Shown: positions 1 to 64,000 of the stretch, in pieces
Layout: each line of letters begins with the position of its first letter
How positions within the stretch are numbered: position 1 is the first letter of the stretch
Source of the DNA: Antedon mediterranea
Taxonomy: Eukaryota; Animalia; Echinodermata
Length of the DNA stretch: 64,000 nt
Direction of reading: 5' to 3'
Assembly: GCF_964355755.1 (NCBI RefSeq)
Contig: NC_092676.1
Span: 25,748,871-25,812,870, forward strand
Position numbers and translations under genes: made by a program
The notes under the pieces: generated by a model
What the model was told of the DNA's origin: nothing
What the model saw: the letters and a program-made list of their open reading frames with translations, nothing else
Databases searched by the model: none

Positions 1-268
1 AAATCCGTCTCGATTTAGTCGAGGTTGGCCTGATTTAGTCGGTGATTTAGTTGAAGTTCGGTTTATGAATTAAAATGACGTCATTTTTTTAGTTTTAGCT
101 CGAACTACGACTAAAGTCCGGTTTAAGAATACGGGCGTTAAAGTCCACTAAAAACTTTTATCCTGCTGATGTTGTAATCAAACTTTTCACAACTGGCACT
201 TTTTATTGAAACAAATCCAATCAACTACATTATTTGTTTTCATTTATCTTTTCTTCTGACTTTGGCAG

Positions 269-583
269 AATGCTTTGAAGACAGAGACCTTGTATTTATC
301 TGCAATCATTTAGGCTCGGAATGGAGAAGGCTAGCAGTGCGACTTGGCATTAAATGGATAGATATCGATAAAATCACAGACACAAATAGAAACATCAAAG
401 ACAGCATGATGGATTCCCTGGTTTCTTGGAGAGATAGATGTGCAAACCAAATTCCTACAATAATCAAGGCTTTAAGACAACAAGAACTTAATAGTTTAGC
501 TTGCGACCTGTGCAGAAGACATGCCTACTTAGAGAATAAGAGTTTTGAAGAAGTCGCAGTATTTCAAGACCAATCAAAAAATG
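269..583 (+). CDS. Death-domain exon (internal exon of a gene that begins upstream of the window)
   Basis: ttggcAG acceptor at 267-268 and ATG|GTTAGA donor at 584; symmetric phase 1-1 exon. The peptide (DLVFICNHLGSEWRRLAVRLGIKWIDIDKI...MDSLVSWRDR...IIKALRQQELNSLA) has the death-domain pattern: W..LA..LG, then L..W, then L..AL. Confidence 0.85.
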
Positions 584-1407
584 GTTAGATAATACTGTTC
601 TATAAGCATACATGGTACTTGCTATAGTATCTATACATTTTGAATTATAACACACCTTGTATTCTTGCAATTTGATTGGTTAAGTACGCATTACATGTCA
701 TTTGGAATTAGCCTACCTTACAGAAAAGTAATATCTAATGGTGATAATTAACCCGCTCTAATGCACGTTCAGCTTTTTGTAAACATTTTAAGAATTTTTG
801 CCATGTGACGTTGGCTGATCGTGTCCGAAAATCAACCGTCTGTAACTGTTCTGCTCTGTGTCCAAAGTTGAGTACTTGCTTTTTTAAGGACCTAGCTTCT
901 CCTCTAGCATTTGTCAATGATTTATGATGGTTAAATTAAGTTTGTTATAAAACAAATAATGAATGTTTTGTATTCGTTGAATGGAGAAAATATTTCATTC
1001 GATGACAAATCGACTGCTCTTATATTTTCAACTCGGCCTCATTAAAAGTAGAGAAGTCAATCTTTCAACTTGTAAAATTTTCTCACCATCCAACTCATAA
1101 ACATTCATTATTTGTATAATAATACAATTTTACTGTGTCAACTTTCTTGTACTACATTATCACAATTATTTAGAGAATGAATATAAATTTCAATTTGTAA
1201 CATTTATTTTAACCATCAATAAAAATGAATATAAATATAGATTACACTATTAATGTTGGTAAATAATTTAAGGTACGATCGCAAACCAATCATAATTTTA
1301 AAATAAAAAAAAACCAAATTCCAATCAAATGCCATTTGAAGTAGGCATATAGAAAAAACATCTAGTCCACTTTTAAATTGTTAGAGTAAACTTCATTTAT
1401 TTCACAG

Positions 1408-1664
1408 GATGCTTAACAGACTTACATCTTTTAACAATTTCTGAGATGATGGATGAAAATTGGATGGAATTTTGCATCAGACTTGAAATTCCTAGACAGA
1501 AATTGTTACAGAATAAAGAAAAATATCCAATGGCAATTGTAGATGCAACTATGCATTCTCTGATTCAATGGAGAGACAAGCAGAATGATGATGTGAACCA
1601 GTGGCAAACAGTAAGGGAAGTCTTGAAGAAAGTTGGAAGAACAGATATTGTAGAGAAGCTATGA
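1408..1664 (+). CDS. Second death-domain exon, probably terminal, of the same gene
   Basis: ttcacAG acceptor at 1406-1407 in phase 1, in frame with the previous exon. GCLTDLHLLTISEMMDENWMEFCIRLEIP...HSLIQWRDKQ...VLKKVGRTDIVEKL* is a typical death domain ending in GRxD. Confidence 0.8.
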
Positions 1665-3479
1665 AAGACATGTTTTGAACAATAATGGTACAGTATGAAG
1701 TTCGTAGAGATAAAAGTTATCTGATTATACAGCTTGGAAGCATTCCTTTCAAATTTCGTTAAAGATGTATTGTAACCCCAAAACATGAAAAATAAAGATG
1801 AATCAAATTAAAATTTGAATAAACCATTTTGTAGTTTAATAAATTAAAAAATATTGACTGGTTTTTATAGAACAAGTTTGCTAATTTCTTTATTTGACCT
1901 TCATTTTAAGAGAAATTATGTTTTTTTCTGTCATAATTTCTGTTATTTCATTTATGTACATTTTACCAAATATTATATTTGCAATTCATGCCATGTACCT
2001 GAGCTTTAAAATGGCCTATTTAACATTTGTTTATATTTTTTTTCAGAGAGACAACATGTCAACATTTCAATTTGATTGAAACTGAAAAAAAGCTTCAGTT
2101 GACATGTTTTTGGGATTCTACGACTGAACCACAGAATAAATGAACATGTACACACGTACAGCTGGCATATTATACACTTTGAATGTCAACTAGGCAGTGG
2201 CATTGTGAACCCACTACACCACGTCTGTGGAGTTGTGTACGACAACTGCATACCCATCTATAGTAAAAACACCACCGGACTCCAGTGATGCTTTAATATT
2301 GACCTTATTTCAAGTGATTTAGTAATTCATGTTTTTATAATGTATATATATTTGTAAATTTGATTGTGGATAAAAACAAACTACTACAGTAGGTTGCTCT
2401 TTGAAAGTGTGTCAATGGTTTATGGTGATAAAATATAAATAACTAAAAGCAGAATTTTTGGAAAGAATTAAAATCAAGCACAGGCAATACAATGACGGTA
2501 TTTCAAGAAATGGCCACATTAAAAAGGAGATGTCCATCATAATTGTGTAAATTAAATAGGGACTTCCAGCTAGTTTTAAAACTGTAAAAGATAAAATGAC
2601 TAACCTGCATCTCTTTGTTTAACGGTAGTCAATAATATAAAGAACGCTGTTCGTGGGAACACCGTGGTTAATCCGTGATTTCAAATTTGATCCCAATATG
2701 CTGTATTGGAATCAGAATATATATCTGTAATAATATTCAATCATGTACCAAGTATATAACATGTTTATATAAATCTAGTGTTCCACAGTCTTAGGGCTCT
2801 ATGTATTATATATTATGTAAGCTTATATTTTTCCAAGGTAAACAATCCTAATGATTTGTTGGCCAAATATCTCGATACATTCTGTGGTAATTAGAGGTTT
2901 GTGAATTTAGACACTAATTGATAATAATAATTATATTTAGATTTGAACTCGCTACTAGGATGAGTTAGGTCATTTTTACAAAATGATGTGAAATTTGTGC
3001 ACAGAACCTAATCCTGGCCCCATGATGTAATCCAACATCTAATAGGCCAAATTTTAAATTCATATCTCAACTCATTAACTTCCATGAAAAGTAATAAGTA
3101 CACTGTGGAATATGTATACATTTATATTAATCAACACAGACAATGATTTCCATACAATTTATTTGACTTTTGTGTCTTTTTTTTTTGGCATTAATCATTT
3201 TGTGTACAAAAAATGGAATATCAAATTAATTAAAAACATGAAAAGATGCAGAAAATGTGTTTTTATAAAAATCTAAACTGTATAAAAAAAAGAGGCAATT
3301 TTAAAATGTACTGTTATATATATCAAATCACTGTTTATTTCGAAATTTAGAGGAAAAGAACAATTATTGTGACATTAGATAGAAAAGCAGGTTATAAGCC
3401 TCATGTATTAAAACTTTTATTTGCAGAAAATATGTACCTGTATTTTGTTATTATTAAAGTAAATCTAGAGTAGAGTAAA

Positions 3480-4450
3480 TCTCCATTTCATTTCATTTTT
3501 CATTTATTTATTTGACCAAAAAAAAACAACAAATAATCAGGTCAGGAAAAACAAAAGCGACCTATGAACCAATGAGTCAGTAACTCATTCATACAATATA
3601 AAAATATATAGATTTGGTAATTATGAAAAACACTATTTACAATAAAATTCTTTTACAGTATATAAAAATTTAAGATTTCGATAAAAATATAAAATTAAAA
3701 AAAAAACCTAAAGAAGATAATAAAAATAAAAATTCTTTTTTTTCCCCTATAAATTTTTGCCTGTGTTTACAAAGTTTAAACACTAGTATTTTTTATTTGT
3801 TTCCTGACAATACTTTTGGGTGGTATTTGCCTTTTAGTGATAACAATTAAGGATATCAATTTGTTTGTTGAATTGCTGGAAAATTTCAAAGGGATATAAG
3901 TGTTTATAACTGACAATTGCTCAATGTTGTGGAATAGATTGATGTGACAGTACATAGAATGAGATTTTATATGGGTCGAGCTGAAGATGTAAAAGTGTAA
4001 AAGTTTATGGCTTACATCAAAGATTCGTAACTTTTTTCTTATGTGCAACGTTTAAAAATCAAAATCTGCGAGGGCAAAAAAGGAACCTCAACCTTGATTA
4101 TAGTTGATTACATCAGCTTTTTATTTTGTGTGACGACCAGAACTGATATTAATGGTGCCTTTTTTTTCTATAAACTCCTACTTGATAAATTGCTCCATTC
4201 TGCCCTTGCCAAGAAACTGTTGAGATTCCAGAGCAAGAAATAGGCCCTAACCTAATGGCTGCCTGGGATTGTCCAGCCATATTGAAAGAGTTATTGATTG
4301 ATTTTTGTGTAGTCCAAAATATTGCATAGCGATTCTCTATAGTTATTAATGCAATATTTGTACATCTTGTTTTGTTGTTTAAAATCTTCACTGTAACTTT
4401 ATAATTTCGTTATTATTTTACCAAAATAATAATAAGCCTTTTGAATGGTA
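3480..4450 (-). mobile_element. Possible degenerate 3' fragment of a LINE (L1/Tx1-like)
   Basis: Broken minus-strand reading frames with LINE C-terminus-like peptides, plus an AATAAA/(TGAAA)n tail at the 3480-3510 end. Weak. Confidence 0.3.
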
Positions 4451-4720
4451 TACGTCCTGCCAACACTTAATTTAATGTCTCGGAAATTGGCCAATGAACA
4501 AGTTGGCAGGTGGTCTATTAGATTATAACAAGATTCAACGGCATGCTCTACATAGGAATATTGGACACAAAGATGGCCGGTAGTTTACCACGTGACTTTC
4601 TAAAATCCGTGAACTGAATGTCGTCTGTGTGATTGTCCAGAGCCATATATATAAACACATCGGGCAAAGAACATTAATTCTAAACAGCCCGGTGATATAC
4701 TGAAATTTAATTAATTAATT

Positions 4721-4917
4721 TGAAACGATAAAGATGAGGAAATCTGTTAGAATGAGAAAAAGTCACCCCAACCGAGACTCGAACTCGGACCGTCTGCTTG
4801 ATATGCAGTTGTCCTAACCATTAGACCACTTCATGGTATTGTTCAAACTCGATTGGATAGCGACTCTATAACAGATTTTTCTCATTCTCACAGATTTCCT
4901 CATCTTTATCGTTTCAA
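4721..4917. repeat. Hairpin element (about 40-bp inverted repeats) enclosing a tRNA-derived segment
   Basis: ttgaaacgataaagatgaggaaatctg at 4720 is inverted at 4890-4917. The internal 4763-4838 on the minus strand reads GTGGTCTAATGGTTAGG...GAGTTCGAGTCTC (A box and B box). Confidence 0.6.
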
Positions 4918-5045
4918 TATATATATATTTATTATATACTTTTGCCTAGTTATATTTGTATAAACAGTTACTGTAAATACAATAGTATGCATATTAACAG
5001 TTATGGTCTAAGTGCATAAACAATACTGGTTCTATATCTAATTAG

Positions 5046-7027
5046 GGTTCTAGGACACCTACCCCCTAGACAGTTATCCCCCAGATGTTTACCACCCGGA
5101 CAACTACCCCCTTAGGACAACTACCCCCGGACAACTACCCCCTTAGGACAACTACCCCGTTAGGATAACAACCCCCGGACAACTACCCCCCGGACAACTA
5201 CCCCCTTAGGATAACTACCCCCCGGGTAACTACCCCCGGTCAACTACCCCCCCCCCCCCCCCCACCCCCAATCCAAAAGTAGAAAAATATATAGGACCGG
5301 TTTCTGTAAAAATGAAATCATCTGTTTTTAACGGGTGTTTCGAAACTAGAGACCCGAGACCAGAGACCTGACACGAGACCCAATACAAAAAGGGAGACCT
5401 ATATTTGGGTCTCCCTTTTCGTATATTAGGGTTTCCCTTTTCGTATAGTGTGGTCTCTCTTTTCGTATAGTGGGGTCTCCCTTTTTTTATAGTGGGTCTC
5501 CGTTTTCGTATATTTGGGTCTCCCATTTTGTATATTTGGGTCTCCCTTTTCGTATATTTGGGTCTCCCTTTTCGTATATTAGGGTCTCCCTTTTCGTATA
5601 TTAGGGTCTCCCTTTTCCTATAGTGGGGTCTCCCTTTTCGTATAGTGGGGTCTCCCTTTTCGTACGTTTGGGTCTCGGGTCTCTGGTCTCTGGTCTCTAG
5701 TTTCGAAACACCCGTTTTTAACCGATTATTCTGTTTAACAGCACGCTAGACCCTAGATGTGCTAGATTTAAAGTACCGTATTTATTGACAAAACGGCCTG
5801 GGCTGTTTATTGTTTAGGTGGTTTTTAGGTGGACATTTATTGGAAGAAAGTTGTTTATTCAATGGGAGGGGGTATAATCTAATGGAAATAGACGCCGATT
5901 ATTCCATATGATATTTCATGGGAGTGACATGATCACCGTTTATTTGAGGGGAATTTATTTAAAGATCGCCGTTTATTCGGTGAGTGAACATTGAGGTCAA
6001 ATATCAAAAGTGATATTATTCTTCAAGTGTACAAAAATACATATATGACAAATTTGAGACAAAAATTAATTCTTTTAAGACCAGTGGTTATCGAAGCATT
6101 GTCCTGATGCAAAAATTATTATTATTATTAGCGAACCCAGTCTTTACAGTAAATACAGGGAGTACTATATAATACGTTCGACTATCCTATGATCATGTGT
6201 GACAATCTTCAGTTTAAACCAGGCTATATTTATGTTCAATCTTTTACTTTTGTTTACAATAATGAATAGTAATTCGTCAAAGTAACGAATTAAAATATAG
6301 TTATTAATTCCTATTATACACTGTTGCAGAGTCAGGTTGTTGAATGGTCTGGGTGGTAGTTGTCCGTCCGGGGGATAGTTGTTCTAAAGGGATAATTGTT
6401 CTAAAGGGATAGTTTTCTGGGTGGTAGTTGCCCAGGGGTTAGTTGTCCTAAAAGATTATTTTCCCTCGGAGTATTGTCCAGGTCCAGGAGGTAGTTGTCC
6501 TACGGGGAGTATTGTGTCAGAGGTGGTTGTCCGCGGGGTAATTACCCGGGGAGGGGGGGGGGGGGTAATTGTTCCTAGGGGGTAATTGTCCGGGGGTAGT
6601 TGTCCATGGGTTAGTTGTCCTACGGAGGTAGTTGTCCTAAAAGATTATTTGCCCTCGGAGTATTGTCCAGGAAGTAGTTGTCCTACGGGGAGTATTGTGT
6701 CAGAGGTAGTTGTCCGCGGGGTAATTACCCGGGGGGGGGGGGGGTAATTGTCCGGGAGATAATTGTCCGGGGGGTAATTGTTCCTAGGGGGTAATTGTCC
6801 GGGGGTAGTTGTCCGGGGGGTAGTTGTCCGGGGGGTAGTTGTCCTAAGGGGTTGTTGTCCTAAGGGGGTTGTTGTCCTAAGGAGGTATTTGTCCGGGGGT
6901 AGTTGTCCTAAAGGGGTAGTTGTCCTAAAGGGGTAGTTGTCCTAAGGGGGTAGTGGTCCAGGTGGTGGTTGTCCGGGGGGTAGTTTTCCGGGGGGTTAAA
7001 AGTCCAGGGGGTGAATATCTGGATACG
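5046..7027. mobile_element. Foldback-type DNA element whose arms are GGACAACTACCCC tandem units
   Basis: Left arm 5050-5260 (ggacaactacccc)n; right arm 6350-7020 (ggggtagttgtcc)n; flanks ctaattag and ctaatttg resemble a TSD with one mismatch. Confidence 0.75.
5333..5713. mobile_element. Short foldback/MULE-like element with a 9-bp TSD, nested in the previous element
   Basis: TIRs gggtgtttcgaaactagagacc...ggtctctagtttcgaaacaccc; perfect TSD gtttttaac at 5324-5332 and 5714-5722; internal 22-bp unit gggtctcccttttcgtatattt. Confidence 0.9.
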
Positions 7028-8272
7028 CTAATTTGGTATGGTTATTATATGTTTTCTATTGTAGTTATGGAGAAAATAACGTTAATATGTAATTATATTT
7101 CCGTCATGGTTGTTGTACGTAAGGTGGGGGTTGGGGGGGGGGGGGTGTCATTATTAGTGATTGGTTTTATTTAAATTATATGTTGTAGGCCTACTTGTTA
7201 TATTGGGAGAAGGGGAAGGAGGGAAATGAATGGGTTTTATTACATGTTACCGTATGTAGTTTAAGTAAGATTACCTATGTTTTTGTCTATTTTGTGCTTT
7301 TCATTTTTTATATATTTTTGTTGGATGCACCTTCAAAATGTGAAGTGTGCCACTGCTACAAAAGTGAAGTTCCGAAATAATTATTATGGCTCTGTGATTG
7401 TCGCCTATATTGCGCCCTCTATTTTCAAAATTCAACTACTCGCGCGCTAACTTGCTGCCAGCAGCATGTTGCTACTTCTAGAAGTTTTATAATCTAGGAC
7501 TACTCTACTAGCCTGCCTAGGCCTACACAGCCTTTACATTGGTATTTCCGGTCATTCATTTGTTTTAATTTACTTCTTCCAGTGTGTTTTGGTCCATTTT
7601 TTTGGTCAGACACTCTTCCTGTGTCTTTCCAGCGTCACCATGGCATGGCCCTGCTGGCCATCATCGACCGTACCCCAAAACGGGGGAAATCCCTGATTCG
7701 CTGCTGCTTCTGCTGCTGCCACCAAAGAACAAACGTGTACGTGGCTTGTGTGTATCGTAAATTAGTTGCAATATAGCAGTCGTACAATTTTCCCTTGATT
7801 GATTATTTTCAAACCAAAGTCTAAATAAAGACCATCATTTATTACTGGTAAGATTTTTAAAAACTCCTCCAATTAATTTATATTTTAGTATCCCTAACTT
7901 AACTAGGCCTACAGCCTAGCTAGGCCTAGATGGGCCCTGCCCTGAGGGAGGTTAGGCTAGGCGAAATTTAGTACAGTCCTTTCCTTAGTACCTACCTAGA
8001 GTAGTAGTAGGCGGCAGGCCTAGTATAGGCCCGGTTAGATAGCTAGCTAGCTATTGGCCTAGCCTAGGTATAATAATAATAGAAAAATAAGTTTTATTTA
8101 AAAATTTGAAGAAAGCCTTTCCTTCCTTCTTTTAACGTTTTCTGTCTTCCGACATTACGCTTTCCACAATTTGTTTCCATTTTTGTCTGTTTACGGCAGG
8201 GTGGTTTGTTATTGCATAGAGATATAATAATATCTCTATGGTTATTGTGTTAGTGTCTACATGTCCTTGTAA

Positions 8273-8610
8273 TGCACTTGTCAATTGTATGACCCACTAT
8301 ACGACCCCCGGGAGAGGTGCGTCATGGGTGCGTCATTTACAAATAATTACTGACGCAGGGGTGCGTCAAAAAACCTAGATGGTACGTCACATCAATGAAC
8401 AAGGTTTGTCAATGTCCGTCACTTTACCACCCACCATATCATAAACAACATGGCCACAGTGCGTCAAAATGGGTGCGTCATGGTCACCTAAAGGTAAGTC
8501 ACCTTTTTGACGCACGGGTGCGTCATGGTATTCAAAAGTATGACGCACATCTGACAAATGACGCACCTCTCCCGGGGGTCGTATAGTGGGTCATGCAATT
8601 GACAAGTGCA
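8273..8610. mobile_element. Palindromic MITE with TAA TSD (PIF/Harbinger-like)
   Basis: TIR of about 50 bp, tgcacttgtcaattgtatgacccactatacgacc, inverted at 8560-8610; TAA at 8270-8272 and 8611-8613. Confidence 0.85.
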
Positions 8611-8994
8611 TAAGTCTTTCTTTATTTGATTCATCCAGTTATTTCTTGGTCTTCCTACGGGTCGTTTTACTTTCCTGTTAGTTTCCTTCATTGTTTGTTT
8701 GATTGGGGTATCATCCGGTAATCTAATTATGTGTCCATACCATTTTAGTCTCCTTCGTTTAATTCTTTTACTCCATTCTTCTTGTTTTGTTATCTCATAT
8801 AAACTGGTAAAGAAACATCCTATTCTTTTACATGCAAAATTGCTTATCATATAATTTTTTTTAAGGGATGAAAAAAAAAGTACGGTATTATTGTTATTGG
8901 CAAAATAAAAACGTAATTATCAATCCAATTTATTCCATGATCTTTCAATAATGGTGAGACAATGTATTAATCACATATATAAATTCATAAATAA

Positions 8995-9180
8995 ATCCTA
9001 TAGAAATTCTATAAAATTATAGGTTCTATAGAAAAAAAGAAACATTCTATAGACACTAAATAAATTCTATAGAAATTGAAATATGTTTCTATAGAAATTT
9101 TGTACTTCTATAGAATACCATAGAGCTCTATAAAATGTTCTATAGAACTCTATAGAATTCTATAGAACTTTTTGTAAGGG
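8995..9180. repeat. (TTCTATAGAA)-rich arm of a non-autonomous DNA element
   Basis: Repeated palindromic ctatagaa units ending in tttttgtaaggg. Confidence 0.55.
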
Positions 9181-9259
9181 ATATTTTCATGTTACACACT
9201 CTATCTGTTAATTTAATATTTATCATCTTTCGCAACATTTTCCTGTGATATATATCTAT

Positions 9260-10227
9260 GGGTGCAGGTCAATTCGGCCCCAAACCGTTTCGGCCAAAGT
9301 CAAGTCGGCCCAACGTCAAGTCGGCCCCAAGTCAACTCGGCCTCAAGTCAACTCGGCCTCAAGTCAACTTGGCCAAAAACTAATCGGTCAACTCGGCCAC
9401 AATAAAGTATGGAACGCAAAAAGTGCTTAATATTATTATGATTATTACTATCCACGCTTTAAAAAAAATGAAGAAATAAAAAATATAATATAAAAAAATG
9501 ATCTCATTGCCGATATGAATAGAAGTACCTGTGTGTTACAAAAACTCGTGCAGGTAGGCCTATCACATTTTAGTAAATCGAAAACGTAGGCCTACGTTCC
9601 ACCATTTGGCCATAGAAAAAATGATCGTACATATCGTTTTTGTCCATGATTTGCGTTTTAAAAAAAGGGGAATCCCCAGCGAAAACACGTAGCAGTTGTA
9701 TATCGAAATAGCTGCCAAAGGCGCAGGTAGGGAGGCGCAGCTACGAATTGGTCTCAGATGTTGTCGCCTAATCAAATGCATACACTGAAGAAATCTACGC
9801 GTGATTCAACAATGGAGTTAACATTATTTTATACATCAATGATTCAACCAAACAATCTTATTACACCTAATAAATGTCCTCGCATATCGGACATGTTTAT
9901 TGAATTTTGACGCACAAACGAACATACGCGCCCACGTACGTGCATCATCATTATTGGGCCAACAATGTGTTCCTATTTATTATCCAAATGTTCATTATAA
10001 TCATTAATAATAGTATGAATGCTTATTAATCAATCAAAAATGTGAATAAATATTATTTTATCAATCCCCTTCATTTGCACTTTTTGCGTTCCATACTTTA
10101 ACGGGGCCGAGTTGACCGATTATTTTTTGGCCGAGTTGACGTGAGGCCAAGTTGACCTGGGGCCGACTTGACTTGGGGCCGACTTGACTTTGGCCGAGAC
10201 GGTATAGGGCCGACTTGGATCGAAATC
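9260..10227. mobile_element. Foldback element with AAGTCAACTCGGCC tandem arms and an 8-bp TSD
   Basis: Left arm 9260-9430 is inverted at 10075-10227; TSD atatctat at 9252-9259 and 10228-10235. Confidence 0.85.
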
Positions 10228-11054
10228 ATATCTATACTCTCTTGTAATTTTTTGTTTAGTACCCAGAGTTCACTGTTATATAAGAAAATACTTGCTATGT
10301 ATGCATCAAACAAATGGCATTTCACGTCTATAGACATCGTTTTGTGTTCTAGCGACGACTTCAGCTTGTTATACCATAGCTGCTAGTGATTTTCTTCTTT
10401 TAATGTCTTTTTCTGTGTCCAAGTTACTACCGAGGTATTTGCATTCTTCCCATTTACTATCGGTGTTTCTTCCTATTAGGTATTCTTCTGTTTTAAAGCC
10501 TAATCTTACATATTGCTACCAAATTTATTGTAGGAAGTGATTTAATTAATAATTGTATGTACAGTATGCTAGCAGTGTGATCTTCAGTAAAGTATGTGTC
10601 TAAAATCGTGTCCCGGCGATACTTTAGTGTGATAGAGACTGAAAATTCATCATTAAAAATAATTCCTAACCCGTTATTTTTTCTATCTTTGTATATTCCA
10701 TAAATGTGACGGATATGACAACAACAACATTGAACCATGTATTTATAAATACGAATAAAATACGAAATATATAATAAAGATTGCGCCAAACATACGCTTG
10801 CCATGTAATACATGTTTATTTATCTGAATAAACTTTTAAAATTTTAAAAATGCAAGTTTTACAATTGATTTTGTTATAAACCTGAAATTAGACACTTACT
10901 GAAGAATGACCCTTATTAATTATGCGTCAGGCAAAATAATATTATAAAGTATATATAAATTGTGTATTTTTTAATTCTTTTTTTATCATGTTGCCGATTT
11001 TTTTTAGTGGCTATAAACAATACTAATCTATAATTCTTCTAGATTTTAGTAAAA

Positions 11055-14000
11055 ATGGCTAGTTCCATTTTTGACCACGGTCTAGTGTGGTTGTCAACAC
11101 AAATCTGTGAAGAGGATGAGCTTGACTGTTTGCGATTTATTGGATCTTCTGTTTTGGTTAACCAATTCAAAGCGAAAGCAATAAACGTTTTTCAGAGTTT
11201 ACAACATCAACAGTTTCTTTCTGAAACAGACTTTGCTATTCTATATGACGCATTGCAATACATGGGGCGTAATGACTTACAAAAAGCTTTCTTAAAAAAA
11301 ATAGGCAAACAGAAGCCAAAACAAAAATCTCAATTAGTTTCCTCGTTCACAATAATGCTTATAAATGTTTGTAAAAACATTGATCCTTTTAAAGATAGAT
11401 GGGAAACTTTTTTGTTTATGTACAAAAAGAAATGTCCTCAAATCAATCATAATAAAAGTATATACTGCACCCTACAATGCCTCTTGGATAGCAATGTCTT
11501 GAAAAATGACAAAAAAAACCTAAAAAAATGTTGTGAATATCTGGAAACTGTGAACTTGAATAAAGCCAAGACGTATGTTGAGAAATACTGTAAGTAGAGT
11601 ATTTGTTGTTTGTTAATGCCAAACCTCTTATACATTAATGGCCACACTTTGAAAAGCCTGTTCTTCCTATTCTAATTAGTGCGTTTGGTATCTCTTATGC
11701 GGCCATTCCCCATAAGCGGATGGATGTGTCCAAAATTATTCACAGCAGTCGCTAATGTCTGCGACGTACAGTATTAGCCAATGTGTTGCTAAACAACAGT
11801 TAATTAGTAATTTTTTCAAACCATGAACTGATTGATTTTATTTGGTAACCGTATCAATCACATACATAAAATAACAACAGTACAAAATCATTACCAAGGA
11901 TGGTACATAAAACGCCCTGTGACACTTATTTCATAATCATGTTTTTATTGTTACCAAATTTACCAAACTTGTTAAAAAACAAGGCCAACACAACAGCCAT
12001 AAGTCGCGTGCTCTCAGAAAAAATGAACTTTCAAAAAGTAATGTACTTTAAAACTTTTCTGTACATCAAAACAATTCAAAAGTACAGAAAAGCGATAAAA
12101 CGCATAGTGATACCGGACCGACAGACAGACCGACCGACCGACATAGTGAACTATAGAGTCGCGTCCACACGACTAATAAATGAAAATAAAGATAAATACT
12201 AGTAGGCCTACACCTGACGTTTTTAATAGGCCTGCTGTTGTTTTGTTTTCAGGGTTTGTGACAATAAATGACAGGATTCAGACTATGCAAATAGAAAAAG
12301 AAAATGGTTGTGACTATGTAATGATTTTGTCATTTGTACTGTGAAGAACATTCCTGTGTTTTTACTACACAGATTTTGACCAATCATTTTTATGCATAAA
12401 GCTTTAAAAATTTGTCTGAAAATCATAAATAATACTAAACCACCTGATCATAAACAATTTTAAAATGGAGAATGTAGAGCCCTGTTGCGTTAAGAATGCT
12501 GAAAAATATCGTTTGTAGCCATAATACATGATTTTAGCCCTCTATTAGCAAGAACCTCCTGTAAGCGGCCACTTGTGGTCCCAAGGGTGGCCGCTTTTAA
12601 ACCAAATAAAAATCAAATATATATTTGGTGTTGTGAAACTATGGATACTTACTCCATAACTGGGACTAGAAATGTATTATTTCTAGTCATTCTCCGTAAA
12701 CGGGTAAATGGCAACTTTATCAAAGTATCGTCAAAAAGTTAAGACGACAGAATTTCACTCGTAAGCTCCGCCCACTTTGTTAAAGCTCATGCATAAATTA
12801 TTCATGAGCACCGTCCTGTGGCTTCCTGTTTCATAAAGTTCCTATCAAATGATCAGAGACTGTTGTATTTCTGTGTTCTGTGATCACAGTGTATTAACCT
12901 TATACTTTTTTCAGTAAATGACAATTTCTCAAGAAGCACACATCCAGGCCTGACACATCATTCAAGGTAATTAAGCTTGCTTATCTATGGTATCTTCGAC
13001 AATGATTAATATTTGGTTTGGTTTATCATTCAATATTTCAAACTTTATTTGTTCATTTTCAGGAAGATGAACAAATAAAGTTTGAAATATTGAATCATCA
13101 TACAGTAAATGTGTCTAATTACCCAACTTTTTGTATAGTTTGTTTTGTTTTATAAAACAATAATAAATGTTTACATTTATTTGGTGACGAAAGTTTTCAG
13201 GCCAATGTTCAAACAGGTTCTGTTATTTTTAATGACCTTTCTCCTAGTTTAATATTTACTTATATTTTATTGCAGTATCGTAGCTACCACCTTCCATTGT
13301 TATATATTATTGTCATATAATTTTCTCTTCTGAATACTTTTAACTTCAGCCTTGCTGCTGTACAATCTGATGAAAATGTTGACGGTGAAGAATTGTCTGA
13401 TTCTTTGTCAAATCTTAATTCAGGTAATTATTAGTTTTCCCTTAAGACATGAAGTTGATCAATGATTTGAAAAGTTTATATAATCAGAGAAGTGTTTTTC
13501 CCATTATCATTTTATAAGTAATACAATCAACACCAAAAAAATGATCAAAGATTACACTTTTTTTCTCTTTTGAACTGAAGATTCTGACTTCCTTATCCAA
13601 CAGCATCATCAGCAGGATTTTCTGATCATCATCAGATCCATCATCAAATTTAAAAGTTTTTGTGTAAGACGTTATACATTATTGTCATATAATGTACAGT
13701 AATTACAACTACAATACAGCTGTAATGAGCTGCAATCCTAAAGTGCCTGGTGACCGACATGCGGCACAAACTAGTCCTTCAAATAAAAAAAAACCTGGAT
13801 GGTTGATAGATTGAATGATGGGAAGACAGAATTCTTTTTGATCTCATCACAGACAAATGAATTCTGTTCAGCACTTTAATCTTATGAATGGTGAATCTGT
13901 GCTTTGATCTTTGTAAATGCGCTTTATAAGTAACAAATAATAATATTAGTAAATTAATACTTTCAACTTCAGCCTTGTTTGTAGAATCTGATGGAAATTT

Positions 14001-17000
14001 TATTGAGGAATTGGCTTTATTTTTAATTCTGGTATAGTGTTTTTCTTCAAAGATGAGGTTGATGAAGCGAAAGATTTTGTTTTTACCATTTTATGTAACT
14101 TTTAAAAAACAAACCTAAAGATCAGAATCTTGTTTTCTCTTTTAAACTGAAGACTCTGACCTCAATGAGGATCCTCATTCCGCATCAGCATCATCAGAAG
14201 AAAGGGCTTCTGATTGTAACAATAGGCGTACTGAAAAGAAAAAGCCTAACAAATCTGGACCAAAGAGACATCAGAACTCCAAATGGGAGAAAAAACAAAA
14301 AAAGAAGTCAAAACGTAAGCAAATTTCTCAGGATCAGGAAAATGAAGGTACTGTAACTGTTTATATAAATAAATAAAGATGAGGTTTATGAAGCGAAAGA
14401 TTTTGTCTTTACCATTTCATGTAACTTTTAAAAAACAAAACTAAAGATCAGAATCTTGTTTTCTCTTTTAAACTGAAGACTCTGACCTCAATGAGGATCC
14501 TCATTCCGCATCAGCATCATCAGAAGAAAGGGCTTCTGATTGTAACAATAGGCGTACTGAAAAGAAAAAGCTTATCAAATCTAGACCAAAGAGACATCAG
14601 AACTCCAAATGGGAGAAAAAACAAAAAAAGAAGTCAAAACGTAAACAAATGTCTCAGGATCAGGAAAATGAAGGTACTGTAACTGTTTATATAAATAAAC
14701 TAGAAAGACACTCCGAGAGTGCATACCTCCGCCTACTGTAAAATTCTCCTACATAAGATTTCTCCGGTGAAAAAGAAATATATATATATATATATTTGTC
14801 TGTGTCTTAATGCTGTTTGTGATTTAGGCTAATTTCACTACAAGCATGTGTATGCGAGTTTGGTGTAATGGTTATGTAACAAGCCTTTCAATTAACAATA
14901 GCTTCAGTTGACTAACAATAGAACAGCAACGTGAAAATCAAACGAGTGAATTTGAAAAGAAATAGGTTTTTTAAACTACTCGCATAAAAAAAAAAACGAA
15001 AAAGTGGTCCAGAATTGGGACCATGGTCCTAAATGGTCCCAAAATTTAATAGAATGGTCCTTGACCACATATCTATCCGTATATTCATTTTGGTAAAGAT
15101 CTTGTAATTACTTTTTGAGTAATCCTGCTAACAAACAAACAAACAAACAAATGAAAGCACTCAGAAACTGAGTGAAGTACTTGGCAAAATATATCCACTG
15201 ACTCGGAGCATGTTAAAAGATACATTTTTTTTGCTTTAGGCATTAGCTTTATATTGTTAAAATCCTGCTGGGGTTAATAATTTGTTTAAATAATTTTTTG
15301 ATACAAACAATTTCGGCATTGCAACAATGACCTTTCTGAAATCAAGATTGACCAGAATAATGACCGAGGAGTGCCTTGAAGCTGTGCCGATTTGCGGCGC
15401 CTCTGCCTTAACCCATGTAGTAAGCTTAACCGCTTGACCAGTCGACTAATGTTTTGGTCCATATTAAAGAATATGTCCATGTTAAAAGAAGACAGAATGC
15501 GTGCTATTTAATATATCGTACGAAAGATATATCAATTTACCTGAAAATCAATAGGCTTGTTCTGTAAGTATATACCTATGTACAGAATGAAATAAGGAAG
15601 GACACACACTGGTATTAACAAAACTAATTATCAACTATCAATAGTTAAATTTGAATAACAATAGAACAGCAACGCCAAAAACAAACGGGTGAATTTAAAA
15701 AGAAACAGGTTTTTTAAAACTACCGTATATTTCGGTGTATAAGTCGCACCTGTGTATAAGACGCACCCCCTAACTGAGAGTAAAATATCGGTATTTTTTA
15801 TATCGTCGATGTATAAGACGCACCTTATTTTTCATCAAAACAATGTTTTTTTAAATTGTAATCAATATTATTGTAATAATATATTTTGTTATATCTACAA
15901 CGGCGTCCTTTATTTAGGTTTTTTCATACCTAGGCTCGGCCGCGCCCAGCCTCAACAAGTTCTTTCTAACTTGTTATTCATGAGTTTCGCCGCAACATCG
16001 AGTGCATGATGACCGTGTGTGTAACACGTACGTGTGTGGGCTAGCCTCGCTCGATCATTTCGAGAGGGCGCACGTTTTCACGGACAATCGTATTCGATTA
16101 GTATCTATGTATCCGAGAAGTGTATACGCTAGGTCCATGCTATAATCAACTGGAGAATATACTAGTCGAATACCGTACACCATGTGGCCGCCAAGAAGGG
16201 TTTGCGCTAGGCTAGGGGTACGGCGGTCATGCGTATAACTATAAATACACCATGTGGCCACCAAGAAAGGGCTTGCGCTGGGGGTACGGCGATCGTGCGT
16301 ATAACTACTGTATAAATAAATACTATTCTAATCGTACGTAAACGTTTACAAATGAAATTTTATGGGAGCGCCATAATGAACAAATCTTTTCATCATATTT
16401 AGTATAACATCATGCTAAAATGCCTTGAAAACTAGGCAGAAGCAGGTTGCCGTTACGTTAGTTCGTTACTGTAGCTAGGCCTAGCCTAGCAGTAGCAAAC
16501 GAGGTGACGATAGCATAGGCCTATGTACAATCTGTGTGGTGAGGCATTTATGTTCGGTGTATAAGACGCACCCTTAATTTAGAGGTCAAATTTGCGTGTC
16601 AAAAGTGCGACTTATACACCGAAATATACGGTACTCGTATGAAAAAGCCGGTACATTGAATCAACTTTTGTTTTAAAATTACAAATCACAAATTATAACC
16701 CTTGCCTCTTGTCCAAAAATGAGGTTTTTTGGACAAGTACTGTAGTTCTCGAGAAAATGTAATTTCAGTTTACGTGTTACTTTAAAACTGCTCACCGGCT
16801 TTTGAAAATTGTCTCCTATCTTGTAACACTAGCCGGTCTGAAAATAATATCATTTTTGTTATTTGTGAAGTTATTAATAAACCAATGTTGTTGATTTTCA
16901 ATAGGCATGGTCTGAAAGTATAAACCTATCTACACCCAAAAATTCAGAACGATAACTTGAAAACAAACAAACAAACATACATACAAACATACATACACAC

Positions 17001-17531
17001 AAACAAACAAAGTGAATACTATACTTGGCAAAATTCTTTTTGCCAAGTAACAAACAAACAAACACACGCTACCGATTACATATACCTCCTTGGCGGAGGT
17101 AAATAATAAATAAATTATTGGTAAAACTGTTAACTTGTTACACTACTGTATCTTATGAACCAAACACTTTTTTATTCAGTAAAATTGGTTTAGAACCTTC
17201 CTACTGCAGTTTCCTAGAAACAAATGGTTATTAGGTTGTTAAAATTTGTTTGTTTTTTTTTGTTGCAGATAATTGGTTTTTTCTTTCTGTACTAATTCCT
17301 GTGATTCTGGTCATCCTTTCAATAGTATTGTATGGAATATACCATTATTTTGATATTAATGTGTGTAAACTGTTTACATTCTCAGGCCAATGTACAACAT
17401 CATGTGTGTTTCTTCTTATTTTAATTTTTTATGGTGGTTTGAAGTGGATTAATAATGATGAGCTAAATTTTATACAGTTTTGTACAATAGCTTATAACAT
17501 TTGTAAGGATTTAACTAATTGTTTTAATTAA
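11055..17531 (+). CDS. Gene A: tandem-DED + linker + 2-TM membrane protein, about 455 aa (437 aa without the tentative exon). Exons 11055-11589, 12253-12306 (tentative), 12915-12966, 13350-13423, 14153-14347, 14479-14673, 17269-17531
   Basis: The DED-DED exon has ELDCLRFI, ALQYMGRNDL and a second DED starting VSSFTIMLINV. All listed junctions are GT-AG and phase-compatible. The terminal exon is hydrophobic (WFFLSVLIPVILVILSIVLYGIYHYF; CVFLLILIFYGGLKW). Exon structure parallels gene B. Confidence 0.75.
11977..12178 (+). mobile_element. Helentron/DINE-like short element; related copy on the minus strand at about 41915-42035
   Basis: aacaaggcc start, (GACC/GACA)n microsatellite, 3' hairpin agtcgcgtccacacgact; the 41915-42035 segment is its reverse-complement relative. 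Confidence 0.6.
14049..14700 (+). repeat. 326-bp tandem duplication carrying a 195-nt Lys-rich coding exon
   Basis: Near-identical units with a 326-bp offset (exons at 14153 and 14479). Confidence 0.95.
14698..17102 (+). mobile_element. Helentron-associated (HINE-like) element with nested insertions, in the last intron of gene A
   Basis: Subterminal tacctccgcc near 14725; 3' hairpin tacctccttggcggaggta near 17083-17101; (AAAC)n microsatellite. A second similar element at about 15150-17050 (tacttggcaaaa...ttttgccaagta) sits inside it. Confidence 0.65.
15723..16631. mobile_element. Tc1/mariner (pogo/Tigger-like) MITE with TA TSD
   Basis: TIR ccgtatatttcggtgtataagtcgcac, perfectly inverted at about 16605-16631 and flanked by TA on both sides. 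The empty-site equivalent (ttttaaactactcg) is visible near 14970. Confidence 0.9.
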
Positions 17532-18119
17532 TAATAGTATAAAAAAGAATTGTTTTAGTCTTCTTGACAGGTAGACAAAAATTACAGTACCTCAAATTTA
17601 CCAAAACATCAATCATTGTTTATACAGTACTGTGCTTCAAATTTGGGGTATTGGCCAAAACCTATGATGTACTGTATAAAACAAAATTCAGTGACATGAT
17701 CATAGTATTAATAGGTATTGTATAAATAAATAATTAATTGCATTTAAGCATTTTATCAGTACACTGTACATAGAGTAGTTTTTTTATTAGATGTTTTTAC
17801 TAATTTTATAATATATAAATTTAAGTAGTTATTTTTTTTTAAAGTAAGTAGTTTTGAGGTATGTGTATTTAAGCATAGAGGAATTCACCCCTTTCAAGGG
17901 CGTAGTGGGCATGTGTACCCTCCCACTGAGGCATTGCCCGCAGTGGATCAGCACTGTTTTGAATCCTCTGAATAAATACATACATTACCAGTAAAATGGT
18001 TGAATAGTGCAATTTCCAGGGAAATAGGTTCTATATTCTCAAAATGTGATTCCACCTCGGCCAACCATTGGAGCCAAGGTTTTTCATTTATAAAATTTTG
18101 CCATTCTGGGCAAGTAAAT

Positions 18120-18348
18120 TTATTTAATGAGGGTGATCCATCCAGCTAATGCTGATCATTAGGGACCCTCAGAGGTTCATAAGACAAATATATACACAAG
18201 ATGCTCTACATAAACAAAGTCTTATTACAGGTCTTTGGGAGTGGAGTTGTAATTTGGTCCTTAGAAAAAATCCTGACATGTGACTGGACTTGAACCCAGG
18301 ACCCTTGGAATGGTAGCCAAGCATCATAACCACCAAGCCACAACTCCA
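18120..18348 (-). mobile_element. tRNA-derived SINE
   Basis: Minus strand GTGGCTTGGTGGTTA...GGGTTCAAGTCC (A and B boxes), followed by a non-tRNA body and an AT-rich tail. Confidence 0.65.
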
Positions 18349-19795
18349 CTCTGTCCCAATAGTACAGGTTATATTATCTGTACTAATTGTATTTTTATCC
18401 TATTGAATATAGTGCAGTACTGGGATTTTTTAGTGAACATGTGCAATTTCCAGAAAAGTACAGGTTTAAATTTCCATGTACAGGTTCAAATTCTCATTCT
18501 CCACCCCAGCAATTTCTATAAACTTAAAACCACTCCATGCTGAAGTAAACCAGCATATGCCCTTGCCATTTACAGATGTAATTGATTGTAAACTCCGAGC
18601 CAGTTTAAGCCAGTCCATGATTTTTATCATTGATCTTTCAAAATAAAGAAAAACCTTGAACTTGATGGAACAGGGACCAAAAAAAATAGTATGTTTTTGT
18701 ATAATTTTAATGCTACTTAAAGAAAAATTACTATATTTTATATATAGATTAATATTATATTATATTATACTCCTATAACACTGTATAATTATTATATGCT
18801 CATATACTCAGTAAGTAAGTAAGCTGTATTTATTAATGTAGTTCATTAAATATTTTATGTAGATGTTATGTGTTCAGTGGTGTAATGCAGGTTTAGCACT
18901 CTTAAGGGTAGTTGCATTGGGGCTGCTCATGTTCTGGGGTGACTGCTCATAACCGTTCCACCACTGGCAGAGTTACTATTGCTAAATTAATTTTTAAAAC
19001 GGTTTTCATTATATATATCATTCCATCCTATCCATTCTTAACACCCTTTTTTTCAAGCTTTTGCATTCTTCGTTTTCATCTCATCCATTTTTTTCTTGGT
19101 GAAAAGGGAAGATTCTTTATACTCTTCCCCTGAGTTTATAGCCTCTCTACCCAGACACGGACACGAACAGAATAGAACAACAATAATCACTTTTTCATAA
19201 GTACGTTTTTTTTAAATCAATTTTTATCGTCATTTTATTGCCATCGACATATTTTAATTAATTGTATTTTTAAAAATATATATGAATGTAAATGTGGTTA
19301 CTTTTTAACATCAAAATAATCTTAGTCTTATGTATACTGTTCAAAAGATATGTATTTTTTTAACAATGTACCTCATAAATAAGAGAATTATATTAATGTG
19401 CATATATACATATATTATTATATTTATGTATTATATTCGTACATGGCATGTACACATATAATAGTTAAGTATACAGTATATATATATCCAGATAGTGCCA
19501 CACTGGAGACGCGCACAACGAAACAAGGATGTATAAGCACAACAAAATGTAAAGTGTGATGACCGTTCACTTAAATCGAAAATAAAATATTATTTACAGT
19601 ATATTTTCATTCATTCGTTTTTATTTCACAGTGCATCAACCTTGATACTTACTTTTCGTATTCAAAAACGCATGCAGTTGAATGATTTGTTCATTTCTTT
19701 ATTGCGCATTTCTTTATTGCGCAGCTACGAGGTGCCGGTTTTTGGCCACCTGTACTTTTATGGACTAGACTATTATAAAAAGATGGAAAATAGGG

Positions 19796-22700
19796 GGGGG
19801 GGGGGGTTCGAAACTAGAGACCCGAGACCAGAGACCCGAGACCCAATACGAAAAGGGAGACCGCACTATACGAAAAGGGAGACCCAAAATGTACGAAAAG
19901 GGAGACCCCAAATATACGAAAAGGGAGACCCAAATATACGAAAAGGGAGACCCAAATATACGAAAACAGAGACCCAAATATACGAAAAGGGAGACCCAAA
20001 TATACGAAAAGGGAGACCCAAATATACGAAAAGGGAGACCCAAATATACGAAAATGGAAACCTAAAATATACAGTTATTACGTCGGCCCAGAGCCGCCTT
20101 AACTGTAAAAACTCAAAACCAAAGTTTTGTTCACAGTCAGTGTTTTAGGTCGGCCGAGGGTCGCCTTTCGAACGTTCACAACAGTTGTTTTCCGCCGAAC
20201 TCGCAGGCAGGCAGCTCGCTTGGCATGCTGGGAAGGGGATATTCTCAAAACACAATATAGTTGACCCTATGAAGGCGACCCGAACAATTTCAATCATTAT
20301 CCAATATGACACATTACACAGAGCAGATGTTATAAACATCTGTATTATTTAATATACAGCCGAGAATGTTACATTCTATTTTTACTTCTTTCGCATTAAT
20401 TAATATTTACATTTTATAAAAATAGATGGGAACACAAAAGATTGAAATATATATCATTATTTCCTATTGACAGTCGATTCTCTAAACTTTCATCAATGCA
20501 ACAACGTACTCCCGCCCTGGCTAGTATCTGGGCTAGTAATTATATACAAGGCCCTTGTTGCCCTTACTATAAGGAAGCGGCGCGAGTGATTTTATTTTAC
20601 TAGGATGGGTAGGAGGAGAGTTTGCAGGCTTATTTACACAGCGTTAAAAGCTTCACTGTATCAATGGATACAATATGTACACTTGTAATAGAGAAGGTAG
20701 AGTCGGTGGTGGAGTTTGTCTATATTTAAAAGAACAAATCAACACCGTAACACGTGATGATTTTGTATTTAATGATAACTCCATTGATTCACTTTTTCTA
20801 GAAATAATAAACACAAACGGCAAAAATACTATTGTAGGTATGTTGTATCGACCACCAAATTCAAACGTCAACTCATTTAACTCTGATCTGGAAGAAATCT
20901 TACATAAACTTAATCGCGAAAACAAAAACTGCTATATCTTAGGAGATTTTAATCAAGACTTATTAAAATATGACATTCAAAAAACAACACAGGAATTCAC
21001 AAACATTATTTACTCAACATCTTTTAATCCATTAATCAACTTACCCACCAGAATAACATCGTCTTCTGCTACAATTTTAGATAATATTATTACAAATGAT
21101 GATAACATTTCGCATTGTGGAGTAATAGTCACTGACATTACCGATCATCTACCCATTTTCATGACAACACACTTGTCATTAAATACTAACACACAAGCTC
21201 CAATTACAAAACAAAAAATAATTAATGATACAACATTAAATAACTTGCTTATTGCTATTTCTAATGAGGATTGGGGTGAACTATATTTATGCACAGATAC
21301 CAATACATCATATAACCTATTTATTAAAAAACTATCCAATCTCATAGATAATAACATACCTACAAAAAGTAATAAGCCAAATGGTAATACAAAGAAAAAA
21401 CCATGGATCACAACAGGAATTTTGATTTCAATAAAAAAGAAAAATAAACTTTATAAAAAATACCTTAAAAACCCAACACAATTATTAAAAAATATATATA
21501 AAAAGTACAAAAATAAATTAACTCATTTAATTAGAATTCGGAAAAAAACAATATTATTCCAAAAAACTGGATGCAGCTCGACACGATTCAAAGCAAACAT
21601 GGAAAGTTTTAAATGAAGTTCTAAATAGAAAAAAATCGAGTGTTAAGCCAAATGAGGTAATTAACCATAGTAATAAAACTTTGGTATGTGATCCAAAAGG
21701 TATGTCTGACGCTTTTAATGACTTCTTCTCCAACATTGGAAATGAATTAGCAAACAAAATACCGAATGTAAACAATTCTGACTTTAAACAATATATGAAA
21801 GAGAGTCAATCCCAATCCATATTTTTCAATCCTACGAATGAAGAAGAGGTCATTGAAATAGTTAGTCAAATCAAAAATTCAAATTCAGAAGGTGTTGATA
21901 ACTTAAGTAATCGCATTCTAAAACATATTATTGCTGCTGTGGCATCTCCTCTTGTACATATCTTTAACCTCTCTCTTGAGACAGGCATGGTCCCTGATAG
22001 TATGAAAGTAGCTAGAGTAGTTCCAATTTTTAAATCTGGCAATAAAAGTGACGTCAGTAATTATAGGCCGATCTCTATTCTGCCTACCGCTTCAAAAATT
22101 CTTGAAAAAATTGTTCAAATTAGAGTAAATAATTATATCACAAAGTTTAACATCCTTAATAATGCACAATATGGTTTCAGAAAAAACAGTTCTACTTTTA
22201 TGGCCGTTATAGATCTGGTTGAACGAATAACCGATGCGCTTGATAAGAAAAAAAATACCATCGGAATATTTATTGATTTGTCAAAAGCGTTTGACACCAT
22301 CAACCATGATATACTTCTTAAAAACACTATGGCATAAGAGGCACGGCCCTTAAATGGTTTAGAAACTATATTAGTGGAAGGAAACAATTTACGTCTATTG
22401 ATAACACAAGTTCGTGTTTGATGGATATAAATTGCGGTGTACCACAGGGTTCAATTCTGGGGCCTCTACTTTTTATTTTGTACATTAACGATGTATTTAA
22501 TTGCTCAAACTCGTTATCTTTTGTTTTATTTGCTGACGACACAAACATATCTGCATCTCACGAAAACTTGGATACGCTCATAGAACTAGTTAATGGTGAA
22601 CTAAAAAATGTTTCGGATTGGTTCATGTGCAATAAACTATCAATCAACGTTAAAAAAACTAATTACATAATTTTCCGCAATCAGCGAAATCCAAGTAATT

Positions 22701-24497
22701 TAGAGAATGTAAATATTTATGTCAACAATAAAAGAATAGATAGAGTTAAATCGACTAAATTCCTTGGAGTACATATTGATGAATTTCTCACATATAAGAA
22801 CCACATCAATGTTACAGCTAGGAAAATATCTCGATATGTAGGCATACTATATAAAGTAAGACATTTTTTACCAACCTATGCTCTCTGGACAATATACAAA
22901 TCACTCATTGAACCAGTATTAAATTATTGCAACATAATATGGTGTAGCACATTTCCAAGTTATTTAGATGAGTTATTTAAACTCCAGAAAAGGGCATTAC
23001 GAGCTATAACATGGTCAAAGTTTAATGATTCAATGACTGAATGTTTCTATAAATTTAAACTTCTTAAAATTGCGGATATCAATAAGTACCAAATTGGGCT
23101 TTTCATGTATAATGTTACTACTAATCAGGACGTGCGTTTTTCCTCGCTCTTTATTAAAAATGGTTCTTACCATAATTATAATACAAGATCTAAAGACAAA
23201 ATGAGACTCAGAAAACGTAATCGTACTTCTACTAGTTTTACTGTGTCATGTGTGGGACCCAAATTGTGGAATGACTTGAATTACGAACTACAAAGTACCA
23301 AATCAATATATATATTTAAATCATTGTTTAAAGAACATTTATTATCATTTTACAAATAATTTTAAAAATTATACTTGTTGCAGGATTTAGCTTTTTTATT
23401 ATTTATGTTTTAGTTTTTTAGGCTAGTTAGGGACATAGGGGGACACAACTAATCAAGCTCTTTTGAGTTTTTATGTGTTTCCTTTTCATCTTTTTATGTT
23501 CTCATATATTGTTGTTGTATATTTTCATGATAGAGGATGAATAAAGAATATTTGAATTTGAACATATATAAATAAATCCAGGCTATTACTCAATGTTTTT
23601 TTACATCAAGTTTCTTCTTTAATATGATTTGTGAAAATATGTTTTCAATCAATACAATCAATCAATTCATTATGAATCAATGTACACTTATGTGGATAAT
23701 GAAACAATGTAAAATTATAATTTTAATGGTAATGATATAATGATTAGTAACGAGAGAATAAATACTTTCACCCGAACCATAAAAAATCCACCCTGGCTAC
23801 GGGCCTGAATTGGCTGTCGGACATAACAAAGTTTAAACTTGATTGCGCTCTAAAAAAAGAAATGAATATATTAAAAAACGATAGGCCTATTCAATACATA
23901 AAAAAAACCTCATATGCTCAAACTATAAGTAAGCTCGCAACCTATTCTCATAAATTCAAAATTCTCATTCTGATAAAATACGCAAAATTCATGAAATGTT
24001 GCGCAACTGTAAACAGCATCATGGTAATATTTTGTTTGTAAGTTTTTGTGAAAAGCGATACACCAAAATGGCAGAAACCCTTCTGACAATAACGCCACGA
24101 GCAGATAACCAGAAAGTTAAAAAAAACATTAAATTGACGTATTTAAGTTATCGAACATTTGGGTCTCCCTTTTCGTATATTTGGGTCTCCCTTTTCGTAT
24201 ATTTGGATCTCCTTTTTCGTATATTTGGGGTCTCCCTTTTCGTATTTTGGGTCTCCCTTTTCGTATATTTGGGTCTCCCTTTTCGTATATTTGGGTCTCC
24301 CTTTTCGTATATTTGGGTCTCCCTTTTCGTATATTTGGGTCTCCCTTTTCGTATATTTGGGGTCTCCCTTTTCGTATATTTGGGGTCTCCCTTTTCGTAT
24401 ATTTGGGGTCTCCCTTTTCGTATAGTGGGGTCTCCCTTTTCGTATAGGGTCTCGGGTCTCTGGTCTCTAGTCTCGGGTCTCTAGTTTCGAAACACCC
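19796..24497. mobile_element. Long copy of the 22-bp-unit foldback/MULE-like element (9-bp TSD), containing a LINE
   Basis: Arms (gggagacccaaatatacgaaaa)n at 19805-20070, inverted at 24155-24497; TSD aaaataggg at 19787-19795 and 24498-24506; same termini as the element at 5333-5713. Confidence 0.85.
20650..23562 (+). mobile_element. 5'-truncated CR1/L2-group (Crack-like) LINE; ORF2 (APE endonuclease + RT) with two frameshifts
   Basis: GGGVCLY, YRPP, GDFN, LDNI/TDHLP (endonuclease); NYRPISIL, DLSKAFDT, GVPQGSILGP, LFADDT (RT); frame breaks near 21545 and 22320; tail aataaagaatatttgaatttgaa. Confidence 0.95.
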
Positions 24498-25415
24498 AAA
24501 ATAGGGGTGTTTTATAGGGGTTTTATAGCGGCATTTATTAATTTAGTGTGCTAATGTGTTATACTGCTGCTTTTGTTTAGTGCATTATGTGCAGTTTATA
24601 CTATACAGTACTATCCTTGCACAAAAAAATCATGATTTTCAGCGCAATTTTACTGCCTAGACCTCCCAACTTAGAAAAATGAAACATCGAGATATTTTAA
24701 GAAATCATATAAAAACTATAGAGGGCGCTAAAATATTTTGGAAAAAAATTCAAACTGTAGAGGGCGGTATCGAAAATAGGTATTGCCTAAAAATCAACGT
24801 TAAAAATCGTGTTTTTTCGATGGATTTGAAGCGGTGAAAAAAAAAATTCTATTTCGTAGCACGAATATCGTCTAGGTATATCGGGCCGGGAGGAAATTGC
24901 ATCGGGAATATTGGGAAAACTCTCGCCATCATCGTTGGCCCAGGAGGAAATTCGGATCCGGAAAGTCATCAATACATTTTTTAACAATAATTATTCAAAA
25001 AATGATTTTGAATTCAAAATTTAATTATTTATGTACAGTACTTGGTTTCAAGTTGCGCAAATTTTGCGCAACAGTTTTTTTCACCTTTGACCCTCTTTAG
25101 AAAAGGGGAAAACCCGCATTTATTTATACTGTACTGTATTTGTACCATCGGACATCTCGAACCTTCTCTGGTGAGTTAGTCTCTCTCAACGTTAATTCCG
25201 GGGAGATTTTGAAAGTAAAAAGCTGGTATATTATATCTAAATCTATATATGTCACGTCTCAATAGAAATTAGATTAAGCCTATATATAGCCTAGCTATAG
25301 TTTAGTTTAGTTTTGATGCCGATGGTGGGTAGTTTAGGCGGTGTGTGCCTTTTTAACCCCATAAGCATTTTGGAATTTTCCGAGCCCAGCGATCGTCTTA
25401 GCGCAGGGCCCGATA

Positions 25416-28400
25416 TAGTCCGGGAGGCGCGTCCGGGAGCCCATGAAGATTTGTTTAGCATTGCGAGTACAAAGGTCTGAGGCATAGAATATGTCAGGTA
25501 GGGTCCAGGGACCGTCAAACGACCTTTCTTAAGTTCACGCCTCTGTACCAACTCAAGGGAGGGGCGCTTAAAATACCCAAACATTTGATTTAATTAGCAT
25601 AATCGAGTACATAAATGGAACCATGTTAAAATGTTTATTTTTATCGTGTATTTGATTCCGTCTATTTAAGTTTATTGAAGATCTATCATTCTTAAGTCAA
25701 CTCATGTACCAAGTCCGCTTAAGAAAGCCACTAATTATCGCTAATTAACATTTTAATTAGCATAATCGAGTATATCAATATATAACCTTCGGCAATACAA
25801 TAAGTATGTTTACCCATGGAGAAATTCCTAACTGATTTCTCCATGGTTTACCCAACCAAGAAAACGTAATTCTTAAGTGCCAAATCCTGTACCACGACCC
25901 CTAAAGAAAGGGTCAAAGGTCTATTTCTGTTGCAAAAAAACTTGATTATGCATGCATACTGTACTTAGTAGCCCTAAACTTTTGAAGAAAATTATAAAAT
26001 ATTTATTTTCAGTTTCTAACACAGATTTATATTCCTTAAATGGAAACTTCTGTCAACTAATTTCACTAAAGAAAGCTGCTAATTAGAATATTAATTAGCA
26101 TGATTGTATGCTATAAACTTCACTCAGGCACAGGATTGGCTATAGCATAAAAAGTTATGCTTTTAAAGGACATAGATAGAGACCATTGCATTTTGAAAAC
26201 GTTTATTAAAATTAGTAGTATTCTGTTAAGATTTAAGTAAACATAAAATTTAAAAAAATTAAATTCCAGTACGTATCAATCCTGGCAAATGAAATGGCAA
26301 TACAGTATGAGAATTATGTCTAAATAGTTTAAAATTATGAATTGTAGTAAAAGTTTAATACTACAAATCACAGCGGCAAACTAATCGGAAGAGAATCTGC
26401 GTTGTCGTTATCATTCATCACATTTTCTCCTGGTCTGGCATCTGGGTTCCTTCATGTCATATCCACTTTCCAGATCCCTACCGTTTGATACATGGGTGTT
26501 TCATCAGCATTTTCACACATTTGTGTAACAAAAACAGTTCGATTCTGCCTCACACAGTGGAATGGAACTGATATTTTTTGTTTTCAGTTTTTCCAATGGA
26601 TTGTTTGATGATGATTTTAATCTGTAAAATTGTTCAAAGATCTTCTATCTACAGTATGTTTGTTTAGGGCAACTTGGTGTTTTACTTCTTGGCTCCTTAC
26701 ATGATAGCAATATTTTATGAATCTTCTGATTATTTTGACTTTGTACTTTTTCTTTAGTTAGCTCCTCAAAAGCTTTTTGAGCCTATTTGTCTTTTTTCAA
26801 CATGTCAAACGCAGATCTGGCCTTTCCTTTACGAAGAAATGAACTGGGATAGTTACACCCGTAAAGGCATGGAATCCTGGTAGCGCGACACACAACTGAT
26901 GTCAAAGTAACTCGTACATTGGTGGTGCTGATCAATCTACGGTTTTTCTTCCAACATCTAACCACACTAATATAGCAGGATGACTGCAATATCAGTACCT
27001 GATGCCCCTTTTCACTCTTTACATCTCTGGTGTAAAATTAATTTTTTGTTACGCTGATGCATACCACTGTATGAAAACATAAAAACTCTTTTGACACCTT
27101 TAATACTAATTATACTGCTGTAATAATGTTATCTCCTTGTCCCACTACTTTACTCCTAACAAACTCTCCCTCAACCCAATCATAACATCTTATTTGGAGT
27201 TATAATAATGATGTGTCCATACTTAAAACATTATTGAAAACCATGAAATACAATCAGTTAAATCTATTAAATGTCATTGGGTTATCATTAATAACAGCCT
27301 CTCATCATGGAAACTCTCTAAGAAAATTAGAACAAAGTGTGTCTTGGCATCCTCCCCGCTAGTATTCTCAAAACCCATTATCCTTAACTCATCCTTCCTT
27401 TTTCGAGCTATCGTAATATTGTCTCGGCCAACCCAACAAGCATCCGTAACCTTTCATTCTGCCCATCCACTGTCTTATACTCAAATGATCACGGACATTA
27501 ATTCTTTTACCAGCAAGGTGTATTTTTTTATTTATTTTTTTAGTATTTATTTATTTTTTTTTTTTTTTGTATTATTTTTTTTTATGTCGTCTTTTTGCTA
27601 CCAATAACACCATTCAATCCTGCCACAAGATCTTCATCTTTTTGGGATTCCGTCTTCGTCCATTAATATTTAAATTATTATTATTAGTGGCTTTCTATGC
27701 GGAATAGGTAGGCCTACAGGTGATGGATCTTTAGTTGCCACCCGGCCTGCTGCAAACTGGAGTGGCGCGACAAAGGCGTGTGGCGTCTGGACGAATATAT
27801 AGGTCTATACTTTTCCCCGCTCTCAGTACAATTATTTGTGACTAGGGAGCCAATTCATTAAACCTTCTGGGACCCACCTGTGACCAATGGTGGTAACGAA
27901 ATTGTATACATTTATTTAGATAAATACAAATTAAGTGGTAAACAAGGTGGGCTACTTTAACAATTATCTGAAAACTTCTGGGTCTATACCATAGAAAAGA
28001 AATTTATTAGTTAAAATGATTTACACATTTTTATCTTGAATTGAGACAACGGCGTTCATTTTAATTTAATTGCAGGCCTAATTAAGAAGGGCAAATGACA
28101 CTCTCAGATCAGGAGGCAAAAGGTTGGGTGGCAAAAGGCCGGGTGCCAAAATGGACTGGGTGGTAATTGGCCGGGTGGAAATAGGCAGGTGTCGAAAGAC
28201 CGGGTGGCGAAAGGCCGGCTATAAGCCGGGTGGCAAAAGGCCAGGTGGCAAAAGGCCAGGTGGCAATGGGCCGGAGCCCAGGTACTCACTATGCTAATTA
28301 AAGTTCAGGTGGGACATACATTGACCTATGACCCTTTCTTAAGGGGTCATGGTACAGGAGTTGGCACTTTACGTTTTCTCGGTTGGGTAAACATACTTAT

Positions 28401-28728
28401 TGTATTGTCGATGTACTCGAACATGCTATTGCTAATTAAAAGGCTAATTAGTGGCTTTCTTAAGCGGACTAGGTAGTTGACACTTAGGAATGATGGATCT
28501 TCAATTAGACTCTAAAAATAAACATTTTAGCAGTGGTTTCATTTATGTACTCGATTATGCTAATTAATTTAAATTTTGGGGTATTTTGAATGCCCTCCCT
28601 AGAGTTGATACAGGGGTGGAAACTTAAGAACGGCCGTTTGATGGTCCTTGGACCCCACTTGACATATTCTATGCCTCAGACCTTTTGTACTCGCAATGCT
28701 AAACAAATCTTTATGGGCTCCCGGATAA
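25416..28728 (-). mobile_element. Degenerate Academ-like DNA transposon with long TIRs and remnants of the XPG-like nuclease domain
   Basis: About 450-bp inverted repeats (tccgggagcccatgaagatttgtttagcattgcgagtac at 25432, inverted ending at 28725) and a TAGTCC left terminus. Minus-strand peptides at 26800-27010: ASGTDIAVILLY and QLCVALPGFHAFTG/CNYPSSFLRKGKARSAFDMLKK. Confidence 0.7.
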
Positions 28729-29890
28729 ATAGTCTTGTGTTCGCGATATGGTAAAATCGATAGTTCCGATAAAATCCGAATCGGTATTCGATATGGAGCG
28801 TCACTGATATGCTTTTGCGGTTATAATTGGTTCTAGTCAATATTTGTTAGGTATATGAATGTTTTTTAGGCCTAACAATGTATATGATGTTTGTTTTTAA
28901 TTTTGCGGTTACAAGAAGTTTGTGAATGTGTGCTCTTTGAAAATCATTGTAAAAAATGTTGTTTCTGAAAAAAAAATTAATTTAAGAAGAAATTAATAGT
29001 TAAAATAATTTATAATGACCCGGCCAATTACCATTTCTTCACCCGGCCTTTTTACACATGGGCTTTTTCCACTTTAGGCCTGTTTTGCCACCCGACCTGT
29101 TGCCACCCGGCCTGTTGCCACCTGATCTGAGAGGAGTCATTGATTTTATTATAAATTGAATAAACATTTGCACTTCTTAATTAAGCTTACAATTAAATGT
29201 CGTCTCAATTCAAGAACAAAATGTTTTTTCGGAAACAATCATTTAGCTAATAAATTGCTTTTCTATAGTATAGAGGTTTGGGGGTTATTTTCCGATAGTT
29301 GTTATTTAGTAAAATCTCATGTAAGCCCACCTTGTTTAATGAAATCAATATAAATTTAGATAAATACCGTCAATACCGTCAAGTGGTAATTTAACTCACC
29401 ATCGTTGGTTATAGACCGGTGGATTCCAGACAGTTTAATGAATTTTCCCCTAGTCACAAGTAATTGTACTGAGGGCTTGGAAAATTATAAACTTATATTA
29501 GCCCAGAGACGCTATGCGCCTTTGTCGCAATCTCGCCAGCTCCCCCTCATAATTTTTCTGTCAAATGAAAAGCAGGTGGAAAGAACCTATGTGGCAACAG
29601 GCCAGGTGGCAAATGGTAGGGTGGCAACAGACCTGGTGGAAACAAGTCGGATGGCAACAGGCATGGTGGCAACAGACCGGGTGGCAACATGCTCGATGGC
29701 AACAGGCAGGGTGGCAAATGGCCGCATGGCAAATGACCCTGCACGCTGCAGAATTAATTGCAGGTTCCTATAGTTAATATAGTATATTATATACTATTTT
29801 ACTCTTTATTTCTAATTTATTAGGTATCCTTCCCTATTCCACAGAAGGTGGATATTGAATAATTTTAATGGATTTATAGATACAGAAAGT
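27650..29890. repeat. Diverged inverted repeat pair (27650-28280 and 29020-29890) with GGGTGGCAAxAGGCC tandem units
   Basis: ctcagtacaattatttgtgactaggg (about 27820-27850) is inverted at about 29445-29475; 15-bp unit arrays at 28110-28270, 29040-29125 and 29570-29735. Confidence 0.75.
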
Positions 29891-30643
29891 TACAAAAAGT
29901 TATAAATAAAAAATGTAATTTATCGATAACAGTAGTTCATTTAATAAAGACGACAAAAGGTCATTTAATAAAACAAACAGTACTGTATTCGTAATATTTA
30001 ACATGTATTCGTTTATACTTATAAAAAGAAGTAACACAAATCTTTTTTTATTCATATAATATGTACCTACAACTACAACAAAATACGGCCCCTCTTAAAA
30101 CTTCTATCCCACAGACGGTCGGAAGTTGGTAGTTGGATGTTGGTAGTTTGCTGCACATTTTGTTTATAAAATCTACAAATATTGTTTCATTTATTTTATG
30201 TCAAAAAATCTTCAATTATGCTGCCTACCGATCAAATCCATGAAATTCAGTTTGTAGGTGTTAAATTAGACTTAAACATATCACATGGAATAGCCATATA
30301 AGCTTTATTAAAAATAGGATAAAAAGAAATCTGTTTAGTTTACGCCATATTGTACCCCGTAATATATTACTTATGCATTATAAATCATTTATTCAATCAA
30401 TTCAAAAAGTCTGGGGTAGTGCGTATAAGTCGCATCTATATCCTATTTTACTTATCCAAAAAATGTGTCTTAGATGTATAACTTTCTCTGATTTTATGGC
30501 TCCATCTTGTCCATTATTAAAGACCTGGGTATTTTAGATGTTTTTTTTTTTTTTACATTACAAAACATTACTTTAAAATACTTGATTCAATCTCTACACT
30601 AAAACTTGACATCTTACAATTTTCTTTATAGGTTTCAGTGAAG

Positions 30644-33600
30644 ATGGTCAATCCTGTTTTCAGCAATGCTCTTGTGTACTTATCAAACAACATTGTAAAA
30701 GAAGAAGAGCTTGACACTTTGAGATTTATTTCATCATCTGTTTTGAAGAATAACTGTTTCAGCAAGACTACAAATGAAATATTTTGTCTTTTGGAAAACC
30801 AGTGCATTCTCCCAGATGAATTTTCTATTATCTGTGACGCACTACAGTCAATGGGAAGATTAGATTTGAAAAATGGTTTCTTAAAACAAATTGGCAAACA
30901 AGAACAAATTGGCAAACAACATTCTCAATTGATTTCCCCTTTTACAAGAATGCTCATCAATGTTCGGAGCACCATTCCCATTTCTAAAGAATGGGACAAT
31001 TTTATTTATTTGTACAGCCATGAAGAGAGAGGAGCTGGAATTAAAGAGCAAAATGTGAAGGGAAGTGTGTATAAAAGTCTGCAGTACCTCTTGGATAAAG
31101 ATATCCTCAGCAATGATAAAGTTAATTTAAAAAAGTTTCAAGAAAATCTGGGAATTTCTGAGTTAATAATGGCCAAGAATTGTCTTGATGCTTATTGTAA
31201 GCTTTTATGTTGTGATTCTTATAATTTCTTCGTTAAAAAAGCTCTGGTTTTCATTGATTGACATAATCACTAAACATTTGTATTGGTAGTTCATAATCTT
31301 ATTTAATCATAAAACTCCTTCTACAAAAAGGATAAGTTATTTTCAAAGAAAGCATACAAATTTTATGTATTGATGTATTGTCCCTTGAAACACAAAAAAA
31401 TGAAGGTCAAAATATACTAATTTTAATTGGCCATATCAAAGTAATATTAAAGTTATTCACTTTAAGTTGAAAATTCGAGCCAAAAACAACAATTTTATGT
31501 AATTAACAGCTAAATTAATTTGATTACATTTCGTCTGGAAAATAGTCACGAGCGAAAGTAAACAAAGATTTCAAACCATAAGTATACATTATGCATGATG
31601 CTAATTAGGATTGTTTACAACTCGTCATGGTTGAGAAGATGTTTTCACACAGATCGCGAGGAAGTTTTATGATTATGCATACAGAGTAGCCAAATAAGCG
31701 CATTGCGTTATAAGATATGTTTTGATCGAAAACTTTGACTGGAAGTCAAAGTTATTTTTTGAACCAAAAAACGTCTGTATTTCAGTTAAATGATTTTTTT
31801 TTTGACTAATTTTTGGTGAAAGTTATTAACTATTATGATACTTCAAAATCACCCACCTTTTTTCGAAATCTTTTTATTTTTATTTTTTTGGAATTTGACA
31901 AAGGGACAATACATCTTTAATATTTGCGTAGAAAATTATCATTTTTTTGAAATTTATTTTCAGTAAAAAAGAATCCAAATCTTCCAGAAAGCCAACATTC
32001 AAGTTTAAGGTAAATAAATAATCCCATATTAGTCGCATTCCCTACAATATGTTGACGTGTTGTAAAAACAATGCACTAAATTATGATAGAAAGAGAGAAA
32101 CAATGCACTACTTAATGCGTTGAATGGGGTCAATCGTTGACTGTCCTCTCATGGGCGGTCTTTATTTTTACATTAAATGTAGTTTGTGACTTTACATTAG
32201 ATCTAAAAAACATAGGGAATAAGACTTTAACTAATTGTATTTTGAAGCAGGATGAACAATGCAGTTTTACTGCTTTTAAAAAACAAATTCATTAAAATAT
32301 AATTTTTTAAATGTAACAATTTAAAATATATGAATATTTATCCAGTAAAACAACTTAGTCTGATATTTCTTGTGATGATAGATTTTTCTAATTGTTTTTC
32401 TCACACATTTTTTTAAACTTCAGCCCTGTTGATGCACAAACTGATGGACAAGTTGGCAACGAAACATCTATGTCTGCAAATGTTAACCCAGGTATTTAAC
32501 ATTTTAATGATTATTATTTATATATCTAACATTAGCAAATTATATGTCATGCAGTTGTTTCTTTGTCTTTTTTCTGTTTAGGGGTTGGTATAAGACACGT
32601 TCTTTTACTTCTATTTCTGATCCCTGAAACAACTCCTATGTATTGTTACCATATAACTTATTGTTCTTTCTTTCTTTCTTTCTTTATTTACCCATAAATA
32701 TAAATTATAAACATTGTAATAATATACAAATAAAAATAATTATATCAAGGGAAGGGCTAAAAAATAGTTAAAACTAATCAAGTTCAGCCCCTAAACATTG
32801 AAGTATAAATAGTTATATAAATAAATTAGGGCTACTTGTCTAAAATAAAATTAATATACATAAACATTTTTTTTTTTTTAAATACACTTTCTCTCAAATA
32901 TATACAATATAATTAATTCTCTTATAAAATAAATAAATATCATTATACAAACAAATAGTATGTTTTCATTTCTTTTTTGAATTTGCTTTTTGTTAGAAAC
33001 CTTAAATCATCCGGGATTTCATTCCAGAGCTTTGCACCAGAATACTTGATGGAATGTTGTCCTATGTTTGTTCTATATTTTGGTACATACAACTTTTCTC
33101 TAGTCTGAGACCTTGATGAATAACGAAAATTAATATACAAAAAATATTTAGGAGTTGTATCTGGAAATTTACCATGTAAACTATCATGAACAAATAAAGT
33201 AATTAAATACTGATGCTGCTGATAAATATTTAAAATTTTAAGTTCTTTGAATAATAATGATGTTGGTGCTAGTCTATCAGAATAAGTCAATGTGCGTATA
33301 ATACGTTTTTGTGTTAAATATACTGGTTTTAAATGAGTTTTATAAGTGTTACCCCAAGCTTCTAATGCAAATGAAATATGAGGCAAAATAAAACAATTAT
33401 ATAAAAGCACCAAAATTGATTGGGGTACAACATATTTAAGTTTGTACAATAAACCAGCCTTAGAACTAATGATTTTATTAACCTTATTAGAATGCACTTT
33501 CCATGTAAGTCTATTATCTATATCTACCCCAATGTAAGTTGTAGCTTCAACTTCATCTAATTTTGATTCCTTTATGTATATATCCCCCTTTACTTCAATT

Positions 33601-36600
33601 ATTGTATGCTGATTACGAAATATAATATAATTTGTCTTTTTAGAATTAATTGTCAACTTATTAACATCACACCAATCTACTATATGTTTCAACTGCTCAT
33701 TTACATTTGTTGGGTCAACAATTTCATGAGGATTAAAAGAACAAAATAAACTAGTATCATCTGCAAATAATCGTGTATCAAAAAAGTCAGAAGAGTTTAC
33801 AATATCATTTACATAAATAAGAAACAATGTAGGTCCTAAGACCGACCCTTGTGGTACTCCACAAGTTATTGAATTCTCATTAGACTCTATTCCATTTACA
33901 CTGATACATTGCTTCCCATTATATAAATAATTTTTAAATAAAGCTAATGGCAACCCTCTTATCCCATATGCACTTAACTTATCCAGTAGTATTTGATGAT
34001 TGACTGTATCGAATGCTTTCTTTAGATCTAAAAATATTCCAACAACTATGTTTCCCTTATCTAATTTCTCAGACAAATTTTGTACTAACTCAATAATAGC
34101 AAGTTTTGTGCTGTACCCTTCTCTAAATCCATACTGTTGATGATATAATAAATCAAATTTACTTAAATAACATAAAAGTTGCTTATTTATAATTTTCTCA
34201 AATACTTTACTAAATTGTGGCAATACAGATATTGGTCTGTAATTCCCTGGATCTGATGGCAGACCCTTTTTAAATAATGGAAATACCTTTGCTTTTTTTA
34301 AGTCATCAGGGAAGATCCCTGTAGATAGTGACAAATTAATTATATACTGTACGTAAAAGGTCTAGATATATAATCTGCTGCATATATAATTAATTTAGGA
34401 TTAATTTGGTCCAAGCCTACAGCTTTATTCTTATCTAAACCCTTTAAGATATCATTTACTTCTTCATCAACAACATAATTGAAAAATAATGAATTCTGGG
34501 GTACAGTTGATAAATATATATTATGATTTACATTTGTGTTATCAATACATTCTTCTGCAAGATTTTTTCCAATTGAAACAAAATAATCGTTAAAACCATT
34601 AATTATTGCTGTTTGATTAGTTTCTATATTAACATTGCCATCACATGATTTAATTTCTAATTTATTAGGTAATTTCATTTTCTTCTTACCTCTTCCTAAA
34701 ATATCATTAATAATTTCCCATATTTTATTTGTATTACCACACTTTTCTTCAAATTGATCTGAGTAATATTTCTGTTTTGCTGTTCTTAAGGTGTTTGTAA
34801 GACAATTTCGATATCGTTTATACTTTGCTAACATATCTACATTGTAATTACTTTTTATTACCTTTGAAAATAACCTATGTTTATGCTTAATTGATTTTTT
34901 TATACTAGAATTAATCCATGGTTTCTTTAGTTTCTTTCTTGGGTTAACAGTTTTTAAAACTAATGGTGCATGTTTATTACAAACTTCTAGAAATAACCTT
35001 TTAAACTCTGTGTAAGCAGAATTTACCTCTTGACTATCAAATACTTCAGACCAATTTACATTCATAAGATCATGTTGGAAGTGTTGGATATTAAACTTGG
35101 AAAATTTTCTAAATTTGATTTGATCAGTCTGTTGGAAGTAGTCATTAAAGTTCTCTAACATACAAAAAGTAGCCAAATGGTCTGATATATCTAATTCTAT
35201 GGTTCCTGAAGTTAAAAATCTAGAATGGATATTTGTATATACATGATCAATTGTTGTTCTTGAACTACTGGTTATTCGTGTATATACATTAATAAGTTGT
35301 ATAAAGTTTAAGCAAGACAAGCTATTTTTTAGACTTAAAGCATCTGCAGCATTTAAATTACTTGCATTAATATTAAAATCCCCAATTAATATGCATTCAG
35401 TACCTTGTTGTTTAATATTTGCAAGTGACAATTCTAGGCTTTCAATAAATTCCTCAACGTTTGTATTTGGTTGCCTATATAAAACTCCAACTATGAGGGA
35501 TTTATTTTGACCAACATCTATTTCTAGCCATAAAGACTCAGAATGATGTACATTATAATCAATAGCCGTATAATTAATTGAATCATGTATGTACGCTCCT
35601 ACTCCACCTCCTCTTTGATTAATACGACATTTAGTTTCCAACGAGTAATTATTCATTTTAAACAAATCCTTGTTTGTAACTTGCCACACTTCCGACAAGG
35701 CTATAATTTTAAATTTACTTTGAACCAATTCCTCATAAAATAATTTAAATTCTTCAAAGTTCTTGTTAAGCGATCTAATATTAATGTGAGATACTGAAAA
35801 CACTGATTGAGATTTATTATCAAAAAAATTACAAAATTCAGATGACGAATATGTCTTACAGCTATTATGTAATTGATAATCTAGATTTTGGTTAGCCATT
35901 AAAACCATATAAATATATATTTAAGTACAGAAAAACTATTAGCATTATTATACAATTTTACCAATATCATCTTCACTATTAATAACAATCAACATTGAAC
36001 CCTGTTGTTTGCGTACATAGATGCGCCCATTGTATGTCCACAAATATTTATAGTTCTTTGTCTTCCTTATATCGTTTATTTTTCCCATAAGACTACGTTT
36101 CTTTTGAGTTAAGTTTTCATTAACATATATGTGGTTTTTACCTGTGTATCCAAGCATATCAGTAGTTGTATTCCTAATCTTTTTCCTGTCATTATATACT
36201 TGATCACGCTTCTTTCTGCTGCAAAATTTGACAATTATTGGTCTGTCTGTTCTATCTCGATTACCAATCCTATGTGACGCCTCGATGTCCTCTTTTTTTA
36301 TACTACTGTCGATTTCCTTTAGAACTTTCAGTGCAATATCTTCAGTATTTTCATTTGCAATTTGTGATATACCTCTTATTTCAATATTCTCTCGTCTGCT
36401 ATACTGATTCTGTTCATCCTGCTCTTTCTCTAATTTCTCCACTCTTCTCGTAAGATCTTCGTTATCTTCTTTCAGTTGTTTATTTTCTTGCTCAATGCTT
36501 TTCATCTTAACACAGTTTTCTTCAATTAGTTTGTTAAAGAATTCCATGGAAGAGACTGGGTATAAACTTGACTTGGTCTTTTATATCAGATAGTTGTTTC

Positions 36601-39528
36601 AAAACTGCATCTGTTGGAACATCATCTGCCGAGTCTTCATCTCCAACTATTAACACCTCATCCTCTTTCCCTTTTCCTTTAACGGTCTTAGGTCTAGGCA
36701 TCCTTGTTTGTTGTATAGCCTATTCCCACGTGTACTCTTGCTCACCTCACTCAGCTAGTCACTAGAGTGAACACTGCCTGGCTAGTAGCTTCCGGTTTGT
36801 GGCCTAGGCCTAGCTTTTGGATAACGTGTTAACATCAGATTCAAACCAAACCAGGTGCTAATTTTACAGAATCCCAACATAAATAAGATATAAATGACAC
36901 TTAACCACAAATTCTGTTTATAAAATAATTAAAACCGGATAATTTTGGAGCCCTTGAGAGAGCAAAATCCTAAATATCCACATGGTCCAAAACGCCCTCA
37001 AATGTAAATGTATGCTTGTTTTTTTTTTGGACTGTTTCAAATAAATGTAAATGAAATGAAATGAATGGAAGAAAGTGTACACTGAATGAAGTAAAGAAAG
37101 AATGTGCAATAAGTATGCGGTATCTCTCATTTTCTTACACTGGAGCACATCAGTTCAGAATTGAATGGATCCAGATTATCAATTTTGTCTTCTTTTCTAC
37201 TGTCATTTTTACTTTTTTTTTATAAAAGAATATAAATATATGTTCAATTTTTATTTTGATTTGTGTAAAACCTTATTTAATTTTAAATGCGATAACATTT
37301 GTAAAATCAATGAATGCAAATAATTTATGGCACAGAGAAGTGAATCTCTAAACATTTAGGATTTTATTTTCACAGAAAGCATACAAATCATGCTTAAAAT
37401 TTGCCTAGAAAGTTTTTCTGATGTTTTTTTTAAATGGTGTTTTTATTTTAGTGCAAAACAATCAAAATCTTCCTGAAAGAAGAACCAGCCAGCTTTCAAG
37501 TTCAAGGTAAATAAATAATTTAACTAATTATAACATTGTATTTTGGAGCAGGATAAACAATGCACTTTTACTGCAAATTCATTAATACACTTTTTTTAAG
37601 GTACATATAAAAATATTACCAATTAAACAACCTATGCCTAGTCTGATATATGTCGTGATAAAAAATATATGTATTTAAATAGAATGAGATAATGATTTTT
37701 TATAATTATATGGAGGCCACCCAGCTTAATTTTTAACTAGCATCCTGTTTTTTTACAGTTATACATTTAATTTTCTTTTCTACAAAATGATTTTAACTTC
37801 AGCTCTGTTGATGCACAAACTGATGGACAAGTTGGCAATGAAACGCCTGTGTCTGCAAATGTTAACCCAGGTATTTAATATTTTTAATGGAAGAGTTTAC
37901 ACTGAATGAAGTGAAGAAAGAGTATATACAGTACATAGATAACCATTCAATTATTTTTATTTATTTGTTGAAATTAAACCTTAATTTAATTTTAAATTAA
38001 ATTTCAATTAATGAAAACAATTTATGGCACTGGCAACAAGTGTTTTTTTCTTTCTCATTTCATATTAAAAATAACAAACAAAACTAATAGAGATTATAAA
38101 AATGTCATTTGTTTTTTTAAGATGATGTTTTTGATGATCTTCAGCCTGCAGCAACAGAAGTTGATTCTGATAATGCTACTGACATCAAACAAACGAATGC
38201 ATCAACAAGAGGGAAAAAAGATATGGTAAAATGGGGAAAAAAAGGTAAAACAACTAAATGTAAATCATATTTGCCCAACAGAGGGGCCATGCATTCAAAG
38301 CACAATATCATTTTTAATGGGCTGGGTGGGGAAAAGGATCCAGAGGCTTGTAAAAATACATTAATTTTGTTATGTTTGTTTCTGAAGGATTAACAATATT
38401 GGTAACAGCTGGATATACAACAGATATATTGGCCCTTGAAAAAAATATTTTTTTGTGAATAGGCCATTTTAATATCATATAATAGTTTGACAGAAAAATT
38501 GAATTAAATAAATATATTTATTTACTGTACCTGGTAAGTCCGTAAATTTTAATTTTTTAATTAGTCAACCGGAAACACATTGTCAATGGGTTTTTGATTT
38601 TGTCTTATATATAAGCAAAATTATTTTTTTGCAAAAGCGAATTACAAATTGGATTTTTCAAAGTTTTCATACATCTTTATTGGTTCATGTTTTTGAGAGA
38701 AAACATACTATTTAATGTTTTTTTTCCTATTTCAGAATTCCTGTGGTCGTTATTTGTGGCACTGATTGTCCTTGTAGCATGGTCATACCATTACTTTCAA
38801 GCTGCGCAAACATTACACTATGGTAAATGAAACATAGACCCACCTATCATTTTAGTATTATGGTGAATTAAATAAGACCCCATAATACATACAGTATCAT
38901 GTTGTTTTGCTAATTTAATATTAATTCAGTACTTTATTAGAATGTATTGTTTATTTTACCAGCAAGTAAATACTATAGTAATGCTTCCTAAGATTAAACT
39001 TTCCACAAATAAACAATACAATATTTGAAAAATCTGACATAAGATTTGGTTATGGCTATATTGTCAAACAAATAACAATATGTGCTGCTACAACTTACAA
39101 GAACCAAATACTAAAATATTTCCTTTGTTTTTTCTATTTCAGGAATCTCATGGTTATTAATTTCTGGATCTCTAGTGGCTTTGATTGCCCATTTCATAGC
39201 ATTGACATTTGGTTTCCTTCAGGAGGCTAAACAATCAAATTATGGTAAATGCATTGTCTTCCTACCTTTCATCATCATCATGTTACTTGTATTAATTAAT
39301 TATTATGATGATGTATCTGGAATCCAAAAAGGAGGTTGCATTTCACTTCTTATATTCGTTGGTTCAATGTTTTTCCAATTTGTTAATCCAGTATCTAAGT
39401 TGGGAAAGGTTGGTTGTGTGTTTATAGTTATTATTTTATTTGCATTCACGATTTATGGTAAAGATGCCCTCAAATATGTAACACCCTTTAATGTTCTTTT
39501 TAACATATTAAAGTCAATTTTGGGCTAG
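30644..39528 (+). CDS. Gene B: tandem-DED + linker + about 5-TM protein, 461 aa. Exons 30644-31196, 31964-32009, 32424-32491, 37452-37506, 37803-37870, 38122-38244, 38736-38822, 39143-39528
   Basis: The DED-DED exon is clearly homologous to gene A (EELDTLRFISSSVL, ALQSMGRLDL, SQLISPFTRMLINV). All junctions are GT-AG and phase-compatible, summing to 1386 nt without internal stops. The terminal exons are strongly hydrophobic. Confidence 0.8.
31370..31920. mobile_element. MITE with (TTAAA)GATGTATTGTCCC termini; partial relatives near 1759, 41100-41392 and 49710
   Basis: gatgtattgtccctt at 31372 and aagggacaatacatctttaa at 31901-31920. Confidence 0.7.
32664..36800 (-). mobile_element. Near full-length CR1/L2-group LINE, antisense in intron 3 of gene B: ORF1 (36701-35948, one frameshift) and ORF2 (35908-32943, one frameshift)
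   Basis: ORF1 has a coiled coil plus QYSRRENIEIRGI, RPIIVKF, IYVNENLT and YKYLWTYNGRIYVRK. ORF2 has HINIRSL, LSEVW, GDFN, SDHL, DLKKAFDTV, GVPQGSVLGP and LFADDT. 3' tail is aataa(aaag)n. Confidence 0.95.
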
Positions 39529-42329
39529 AATTGTGTTTTATGCATCGCATTACCAAGATCCTGGATTCACTGTATGCAAATCATTCATTATACTCTTCAC
39601 CTGTATTCATGTTAATCATTCTCATGACACTAATAATAATAATGTATTTATTTACTTTTGTAACAGTGGCACACTTCGATATGAAGGTGTGTTCTACAAT
39701 CAAAATTTACTAAAACCACATTACAATGCTAACTATACAATTTACAACAATAATAATACAAATTTAATATGAATGAAACAGTACCTTTGATATTTACAAA
39801 CCTACTCCTTCCCCACCCCAAATCTAGCCTCTACAAATCCCCATTTTTCTTTAATCAACATAACATTAATAACATTATAAATTTAAATTAATACAAATAA
39901 TATATAGTAATAATCAGTAATAAGTTTACACACAATTTAAGAGATCAGATTTTTTCACAAGGCTCTTACATAATTTATCCGTCAATTCACAACAAACATA
40001 GTCGTTTCCAAGGATAAACTGCAATTTTGTCTTAGTTTCCAATTTTTCAAATCTTGAAAAACTTTTTTAAGGCCATTGGCAACAAGTTGTTTTTTAAATT
40101 CTGCAAATTCATGTTTTCTGATGCTATCAAGTGCAATTTAACATGTCAAGTAATAATCATTCACATGGCAAACCTCAAATGAGGCATTCATTCCTAGTAG
40201 TAAACTGACCAGCCAATTACTCATCTCTTAACAGTTAACAAATTCTGTAAAAATGTTTGGGAAGGTTACTTTGTCATCAAGCATTTTACAAAAAAAGTTA
40301 TAAATAGAGAATTAAAAAACAAAATGGTATAGGCTACTATATGGCAATTGCTTTTATAATTTTGAAAATCATGAAATATAAATATTGTTTATTTCAAGGA
40401 TCTCATTAACTTTACATTATCTTTTTATTAGTATATATAACCTCTCCATTGGCTTCATATAAAAAAAGAATTTTGTACAAAATTATTGTTTTTTTTTTAT
40501 AAATGTATTTTTCTTTTTTCATTTCATTTATTTCAATATCATTATCGCAGCCTTAGCTGTATTACAAAGATATTTACATTTTCTCAATATTAAAATTTGT
40601 ATAAAAGTATAAAACCAATGATAATTATATATAAAAAAGGAGGCAATTTACACAAGAAAAACAATACAGGAACATTCAAAAAGTTTAGCTTAAAATATTT
40701 ACTGTGTTAATTGTTCCTTTGTACCTTTTTTGATTTAATTAGTTTAATCGTGATCAGCTTTCATGTACAATTACAGGTGTCATCTTTGCTCCTCTAATGA
40801 TCCCACCCAACTTTTCGGTCCACGATCTAATCGGAAAGCTGGCGATTTATGAGGAACGAATTTGGCACCTCTATTTAAACGCCAATTTAAAACTTTTCTT
40901 TTTAATTAATTATGGTAGTATTGTACTTATTGTTAGGCGCTCTGTTCTTTTTAGGGCGCCATATAAAAACTTATAGAGAATAGTAATAGGTACTTTTTAT
41001 TGATTGCAAATTATAATGTTTGACATATTCTAAAACCAATGGGTACAATTGATTGTAGACCTAATAATATTTTATGTACATAGTATTTTTGTAAAGAAAA
41101 ACATGAAAAATGAAGATTACTAAAATCAGAATTTGAATAGGCAATTTTGCAGTTTTATTAAAGTTATTCACTTCTGTAGAAAAAAAAACGAAAGAATATA
41201 GAATTTGTTATTTCACTTATAAAAAGACAAAAAAAGCAGTAAATTTAAATCCGACAGACAATTTTTTGCTTTAAATTACATATTTTTTCTCAATCCACTT
41301 TTTAGTCAAAGTGAATAACTCTTATGTGACATTAAAATTGCATATTCAACAAACAATTAAAAAAAAATTTTAGGGGGACAATATATCTTTAATACAAATT
41401 ATATATTTAAACAAATTTGTATTGAAATGTACCTGTGTAGGTAAAATAATCTTGATTATCATGAAATATAAAATGTTGCTGTTGAAGTACTATTAAATAC
41501 ACTATTTAAAATCTAAAATGTTCTCACTTGTAATTTTGGCCCTGCTCTCTGCAGACAAAAATTAACCAATATAAATGAACCAATAATTAACTAATGTTCT
41601 GTGGAACAGCATTTAACCATGGAGTGTAAAATTGTTACAGATATCTAAGAATCCGATAATTCTCATTCAAATCAGATAGCCAATATGATCTGAACTGCTG
41701 TGATGAACAAAATTATTGCATTGTGGGAAAGCTCTTGGTATTACGGTAATGATTGGTTGGTCATGCATATTTGATTTAAATTTTAAATTAATTTACAACA
41801 AAAAACATTTACTGTATACACTGTGTTTTAATGTGTACAATGTATTAATAAAATAAAATATAAGTATAAAGAAAAACAGGAATTGAGTACCCTTTTATCC
41901 ATGTAATTTATATTTTTAGTCGCGTGCAACATGACTCTACAACTCACTATGCTGGTCGGTTGGACGGACGGTCGGTCGGTAGGTCGGTAAACACTAACTT
42001 GAGCAAGCGACTGCAGCCATCTATATGGCCTTGTTTTATTTTAAAACTTTGCACCATGTGCGTATCTCTACCTGTTAAACTATAGAGAGGAGGCGTGTGT
42101 GTATATATACACTATCTTTGGTAGTAACAATTACAATAATAAAATTGTAAATTATAGGTAAATAAAAAGAAATAAATATTAAACGTAAGGAGACCAGTTT
42201 ATCCTAGCTCTACTACTACTACTACTGACCTAGGCGAGCAGGGATTTATTAGGCCTAGTAAACTAGCAGCCACTGATACAGCAGCTGGGCCGAGCCTTGA
42301 CTGTCATTTATGGTACTGGAGTAAGCAGT

Positions 42330-42815
42330 AGACTGGGACTAAATTGCAGTCTGACCAACTGGAAAGTATCCAACGTAGGGCACTTAGAATCATGTTCCCA
42401 AAGCTCAGTTACAACAAAGCAATGGATCAATGTAATGTGCCTGTGCTATGTGAACGTCGAACTAGACTGTGCAAGGATTACTATCAGAAACTTAAAAACC
42501 CTTCCCATAGACTACATCACCTTCTGCCAAAAGCGCCTAAATCTAGATACAATTTAAGACAAGTTAAAGAATTTTGCATTCCAAAAGTAAAAACGGAACG
42601 ATCAAAAAATTTCATTGTAAACTTTGGTCTCTTTCACAAGTGGTAGGCATAAATATCACTGCACAGTCGTTTCTCCCCCTGTCTTCTGTTTTGTCTGTTC
42701 TTCGATGGTTTGTGTATTTTGATTGTTATTGTTGATGGATAGGATATATTTTCATTTAAGTATAAGTATATATTTTTGTATAATTCAACCCAAAAGTTGC
42801 AATAAAAGTATTTTA
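42330..42815 (+). mobile_element. 3' fragment of an L2/Daphne-like LINE
   Basis: QLESIQRRALRI...NPSHRLHHLLP...RYNLR...PKVKTER peptide, followed by a 3' UTR and aataaa. Confidence 0.8.
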
Positions 42816-43603
42816 TCAGTTTATCTACTGTAGTCTAGCTGGCAGTAGCAGGCTTAGCAACACTAGACTGAACTAGGACTGACGACTGTGCTTCAATTTG
42901 TTTTAATATAGTTATTTAGTATGGATATGATTATTTTTATAAATAATATACAGGTATAGTCTGGGTACGGCCTCCTGGGTAATCAGCAGGCCTAGTCCTA
43001 TCTAAAACTAACATTAATAATAATAATTTTTCTTTGTCATATCTTTTACTTATTTTATGTGGAACAATTAAAATGAATAAATGAATGAATACATATGTAC
43101 CTGTTTCTGTAGTGTATGGAGGAATTATATTTTAACTGAGGTACTATAGACCTAATTATAATAGAATAGTTAGTAGGTAGTAGCCAGCTAGTACTGTAGT
43201 AAAATACTTATTATTTCCTTTCAGTATTTAACTTCTGTATTCCATACATACCACCAAGGTACAGACAAGCAAATTAGACATGAGATTTGAAGGAAATAGC
43301 GGGAGACACTGACGGGTTGCAAACCACCCTAAGAATGATAATTAATTGTTAGCACACTCAGATTGCATTATGATTACACTACTGAGAGAAAACACCAAAG
43401 TGATAGAGCATATCATTATGTTACTGGCTCAAAATCAGTACAATATTTGCAAAAGAAAAAAATACTGTATATTGCAATTGATAAATAAATATACTGTATC
43501 GACCCACATTTATACTGTGCATGGGTTAATGAAATTTGATTCCGAATTATTTTCGGTATTTTATTTGTAAAAATTCAGACTTGCTGGACTAAACCAATAG
43601 TTC

Positions 43604-43768
43604 TGCTACCTAACAACAATAGAGAAATTATTGCATTTGGTTCCGTTGTTTAAAATCTGTTTTTTGAACGATGTTTTGTTGATTCTTTGGTTAGCTGAAA
43701 CATCTTGTAGCTGAGCCTGCAACTATTGTGAGAAGTTATAAGCGTGAATCCTATGCTATCTAGTATTG
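43604..43768 (-). pseudogene. Duplicated fragment of the Bmt2 last exon
   Basis: Near-identical to 52383-52548, with a few substitutions and a 1-nt deletion (atgttttgtt vs atgtttttgtt). Confidence 0.9.
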
Positions 43769-43984
43769 GACTGTTTCAACTGGTATTGGGAGAGTTTCAG
43801 GTTTTCAGAGAGTCCGGTATTGGAAGAGTTGAGTGTAGTTTGTGTGAAATGTAAAGAGATATCTATGTTGTGCATATGCTGCATTCATTCCTACAAAGTT
43901 AAATTCAACATGAACTATTTTTCTACATAAACATGCAATTATATCATTTGATTATTAACCAAGAAAGGATGAGGTTTCTAAAAG

Positions 43985-44356
43985 GTAAAATCCTGTTGCT
44001 GACATATAAGGCCATCAACGGATGTGCTCCAGCCTACATATGTGACATCATTACTCCGTCAACCAACTCTTCGCTTCGTTCATCCAGCAGACTTCTTTTA
44101 AAACCTGGACCCCGTTCCAGAACTCGGTTTTACGGTGATCGTGCTTTCGCTGTCGCAGCCCCAAAACTCTGGAACACTCTACCCCTCGAAATACGCTCAT
44201 CAAAATCTGTTATCACATTTAAAACTAAACTCAAAACTCATCTCTTCAGAGAAGCATAATCACACGCTACTACTTGCACAGATCTTGGAAAACACAGCGC
44301 TTTGAAACCTTTGTCTCTTGCGCTTTATAAATGTTATTATTATTATTATTATTATT
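43985..44356 (+). mobile_element. 3' fragment of an L2 LINE
   Basis: KILLLTYKAINGCAPAYI...GDRAFAVAAPKLWNTLP...FKTKLKTHLF; 3' stem-loop agcgctttga...gcgctttataaat and a (TAT)n tail. Confidence 0.9.
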
Positions 44357-44773
44357 AAAACAAATCTCTTTGCTAACTCTTTTATCCCCTGGTATCATCC
44401 ACCATAACAAGAAAGTGAGAAGATATTAAGTTTTATGTTTTTTAATCTTGTATATTGTATTGTTTATGAATGTAATTTTATGCCTGAAAATTTTATGTAT
44501 GATGCAATAATTTTTTTGTAGGACAACCTCAGCTGGAAATTAAATACGGAAATGATACTTAGCAAAAAAGGGACATCAGAGACTCTACCTACTGAGAAAA
44601 CTTTATGTTGATAAAACTATTGTTAAAATATTTTATAACTCTTTTATATTTTATAACTCTTTTATGGAGAGTGTTCTGTCGTTTCTATCTCAGGGTCAAG
44701 CATACAAATTCCTTACAAAAAAATTGTTAACTTCCAAAGTAACAGGTTTTATCCTATATTCCTTTTGTGATTG

Positions 44774-44952
44774 AAGCGTGGTTCCCACTAGCCAGCGACG
44801 CAACGCAAGGACGTAACGCAACGCAAGTAAATTGACCAATCACAAGCGATGACTTATTCGCTTGTGATTGCAAACTGTCTATAACTTCGCTTGTCATTGG
44901 TTAAAACGCTTGCGTTGCGTTTACGTCCTTGCGTTCTAGTGGGAACCAAGCT
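44774..44952. mobile_element. Palindromic Harbinger-like MITE
   Basis: agcgtggttcccactag...ctagtgggaaccaagct termini; almost wholly self-complementary. Confidence 0.8.
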
Positions 44953-45109
44953 TTAGAAAATTTTAACCATGCTCTTTATAAGGAATTTGAAGTGTTGCCT
45001 CATGGCTGTCTAATTCATTTGTGCCTGCTGCCATCAGACTATTAAATAAATAAAATTAAAATTACATTTTTATTACAATTAACATTTTATGATTCAAGAT
45101 TTAAGAGTT

Positions 45110-45592
45110 TTATGTTAAATGTTAAAAATGTTAAATGTAAATGTTAAATGTATTATTACTGGTCCTCAAATTTTACTGGAAACTGAGGAAATTCGGATTA
45201 GGCCCTCCACGGACCCACGGCAGCCAGCAGTGCAGCGCCTACCAGATCAGCACACCGGGAGACGATCCCCTACTCTTTTCGAATAGTGTACCAAGTTCTT
45301 TAACGTGCACTGTTAAGTACACGGGACCAACGGCTTTACATCTCATCCGAAGGACGAGGCAATGAGAGTAAAGCATCTTGCCTAAGCATGCAATTAGTAT
45401 GGTACAGATCGGCTCAAACACATGCCTATCACATGCTAGTCCGATATTATTATTACACCATCACTCTCCAGTATATACAGCACCAGCTGCTATTTCTAGA
45501 CGGTCTCCCATCCAGAACGCAACCGGGCCCAACGTTGCTTAACTTCGGTGATCTGACGAGAACCGGTGTTTCAACGCAGTATGGCCGTATAT
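45110..45592 (-). mobile_element. 5S rRNA-headed SINE with a Deu-domain core (SINE3/AmnSINE-like organisation)
   Basis: Minus strand TACGGCCATAC...CTCGTCAGATCACCGAAGTTAAGCA...GGATGGGAGACCG (5S). Core CTTCGGATGAGATGTAAAGCCG...CACTATTCGAAAAGAGTAGGGG resembles the Deu domain. (CATTTAA)n tail. Confidence 0.8.
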
Positions 45593-46884
45593 ATTTGATG
45601 TTGTAATTTGTACTTTTTATTGTACGATGATGTAATCCATCTCCTTTTTGTTAATTATCTATGAGGGATGAATAAAAATATATACTACTAATTTCCCATG
45701 TTGGACGAATAAAACTTATAATATTACTTATTATAACATGCAACATTCCTGTTCAACTCAAAAGGGCCTAGGTTATTGGCAATATAAACTCAATTACACA
45801 GTACAATACATTAAATCATTGGTATGCAATTACACTTGTTGCAGTATATGAAAATCATGTCTCGAAAATCAATGTTTTATGCAAGTTATAATCTTAATAG
45901 TTCATAAATTCAAAATAAAATGTTTTCCTTCCATAAATATGTAATTATAAACAAGTATTCCTTTTTTCCCATGTAGCTAGCATTTTTGGTTAAAGGTATA
46001 CATTTAAACACTGACATTTCCTGTTCAATATAAAAGGTGTAATTGGCATAACAATAAACCCAATAGTAGTATAGTAGGCCTACGTTGCAGTCATTGATTG
46101 GTGGTAGCATATCATGTGATGACGCGTGCAGGTGTATTGCAACACAATCGTGAAATTCAGTTGCTTTAAGGTGTTGTTTAGTACATTAATATTCATTCTT
46201 GCTGTTGCGCTTTGATGAATTTGGTGAAGACACGTACATTTTGTGAGACAGAATAACCCAGGAGACAATTTAATAGCAAGTATGTTAACCTATTAAGTAG
46301 TAGTTGTTGGAATAAGTTACCGACATATAGGAAGTTGTTTTAACTAAACTATTTCCTCTATTTATGGTATAATTAATACATAGAGAAATGTTGTAATCTA
46401 GAACATTCTCTGGATATACCCCATTAGCCAGAGCACACTGTTTACAGTATTTTATAGGAGATTATGCTGTATTATAATGTACAATGTAATAAGTAAATCA
46501 TTATAGTACATTTAGTACTAGTAGTAAAAATGTCTATACCTGCTAATGGTAGGTATGGTATATTCAGAATAGTAGGCCTACAATATAGGGTTGTCTAATT
46601 GTCTCACTCAAAACTGGTAGACCATGATATTGTTCATGTATGTTTAAAAAAATCAAGTTTTCCTTTATTTAGAAATTCTACATACAGAACTTATTAAACG
46701 ATGCCCTTTATTTGGTTTATATCCTGAGAGAATTGCCTTGTATTTGATGATAATAATGCTGATAATAAATTGGTACTCAAACTAAACTCTTTCCAGACTA
46801 AAGACACCCATCATGGTATTGAATTATTAAATGAATTAATTAACTTAACATTCACAGTTATTTTCAGACAAACACATACACACA

Positions 46885-49132
46885 ATGGCAGACCAAAGAA
46901 GCAAGTTTGACGATTTGAAATTTGAACTTGGTCAGAAGTATGATGGTAAAGAATACAAGAAACTGAAGTTTTGTCTCTTTGATTATTTACCACTAGGAAC
47001 CCTTACCAATAAACATTCCAATGGAAATACTTTATTCAATGCACTTGATGTCATTAGAGGCAAAGGTGTTATCTCACCTAATGATGTCAGCCTTCTTTTA
47101 GAAATTACAATGCTAACAGGTCCAGTGGATGCCCAAGCACTTGTAGAAGAGTATATAAAAGCTAATCGTAACTATATTCACAATGCAAAGGAAAATAAAT
47201 TGTCGCCATATAGGAGACACCTTTTTAAGGCTGTGGAAATAGCTAAACCAACTGCGTTAACAAATGTTGTCGATAACTATGGATTGAGACAATATGAATA
47301 CAAAAATTTGTGGGATGCCATATTTGAACTGGAAAGTGACACAGTTTTAGCAGATGAACCAGATAAAATTAAGAAATTTGCAAAATATCTTGGAAAGAAA
47401 TCACAGGATGAACTACAAAAAATACAGAGTATGGGTAAATATTTTAGATATACTTTCTGAATTCATAAAATGTACAATTTATTTTGTTTTTTACATAATA
47501 TCCTCTTTGACAGTCATTTTACTTAAGTTATACTTATGATAAAAAGGAAATATTTTCCATTAATTATATTGATTTGTGGAAATAAACTTGCATTTGATTT
47601 GAAATTTACAATAACAATAAATAATATAATTAAAAAAAATGTTTTTTTGTTTTATTAACATTGGAAACAGAACTAAAATTAATGAAAAATCAAAACTTTT
47701 TTTTTTTTTTTAGGTGAAGTTCCTGAACTTTACGAGGATTCTCGTTCCACAGAAAAATCAAAAAGAAAGCTAAAACAGAGAAAACATGAGAAAAAAGATG
47801 AACAGAAAGTGGATGATAAGTCAGAAGACGCAAAACTTCAACAGGCTCAGGAGAATAAAGGTACGAGCATTTTGTATAAGGAAGACAAAATATATAATGA
47901 AGATAACATTGATGATATAGGCCTACAGTATCTTTATTGATGAACCCATAATTATTATTTGCAGGATCATGTTCATTGAATAAAATTTATTTTAGAACAG
48001 TAGGTAGTATTCTAGAATATTTTTATTATTCTACAGTCAATCTTTCAACTCATGAAAATATTCTTTATTCAGAATACTGTATCTAGACCAGGGAGTTGTA
48101 TTTTTAACAACAACTGTATAGACTATGTTGTTGAACAAAAAACAATGCTACAATTTACAGATTATAATGTTTTTGTTTTTGTTTTTTCAATTTCAGGAAT
48201 ATCAAGGACAGCAGCAATCATTTTAGTTGCTGTGATTGCTGCTTCGATATCATATCTTGCATTACAAGGTAAATGAAATTAATGTTTTTGCTGGGTGTAC
48301 ACATGAAATGTTTATCCTTTCTAAAAATCGCAGTATTTGAAAAAGTTATTCAGAATAAATCAAAGTTACGGTTTTTTTCTTTTTTTTTACAGGAATTCTA
48401 TTGTGGTCAGTAATCATTTCTGTAATAATAGTTGCTCTGATTGCTGTTTTTATAGTGTGGAAATTTGATTACATTAAGGGTGCCATTACATCAAATCATG
48501 GTAAATGAAACATGGTATATTATCATTGATGGTTTAAAAAAAAAATGTTTATTAATTATTATTTAAGTTCTAAATTTGTTCATTCAGTAGCTCCAATTCA
48601 TATAGTGTGTGATGTTATTGTTTTATTTGTTTGAATGTTGGTTAATAAAGTTGCCATAAACATTTTTGGCATTTAGTGATTATAATGTTAATAGATAATT
48701 TTAACCACTGGCAAACAAGGTTTTTTTAAAGGCATTTTTTTATATTGTACTTAGTTTAAATTTTCATACACTAAAATATATGAAACAAATCCAGTTATGT
48801 GATGCTCATGATCAATTTTTTTTTTTTGTGTTTCAGAAATCGCATTTTTCATATCAGGATTAATAGTGGCTCTGGTCCCGCTTTTCATAGGATGGATTTT
48901 TTTTCCTTCAAAACATTCATTTGAAATACTAGCAGGTGTATTTTCTACCTTGATTTTCTATGATTTTTTTGTTTGGTGGTTGTGTTTAGGATTTGTTTTA
49001 CCGATTCCTAAAGTTTTACAAATAATAGCCATAGCTGTGGTTATTATCACTGTCCTAGTTGCTGTGGTGCTCTTTGGTAAAGATGTTTTTGATTTGTTGT
49101 CATTTAGGAGTATGCTTAGTGGTATCCTATAA
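46885..49132 (+). CDS. Gene C: divergent tandem-DED + charged linker + 5-6 TM protein, 390 aa. Exons 46885-47434, 47714-47860, 48197-48268, 48393-48500, 48837-49132
   Basis: DED-like KFDDLKFELG...LKFCLFD...LFNAL...ISPNDVSLLLEI, with a second unit starting LSPYRRHLF. All introns are phase-1 GT-AG, 1173 nt open. The C-terminus FGKDVFDLLSFRSMLSGIL matches gene B YGKDALKYVTPFNVLFNILKSILG. Confidence 0.8.
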
Positions 49133-50642
49133 ATTTAAGAAAATGACATACATGTCTTAAAAAATTACATTAAATTTTCATAAATACTGGAATATTTTCA
49201 ACTAAAATTGAGCCTGAAGAATTTTTTAGGAATATTGACCTCTAGGTCATCATAATTTGTTTTTTTGGAGGATAAAAATTGCGCTGATCTATTGGCCAAC
49301 CTAAAAAAAAGGTTTCTCTTTGTAACGCACATGACACGTGTCACAGTATACACATTATGATTTAACATTTTATCGCAAATGCATTATATTATTATATGTT
49401 TTATTATATTCAAAACTTTAGCTGCACATTTTTGGCAAAATCAAACCACATAACTCGGCCCACAATTTTTGTATTCTAAAATAGAGGCCCTTATGACGCT
49501 AAAACATTATCATTATTATTATTTTTTAATTTCTCAAGCCCAAATTTGTACAAATAAACCGTAATTGTTTTATCTTTTTACTCTCATATAATTGAATTCC
49601 ATTTTTACTCAGAGTATTACATTAGGAAAGTTTGTTATCTTTATTAGTTAAATAAATCTAAATCTTGCCTAAGTGAGTACAACAGATGTGTTCTTTCAGT
49701 GGACCCTTAACAACATGAAAAATGAAGATTAAGACTTTTAATGGGCCATTTGGCAGTTTTAATACAGTTTTTTTCATTTCGGTAGAAAAACAGATTTATT
49801 ATAAAAAGACCAAATAGTTTGTTAATATTAATTAAAAACCATTGTCTGCCATTATTCTATTTTTTTCCAATCCAATTTTTGTATAGGGACATTAGGCGTG
49901 ACTTACTATTTTATTGTTTATCATTTTTTTAGATGTACAGTACTTTTATCACCTTGTATGTATATATTTTCTATAATGATTTTCTTAATAAATTCAAATC
50001 AAATCATACTGTGTTATATTTATTTAGTGTAAATATTTAACCATCATAATCATAATGTAATAATTTATGACTGGACTTTCACTCTGTGTCGTACGTGAGA
50101 TTTGTTTTTAACTTTTGATTTTTGAACCGTCATGATGCCACGTGTGTCAGCAGCAGCTACCAAAATCAGATCCTGTTTGACCTAGAAATTCAGTTTTGAC
50201 CGTTTTAAGATTGACGATTTGCAAGGAAAGGCAACAATTCTAAATCATTAGAGGTAAGAAATAAATATCAATATAAAAATGTAGTTTACATAATAATTTA
50301 AATAACATAAACTTAGTTGTTGATCTAGCCCTAGTAGTAGGCTACCCGCTCCAGCCAGTAAGCGTGCAAAGCTAGCAGCTACCAGAGTGTGATGCAGGCT
50401 GACAACAGGCTACTGTATATGGAGGTAGGCTAGGGAAGCTACAGTAGAGTAAACTACTTACAACTACAACACACTATCTAGTGTGATTTGGTTCAAGTTC
50501 TTTTTTCCATACTGCACAAGTTAAAGTTCCAAGATGCGCTGTGCAAAATTTGAACAGAAAAGTTCTGAGCATGCATGGTCCATAATACATGGACAGATGC
50601 CATCATTTCTGTAAAAGTAAAGTATCAGCTTAAAAGGTGGCT

Positions 50643-51560
50643 CTGTCACGCCAAAATCAGTCCGGGCCAAAATCGGTCCGGCGGACCAGTTTTGGCTGCC
50701 AAAATCAGTCCGGGGGACCATTTATGGCTGCCAAAACCTGTCCGGCCGGACCAATTTTGGCCGCCAAAACTGGTCCGGCCTGGATAAAATCGGTCCGGGC
50801 AGTAGGACTGTTTTTGGCCGCCAAATATGGTCCGGTCTTACAAATATATGGTGCGCAATATGAGTCATAATGTATATATCATTAAAAAAAAAAGGCCATG
50901 ATTAGTCATTATATTGAAAACTATGGGGTTTTATTTGTTATTTTAATATTATAAATTAAGCCTGTTTTTTTTATTATCATTATTAGTAGTAACTCATCAA
51001 TAATAAGTACTAATTGTTAGGCTTTTTGTATACAATATGTATCTCTGCCTGTTTTTAATCCATTTTGTTCTTTTTTAACATCTTCGTTTCCCCATGATGT
51101 TAAAAACAATTTAATTTATTAATTATTTATGGTTAATCAATCAATATATCAATTCAATACAATTATTAGAAAAAAATTATCCAATATTGATTAGGCCGAG
51201 GAAGGAAAAAGGCCTCAATCATAAATCAAATCTAGCTGGCAATATCAGCGTCTCATACCCGTTCATGTGAGTGTGTGGCAGGCCGTAATATGAGTGAACA
51301 CCTAAGTCATGTTTTTAGATAAAATACATTTATTTATAGTATTTATCCGACAAGATAACTTACTAATATATATCATGGGATATTTTTATAGCCATAAACA
51401 ATTTAAAACAGCATCATAGGCCTAGTAATTCAATTAAAATCGACAGAAGAAAAGCCCGGACCGATTTTGGCAGTGGCGGACTGCTTTTGGCCACAATTTT
51501 AGAGCCAAAACTGGTCCGGCCGGACCGATTTTGGCCCCGGACCATATTTATCGTGACACC
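50643..51560. mobile_element. Foldback element with CCAAAAxxGGTCCG tandem arms
   Basis: tgtcacg left end and cgtgaca right end; inverted unit arrays at 50650-50840 and 51450-51545. Confidence 0.75.
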
Positions 51561-51693
51561 TCTATCTCTATTTCTATTGTCATAATAACCCCACATACTT
51601 TTTTACAGCAGTATGAGGGCCATAAAGTACAGTACATCCCAATGATCATTCACAGTACATAATTTTAGTCAGATTGGACGTTAACCTATCTAA

Positions 51694-51854
51694 AGCTCTG
51701 TCTACACTATCAAACTTTATGTGACAAAAAATGTGATGTGCCCATATATGGACATGATGATGTCATATCACTACCATACTTGGGCATATCAACACTATAT
51801 TTGGGCACATCACACTTGTTTTTGTCAAATTAGTTTGATAGTGTAGACAGAGCT
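51694..51854. mobile_element. Palindromic Harbinger-like MITE (second copy at about 58780-58932)
   Basis: agctctgtctacactatcaaact...agtttgatagtgtagacagagct with TAA flanks. Confidence 0.85.
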
Positions 51855-51857
51855 TAA

Positions 51858-52280
51858 TACCCCTTTCACACCAAAAGCAAAACTCTGGAGTTGACACCCC
51901 AGTGTTTTGGTAAAAGGTAAAATCAAAAAACTCCAGAGTTCAAAACAGCAGGGTTGAACTGCGGGAACACACCGGTGTTTTGGTGTGAAAAGTACCAAAA
52001 TCAATTTCCGGAGTTTTTGGGGCGCAGTCATCCTTTGACTCAAAAATAGTATTAATAAAACATTACTTCTGAGACTTTTTAAAATAATATGTTAATTAAA
52101 AATATCAATTACATTGATTCTAATGATCGTCACTATGTAAACAAATAAAATAGAGGGCGGTATTTATAATTTAATTTTAGTGTTGCTAGGTTGTGTGAAT
52201 GGGGTATCTCCGGAGTTTCTCGACGTTTCGAATAGTCACAAACCCTGGGGTGTCTCCGGAGTTTTGGTGTGAAAGGGGTA
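51858..52280. mobile_element. MITE abutting the previous element
   Basis: TIR tacccctttcacaccaaaa...ttttggtgtgaaaggggta. Confidence 0.8.
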
Positions 52281-52384
52281 TTTAATAGACATTTGTTAGG
52301 CAGAAACAGTTTCTATTTAAATTTATTGTCTTTATTGTTTTATTTGTACAAATACAAACTCTGAACTTAATTTATAATTATGTG

Positions 52385-54625
52385 CTACCTAACAACAATA
52401 GAGAAATTATTGCATTTGGTTCCATTGTTCAAAATCTGTTTTTTGAACGATGTTTTTGTTGATTCTTTGGTTAACTGAAACATCTTGTAGCTGAGCTTGC
52501 GACTATTGTGAGAAGTTATAAGCGTGAATCCTATGCTATCTAGTATTGCGATAAGATGGTCATGTGTCAAATAGCGTGAGTTGGTCACACAGGCAAGTGG
52601 TAGCACAATCTGAAATAAAGTGTGAAGATATTTTAGAATTTAACATTTTATGTAACAATTATACAAGCCATTGAAAATCTATTTATTTGGTGTTCCATGC
52701 CTAAGATAACCCCACTAAGTCCTTAGATTTGTTTCCAGTATGGTCCTTCTGGTGGTGAATTGGACAGTACATCCGAGAAGATCTCAAATCTTTTTGAAGA
52801 GTGTACTGCGCTCTTTAATGTGCTCACGAGCCATGAGTAATGGTTATACACAATATTAAAGTTTGCAAACATTGCAGTGATGGGTATAGCTCTCAATCCT
52901 CTCCCTCAAACGTTAAGTTACCATACTCAGGTTCTTCATTTCACCATTTTCAGGCCACTATTTCAAAATCCTGGATCTGCCACTGGTACTTACAATCAAA
53001 TATCCCATTTGTTTACAAACTTGTGCACATTTTTTAAGCATCTCTCCACGTCTATGAGGCATACCAACAAAGTTTAAAACAAGACTAAGAACAAGAACAT
53101 CATATACCTTACTTGACTTGACCTGCAGTGAAATACAATGAAAAGATGTTATTGGATAGCTAAAAATTGGGGTGTCCAAGGGTGCTAGTTTTGGTGTCTG
53201 CTTAAAATATACATATTGCTAGTTTTGTCAGCCATAGTTGTGATGTCCGACATTGATAGGGCTGTAGGGCCTACTACTGGGCTGGCATCCAATGCAAGGA
53301 GACTTTCCAAATTGTAAGTGCCCTTTTTGAATATTCACATGCACAATGCTTTCTGTGATTTCAATGGAATACACTACACTTTGTATGCAGACAACAATAA
53401 CATCTTGTATGTATTTATATATCATAGTTGGATAGATGTACTTACTTTTAGATCAAAAAAGTCAGCTTTGAGTATTCCCGGTTGACTGGGATTCAAATCA
53501 ATCGCAGTACTTTCAATCCATTTAAATTTTGTGTAGTTTAACTGCAATGCACCAACATCTAGTAATCTTAATTTCTATAAATAAAAAAACAGGTTTAAGT
53601 TAGGCCTACTTAAAAAGGAGAACCTGGAAATATTTCACATCATTGTCCTTATTTTTTCATTTCTACTGTTCCACATAAAATAAATAAAAGATCAAGAAAA
53701 ACATCTGGTTAAGTCTTTGTTTATGTGTGGAATCTCAAATAAGTTTCAAAAAAGAGCTTTAAGGCTGAGTTTCCAAATAACAATCATTTTTATATGATTG
53801 TTATGACTTACTGTTGGGGTCGATAACCTTATATTGTGTTCTTTCAACTGTCTCACTACCCACTTGGCAGAGTTTGTACTTCCATTCTTAAATTCACCTA
53901 ATCTTGAAGTAGCTTGGTATGTATCTATACCGCCGACCTTTTGAAGTAATAAAACATAATAGTACACAAATTTGAATTGTATAATTACAGTTGTGTGTCT
54001 ACTTGTTGAATACATTGATATGAATTGGTCTGAGAAAAGGCAGTTGGCACATCTGAAATGTCAGTGAGGAATCGCCCAATTTCATTACAATATATAACAA
54101 TATTCTGCTTTAGAGTGAATATTGGCTAGCATTACATCTAAAAGGTACTGAAAGTGCCTGTCTAGTCATGCCAGTTCCATGCATTGCAAGTGCTGAAACC
54201 AGGATCACAACTCCCTGCTGAAACTGATAGGGTTCTGTCAATCCTTCAGAATTACTGTACCTCTTGCAACTGTTTTGTGATCACCTTCATCTTCTGTTTC
54301 TTATTTATTTGTTTGTCTGTATCTGTCTTTAGTTTCTCAAGTTCTTTATTAAGGACATGAAATTGTGAAATCAGCTTGCAGTCTTTCTTTATGTTCTTCC
54401 TAGAAAATCAATAAATTATTATGAAATGGTTAAATAATTTGAATGTAGATGTTGCCGATGATCTTATCATTTGTTCATTCAGTCTTGAGATGTCATTCAA
54501 AGTCAGCCTACTTTTATTTTTAATCAAAGCAAAATATTTTCCGTATTGACTGTTATAAACTATGCCTACCGTTTATATTGTTGACCGTCATTTGTAACAG
54601 GTACACGATACTTTTTCTTCTTCAT
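52385..54625 (-). CDS. BMT2: Bmt2-family 25S/28S rRNA adenine-N1 methyltransferase, 267 aa. Exons 54625-54570, 54399-54261, 53937-53812, 53574-53446, 53122-52994, 52609-52385
   Basis: The spliced 804-nt ORF has ISQFHVLNK, GGIDTYQATS, NSAKW, LRLLDVGAL (SAM motif I), IDLNP, ADFF, LSLVLNFV...RGEML, VLPLACVTNSRY and NNFSIV, all recognisable Bmt2 motifs. Splice sites are canonical. Confidence 0.9.
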
Positions 54626-54794
54626 TCTTTTCACAAGATTCTAGTCTAATCTACTGCAATGATAAAAGATAATTGAAATAGTCTTGTATTACTACTAAAT
54701 TACACCACGCTTCATCATTCAAATACTATTATTATTCAACAACTACTGTACACATACATGTGGTCAATGTTGGATATCGATCTGTATTTATAAT

Positions 54795-55600
54795 TCGCCG
54801 TGGTTAGGATTCCGGCACCGGAACTCAACTGCCCAGCGTTAGGGAATCCGACACGCTATTGCGCATGCCCAGAGCGAAGTAATCGGCGACTCTATACCCT
54901 CATATACACTAAAGATACTGTACTACACTATCTTTGCTAACAGCGATGGATCTATTAATAGCTGCGCCATGGCGAACTATCCTTGCCCATTCATATATAA
55001 ACTTCATATAATTACATATGACTAGTTTTATGATTTTCAAGTACAAAATAAAAGATTTCATAAACGCATTATACTGTAATAACATGCACTGGTATACAAG
55101 TTGATTTGTTGACGGCCGCCGCGCAGATATGATGTGAAAAAACAGAACTGTTTCGGGAAGTCGGGGTCGCAACGCTACCCTATATATTCACTTTCGTACA
55201 TTTCTTGAAATACGCAAGCGTTATGCTACTGGGTAGGCCTGTGTTTTTCTCCCGTTCCGAACTATACTTCCTCTGTCTAATAAAATTACAGCATTACGAT
55301 TCTTAGATAGATACTGATTCTTATCAATATCATAATAATTATTTTAACGCGTGGCGTAGTCGTATTTTAATTATTTAATTCATGTATGGCCTAGGCCAAG
55401 TTTCATCCATCGCTCTCTCTCTCGCTCGTGCAACGACTACAGTAAATCCATATAACAACGTTCGACTCTCGGTGGTGTGGTGCGCGGTCTGTGGCACTAA
55501 GTGTAAGCTATAATTACTTCGCTCTGGCCATGCGCAATAGTGTGTCGGATTCCCTAACGGTGGCAGTTGAATTCCGGTGCCGGAATCCTAACCACGGCGT
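54795..55600. mobile_element. MITE with about 90-bp TIRs, (A)CGCCGTGG termini and a 7-bp TSD
   Basis: cgccgtggttaggattccggcaccggaa is inverted at about 55572-55599; TSD ttataat at 54788-54794 and 55601-55607. Confidence 0.9.
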
Positions 55601-55626
55601 TTATAATTTGTACAACTATTACTAAT

Positions 55627-56373
55627 ACGCCGTGGCTGAAGATACGGTACCGTATTCTAACTTCTGTTTACTAAAGGTACGGTAGAATTGCATTACGTCA
55701 TAACCAGCCAATGGGGTGCTGGTACGTGTGTGACGTCATCGTATAAGGACTTTGTGGATTTTTTTCATATCGCGAAAACAGTGATCAACCGCATTTTCTT
55801 TATGCTTCATTCATCGCTATTATCGCCGTCGTGTGTGAAAAAAACTAAATGTAGCCTACGTCTGTTATTATTATTGAAAAGCCAAAACATTGATTTTAAT
55901 TCTAGAATACAGAAAACCGTTTCAACAGAGGCCTAGGCCTACTTACTACGTACTATAACCTCATGAGTTTGTTTGTGTAGGGAAAGCGATGCCAGGCTGG
56001 AGCCAGCTGCATGTGTGCGCTGATTTCTGTGACTCGTCAGCCCTGGGGCTACTGTCTAAATCATAGTATTTGAGGGCCCCTTTATTGTTTATGGTCACCA
56101 TTGTAAACAAAGTTTAATAAAAAATATAGGCCTAAATAGGCCATTTGGAATAAAAATAAAACCCTCATCTACAGCGCACACACATTTACGCAGCCTGGCG
56201 CCGCCGATAGGAATTCTCTACATATACAACAGACGCGATATGAAAAACAGTCCTTATACGATGACGTCACACACGTCCCACCACTCCATTGGCTGATTAT
56301 GACGTAATGCAATTTTACCGTACCTTTAGTAAACAGAAGTTAGAATACGGTACCGTATCTTTAGCCACGGCGT
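55627..56373. mobile_element. MITE with about 125-bp TIRs, ACGCCGTGG termini and a 7-bp TSD
   Basis: acgccgtggctgaagatacggtaccgtattctaac is inverted at about 56339-56373; TSD tactaat at 55620-55626 and 56374-56380. Confidence 0.9.
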
Positions 56374-58954
56374 TACTAATAATACTATTAGTATTAGTAA
56401 TAATAGATAGGGCCTAGGCTATCTATGCCTAGTAGCCTGGAGTATCTATATATAAATTATGGTTAATTCTGACATAGGCGAGCACAATGCAAAAACTTCT
56501 CTACAAATCTCCGCCTTGGATACCTACCTTATCTATCCGAGATGTACCGCGAAACGTAGATTTGATAACATTAGTGTGCACGCCGACGCTATTGTTCCAT
56601 ATTTATATCTTAGGAAGATATTATAAAGAGTTTTTTAACAACATTTATGATTTCAACATTGGATTTTCCTCTCAATTTCAATTCTTCCCGGTCAAAGTAA
56701 TTTCCGGGTTTAAGATAAGTTCACCTTAGTTTCAAATATTTTCTCTCTTTTATACACAAGGGAGCAGTTAAAATAATAGATTTGACCCTAAAGGTGACTG
56801 GAAACAGGCACTTTGCATCAATCAATACAGTGTCCCTTTGGAAGACGAAAAAAAAATTGGCCATTAATCATAGCCATTTCAGTTTTTTGTTTATTTTAAA
56901 ACATACCACACGTGTGTGAAGGTACAGTAGTTAAATAATAGGAATTATACTGCAAATTAATAAAGATCAAATTAAATATACGCCATAAAGAATCAGAATA
57001 TATTGTGGGGAATAGTATTATAAAATTACATAGGGAGATTTGATAAGACATTTTTCGAGTGAAATCCCGATAGCTGAGTTTTATTGAGTAAGCTTGCAGG
57101 AATAACTGTAGGCTATTTTCCTGTGTCCCGTTAGGACCGAGATGTCTGCCCATGTTGCAAGCCGTAATGTCTTCTTTCTTGGGCCCACTCTGTCACGGCA
57201 GTTAGTTTCAAAAGATGATTAAATTAAATAATGTATTAATAATTATTAGGATGGTATTCATTTGAATAAACGCCTCTCCAATAAAACATCACTTTGAATA
57301 ATAACCCCCCCCCCCCCACAACTCAACTATCTAATAAACGTCCATCCACATATTTATAATAACACAATTAAATACTATTTGTAGTAGAATTCACCGCACT
57401 GTTATCTGCAATTTACCAAGCATTTGTTATTCTTTTTTACCACTTTTCATATCTATGAGAGGATTTCATTTGATTATAAATGTTACCATATTATTAGAAC
57501 TAAAAAATTTAACATATATCCCTAGAATAAGCACCTCCCTCAAATGACCTCCGCCTCCCCAAAGGGCCCTACCAAACAATAAAAACTATACTTTAAAATG
57601 TTATTAATCATCTAAAACACTGTGAAACAAAGTAGTTAAGTTTTACGAATGTCAAGCATTTTCAATAATGGTAACCGACAGAAAATGTGTATAAGGAGAA
57701 CATTATCATTCCGAGAACCATCGTCTACACTTCCTAGAGGGGGAGCGAGCGAAGCGAGCTCACCCTCTAGTCATATTTAATTAATGATAATAAATTAATA
57801 TATTAAGGTTCTAGAAAAATCCTGCTTGGCCTATTCTAGCTAAGATTAGCTAGGCCTAGGTGTCTGCAGGCTAGGAGGGCCTAGGCTCTAGCCTCCTCTA
57901 CAGACTACTGCTGGCGGTAGCCTAGCCTACCGCCCAGCCTACTAGGCCCTATACTAGTAGGTAGAGCCTTGCTTGGCCTAATAGTTTAGGCCTAGTTTTA
58001 GATAGGTTTATAATATATATATGCCTATGAACGTTCGTAACTGAACTGGTAAGCCAGTATATCATATTTAATTAGTCAATATTAGTAATAAATTATTGTC
58101 AAATTGAGATATTTACAAATAGTTTTGCAGATCAGAATTCGGTAAAGTTTCTGCGATCACAAAAACATGTGCGTCGTTGAGGGTGCACTACCAACACATG
58201 CTATGGGAACGCACTAGGGGTATTATAAACAAGAAATATTTCTTACAAAAAACGCCGCGTAACTTTTTGACTGGACAGTTGTAAGAACAGTCTTCATTAA
58301 TCTAATATAATAGGTCGGCCAATCAAAACGCAAGTGAACAATTGGGACTTTACTAATTGTGATTTATGTCATTGGCCTGTCAGCACAGTCGTTTCTTTCT
58401 AGAATTAAACGCACAAACTTGTATTGGGAATAATGTATGTGGTTATTACTATCGCATTTAGGTATTGATAATAATAATAATATGGCTTTTGAATATATAA
58501 TTACTGTCTGTAGAATAACATTTATACATTTTCGGTTCGCGATGAAAAGTTATATGAATGGATTTGTAATAGGTATTTATAATAATAGTATATGGGTTGT
58601 ATTATTGCTAAGCTATCACCAAATCGCGTTATAACATTATTTCTCAGGGTTTTTTGCACCATTGATCAATACCAAACGCGTATCGGTATTATAGTTTTTA
58701 ATGAATCATTACATTAATAAAAATACCCAATTAAATCAATCGCGTCAGTCCAATTCCGACTTATGTTTCGATCGCATAGTTCTCTGTCTACACTGTCCCA
58801 ACTAGTTTAACAAAAAAAGTGTGATGTGCCCAAATATGGTAGTGATATGCCCGAATATCGTAGTGATATGACATCGTCATGTCTATATAATATGGGCACA
58901 TCATATTTAGTTTGATAGTATAGACAGAGCTTAAGGATTATATTTAAAAAATGT

Positions 58955-60110
58955 TTTCTTACATTTTGAACGGAAGTATTTATTTGTTTATAAGCCCAAT
59001 TTTCCAGTCTTAATTTTACATTTTGAAAAAAAGTATTTATTTGTTTATAAGCCCAATTTTCCAGTCTTAATTTTACATTTTGAAAAAAAAGTATTTTATT
59101 TGTTGATAAGCCCAATTGTGCAGTCTTATTTTACATTTTGAACGAAAGTATTTATTTGTTGATAAGCCCAATTTTGCATTCTTATTTTACATTTTAAATG
59201 AAAGTATTTATTTGTTGATAAGCCGAATTTTCCAGTTTAATAATAATGACCCCTTCCACAGTGCTTATACCATATACATTTTACATGATATTGACCGTGG
59301 GTTCTTTACGCCTCTGATGCATTTGTTTTTATTGTACCTTTTTAATAAATTATTATATGTTTAGGCCTAATCACACCCAATTTAATGAAACGGTCAGATT
59401 CCGATTTCAATTGAACGAAAGTAGTACTGTATTTATTATTCATTGATAAGCCAAGGGTCCCATGGCGTTAGCTGATATCTTGAGCATTTGACTCTTGTGT
59501 GAACCTGTAACACAAATCATTCTTCAAAATCTAAAGAAAGAACCTCACACGTCTTTTTTGTGAGTGATACACTATGGATATGCCCACGGAAATAATACGT
59601 GGACATTGCAAACAATCATAGGCCTACAGTAACAAACATAGAATGGCTAATAAGCATAACATTCAGACTTGCTTGTTTTCTAGTGGATTTTTATTTACTT
59701 TAGCATGTAGAATAAAACTATTAACAGTGGCTATATTAATAATTATACTGATTATCCTTGATGTTATCGCGTCTAATAATAAAATATTTTGTTGTTGATA
59801 AGCCCAATTTTTCAGCCTTGATTTTACATTTTGAACGAAAGTATTTATTTGTTGATAAGCCCAATTTTGCAGTCTTAATAATGACCCTTCCACAGTGCGT
59901 TTTACATGATATTGACCGAGGGTTTTTACGCCTCTATAGCCACTGATCAATACCGTAATTAATGTACTTTTTTAAATGAATATTGAAATGTTTCAACATA
60001 CCCAATTCAAAAAAACGCCCCGTTTTCGAGTTCAATCTTTTGATTAGAGAGGTTGGAGTTTCATTTTGAACGAAAGTATTTATTTGATTGATAAGCCAAA
60101 TTTCTAGTCC
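58955..60110 (+). repeat. Interrupted tandem repeat of about 58-60 bp
   Basis: Unit ttttacattttgaacgaaagtatttatttgttgataagcccaattttccagtctta, about 5 copies at 58955-59240 and further copies near 59410, 59790-59880 and 60060. Confidence 0.85.
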
Positions 60111-60402
60111 TAATGATTTGAGATTCAACGGGTTTTGCTTTCAATTGTATAATAATATAATTATATATATATATATAAATATAATATTAAGTATAATTAT
60201 GAATTCACCAACACTTTCAGGCCCGGGCCCGAGTTTGTGTAGACCAGACTTCCATGCACAGCCACATGTTAAGGAATATGAATCTCTTTATGATTTTAAT
60301 ATGGTTCGAAATGATATTACACAACAACAATTAGACAGCAACTGTGCAAGAGTCCAACTAATAAAATCGGAATGATCAATTAATTGAACATTTACAGCAT
60401 AA

Positions 60403-60762
60403 GGCCCATACACTAGGACAATAACGATCGACGATAAATAGACAAATGTGCATTTTTAATACATAAACCAAAAGAAATATAAACAATTCCTTTGATGAAA
60501 ATTATATTTTCACACGTCCAATCAAATGACGTCATGATTAGTAAGACCAATAATATCGTGACAATACAGCGATTTTATTGTTTTTATTTATCATGACGTC
60601 ATTTGATTGGAATTTGAAAAACATTATTTTTATCAAAGACAGCATAAATGATTATCCTATAGGTCTAGAACGAAAACCTTTCTAATTTCTTTTGGTTTAT
60701 GTAAAAGAAATGCATGCTTATATATTATCGTCCGTCGTTATCGTCATAGTGTAATTGGGCCT
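60403..60762. mobile_element. Palindromic Harbinger-like MITE
   Basis: aggcccatacactaggacaataacga...tcgttatcgtcatagtgtaattgggcct; internal inverted tccaatcaaatgacgtcatga. Confidence 0.75.
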
Positions 60763-62729
60763 TTATACAAAAAAAAAAATTGATTACGAAGTTACATGCC
60801 ATTTTCACCTATCACCAAAAAACTAACCTTTTCAACACTAATTAATTGTTACGAAGCCAATTTATATTATATATTTCATTAAAACTGAACTTTACGGTAA
60901 ATGAAGAGTAAGTATCAGTTAATATGAATAATATAACTAGTAGGTCTATGAACTTGCGTCCAGACACAGAACTGTAACATTACTATCATAAATGTTGAAA
61001 CAACTTATAAAACCTTTTTTTAAAGAAAATATAATTGTGCTAGGAGAAGGCTAATAAACAAATAGATAATGTACAAACCTTTTTCTGGATTAATTAATGG
61101 AGCAGGCGTTCCTAATAATCTGCTGCTGCTACCTAGACTGATTGTTCACCTTCTGACAATAATTGATTGGACCTACCCCCCCCCCCCCCACGGCATCTGA
61201 TAACCAAAAAAAAATTTACCAGGACTGTTTCAATGATTTAATATCTGACGGCGTATTATTATAACATTGGCCTAGATTGACAGTCATAAAAAAGAAAGTC
61301 ATTGTAAATACTTCCCTTCATGTTGACAGAGCCAAAATAAAGTTTTGACCATTATCGAATGATTATTTGACAGTGACTTATTATAATACCGGCCTGGTTG
61401 ACAGCAAAAACGAAGTTATTATTTATTAAACAAGATTTTACAGATTTCCGTCTACATCTCAATAATACTGTATTATCAGCAAAGGCTTTCATATAGACTC
61501 TCTTCTCCCAGACGTTTTTTGGGTCCAGCAGCTACCTATAAATTATAGTCGAGTTTCCAAATTCACAAAACTGTCAGCCTTAGATACTAAAGCTACCGCT
61601 ATGAAACAGCTTATTAATGAATGTGTCCTCCTGGGACATAGCTGGCTAGAGCCGCGGCGCGAAAATGCAATTGAAGATAAACGATTATCGCAATAAATTG
61701 GTTATTGATTTTTTGTTGTTGGTAAAACCAAGGCAATTAATAGCATTGGCTAAACATAGTCACAACATAGACATGCTCAATAAGTGTCTTCTCTCGTCAT
61801 TCGTTTTTGTCAATCCGTACTGTCGGCCTACCTGATATTTCATCAGTATTTTTTACAGAGAACACACAATCATATGATGCTTTAAAAAAACCACTAGGCC
61901 TATCTTGTACTTAACTTATTTTTTAATGATGTTCAAGTTGTTTCAAATTGTAAAATTCCTTACCCCACAGAGGTAATAAAGACTGTGTGTATGATTAACG
62001 TAGAAGAACAGGACATTCGGTTTATTCTATGTTTTTAGGTTTAGTTATACACAATGTTAACACGAAGCTGCCACACACTAAACACACAAACCGTATACCA
62101 GGGAAGACTGTCACTCTTCCCTTAACATACTAAAGCATACGTAGCTAATTATATTAAATTAAATCATCATGACAGCTAGTGACACAGTATTGTTGGTCAA
62201 GTATTTTTAGTGACATTCCCTACCTTATCAAATATTTAATGATTACCTGGTCTTAATGTAGCAGCACGATATTATACGGATTTTTTTTCTCAATAATACG
62301 TTAGTTTTCTTCATTATTTTATATATTTTATGATAACGCCTACCTGCCTGTTATTGGTCGTATCATATATTACGCAACAGCAGTTAATCGTACGTAGCCT
62401 ACATGACGCATTTTTAAAATAAATTATTTATCATTATTTATTTATATTAAGTAGGCTTCATATTCGGAGTTCTGAAAAAGATAAGTGAAGAACCTCTACA
62501 GTTTACCACATTTTCCCTCAATGGAGTTCTTAATATACATAACGTCGTTATAAGTTTCTGTGCCCAGTGACAATTTTTGGTATAAACTAAATATTGATTA
62601 GCCCTGAAGATTTAGGTAGAGAATTCAACCCCACCCTAACACCTGAGATCCACATCCACACCCCTCGAAATGATCTGGAATTATTTTTACAATTCATTGT
62701 GAATTGATTATTCTATTCTACTAATCTAT

Positions 62730-63612
62730 TTAGTGAATTAACATTGATAATAACAAAAATAATAAAATTGTATAAAGCGCTGAAGAGGACAAAGATGCCG
62801 TGTTCCCTTTACATGGATCGTTGTCACTGGTAATAAACGTAATACGGTTGTCCAGACCAGTTGTAATTGGAGAATAGAGATTTATATATTCAGCTAACAT
62901 TGCAGTTTCAAGATTTCCTGTGTAGAAATAAGATGTAAAATCAATCAGCAGTGAATAAACACAAAGGAGGATGGAAACGGTAGAATGAATTGTTGAAGGG
63001 ATCTCATCTTTCCCTCTGATAGGATGTGTAGAAGTGGACTTACCGCGAACAGTGCCGCGAGAAATACTCAGAAGTTTTTCGAGTGTTTTCAATTCTCGAG
63101 TAGGCTACTTTTTCAAACTAATTTGTTACTGTCTGTGCTGAGGTCTTTTCAAGAAATTCCAAAACGTAAAATGCAGCAGTAGGCCTACCGATGTTGGAAC
63201 GCGCAATTATTTCTTCTTCGGCGCTCTTCAAACTAATGTTGTCTGCGTACCTTCTGTGCCATCCTTTAAAAGAAGACTGAGGAAGACCCTACCTAGGAAT
63301 ATATGATCAACCTAAGTAGATACTCAGGAACACACGTTGTTGGTACAGAGTCTCGTTTTAAATGCCAACGTCTATTACTTAAAGTTATAGTTTGTTATTT
63401 GCATACCGTACCTGATACTTGACTAATTTTATTTGTTTTGATGATCTCATAGCCATCGCCACCGTCTGCCATAAAGCTATTCATAATTACAGGATACACG
63501 GTTTCCAAATCAATGGGAACATAATGCGGTATCGTACAATTGGAACAGCGAACTTCTAAATCGACAACACGACTTCCGGCTTCTTTACGAAGATCGTATG
63601 AAACACGAATAC
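62730..63612 (-). CDS. NT5E: Ecto-5'-nucleotidase (CD73/NT5E-like), last two exons 63612-63412 and 62917-62730; the gene continues beyond the window
   Basis: GIRVSYDLRKEAGSRVVDLEVRCSNCTIPHYVPIDLETVYPVIMNSFMADGGDGYEII and GNLETAMLAEYINLYSPITTGLDNRITF match the CD73 C-terminal domain; hydrophobic GPI-signal-like tail; phase-1 GT-AG junctions. Confidence 0.92.
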
Positions 63613-64000
63613 CTAAGAAATTATAATAATTGTAAATGATAATTGTTTTTTATATAACTATATAATGTGGGAAACGGAGTACTTGATTCGAACGTTTCAG
63701 AGATCTTTATCATCTGACTGCTTGTTGTTGACAAGCAGCCTGGTGACGCCATTGGTTGTTGATGATGACGTAATTGTATATTTTATTTAACACCTTTAAT
63801 TGATATTGTTAAATAATAAGAACAAATAAGTTGATCCGGAAATCAGAAAATAACAAATTCACCAGAGCCATTTACATTAAAAACTCTTCGAGTTTAATTG
63901 TAGACGTAAAGATGAACAAACGTTAAACGTATAATTATATCTTGTTGCTAAAACTTGGTTAATCCTTAAAAGGTTAAATGTCTTGAATGAAAACTTGTTG

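Follow-up and report, generated by a model that had tools for sequence, protein, structure and literature searches.

To our knowledge, tandem DEDs in vertebrates are confined to caspase-8/10 and the FLIPs, and they get to membranes via a death receptor and FADD. Death receptors of the TNFRSF family carry a signal peptide, a cysteine-rich ectodomain, one TM segment and a C-terminal death domain. MAVS, encoded by a single conserved gene, combines an N-terminal CARD, a long low-complexity linker and a C-terminal TM segment with no enzyme, and BAR is a multi-TM protein connected with caspase-8 signalling. BAP31 is also multi-TM and tied to caspase-8 signalling, and its 'vDED' is described as a coiled coil unlike DEDs (PMC3742741). 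In the death-fold expansions of amphioxus, sea urchin and Nematostella, a constant death-fold module is placed on variable sensors (PMC2575513, PMC3879445), and anthozoan membrane-bound NLRs have 3-4 N-terminal TM helices (PMC3879445). Sections of PMC8195603 report an expansion of predicted ectodomain-TM-DED-TRADD-N membrane proteins in Crassostrea virginica, and a single 'DED+TM+GT4' row for Saccoglossus appears in its supplement. The literature searched yielded no description of a tandem DED tied to TM helices without a caspase or NACHT domain, and no crinoid immune genes.

The window analysed here, 64,000 nucleotides from the crinoid Antedon mediterranea, contains three co-oriented genes, A, B and C, all on the + strand. 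In each, the first coding exon spans 535-553 nt and ends in a phase-1 GT donor. The tested stretches, which excluded LINEs and certain other segments, contain three stop-free frames of at least 178 codons; 100 shuffles gave 0.02 on average. The spliced models have no internal stops, use GT-AG sites in compatible phases and encode 390 aa (C), 461 aa (B) and 437 aa (A). A first-pass annotation had described three spliced genes that each join a tandem DED to a multi-TM module. This stands for C, and for B as a model, but A has just two hydrophobic segments (KD 2.9 and 1.8), and no form of the ~455 aa once proposed for it could be assembled from the sites inspected. The architecture is real for C. 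For A and B, which are phase-compatible predicted models, it is plausible, splicing being supported only for C. The earlier claim that a caspase domain is lacking was borne out: QACxG occurs neither in models A-C nor in the six frames of the window, and C has no caspase Pfam match.

The hand-spliced product of gene C is letter for letter identical to RefSeq XP_071955754.1/755.1 and consists of a tandem DED, a charged linker and five hydrophobic helices, with no caspase. The end of a 5′ untranslated exon lies at 46271-46279, next to a GT donor, and was located through a 9-letter loose end of sequencing run X1 at 46858 (chance expectation 7e-4). Two in-frame stops make ATG 46885 the start of the coding sequence. 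The DED exon (46858-47434; RefSeq, AF2, X1 contig 46858-47430) encodes an NLR-type tandem DED of 183 aa, and the charged linker exon (47714-47860; RefSeq, two X1 contigs, joint from 47434) ends in QENK G/GTAC. Two single-TM exons of the RefSeq model follow at 48197-48268 and 48393-48500. The last coding exon (48837-49132; model, hydropathy, X1 contig 48834-49583) carries three predicted TM helices, the GKD motif and the stop, and the 3′ UTR extends to at least 49583.

Run X1, from a set of runs none of which is catalogued as RNA, was judged to be RNA because its cover is exon-only and its ends fall on splice sites. Its depth is zero in 45970-46599, 47482-47607 and 48112-48615, whereas the DNA run X2 is continuous across all three. 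The proposed junctions are supported by X1 in part: the reads connect the DED exon to the linker and this in turn to hydrophobic exons. The DED-linker joint has a short side of 30 letters, one less than the tool's minimum of 31. C's own TM exons 3 and 4 are uncovered, and divergent hydrophobic exons appear there instead. The linker and TM exons in X1 may derive from paralogues or from another population. In the last exon, 13 of 296 coding letters and 5-6 of 451 UTR letters in X1 depart from the window (p 0.006-0.015), and the differences listed for its coding part include neither a stop nor a frameshift. Over all listed X1 differences (21 changing and 6 silent codons) pN/pS is 0.93, a value compatible with relaxed as well as diversifying selection.

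The TM helices are predicted from hydropathy and, for gene C, a low-confidence single-sequence model (overall pLDDT 54; TM part ~60). They are almost wholly aliphatic, with few polar residues, and are connected by loops of 2-17 residues and followed by an amphipathic-looking C-terminal tail. No family or fold match was found for the TM part in Pfam, and atlas searches with this part or with the whole protein gave no usable match, which shows neither novelty nor absence. We found no ligand-binding domain, hydrophobic N-terminus or ectodomain in gene C, and no Pfam match to NACHT or LRR.

Gene B begins with an exon at 30644-31196 (Pfam DED, E 4e-5) that encodes a tandem DED of 184 aa with GRLDL and a DED2 Y-L motif and ends in its phase-1 donor. 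Its modelled linker exons lie at 31964-32009, 32424-32491, 37452-37506, 37803-37870 and 38122-38244. The first four form a duplicated two-exon unit (repeat D12, 86%), and the donor of the fifth was picked among several phase-compatible GT sites. Between the duplicated units the intron holds a LINE-type retrotransposon on the - strand (32946-36580; Pfam endonuclease and RVT_1 matches), with ORF2 broken into two frames. A predicted single-TM exon in phase 1-1 (38736-38822) and a predicted last exon (39143-39528) with up to four TM helices, the GKD motif and the stop, both from model and hydropathy, bring the gene to as many as five predicted helices. A donor-like site is present within this last exon at 39244. 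Read mapping over 30100-49900, which repeats dominated, listed no piece or joint on the exons of B, a result that carries no information about expression.

In gene A, exon 1 (11055-11589) encodes a tandem DED of 178 aa with GRNDL and a DED2 F-M motif ahead of its phase-1 donor; it was identified by profile, model and a Pfam DED match (E 3.4e-7) that falls short of the curated cut-off. The predicted linker exons at 12915-12966 and 13350-13423 (GT-AG, phases 1-2 and 2-1) have the same layout as those of gene B and belong to repeat family D13. Degenerate linker-exon copies occur at ~13581 and 13973-14031. The predicted basic exon is present as tandem copies at 14153-14347 and 14479-14673 within a 300-nt repeat (D7, 97% identical), each ending in QENE G/GTAC, and the predicted last exon (17269-17531; spliced model, hydropathy) supplies one or two TM helices and the stop. 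The death-domain exons that lie upstream end in a stop at 1663, so their fusion to gene A was rejected. Word-based searches, which are insensitive (1 protein where phmmer found 68) but should catch an identical sequence, returned no match for A among proteins of 313-2000 aa, nor for A or B among proteins of 97-322 aa.

As first proposed, exon 1 matches the caspase-8/cFLIP prodomain, by fold for C and by profile for A and B. The AF2 model of the gene C DED exon (pLDDT 94) aligns with the caspase-8 tandem DED 4zbw at Z 15.8 and rmsd 2.6 Å over 162 residues, with Foldseek TM values of 0.67-0.72 for the top caspase-8/cFLIP chains, and a profile of exon 1 from A, B and C matches the caspase-8 prodomain across both DEDs. 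The predicted structure gives C the tandem-DED fold, a single rigid unit of two DEDs with six helices each, which the profile extends to A and B. The surface motifs differ among the genes. In the profile alignment, the DED2 FL motif (caspase-8 F122/L123) reads F-M in A, Y-L in B and D130-N131 in C, and the RxDL motif is GRNDL in A, GRLDL in B and replaced by GPVDA in C. Motif retention in A and B fits a DED that would recruit caspase-8 or FADD-type partners. In C, D130-N131 and GPVDA, together with the grouping of its DED among those of crinoid NLRs, make it doubtful that the only gene with splicing support provides a caspase-8 platform.

Several pairwise relations noted in the first-pass annotation were reproduced. 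Genes A and B share their DED (46% aa identity in exon 1) and linker layout; the TM C-terminus that holds GKD is common to B and C (z 8.2, 0 of 1000 shuffles as good); and A and C share the basic exon ending in QEN-x-G/GTAC (protein z 3.0, 14 of 1000 shuffles). The gene C DED scores z 0.2 against A, not above chance, and z 3.2 against B (12 of 1000 shuffles), which argues that A, B and C are mosaic genes. The picture of three paralogues with one function is partly wrong, the DED of C being of crinoid NLR type. An AU test on 30 of the 87 modules does not reject a clade of the three DEDs (p 0.106; long branch), so it is branch support and the pairwise scores that carry the mosaic reading. The TM exons partly duplicate the beginning of the last exon. 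Their number differs between the genes, and so does that of the helices, two to five.

A phmmer search of 1.84 billion proteins with gene C gave 68 matches. Defining a crinoid tandem-DED shuffling family by a tandem DED with E < 0.001 against C, 67 of the 68, C among them, match via the DED, in agreement with the lineage expansion suggested earlier; P0066, which matches only through charged and hydrophobic stretches, was removed from the counts. None of the 68 has a caspase Pfam match. All 21 members whose species was looked up are crinoid (Antedon 18, Anneissia 3). Fusion partners include NACHT-LRR, ROCO, large GTPase, TRIM-NHL, kinase, ZU5, MAM and TM segments, and 12 of the 67 proteins have a hydrophobic segment, including tDED-TM-MAM forms and plain tail-anchored proteins (P0012, P0030). 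In the tree, the DED of gene C clusters with two NACHT-LRR proteins and one short protein (support 100/98), and the A and B DEDs lie far from this clade; no link was found between the gene C linker exon and NLR linkers. A single origin for six TM-bearing DEDs, a group set by TM content but named after the first tree was seen, is rejected (AU p 1.5e-109), and in a quick tree of 87 rows the TM label takes 11 changes for 13 rows, a number equalled by 75 of 500 shuffles. TM fusion has come about more than once in this much larger family, of which the A-B-C cluster is one corner.

We tentatively favor, at somewhat under even odds, a model in which A, B and C are membrane-embedded immune sensors whose clustering drives cytosolic DED assembly. 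The DED would serve as the unchanging output, with the multi-TM part taking the variable sensor slot, which NACHT-LRR fills in C's nearest DED relatives. We infer a cytosolic N-terminus because there is no signal peptide and basic residues precede the first helix. A membrane change, either a ligand or pathogen protein at the short loops or membrane damage, would cluster the TM modules, and the clustered DEDs would nucleate assembly: A and B might seed FADD/caspase-8-type chains via their caspase-8-like FL and RxDL surfaces, and C, which has neither, might engage the same partner as the crinoid NLR DEDs. Signalling would then bypass the usual death-receptor adaptor. Against sensing stand the absence of a ligand-binding domain, the shortness of the loops and helices known from hydropathy and a low-confidence model. 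A broader version, which we consider unlikely, would gather membrane proteins of three kinds (type II TM-MAM, multi-TM and tail-anchored) into a crinoid class of 'DED receptors' that couple a tandem DED directly to a sensor and dispense with a death domain/FADD step. In this version the multi-TM module of the cluster would be a hypervariable recognition unit, its variety coming from exon duplication and from differences among individuals; it would sense non-self tissue or proteins of pathogens and set off DED assembly.

The TM part could instead be a mere anchor. At an organelle, the DED would then catch activated assemblies of DED-bearing NLR, ROCO or caspase proteins and either amplify them, in the way MAVS acts on CARDs, or cap them like short FLIPs and CARD-only or PYD-only proteins. 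We regard such an adaptor or decoy as a possibility on the unlikely side. Gene C has a copy of an NLR-type DED, one sister NLR (P0004) sits on a contig equal in length to that of C, simple tail-anchored forms occur in the family, and the F122/L123 pair that caspase-8 requires for chain extension, according to the part of PMC3477315 consulted, is missing from C. However, across the whole clade, NLRs included, the F122 position as a rule carries a small residue (A 29, G 19, S 7 and D 7 of 87 modules), so loss of F122 is no mark of a decoy, and a plain anchor could do without as many as five helices of varying number and sequence. That the cluster is birth-and-death debris, C being transcribed while it drifts and the other two genes being silent or in decay, seems quite improbable to us, even though shuffling often makes such fusions, and even with the pN/pS of 0.93, the searches that returned nothing for A, the LINE in the B intron and the degenerate linker copies in A. 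Every modelled exon is open with matching phases; pN/pS is 0.57 (0.44-0.74) between A and B in exon 1 and 0.65 (0.49-0.88) between B and C in the last exon, both uncorrected and with silent sites near saturation; and the last exon of C, more divergent in its coding part than in its UTR, has acquired no listed stop or frameshift. We give little credence to an effector role, in which DED oligomerization, with upstream sensors as input, would assemble the helices into a pore or membrane-damaging complex. The short-looped multi-TM module, its amphipathic-looking tail and the mention of membrane perforation among the effector modes listed for such systems in a section of PMC8195603 speak for it, but the helices are almost wholly aliphatic, their variation in number between genes, from two to five, is not what a fixed pore geometry would favor, and the TM part matches no family or fold.

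On the sensor reading, the variable TM exons are a candidate polymorphic recognition locus, and with gene C one could ask directly whether clustering at the membrane is by itself enough to seed DED chains. That a natural, spliced tandem-DED membrane protein exists among at least 67 crinoid tandem-DED fusions points to use of the module as a general immune output in a basal echinoderm lineage. Set against described proteins, C has the same two-DED fold as caspase-8/10, cFLIP and viral FLIP, and A and B keep FL-like and RxDL motifs. Unlike caspase-8/10, A-C as modelled have TM helices in place of a caspase domain, and C lacks FL and RxDL; relative to the soluble cFLIP and viral FLIP, the TM module replaces the pseudo-caspase domain or short tail. 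C lacks the NACHT and LRR of DED-NACHT-LRR proteins, and only its DED groups with theirs. The anthozoan NLRs, as far as the source describes them, carry a TM module on NACHT-LRR in the effector position, whereas here it stands in for NACHT-LRR. In contrast to TNFRSF members, C has no hydrophobic N-terminus or ectodomain, and its DED is N-terminal. The vDED of BAP31/BAP29 is C-terminal to the TM part; A-C reverse this order with N-terminal, true-fold DEDs, and C has no BAP31 Pfam match. MAVS resembles A-C in its N-terminal death fold, linker and C-terminal membrane anchor, an analogy for which we claim no homology, and differs in having a CARD rather than a tandem DED, one tail helix and a single conserved gene. 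Death-fold shuffling and predicted DED membrane proteins are already known, the latter, in the portions of the sources consulted, as one DED with further domains and one TM segment; here the whole protein is a tandem DED with a module of two to five helices.

Genes A, B and C were modelled on the + strand by joining GT-AG exons in phase. Gene C (390 aa) comprises 46885-47434, 47714-47860, 48197-48268, 48393-48500 and 48837-49132; this model was made ahead of seeing the RefSeq sequence, and the two are identical. Its coding exon 1 gave a 100% match to one protein, a 390-aa 'uncharacterized protein' of Antedon mediterranea (XP_071955754.1 / XP_071955755.1). Predicted gene B (461 aa) joins 30644-31196, 31964-32009, 32424-32491, 37452-37506, 37803-37870, 38122-38244, 38736-38822 and 39143-39528, its sixth donor being one among several phase-compatible sites. 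Predicted gene A (437 aa) joins 11055-11589, 12915-12966, 13350-13423, 14153-14347, 14479-14673 and 17269-17531. Acceptor-like sites lie directly before the ATG of A and of B, so an upstream exon, coding or non-coding, is possible. By hydropathy (19-residue window, cut-off 1.6 or more), C and B have five hydrophobic segments each and A has two; a lysine-rich stretch lies ahead of each set, and none of the three has a hydrophobic N-terminus.

Transcript evidence is limited to gene C and comes from X1, a sequencing run whose RNA nature is a guess; X2 is a DNA run that may itself be the source of the window DNA. Three exons are covered by X1: those of the death-effector domain (DED) and of the linker, plus the last one together with its UTR. 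Its depth is absent in 45970-46599, 47482-47607 and 48112-48615, all of which X2 spans as one contig. The X1 DED contig begins at acceptor 46858 with nine letters matching 46271-46279, which are followed by GT (chance 7e-4); two in-frame stops mark that segment as 5′ UTR. The predicted donor at 47434 is joined to the linker exon in one X1 contig, a joint not in X2 whose short side, at 30 letters, is one below the tool's bar. Two distinct X1 linker contigs, each with 11 differences from the window, continue at the predicted donor into in-frame hydrophobic sequence (QENK-EISLFFIAL and QENK-GVSWFFITL) that differs from the window's exon 3, and a diverged in-frame version of exon 4 precedes the last-exon contig. 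These joints and contigs indicate that the layout of DED, linker and TM part proposed in the first-pass annotation is transcribed; the window's own exons 3 and 4 are supported by the RefSeq model, not by X1 contigs. We regard the layout of gene C as very probably real, and A and B as probably real spliced DED-TM genes.

Pfam DED matches are weak and under the curated cut-off (A, E 3.4e-7; B, 4e-5; C, 1e-3). A profile of the three DED exons matches the caspase-8 prodomain across both DEDs (E 6.5e-5), and a 35-sequence profile does so at E 3.7e-9. AlphaFold2, run on the 35-sequence alignment, models the gene C DED exon at pLDDT 94; the closest structures in Foldseek are the tandem DEDs of caspase-8 and cFLIP, and re-comparison of Foldseek's 139 chains gave Z 15.8 and rmsd 2.6 Å over 162 residues for the caspase-8 tandem DED (4zbw). 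Caspase-8 extends DED chains by the DED2 pair F122/L123, as described in passages of PMC3477315. By profile alignment, the equivalents are F-M in A, Y-L in B and D-N in C, and in most members of the gene C clade a small residue occupies the first position. The end of DED1 keeps GRxDL in A and B and reads GPVDA in C; RxDL has a functional role in DEDs, one not found in PMC3477315. To judge by these residues, A and B seem capable of seeding chains of the caspase-8 type, and C seems suited to a partner specific to crinoids.

A phmmer search with gene C against 1.84 billion representatives returned 68 matches (labelled with a P number; P0001 is C), DED-based in 67, C included. Pfam on all 68 found fusions with NACHT-LRR, Roc/COR, URGCP-type very large GTPase, RING/B-box-NHL, ZU5-UPA, kinase, MAM, ubiquitin, TIR, NB-ARC-TPR and Death, and no caspase domain. 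The 21 matches whose organism was looked up are all crinoid (18 Antedon, 3 Anneissia). Tandem-DED modules number up to four per protein; P0002 (XP_071952312.1) carries four near-identical ones in series, then Roc-like domains. Hydrophobic segments of 1.8 or more occur in 12 of the 67 DED-matched proteins, doubtfully in P0002 and P0025, and C alone has more than one. These proteins include tail-anchored forms (P0012, P0030), the Antedon tandem-DED-TM-MAM proteins P0055 and P0031 (XP_071963913.1, XP_071963970.1), Antedon P0034 and P0037 with a small C-terminal domain after the TM, and P0059 of Anneissia. P0055, P0031, P0034 and P0037 are predicted type II 'inverted' death receptors and lie on contigs of equal length; a kinase precedes the tandem DED in two of the four. 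The NLR-like Antedon proteins P0053 and P0062, likewise among the 12, have a low-complexity hydrophobic repeat between tandem DED and NACHT, and a single membrane pass of this repeat would set the two on opposite sides.

A DED tree of 30 rows, from 30 of 87 modules, places the gene C DED with the NACHT-LRR proteins P0004 and P0005 plus P0007 (support 100/98) and A and B on a long branch; an A+B+C clade is not rejected (p 0.106). A single origin of six TM-bearing DEDs is rejected on the same tree (p 1.5e-109). By pairwise scores the three genes read as mosaics. Identity between the DEDs of A and B is 46% (pN/pS 0.57), and the gene C DED shares 17-18% with them, at or close to chance in shuffles. 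The TM region common to B and C scores z 8.2 (0/1000 shuffles), and for the gene A TM exon the relationship is weak (z 2.7 vs B, 0.8 vs C). Compared as DNA, the single-TM exons in B and C match the first 100 letters of the gene B last exon, with z up to 18.7, a value inflated by included flanks and single-letter shuffles; the alignment extends to a donor-like ATG|GTAAATG. This resemblance suggests that further helices arose when part of the last exon was duplicated.

Between X1 and the window, counting listed differences away from contig ends, which are part of all, the gene C last exon differs at 13/296 coding and 5-6/451 UTR letters (p 0.006-0.015), and the X1 counterparts of exons 3-4 are below 85% identity. 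Over these differences taken together, 21 codons are changed and 6 silent (pN/pS 0.93). Diversifying selection acting on the TM part could give this pattern, as could relaxed selection or paralogues mixed within one run. Our best reading, held tentatively, is that the three proteins would be variable membrane sensors with the DED as output. That they are anchored adaptors or decoys is somewhat unlikely; debris, chiefly for A and B, is improbable. Pfam and fold searches found no family or fold match for the gene C TM part, and a pore-type effector is the least probable of these readings.

Elsewhere in the window, two spliceable death-domain exons at 268-1663 (+; Pfam Death E 8.5e-9 and 4.9e-7; stop at 1663) represent the 3′ end of a gene with tandem death domains, which shares the orientation of gene A and lies 9.4 kb upstream of it. 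At 20648-23356 (+) and 32946-36580 (-) there are two retrotransposon copies of LINE type, each with its ORF2 split between frames, and a 3.3-kb contig of X1 represents the family of the latter. The end of a BMT2/SAMTOR-like exon (52388-52639, -) is repeated at 97% identity (43604-43768 and 52383-52548), a sign of recent local duplication, with the 43604-43768 copy falling between B and C. X2 contigs over 45617-49741 and 37809-39682 are long and unbranched at depth about 150, with some other listed contigs at 270-290; the cluster could lie on one haplotype only, or the deeper contigs could simply be two-copy repeats. Exons of a 5′-nucleotidase C-terminal region lie at 62733-63649 (-; Pfam E 2.5e-12), and a 22-nt minisatellite element recurs in both orientations at 5362-5742, 19839-20088 and 24094-24453.

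Full-text literature searches, with most subscription journals outside their scope, listed no paper about multi-TM proteins bearing a tandem DED or about expansions of DEDs in crinoids. The parts of the PMC8195603 supplements covered by a term search contain one hemichordate 'DED+TM+GT4' row; single-DED TM proteins therefore already have precedents, as predictions. The gene C-type layout is a real new architecture inside a known theme, the domain shuffling of death folds in invertebrate immunity.

Follow-up and report, generated by a model that had tools for sequence, protein, structure and literature searches.

A crinoid gene encoding a predicted membrane-anchored tandem-DED protein with a duplicated linker exon and candidate caspase sites

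We analysed a window of 64,000 nt of Antedon mediterranea DNA (GCF_964355755.1, NC_092676.1, 25,748,871-25,812,870, forward strand), which carries three paralogous genes, here termed A, B and C, that join a pair of DEDs to predicted transmembrane (TM) helices (Table 1). The gene B model is intact, with 461 codons in eight exons encoding a tandem DED, a linker and five predicted TM helices; its splice sites are canonical throughout (AG/GT) and its frame is continuous. The gene C model matches without any difference P0001, which RefSeq lists under two accessions and which is the sole annotated member in Antedon mediterranea; genes A and B were absent from the protein collections searched. Paralogues beyond the window come from protein searches only, and comparisons within the A/B clade comprise four genes only. 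A word-index search returned nothing longer for exon 1 of gene B among 483 candidates (0/483), only the self-match for gene C and, for the alignment, three Anneissia proteins only; the last of these searches is insensitive, because it missed P0001. No RNA dataset was listed as containing gene B. In one possible RNA run, reads lay over repeats and 0 on the resolved unique exon bins of A and B, a result that is uninformative on expression.

Table 1. Features of genes A, B and C and of the LINE between the cassette copies (positions within the window)
Feature	Position	Strand	Description
Gene A (paralogue)	11055..17531	+	
Gene A tandem DED exon	11055-11589	+	
Gene A exon 2	12915-12966	+	
Gene A exon 3	13350-13423	+	VQSD|E, then ENVD|G at 13372
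Gene A dead exon-3 copy	13973-14031	+	2-nt loss, in-phase stop
Gene A Lys-rich exon, two copies	14153-14347, 14479-14673	+	
Gene A TM exon	17269-17531	+	
Gene B exon 1	30644..31196	+	Tandem DED, 184 aa, phase-1 end; Pfam DED E 2.5e-5, profile, model
Gene B exon 2a	31964..32009	+	46 nt, first half of cassette copy 1; AG/GT ends, frame; homologous to A exon 2
Gene B exon 3a	32424..32491	+	68 nt; AQTD|G at 32434-32448 (Asp207 of model)
LINE retrotransposon	32946..36580	-	Young, in intron between cassette copies; ORF1 36580-35951; ORF2 35920-32946, frame broken near 34345
Gene B exon 2b	37452..37506	+	55 nt; 9-nt in-frame indel vs exon 2a
Gene B exon 3b	37803..37870	+	68 nt; second AQTD|G at 37813-37827 (Asp248)
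Gene B exon 4	38122..38244	+	TEVD|S at 38154-38168 (Asp278); basic stretch ahead of first TM helix
Gene B exon 5	38736..38822	+	First predicted TM helix (hydropathy); resembles other TM exons
Gene B last exon	39143..39528	+	Four further predicted TM helices (hydropathy), stop codon
Gene C (paralogue)	46885..49132	+	NLR-type DED pair, five predicted TM helices
Gene C Lys-rich linker exon (one)	47714-47860	+	ELYED|S

Exon 1 of gene B encodes a tandem DED of the caspase-8/cFLIP type, as judged from its structural model and a profile search. The model (pLDDT 89, pTM 0.85) matched caspase-8/cFLIP DED assemblies with a TM score of 0.73 (183 columns, to 8ym5; Foldseek E 5.7e-3, probability 1.00), and a profile built from the three genes matched the caspase-8 prodomain across both DEDs (HMM E 6.5e-5). 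The Pfam DED scores for exon 1 of A, B and C (24.9, 30.8 and 19.7 bits) do not reach the curated cut-off of 35.9, so these DEDs are divergent members. DED1 of A and B carries a motif resembling the RxDL motif described for DEDs (PMC4558505), the Asp of which is missing from the Anneissia relatives. In the tree, A and B group with Anneissia P0003/P0004 (support 100/99), and the DED pair of gene C groups with P0005, P0006 (an NLR) and P0010 (99/99). Inheritance of a cleavage site from the caspase-8 prodomain linker is unsupported, because the proteins sister to the A/B clade (P0049, P0068) have a DED pair but no caspase domain; no crinoid caspase-8 was found among the nameable hits (68 hits, 30 looked up).

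For the membrane part, the last exon of gene B aligned to the TM region of gene C with 30% identity (E 5e-6, within the window). The TM exons had no Pfam match at E below 0.3, a fold search with the TM region gave no usable Atlas match, and the full-length model (pLDDT 41) was too poor for such a search. With no family or fold match, rapid divergence and a helix number that ranges between about two and five, this part would suit an anchor better than a pore. The DED pair and the linker probably face the cytosol, since basic residues precede the first TM helix and there is no N-terminal hydrophobic segment.

The first-pass annotation had described caspase-type motifs in the linker exons and a duplicated 68-nt cassette. 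All motifs lie where it placed them (VDAQTD|GQV at 32428 and 37807, TEVD|S at 38154, AVQSD|E at 13357, VESD|G at 13981 and ELYED|S at 47725), and the duplication is real, although larger than claimed, the unit comprising exon 2, an intron and exon 3. Both units (46+68 nt and 55+68 nt) are multiples of 3 and are thus in frame. Exon 3b differs from 3a at 5 positions (3 non-synonymous, 2 synonymous), and the introns have diverged by 14-28%, yet frame and splice sites are intact in both copies. An assembly artefact is ruled out as the source: in DNA runs of one sample, both unique flanks are joined to the shared core by contigs that show no alternative letters there and have the depth of exon 1. 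The LINE between the copies, read at ~19-fold depth and present in near-identical copies elsewhere, is younger than the duplication; a target-site duplication was looked for around it and none was found. Duplication is not special to the motif-bearing exon, because Lys-rich linker exons and TM exons have been duplicated too, the two Lys-rich copies of gene A differing by 4 non-synonymous changes and 1 synonymous change.

When the candidate sites of the three genes are compared, they fall out of register. By DNA, VQSD|E of gene A is in register with AQTD|G of gene B, but it has an unfavourable Glu at P1'. The VESD|G copy in gene A is out of frame, as had been noted, and untranslated because of its 2-nt loss and in-phase stop. 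TEVD|S is not shared across the paralogues, its Asp being Ala in gene A, and ELYED|S cannot serve as the equivalent site of gene C, since it belongs to another exon and its aligned counterpart is the Pro-blocked LNED|P of gene A; gene C has no homologue of exon 2 or exon 3. Caspase-8 is known to prefer (I/L/V)ExD followed by a small residue. This consensus, to which the motifs had been likened, is fitted by none of the three window genes (0/3), also with Q admitted at P3, and has 0 matches in the Anneissia linkers; (I/L/V)[EQ]xD|[GSA] and DxxD|[GSA] likewise gave 0/3 window genes. A P1 Asp followed by Gly, Ser or Ala is found in the linkers of B (AQTD|G twice, TEVD|S), A (ENVD|G) and Anneissia (xEID|A, SETD|A, TQED|S, DQED|G), and these three residues occupy P1' in ~68% of known caspase sites (PMC7225963). 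By sequence, the best motifs resemble caspase-3/6 sites more than caspase-8 sites; TEVD193 and TETD23 are processing sites of caspase-6 itself (PMC5849602). A multivalent LC8-binding linker was rejected as a candidate: the TQT-type anchor of LC8 has uncharged residues at -1 and +1 (PMC6607443), and the AQT of gene B is replaced by QE, charged at +1, in the Anneissia relatives and by QS in gene A.

The Anneissia proteins P0003 and P0071 have the layout of gene B, including five TM helices, with an exon-3-like unit repeated five to six times. In the Anneissia co-orthologue the matching exon unit has been amplified separately and carries xEID|A three times together with SETD|A; how many units are present depends on the RefSeq isoform of this gene (X1 or X2). 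The linker is unstructured in the P0003 model, at low confidence.

Our tentative first choice is that the product of gene B, a tandem-DED protein predicted to be anchored in a membrane, belongs to a crinoid family and that the duplicated exon may well carry a caspase-cleavable tether site. It is, however, quite conceivable that the linker is an acidic spacer growing neutrally via frame-compatible exon duplication, with motifs that arise by chance in sequence rich in D, E, S, G and A and are cut, if ever, as bystanders, as most caspase substrates are (PMC7225963). Consistent with such a spacer, D|[GSA] pairs stand at shuffle level in every linker, none of the one-copy linkers of A, B and C being enriched (P 0.41, 0.41 and 0.15), exons free of the motif (the Lys-rich exon of A, the TM exons) are duplicated as well, the second exon-3 copy of gene A has decayed, and the sites of A, B and C are out of register. 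Between the B copies, neither the motif relative to the remainder of exon 3 (P 0.27) nor exon 3 relative to exon 2 (p 0.13) shows significant excess conservation. Site conservation above the linker reached p 0.02-0.11 in four genes and in an alignment-dependent register; the conserved Asp shifts with the alignment settings, and in one alignment all ten exon-3 units (10/10) have D or E and then G, S or A in one column near the unit start. The pattern x[EQ][VTIS]D|[GSA], which was derived from gene B itself as one of eight patterns tried, has 2 matches in the one-copy B linker against a shuffle mean of 0.06 (P 0.002). This pattern was fixed before the Anneissia sequences were examined, where it has 2 matches in isoform X2 (P 0.012) and 4 in X1; it is absent from the 120 residues after the DEDs of other DED-pair proteins (0/39), background segments that contain less Asp and in part cover folded domains. 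Counted once for their common origin, the Anneissia matches give P 0.11 (0.054 with a narrower pattern), and Fisher tests without gene B gave p 0.071 and 0.020 at small n. P0004 has DQED|G, of the DxxD type that is also found in 2 of the 39 background proteins. The recurrence of the preset motif in the Anneissia co-orthologue and its absence from the controls argue against a neutral spacer, as does the duplication of the exon-3 unit, with differing boundaries, in three of the four clade genes. The architecture and the original proposal that a caspase cut separates the DEDs from the membrane part gain independent, moderate support from the Anneissia co-orthologue, whereas the three-gene comparison fails to bear the proposal out.

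On our preferred reading, the DED pair of gene B would join DED filaments at a membrane, partnered by sensors that carry a DED tip, by adaptors or by a caspase-8-type enzyme. An activated caspase, likelier of the effector type (caspase-3/6-like) than caspase-8, would then cut at Asp|Gly/Ser/Ala and detach the DED head. The most likely effect would be to turn the platform off, as happens when caspase-3 cleaves MAVS. Extra exon copies would add redundant sites and length, the duplication itself being explained by the frame compatibility of the exons. MAVS has a death-fold (CARD) head, a long disordered linker, a single C-terminal membrane anchor and TRAF-binding motifs, which read PxQx[TS] or PxExx. 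The order of parts is as in gene B, but the head of gene B is a DED pair rather than a CARD, it has five predicted helices rather than one, and its linker, like the others, contains neither TRAF motif (only SSEE and STQE, at chance level); the likeness is drawn as a functional analogy only. The caspase-3 sites of MAVS reported in bioRxiv 10.1101/2025.02.25.640042 are D429 and D490, and the D429A or D490A mutants described there accumulate active complexes. The parallel with BAP31 drawn in the first-pass annotation does not hold, as the order of parts is opposite. BAP31 (BCAP31) is, like the predicted gene B product, a polytopic membrane protein in which one site occurs twice, in BAP31 the caspase site AAVD|G at D164 and D238 as given in PMC2172754; its three N-terminal helices and weakly DED-like C-terminal coiled coil are outlined in PMC2139787. 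Its sites flank a domain, whereas those of gene B are exon copies that follow true DEDs. By analogy, gene B is best read as MAVS-like rather than BAP31-like.

It is rather improbable that the effector function lies in the membrane part, with the DED pair as a swappable receiver, filaments seeded by an NLR or another DED-tipped sensor clustering the TM module and cleavage being unneeded. Such an arrangement would fit gene C, which has a homologous TM region under a DED pair that groups with that of an NLR (P0006) and no exon 3, and the crinoid DED pairs related to A, B and C that are fused to NACHT-LRR, ROCO, kinase, NHL and GTPase proteins; the fast-diverging TM part, with its variable helix number and no family or fold match, speaks against it. 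We consider it distinctly improbable that cleavage is an on-switch, the membrane keeping the DEDs from caspase-8 until a host caspase or pathogen protease cuts at any point of a long, variable bait linker and frees a filament-seeding or cFLIP-like fragment. A fast-evolving, repeatedly expanded linker that differs in unit number between X1 and X2 would suit a bait, and the freed piece would be folded like cFLIP and the prodomain of caspase-8, but MAVS, the closest layout, is turned off by cutting. Finally, gene B is very improbably a silent or truncated relic whose second cassette never joins the DEDs: its absence from the protein collections that hold gene C, the 4-kb antisense LINE between the copies and the 12 sense-strand AATAAA in that intron would be explained, but the open reading frame over eight exons with canonical splice sites, the frame-keeping indel, the TM exon conserved with gene C, the youth of the LINE and the commonness of AATAAA in 27% GC DNA all weigh against it.

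Other known proteins share only parts of this architecture. In BAR/BFAR (RNF47), an ER membrane protein, the DED-like region binds caspase-8 and -10 and requires the TM part, according to the account in PMC4021871; it combines a RING, a SAM and one DED-like region, while neither RING nor SAM is present in exon 1 of A, B and C or in P0001 and P0003. The cFLIP-S, vFLIP MC159 and caspase-8 prodomain share the tandem DED fold (TM 0.66-0.74), but are soluble and only 12-19% identical, and the window genes have no caspase domain. Invertebrate DED fusions (DED-NACHT, TM-DED-TRADD-N) point to lineage-specific shuffling of DED modules, and the sections of PMC2575513 and PMC8195603 devoted to them describe no N-terminal DED pair with a multi-pass C-terminal membrane region. 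We found no description of a true tandem DED fused to a multi-pass membrane region in the literature searched; the supplementary architectures of PMC8195603 could list one.

A broader and, in our estimate, unlikely extension is that these genes form a new crinoid class of membrane-tethered death switches, with swappable DED-pair heads, a five-helix module and a protease-site exon that two feather-star families have each multiplied on their own. Duplication and splicing would then adjust the length of the linker and the number of sites, and these in turn would set the threshold for DED release or for unmasking of the membrane module. Within the family, gene C presents an NLR-type head on the common membrane module. 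Should the amplified exon prove to be a caspase tether, a cut site would have been multiplied in parallel in two lineages, and crinoids, deuterostomes that have been little studied, would have a counterpart of the MAVS off-switch built on DEDs. Otherwise, the genes would still represent a family of crinoid immune genes that is undescribed and that exon shuffling has shaped.

Gene B, in this AT-rich animal DNA, reads as an open frame of 461 codons in eight exons with canonical splice sites throughout, in the order exon 1, cassette copies 2a/3a and 2b/3b, exon 4 and two TM exons. The cassette duplication proposed in the first-pass annotation is present, its unit comprising exons 2 and 3 together (114 and 123 nt), and because this unit starts and ends in phase 1, the reading frame is preserved. 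The two copies are separated by a young antisense LINE with a read depth of ~19x single copy; their introns have diverged by 14–28%, indicating that the duplication predates the LINE insertion. In contigs from the DNA runs of one sample, possibly the assembly source, each unique flank led into the shared exon core, with no other letters. The last exon of gene B contains a donor-like site that matches the donors of the other TM exons, and its last three helices may thus originate from read-through or be alternatively spliced. In gene A, the Lys-rich linker exon is doubled, as confirmed by twofold read depth, and its acceptor is shifted 6 nt downstream relative to that of B and C. The TM exons, which resemble one another, are also multiplied, so that exon duplication is habitual in this family. 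The VESD↓G copy of gene A (↓, putative cut), described earlier as frameshifted, has indeed lost two bases and carries an in-phase stop. Given the Death-domain exons upstream of gene A, the window represents a death-fold gene cluster.

Coordinates of features in the window
Feature	Position	Strand	Remarks
Death-domain exon	178-585		Pfam E 8.5e-9, above cut-off; ends gene upstream of gene A
Death-domain exon	1377-1661		Pfam E 4.9e-7, above cut-off; ends gene upstream of gene A
Gene A, tandem duplication	14049-14699		recent, 326 bp, 97% identical; doubles Lys-rich linker exon
Second LINE	~20648-23356	sense	
Gene B, exon 1	30644-31196	+	
LINE between cassette copies	32946-36980	antisense	near full-length; read depth indicates ~19 near-identical copies, relative to which this one has small indels
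Donor-like site TATG/GTAAATG	39244-39252	+	inside last exon of gene B
Gene C, DED pair	46885-47434		
Exon-sized frame	52388-52639	minus	which we take to resemble an rRNA methyltransferase end
Exon-sized frame	62733-63649	minus	which we take to resemble a 5'-nucleotidase end

When the exon-1 proteins of A, B and C were combined into a profile, it matched the caspase-8 prodomain across both DEDs (E 6.5e-5); Pfam scores of the exon-1 DEDs fell below the curated cut-off. The structure model of the DED pair, built from 34 sequences (pLDDT 89), matched caspase-8/cFLIP DED assemblies with a TM value of 0.73, the Foldseek E-value being only 5.7e-3. Hydropathy predicted five helices in B, five in C and two in A. 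Seven Lys/Arg residues occupy the 20 positions preceding the first helix of B and none the following 20, a bias that would place head and linker on the cytosolic side. A HMMER search of 1.84 billion representatives returned 68 hits, only two of which, gene C and P0003 from Anneissia japonica, have several TM helices. A tree was built from 54 DED pairs, namely those of A and B plus 52 hits (the other 16 of the 68, with <130 matched positions, being excluded); in it, A and B grouped with Anneissia P0003 and P0004 (support 100/99). Gene C was distant from A/B, joining P0010, the LRR protein P0005 and the Antedon NLR P0006 (99/99). Its five-exon model equals P0001 letter for letter, labelled an uncharacterised protein of Antedon mediterranea in the sources and listed under two RefSeq accessions, and has no counterpart of exon 2 or exon 3 of A and B. 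With a DED pair placed apart from A and B but a linker exon and TM region that share homology with theirs, an exon 1 swap is likely, and gene C is likely an NLR-type DED head on a shared linker exon and TM module. Fusion partners of related DED pairs are NACHT-LRR, ROCO, kinase, NHL, ZU5 and GTPase domains. Candidate adaptor partners are two FADD-like proteins, Antedon P0033 and Anneissia P0039, each combining two DEDs with a Death domain; P0033 carries DFTD↓G directly after its DEDs. P0056, P0060 and P0057 are receptor-like (kinase, DED pair, TM, MAM), the DEDs sitting between kinase and membrane.

All six motifs proposed as caspase sites were found at their assigned positions. We assessed enrichment by 20,000 shuffles per linker, trying eight patterns. 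D↓[GSA] was not enriched in the one-copy linkers (observed/expected 3/2.3 in A, 3/2.3 in B, 2/0.7 in C), and DxxD↓[GSA] matched in 0/3 genes of the window. Caspase-8 cuts BID at LQTD↓G and prefers (I/L/V)ExD followed by a small residue; this consensus, invoked in the first-pass annotation, was likewise matched in 0/3 genes. The pattern x[EQ][VTIS]D↓[GSA], shaped on B and one of the eight tried, was enriched in B only (2 vs 0.06, P 0.002). The supposed sharing of sites among A, B and C broke down in the DNA alignment, where A has LNED↓P and B has VFDD↓L opposite ELYED↓S of C, and the Asp of the TEVD site of B is Ala in A. In A's equivalent exon, VQSD↓E does stand in register, but its P1' is Glu, with ENVD↓G four residues on. 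The two gene B copies of exon 3 differ at 5/68 bases, fewer than the upstream intron (14/50, p 0.004) but not significantly below exon 2 (8/46, p 0.13) or the inner intron (23/167, p 0.19); an unchanged 15-nt motif has a chance expectation of 27%. Judged from the window alone, the caspase inference would be weak. A linker acting as a neutral spacer is the strongest rival reading, only slightly less probable than the one favoured below.

The putative caspase site gains support from the Anneissia gene, which has the layout of gene B and a linker with an exon-3-like unit repeated five to six times, the count differing between isoforms X1 and X2. A first unit containing TQED↓S precedes units that open with xEID↓A (in three cases), PEIE↓A or SETD↓A; P0004 carries DQED↓G. 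The pattern x[EQ][VTIS]D↓[GSA], set before the Anneissia sequences were seen, matched twice in X2 (P 0.012) and four times in X1, compared to 0/39 other DED-pair proteins over the 120 residues after the DEDs (10/49 having been dropped for <60 residues beyond the DEDs); DxxD↓[GSA] occurred in 2/39 of these controls. The Anneissia matches share one origin; counted once, they give P 0.11, and xE[VTI]D alone gives 0.054. With B left out, Fisher tests yielded p 0.071 (1/3 vs 0/39) for x[EQ][VTIS]D↓[GSA] and p 0.020 (2/3 vs 2/39) when it was pooled with DxxD↓[GSA], the controls being Asp-poorer. In one alignment, D or E followed by G, S or A shared one column in 10/10 exon-3 units, another split them across two Asp columns, and Q-x-D aligned across all genes in 3/4 alignment settings. 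These comparisons lend moderate support to a caspase site in exon 3 that is maintained but shifts in position. P1' is G, S or A in ~68% of known caspase sites, the P1 Asp is kept better than the remainder of the site, and most substrates are bystanders (PMC7225963). TEVD and TETD are processing sites of caspase-6 itself and are also cut by caspase-3 (PMC5849602), which suggests effector-type caspases for the best linker motifs.

DED shuffling is known in marine invertebrates, as PMC2575513, PMC8195603 and PMC4558505 describe. Searches of openly available full texts turned up no description of a DED pair joined to a C-terminal membrane region with several passes; the closest concept described is BAR (PMC4021871). 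B and C have homologous TM regions (30% identity, E 5e-6 within the window), which matched no family or fold; that the DEDs cluster a TM effector, with cleavage not needed, is unlikely. MAVS is built from a death-fold head, a long linker and a C-terminal membrane anchor, and in part order the predicted gene B protein is nearer to MAVS than to BAP31. The BAP31 likeness drawn earlier fits less well: BAP31 puts its helices first (PMC2172754 and PMC2139787), gene B its DED head. For MAVS, losing either caspase-3 site raises active complexes (bioRxiv 10.1101/2025.02.25.640042); release of the head as an on-switch is likewise unlikely. Genes A and B were not found in the protein collections searched, and a silent relic would be the least probable reading of gene B's open frame. 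Fold, reading frame, duplication and recurrence of the motif are demonstrated here; membrane topology, binding of partners, cleavage and the direction of its effect are deduced. Given the MAVS-like part order and the effect of site loss in MAVS, we tentatively favour removal of the DED head as negative feedback. Anchored at the membrane, the head of gene B would form a platform, from which an effector-type caspase, cutting the linker in the exon-3 region, would detach it and thereby restrain the platform.
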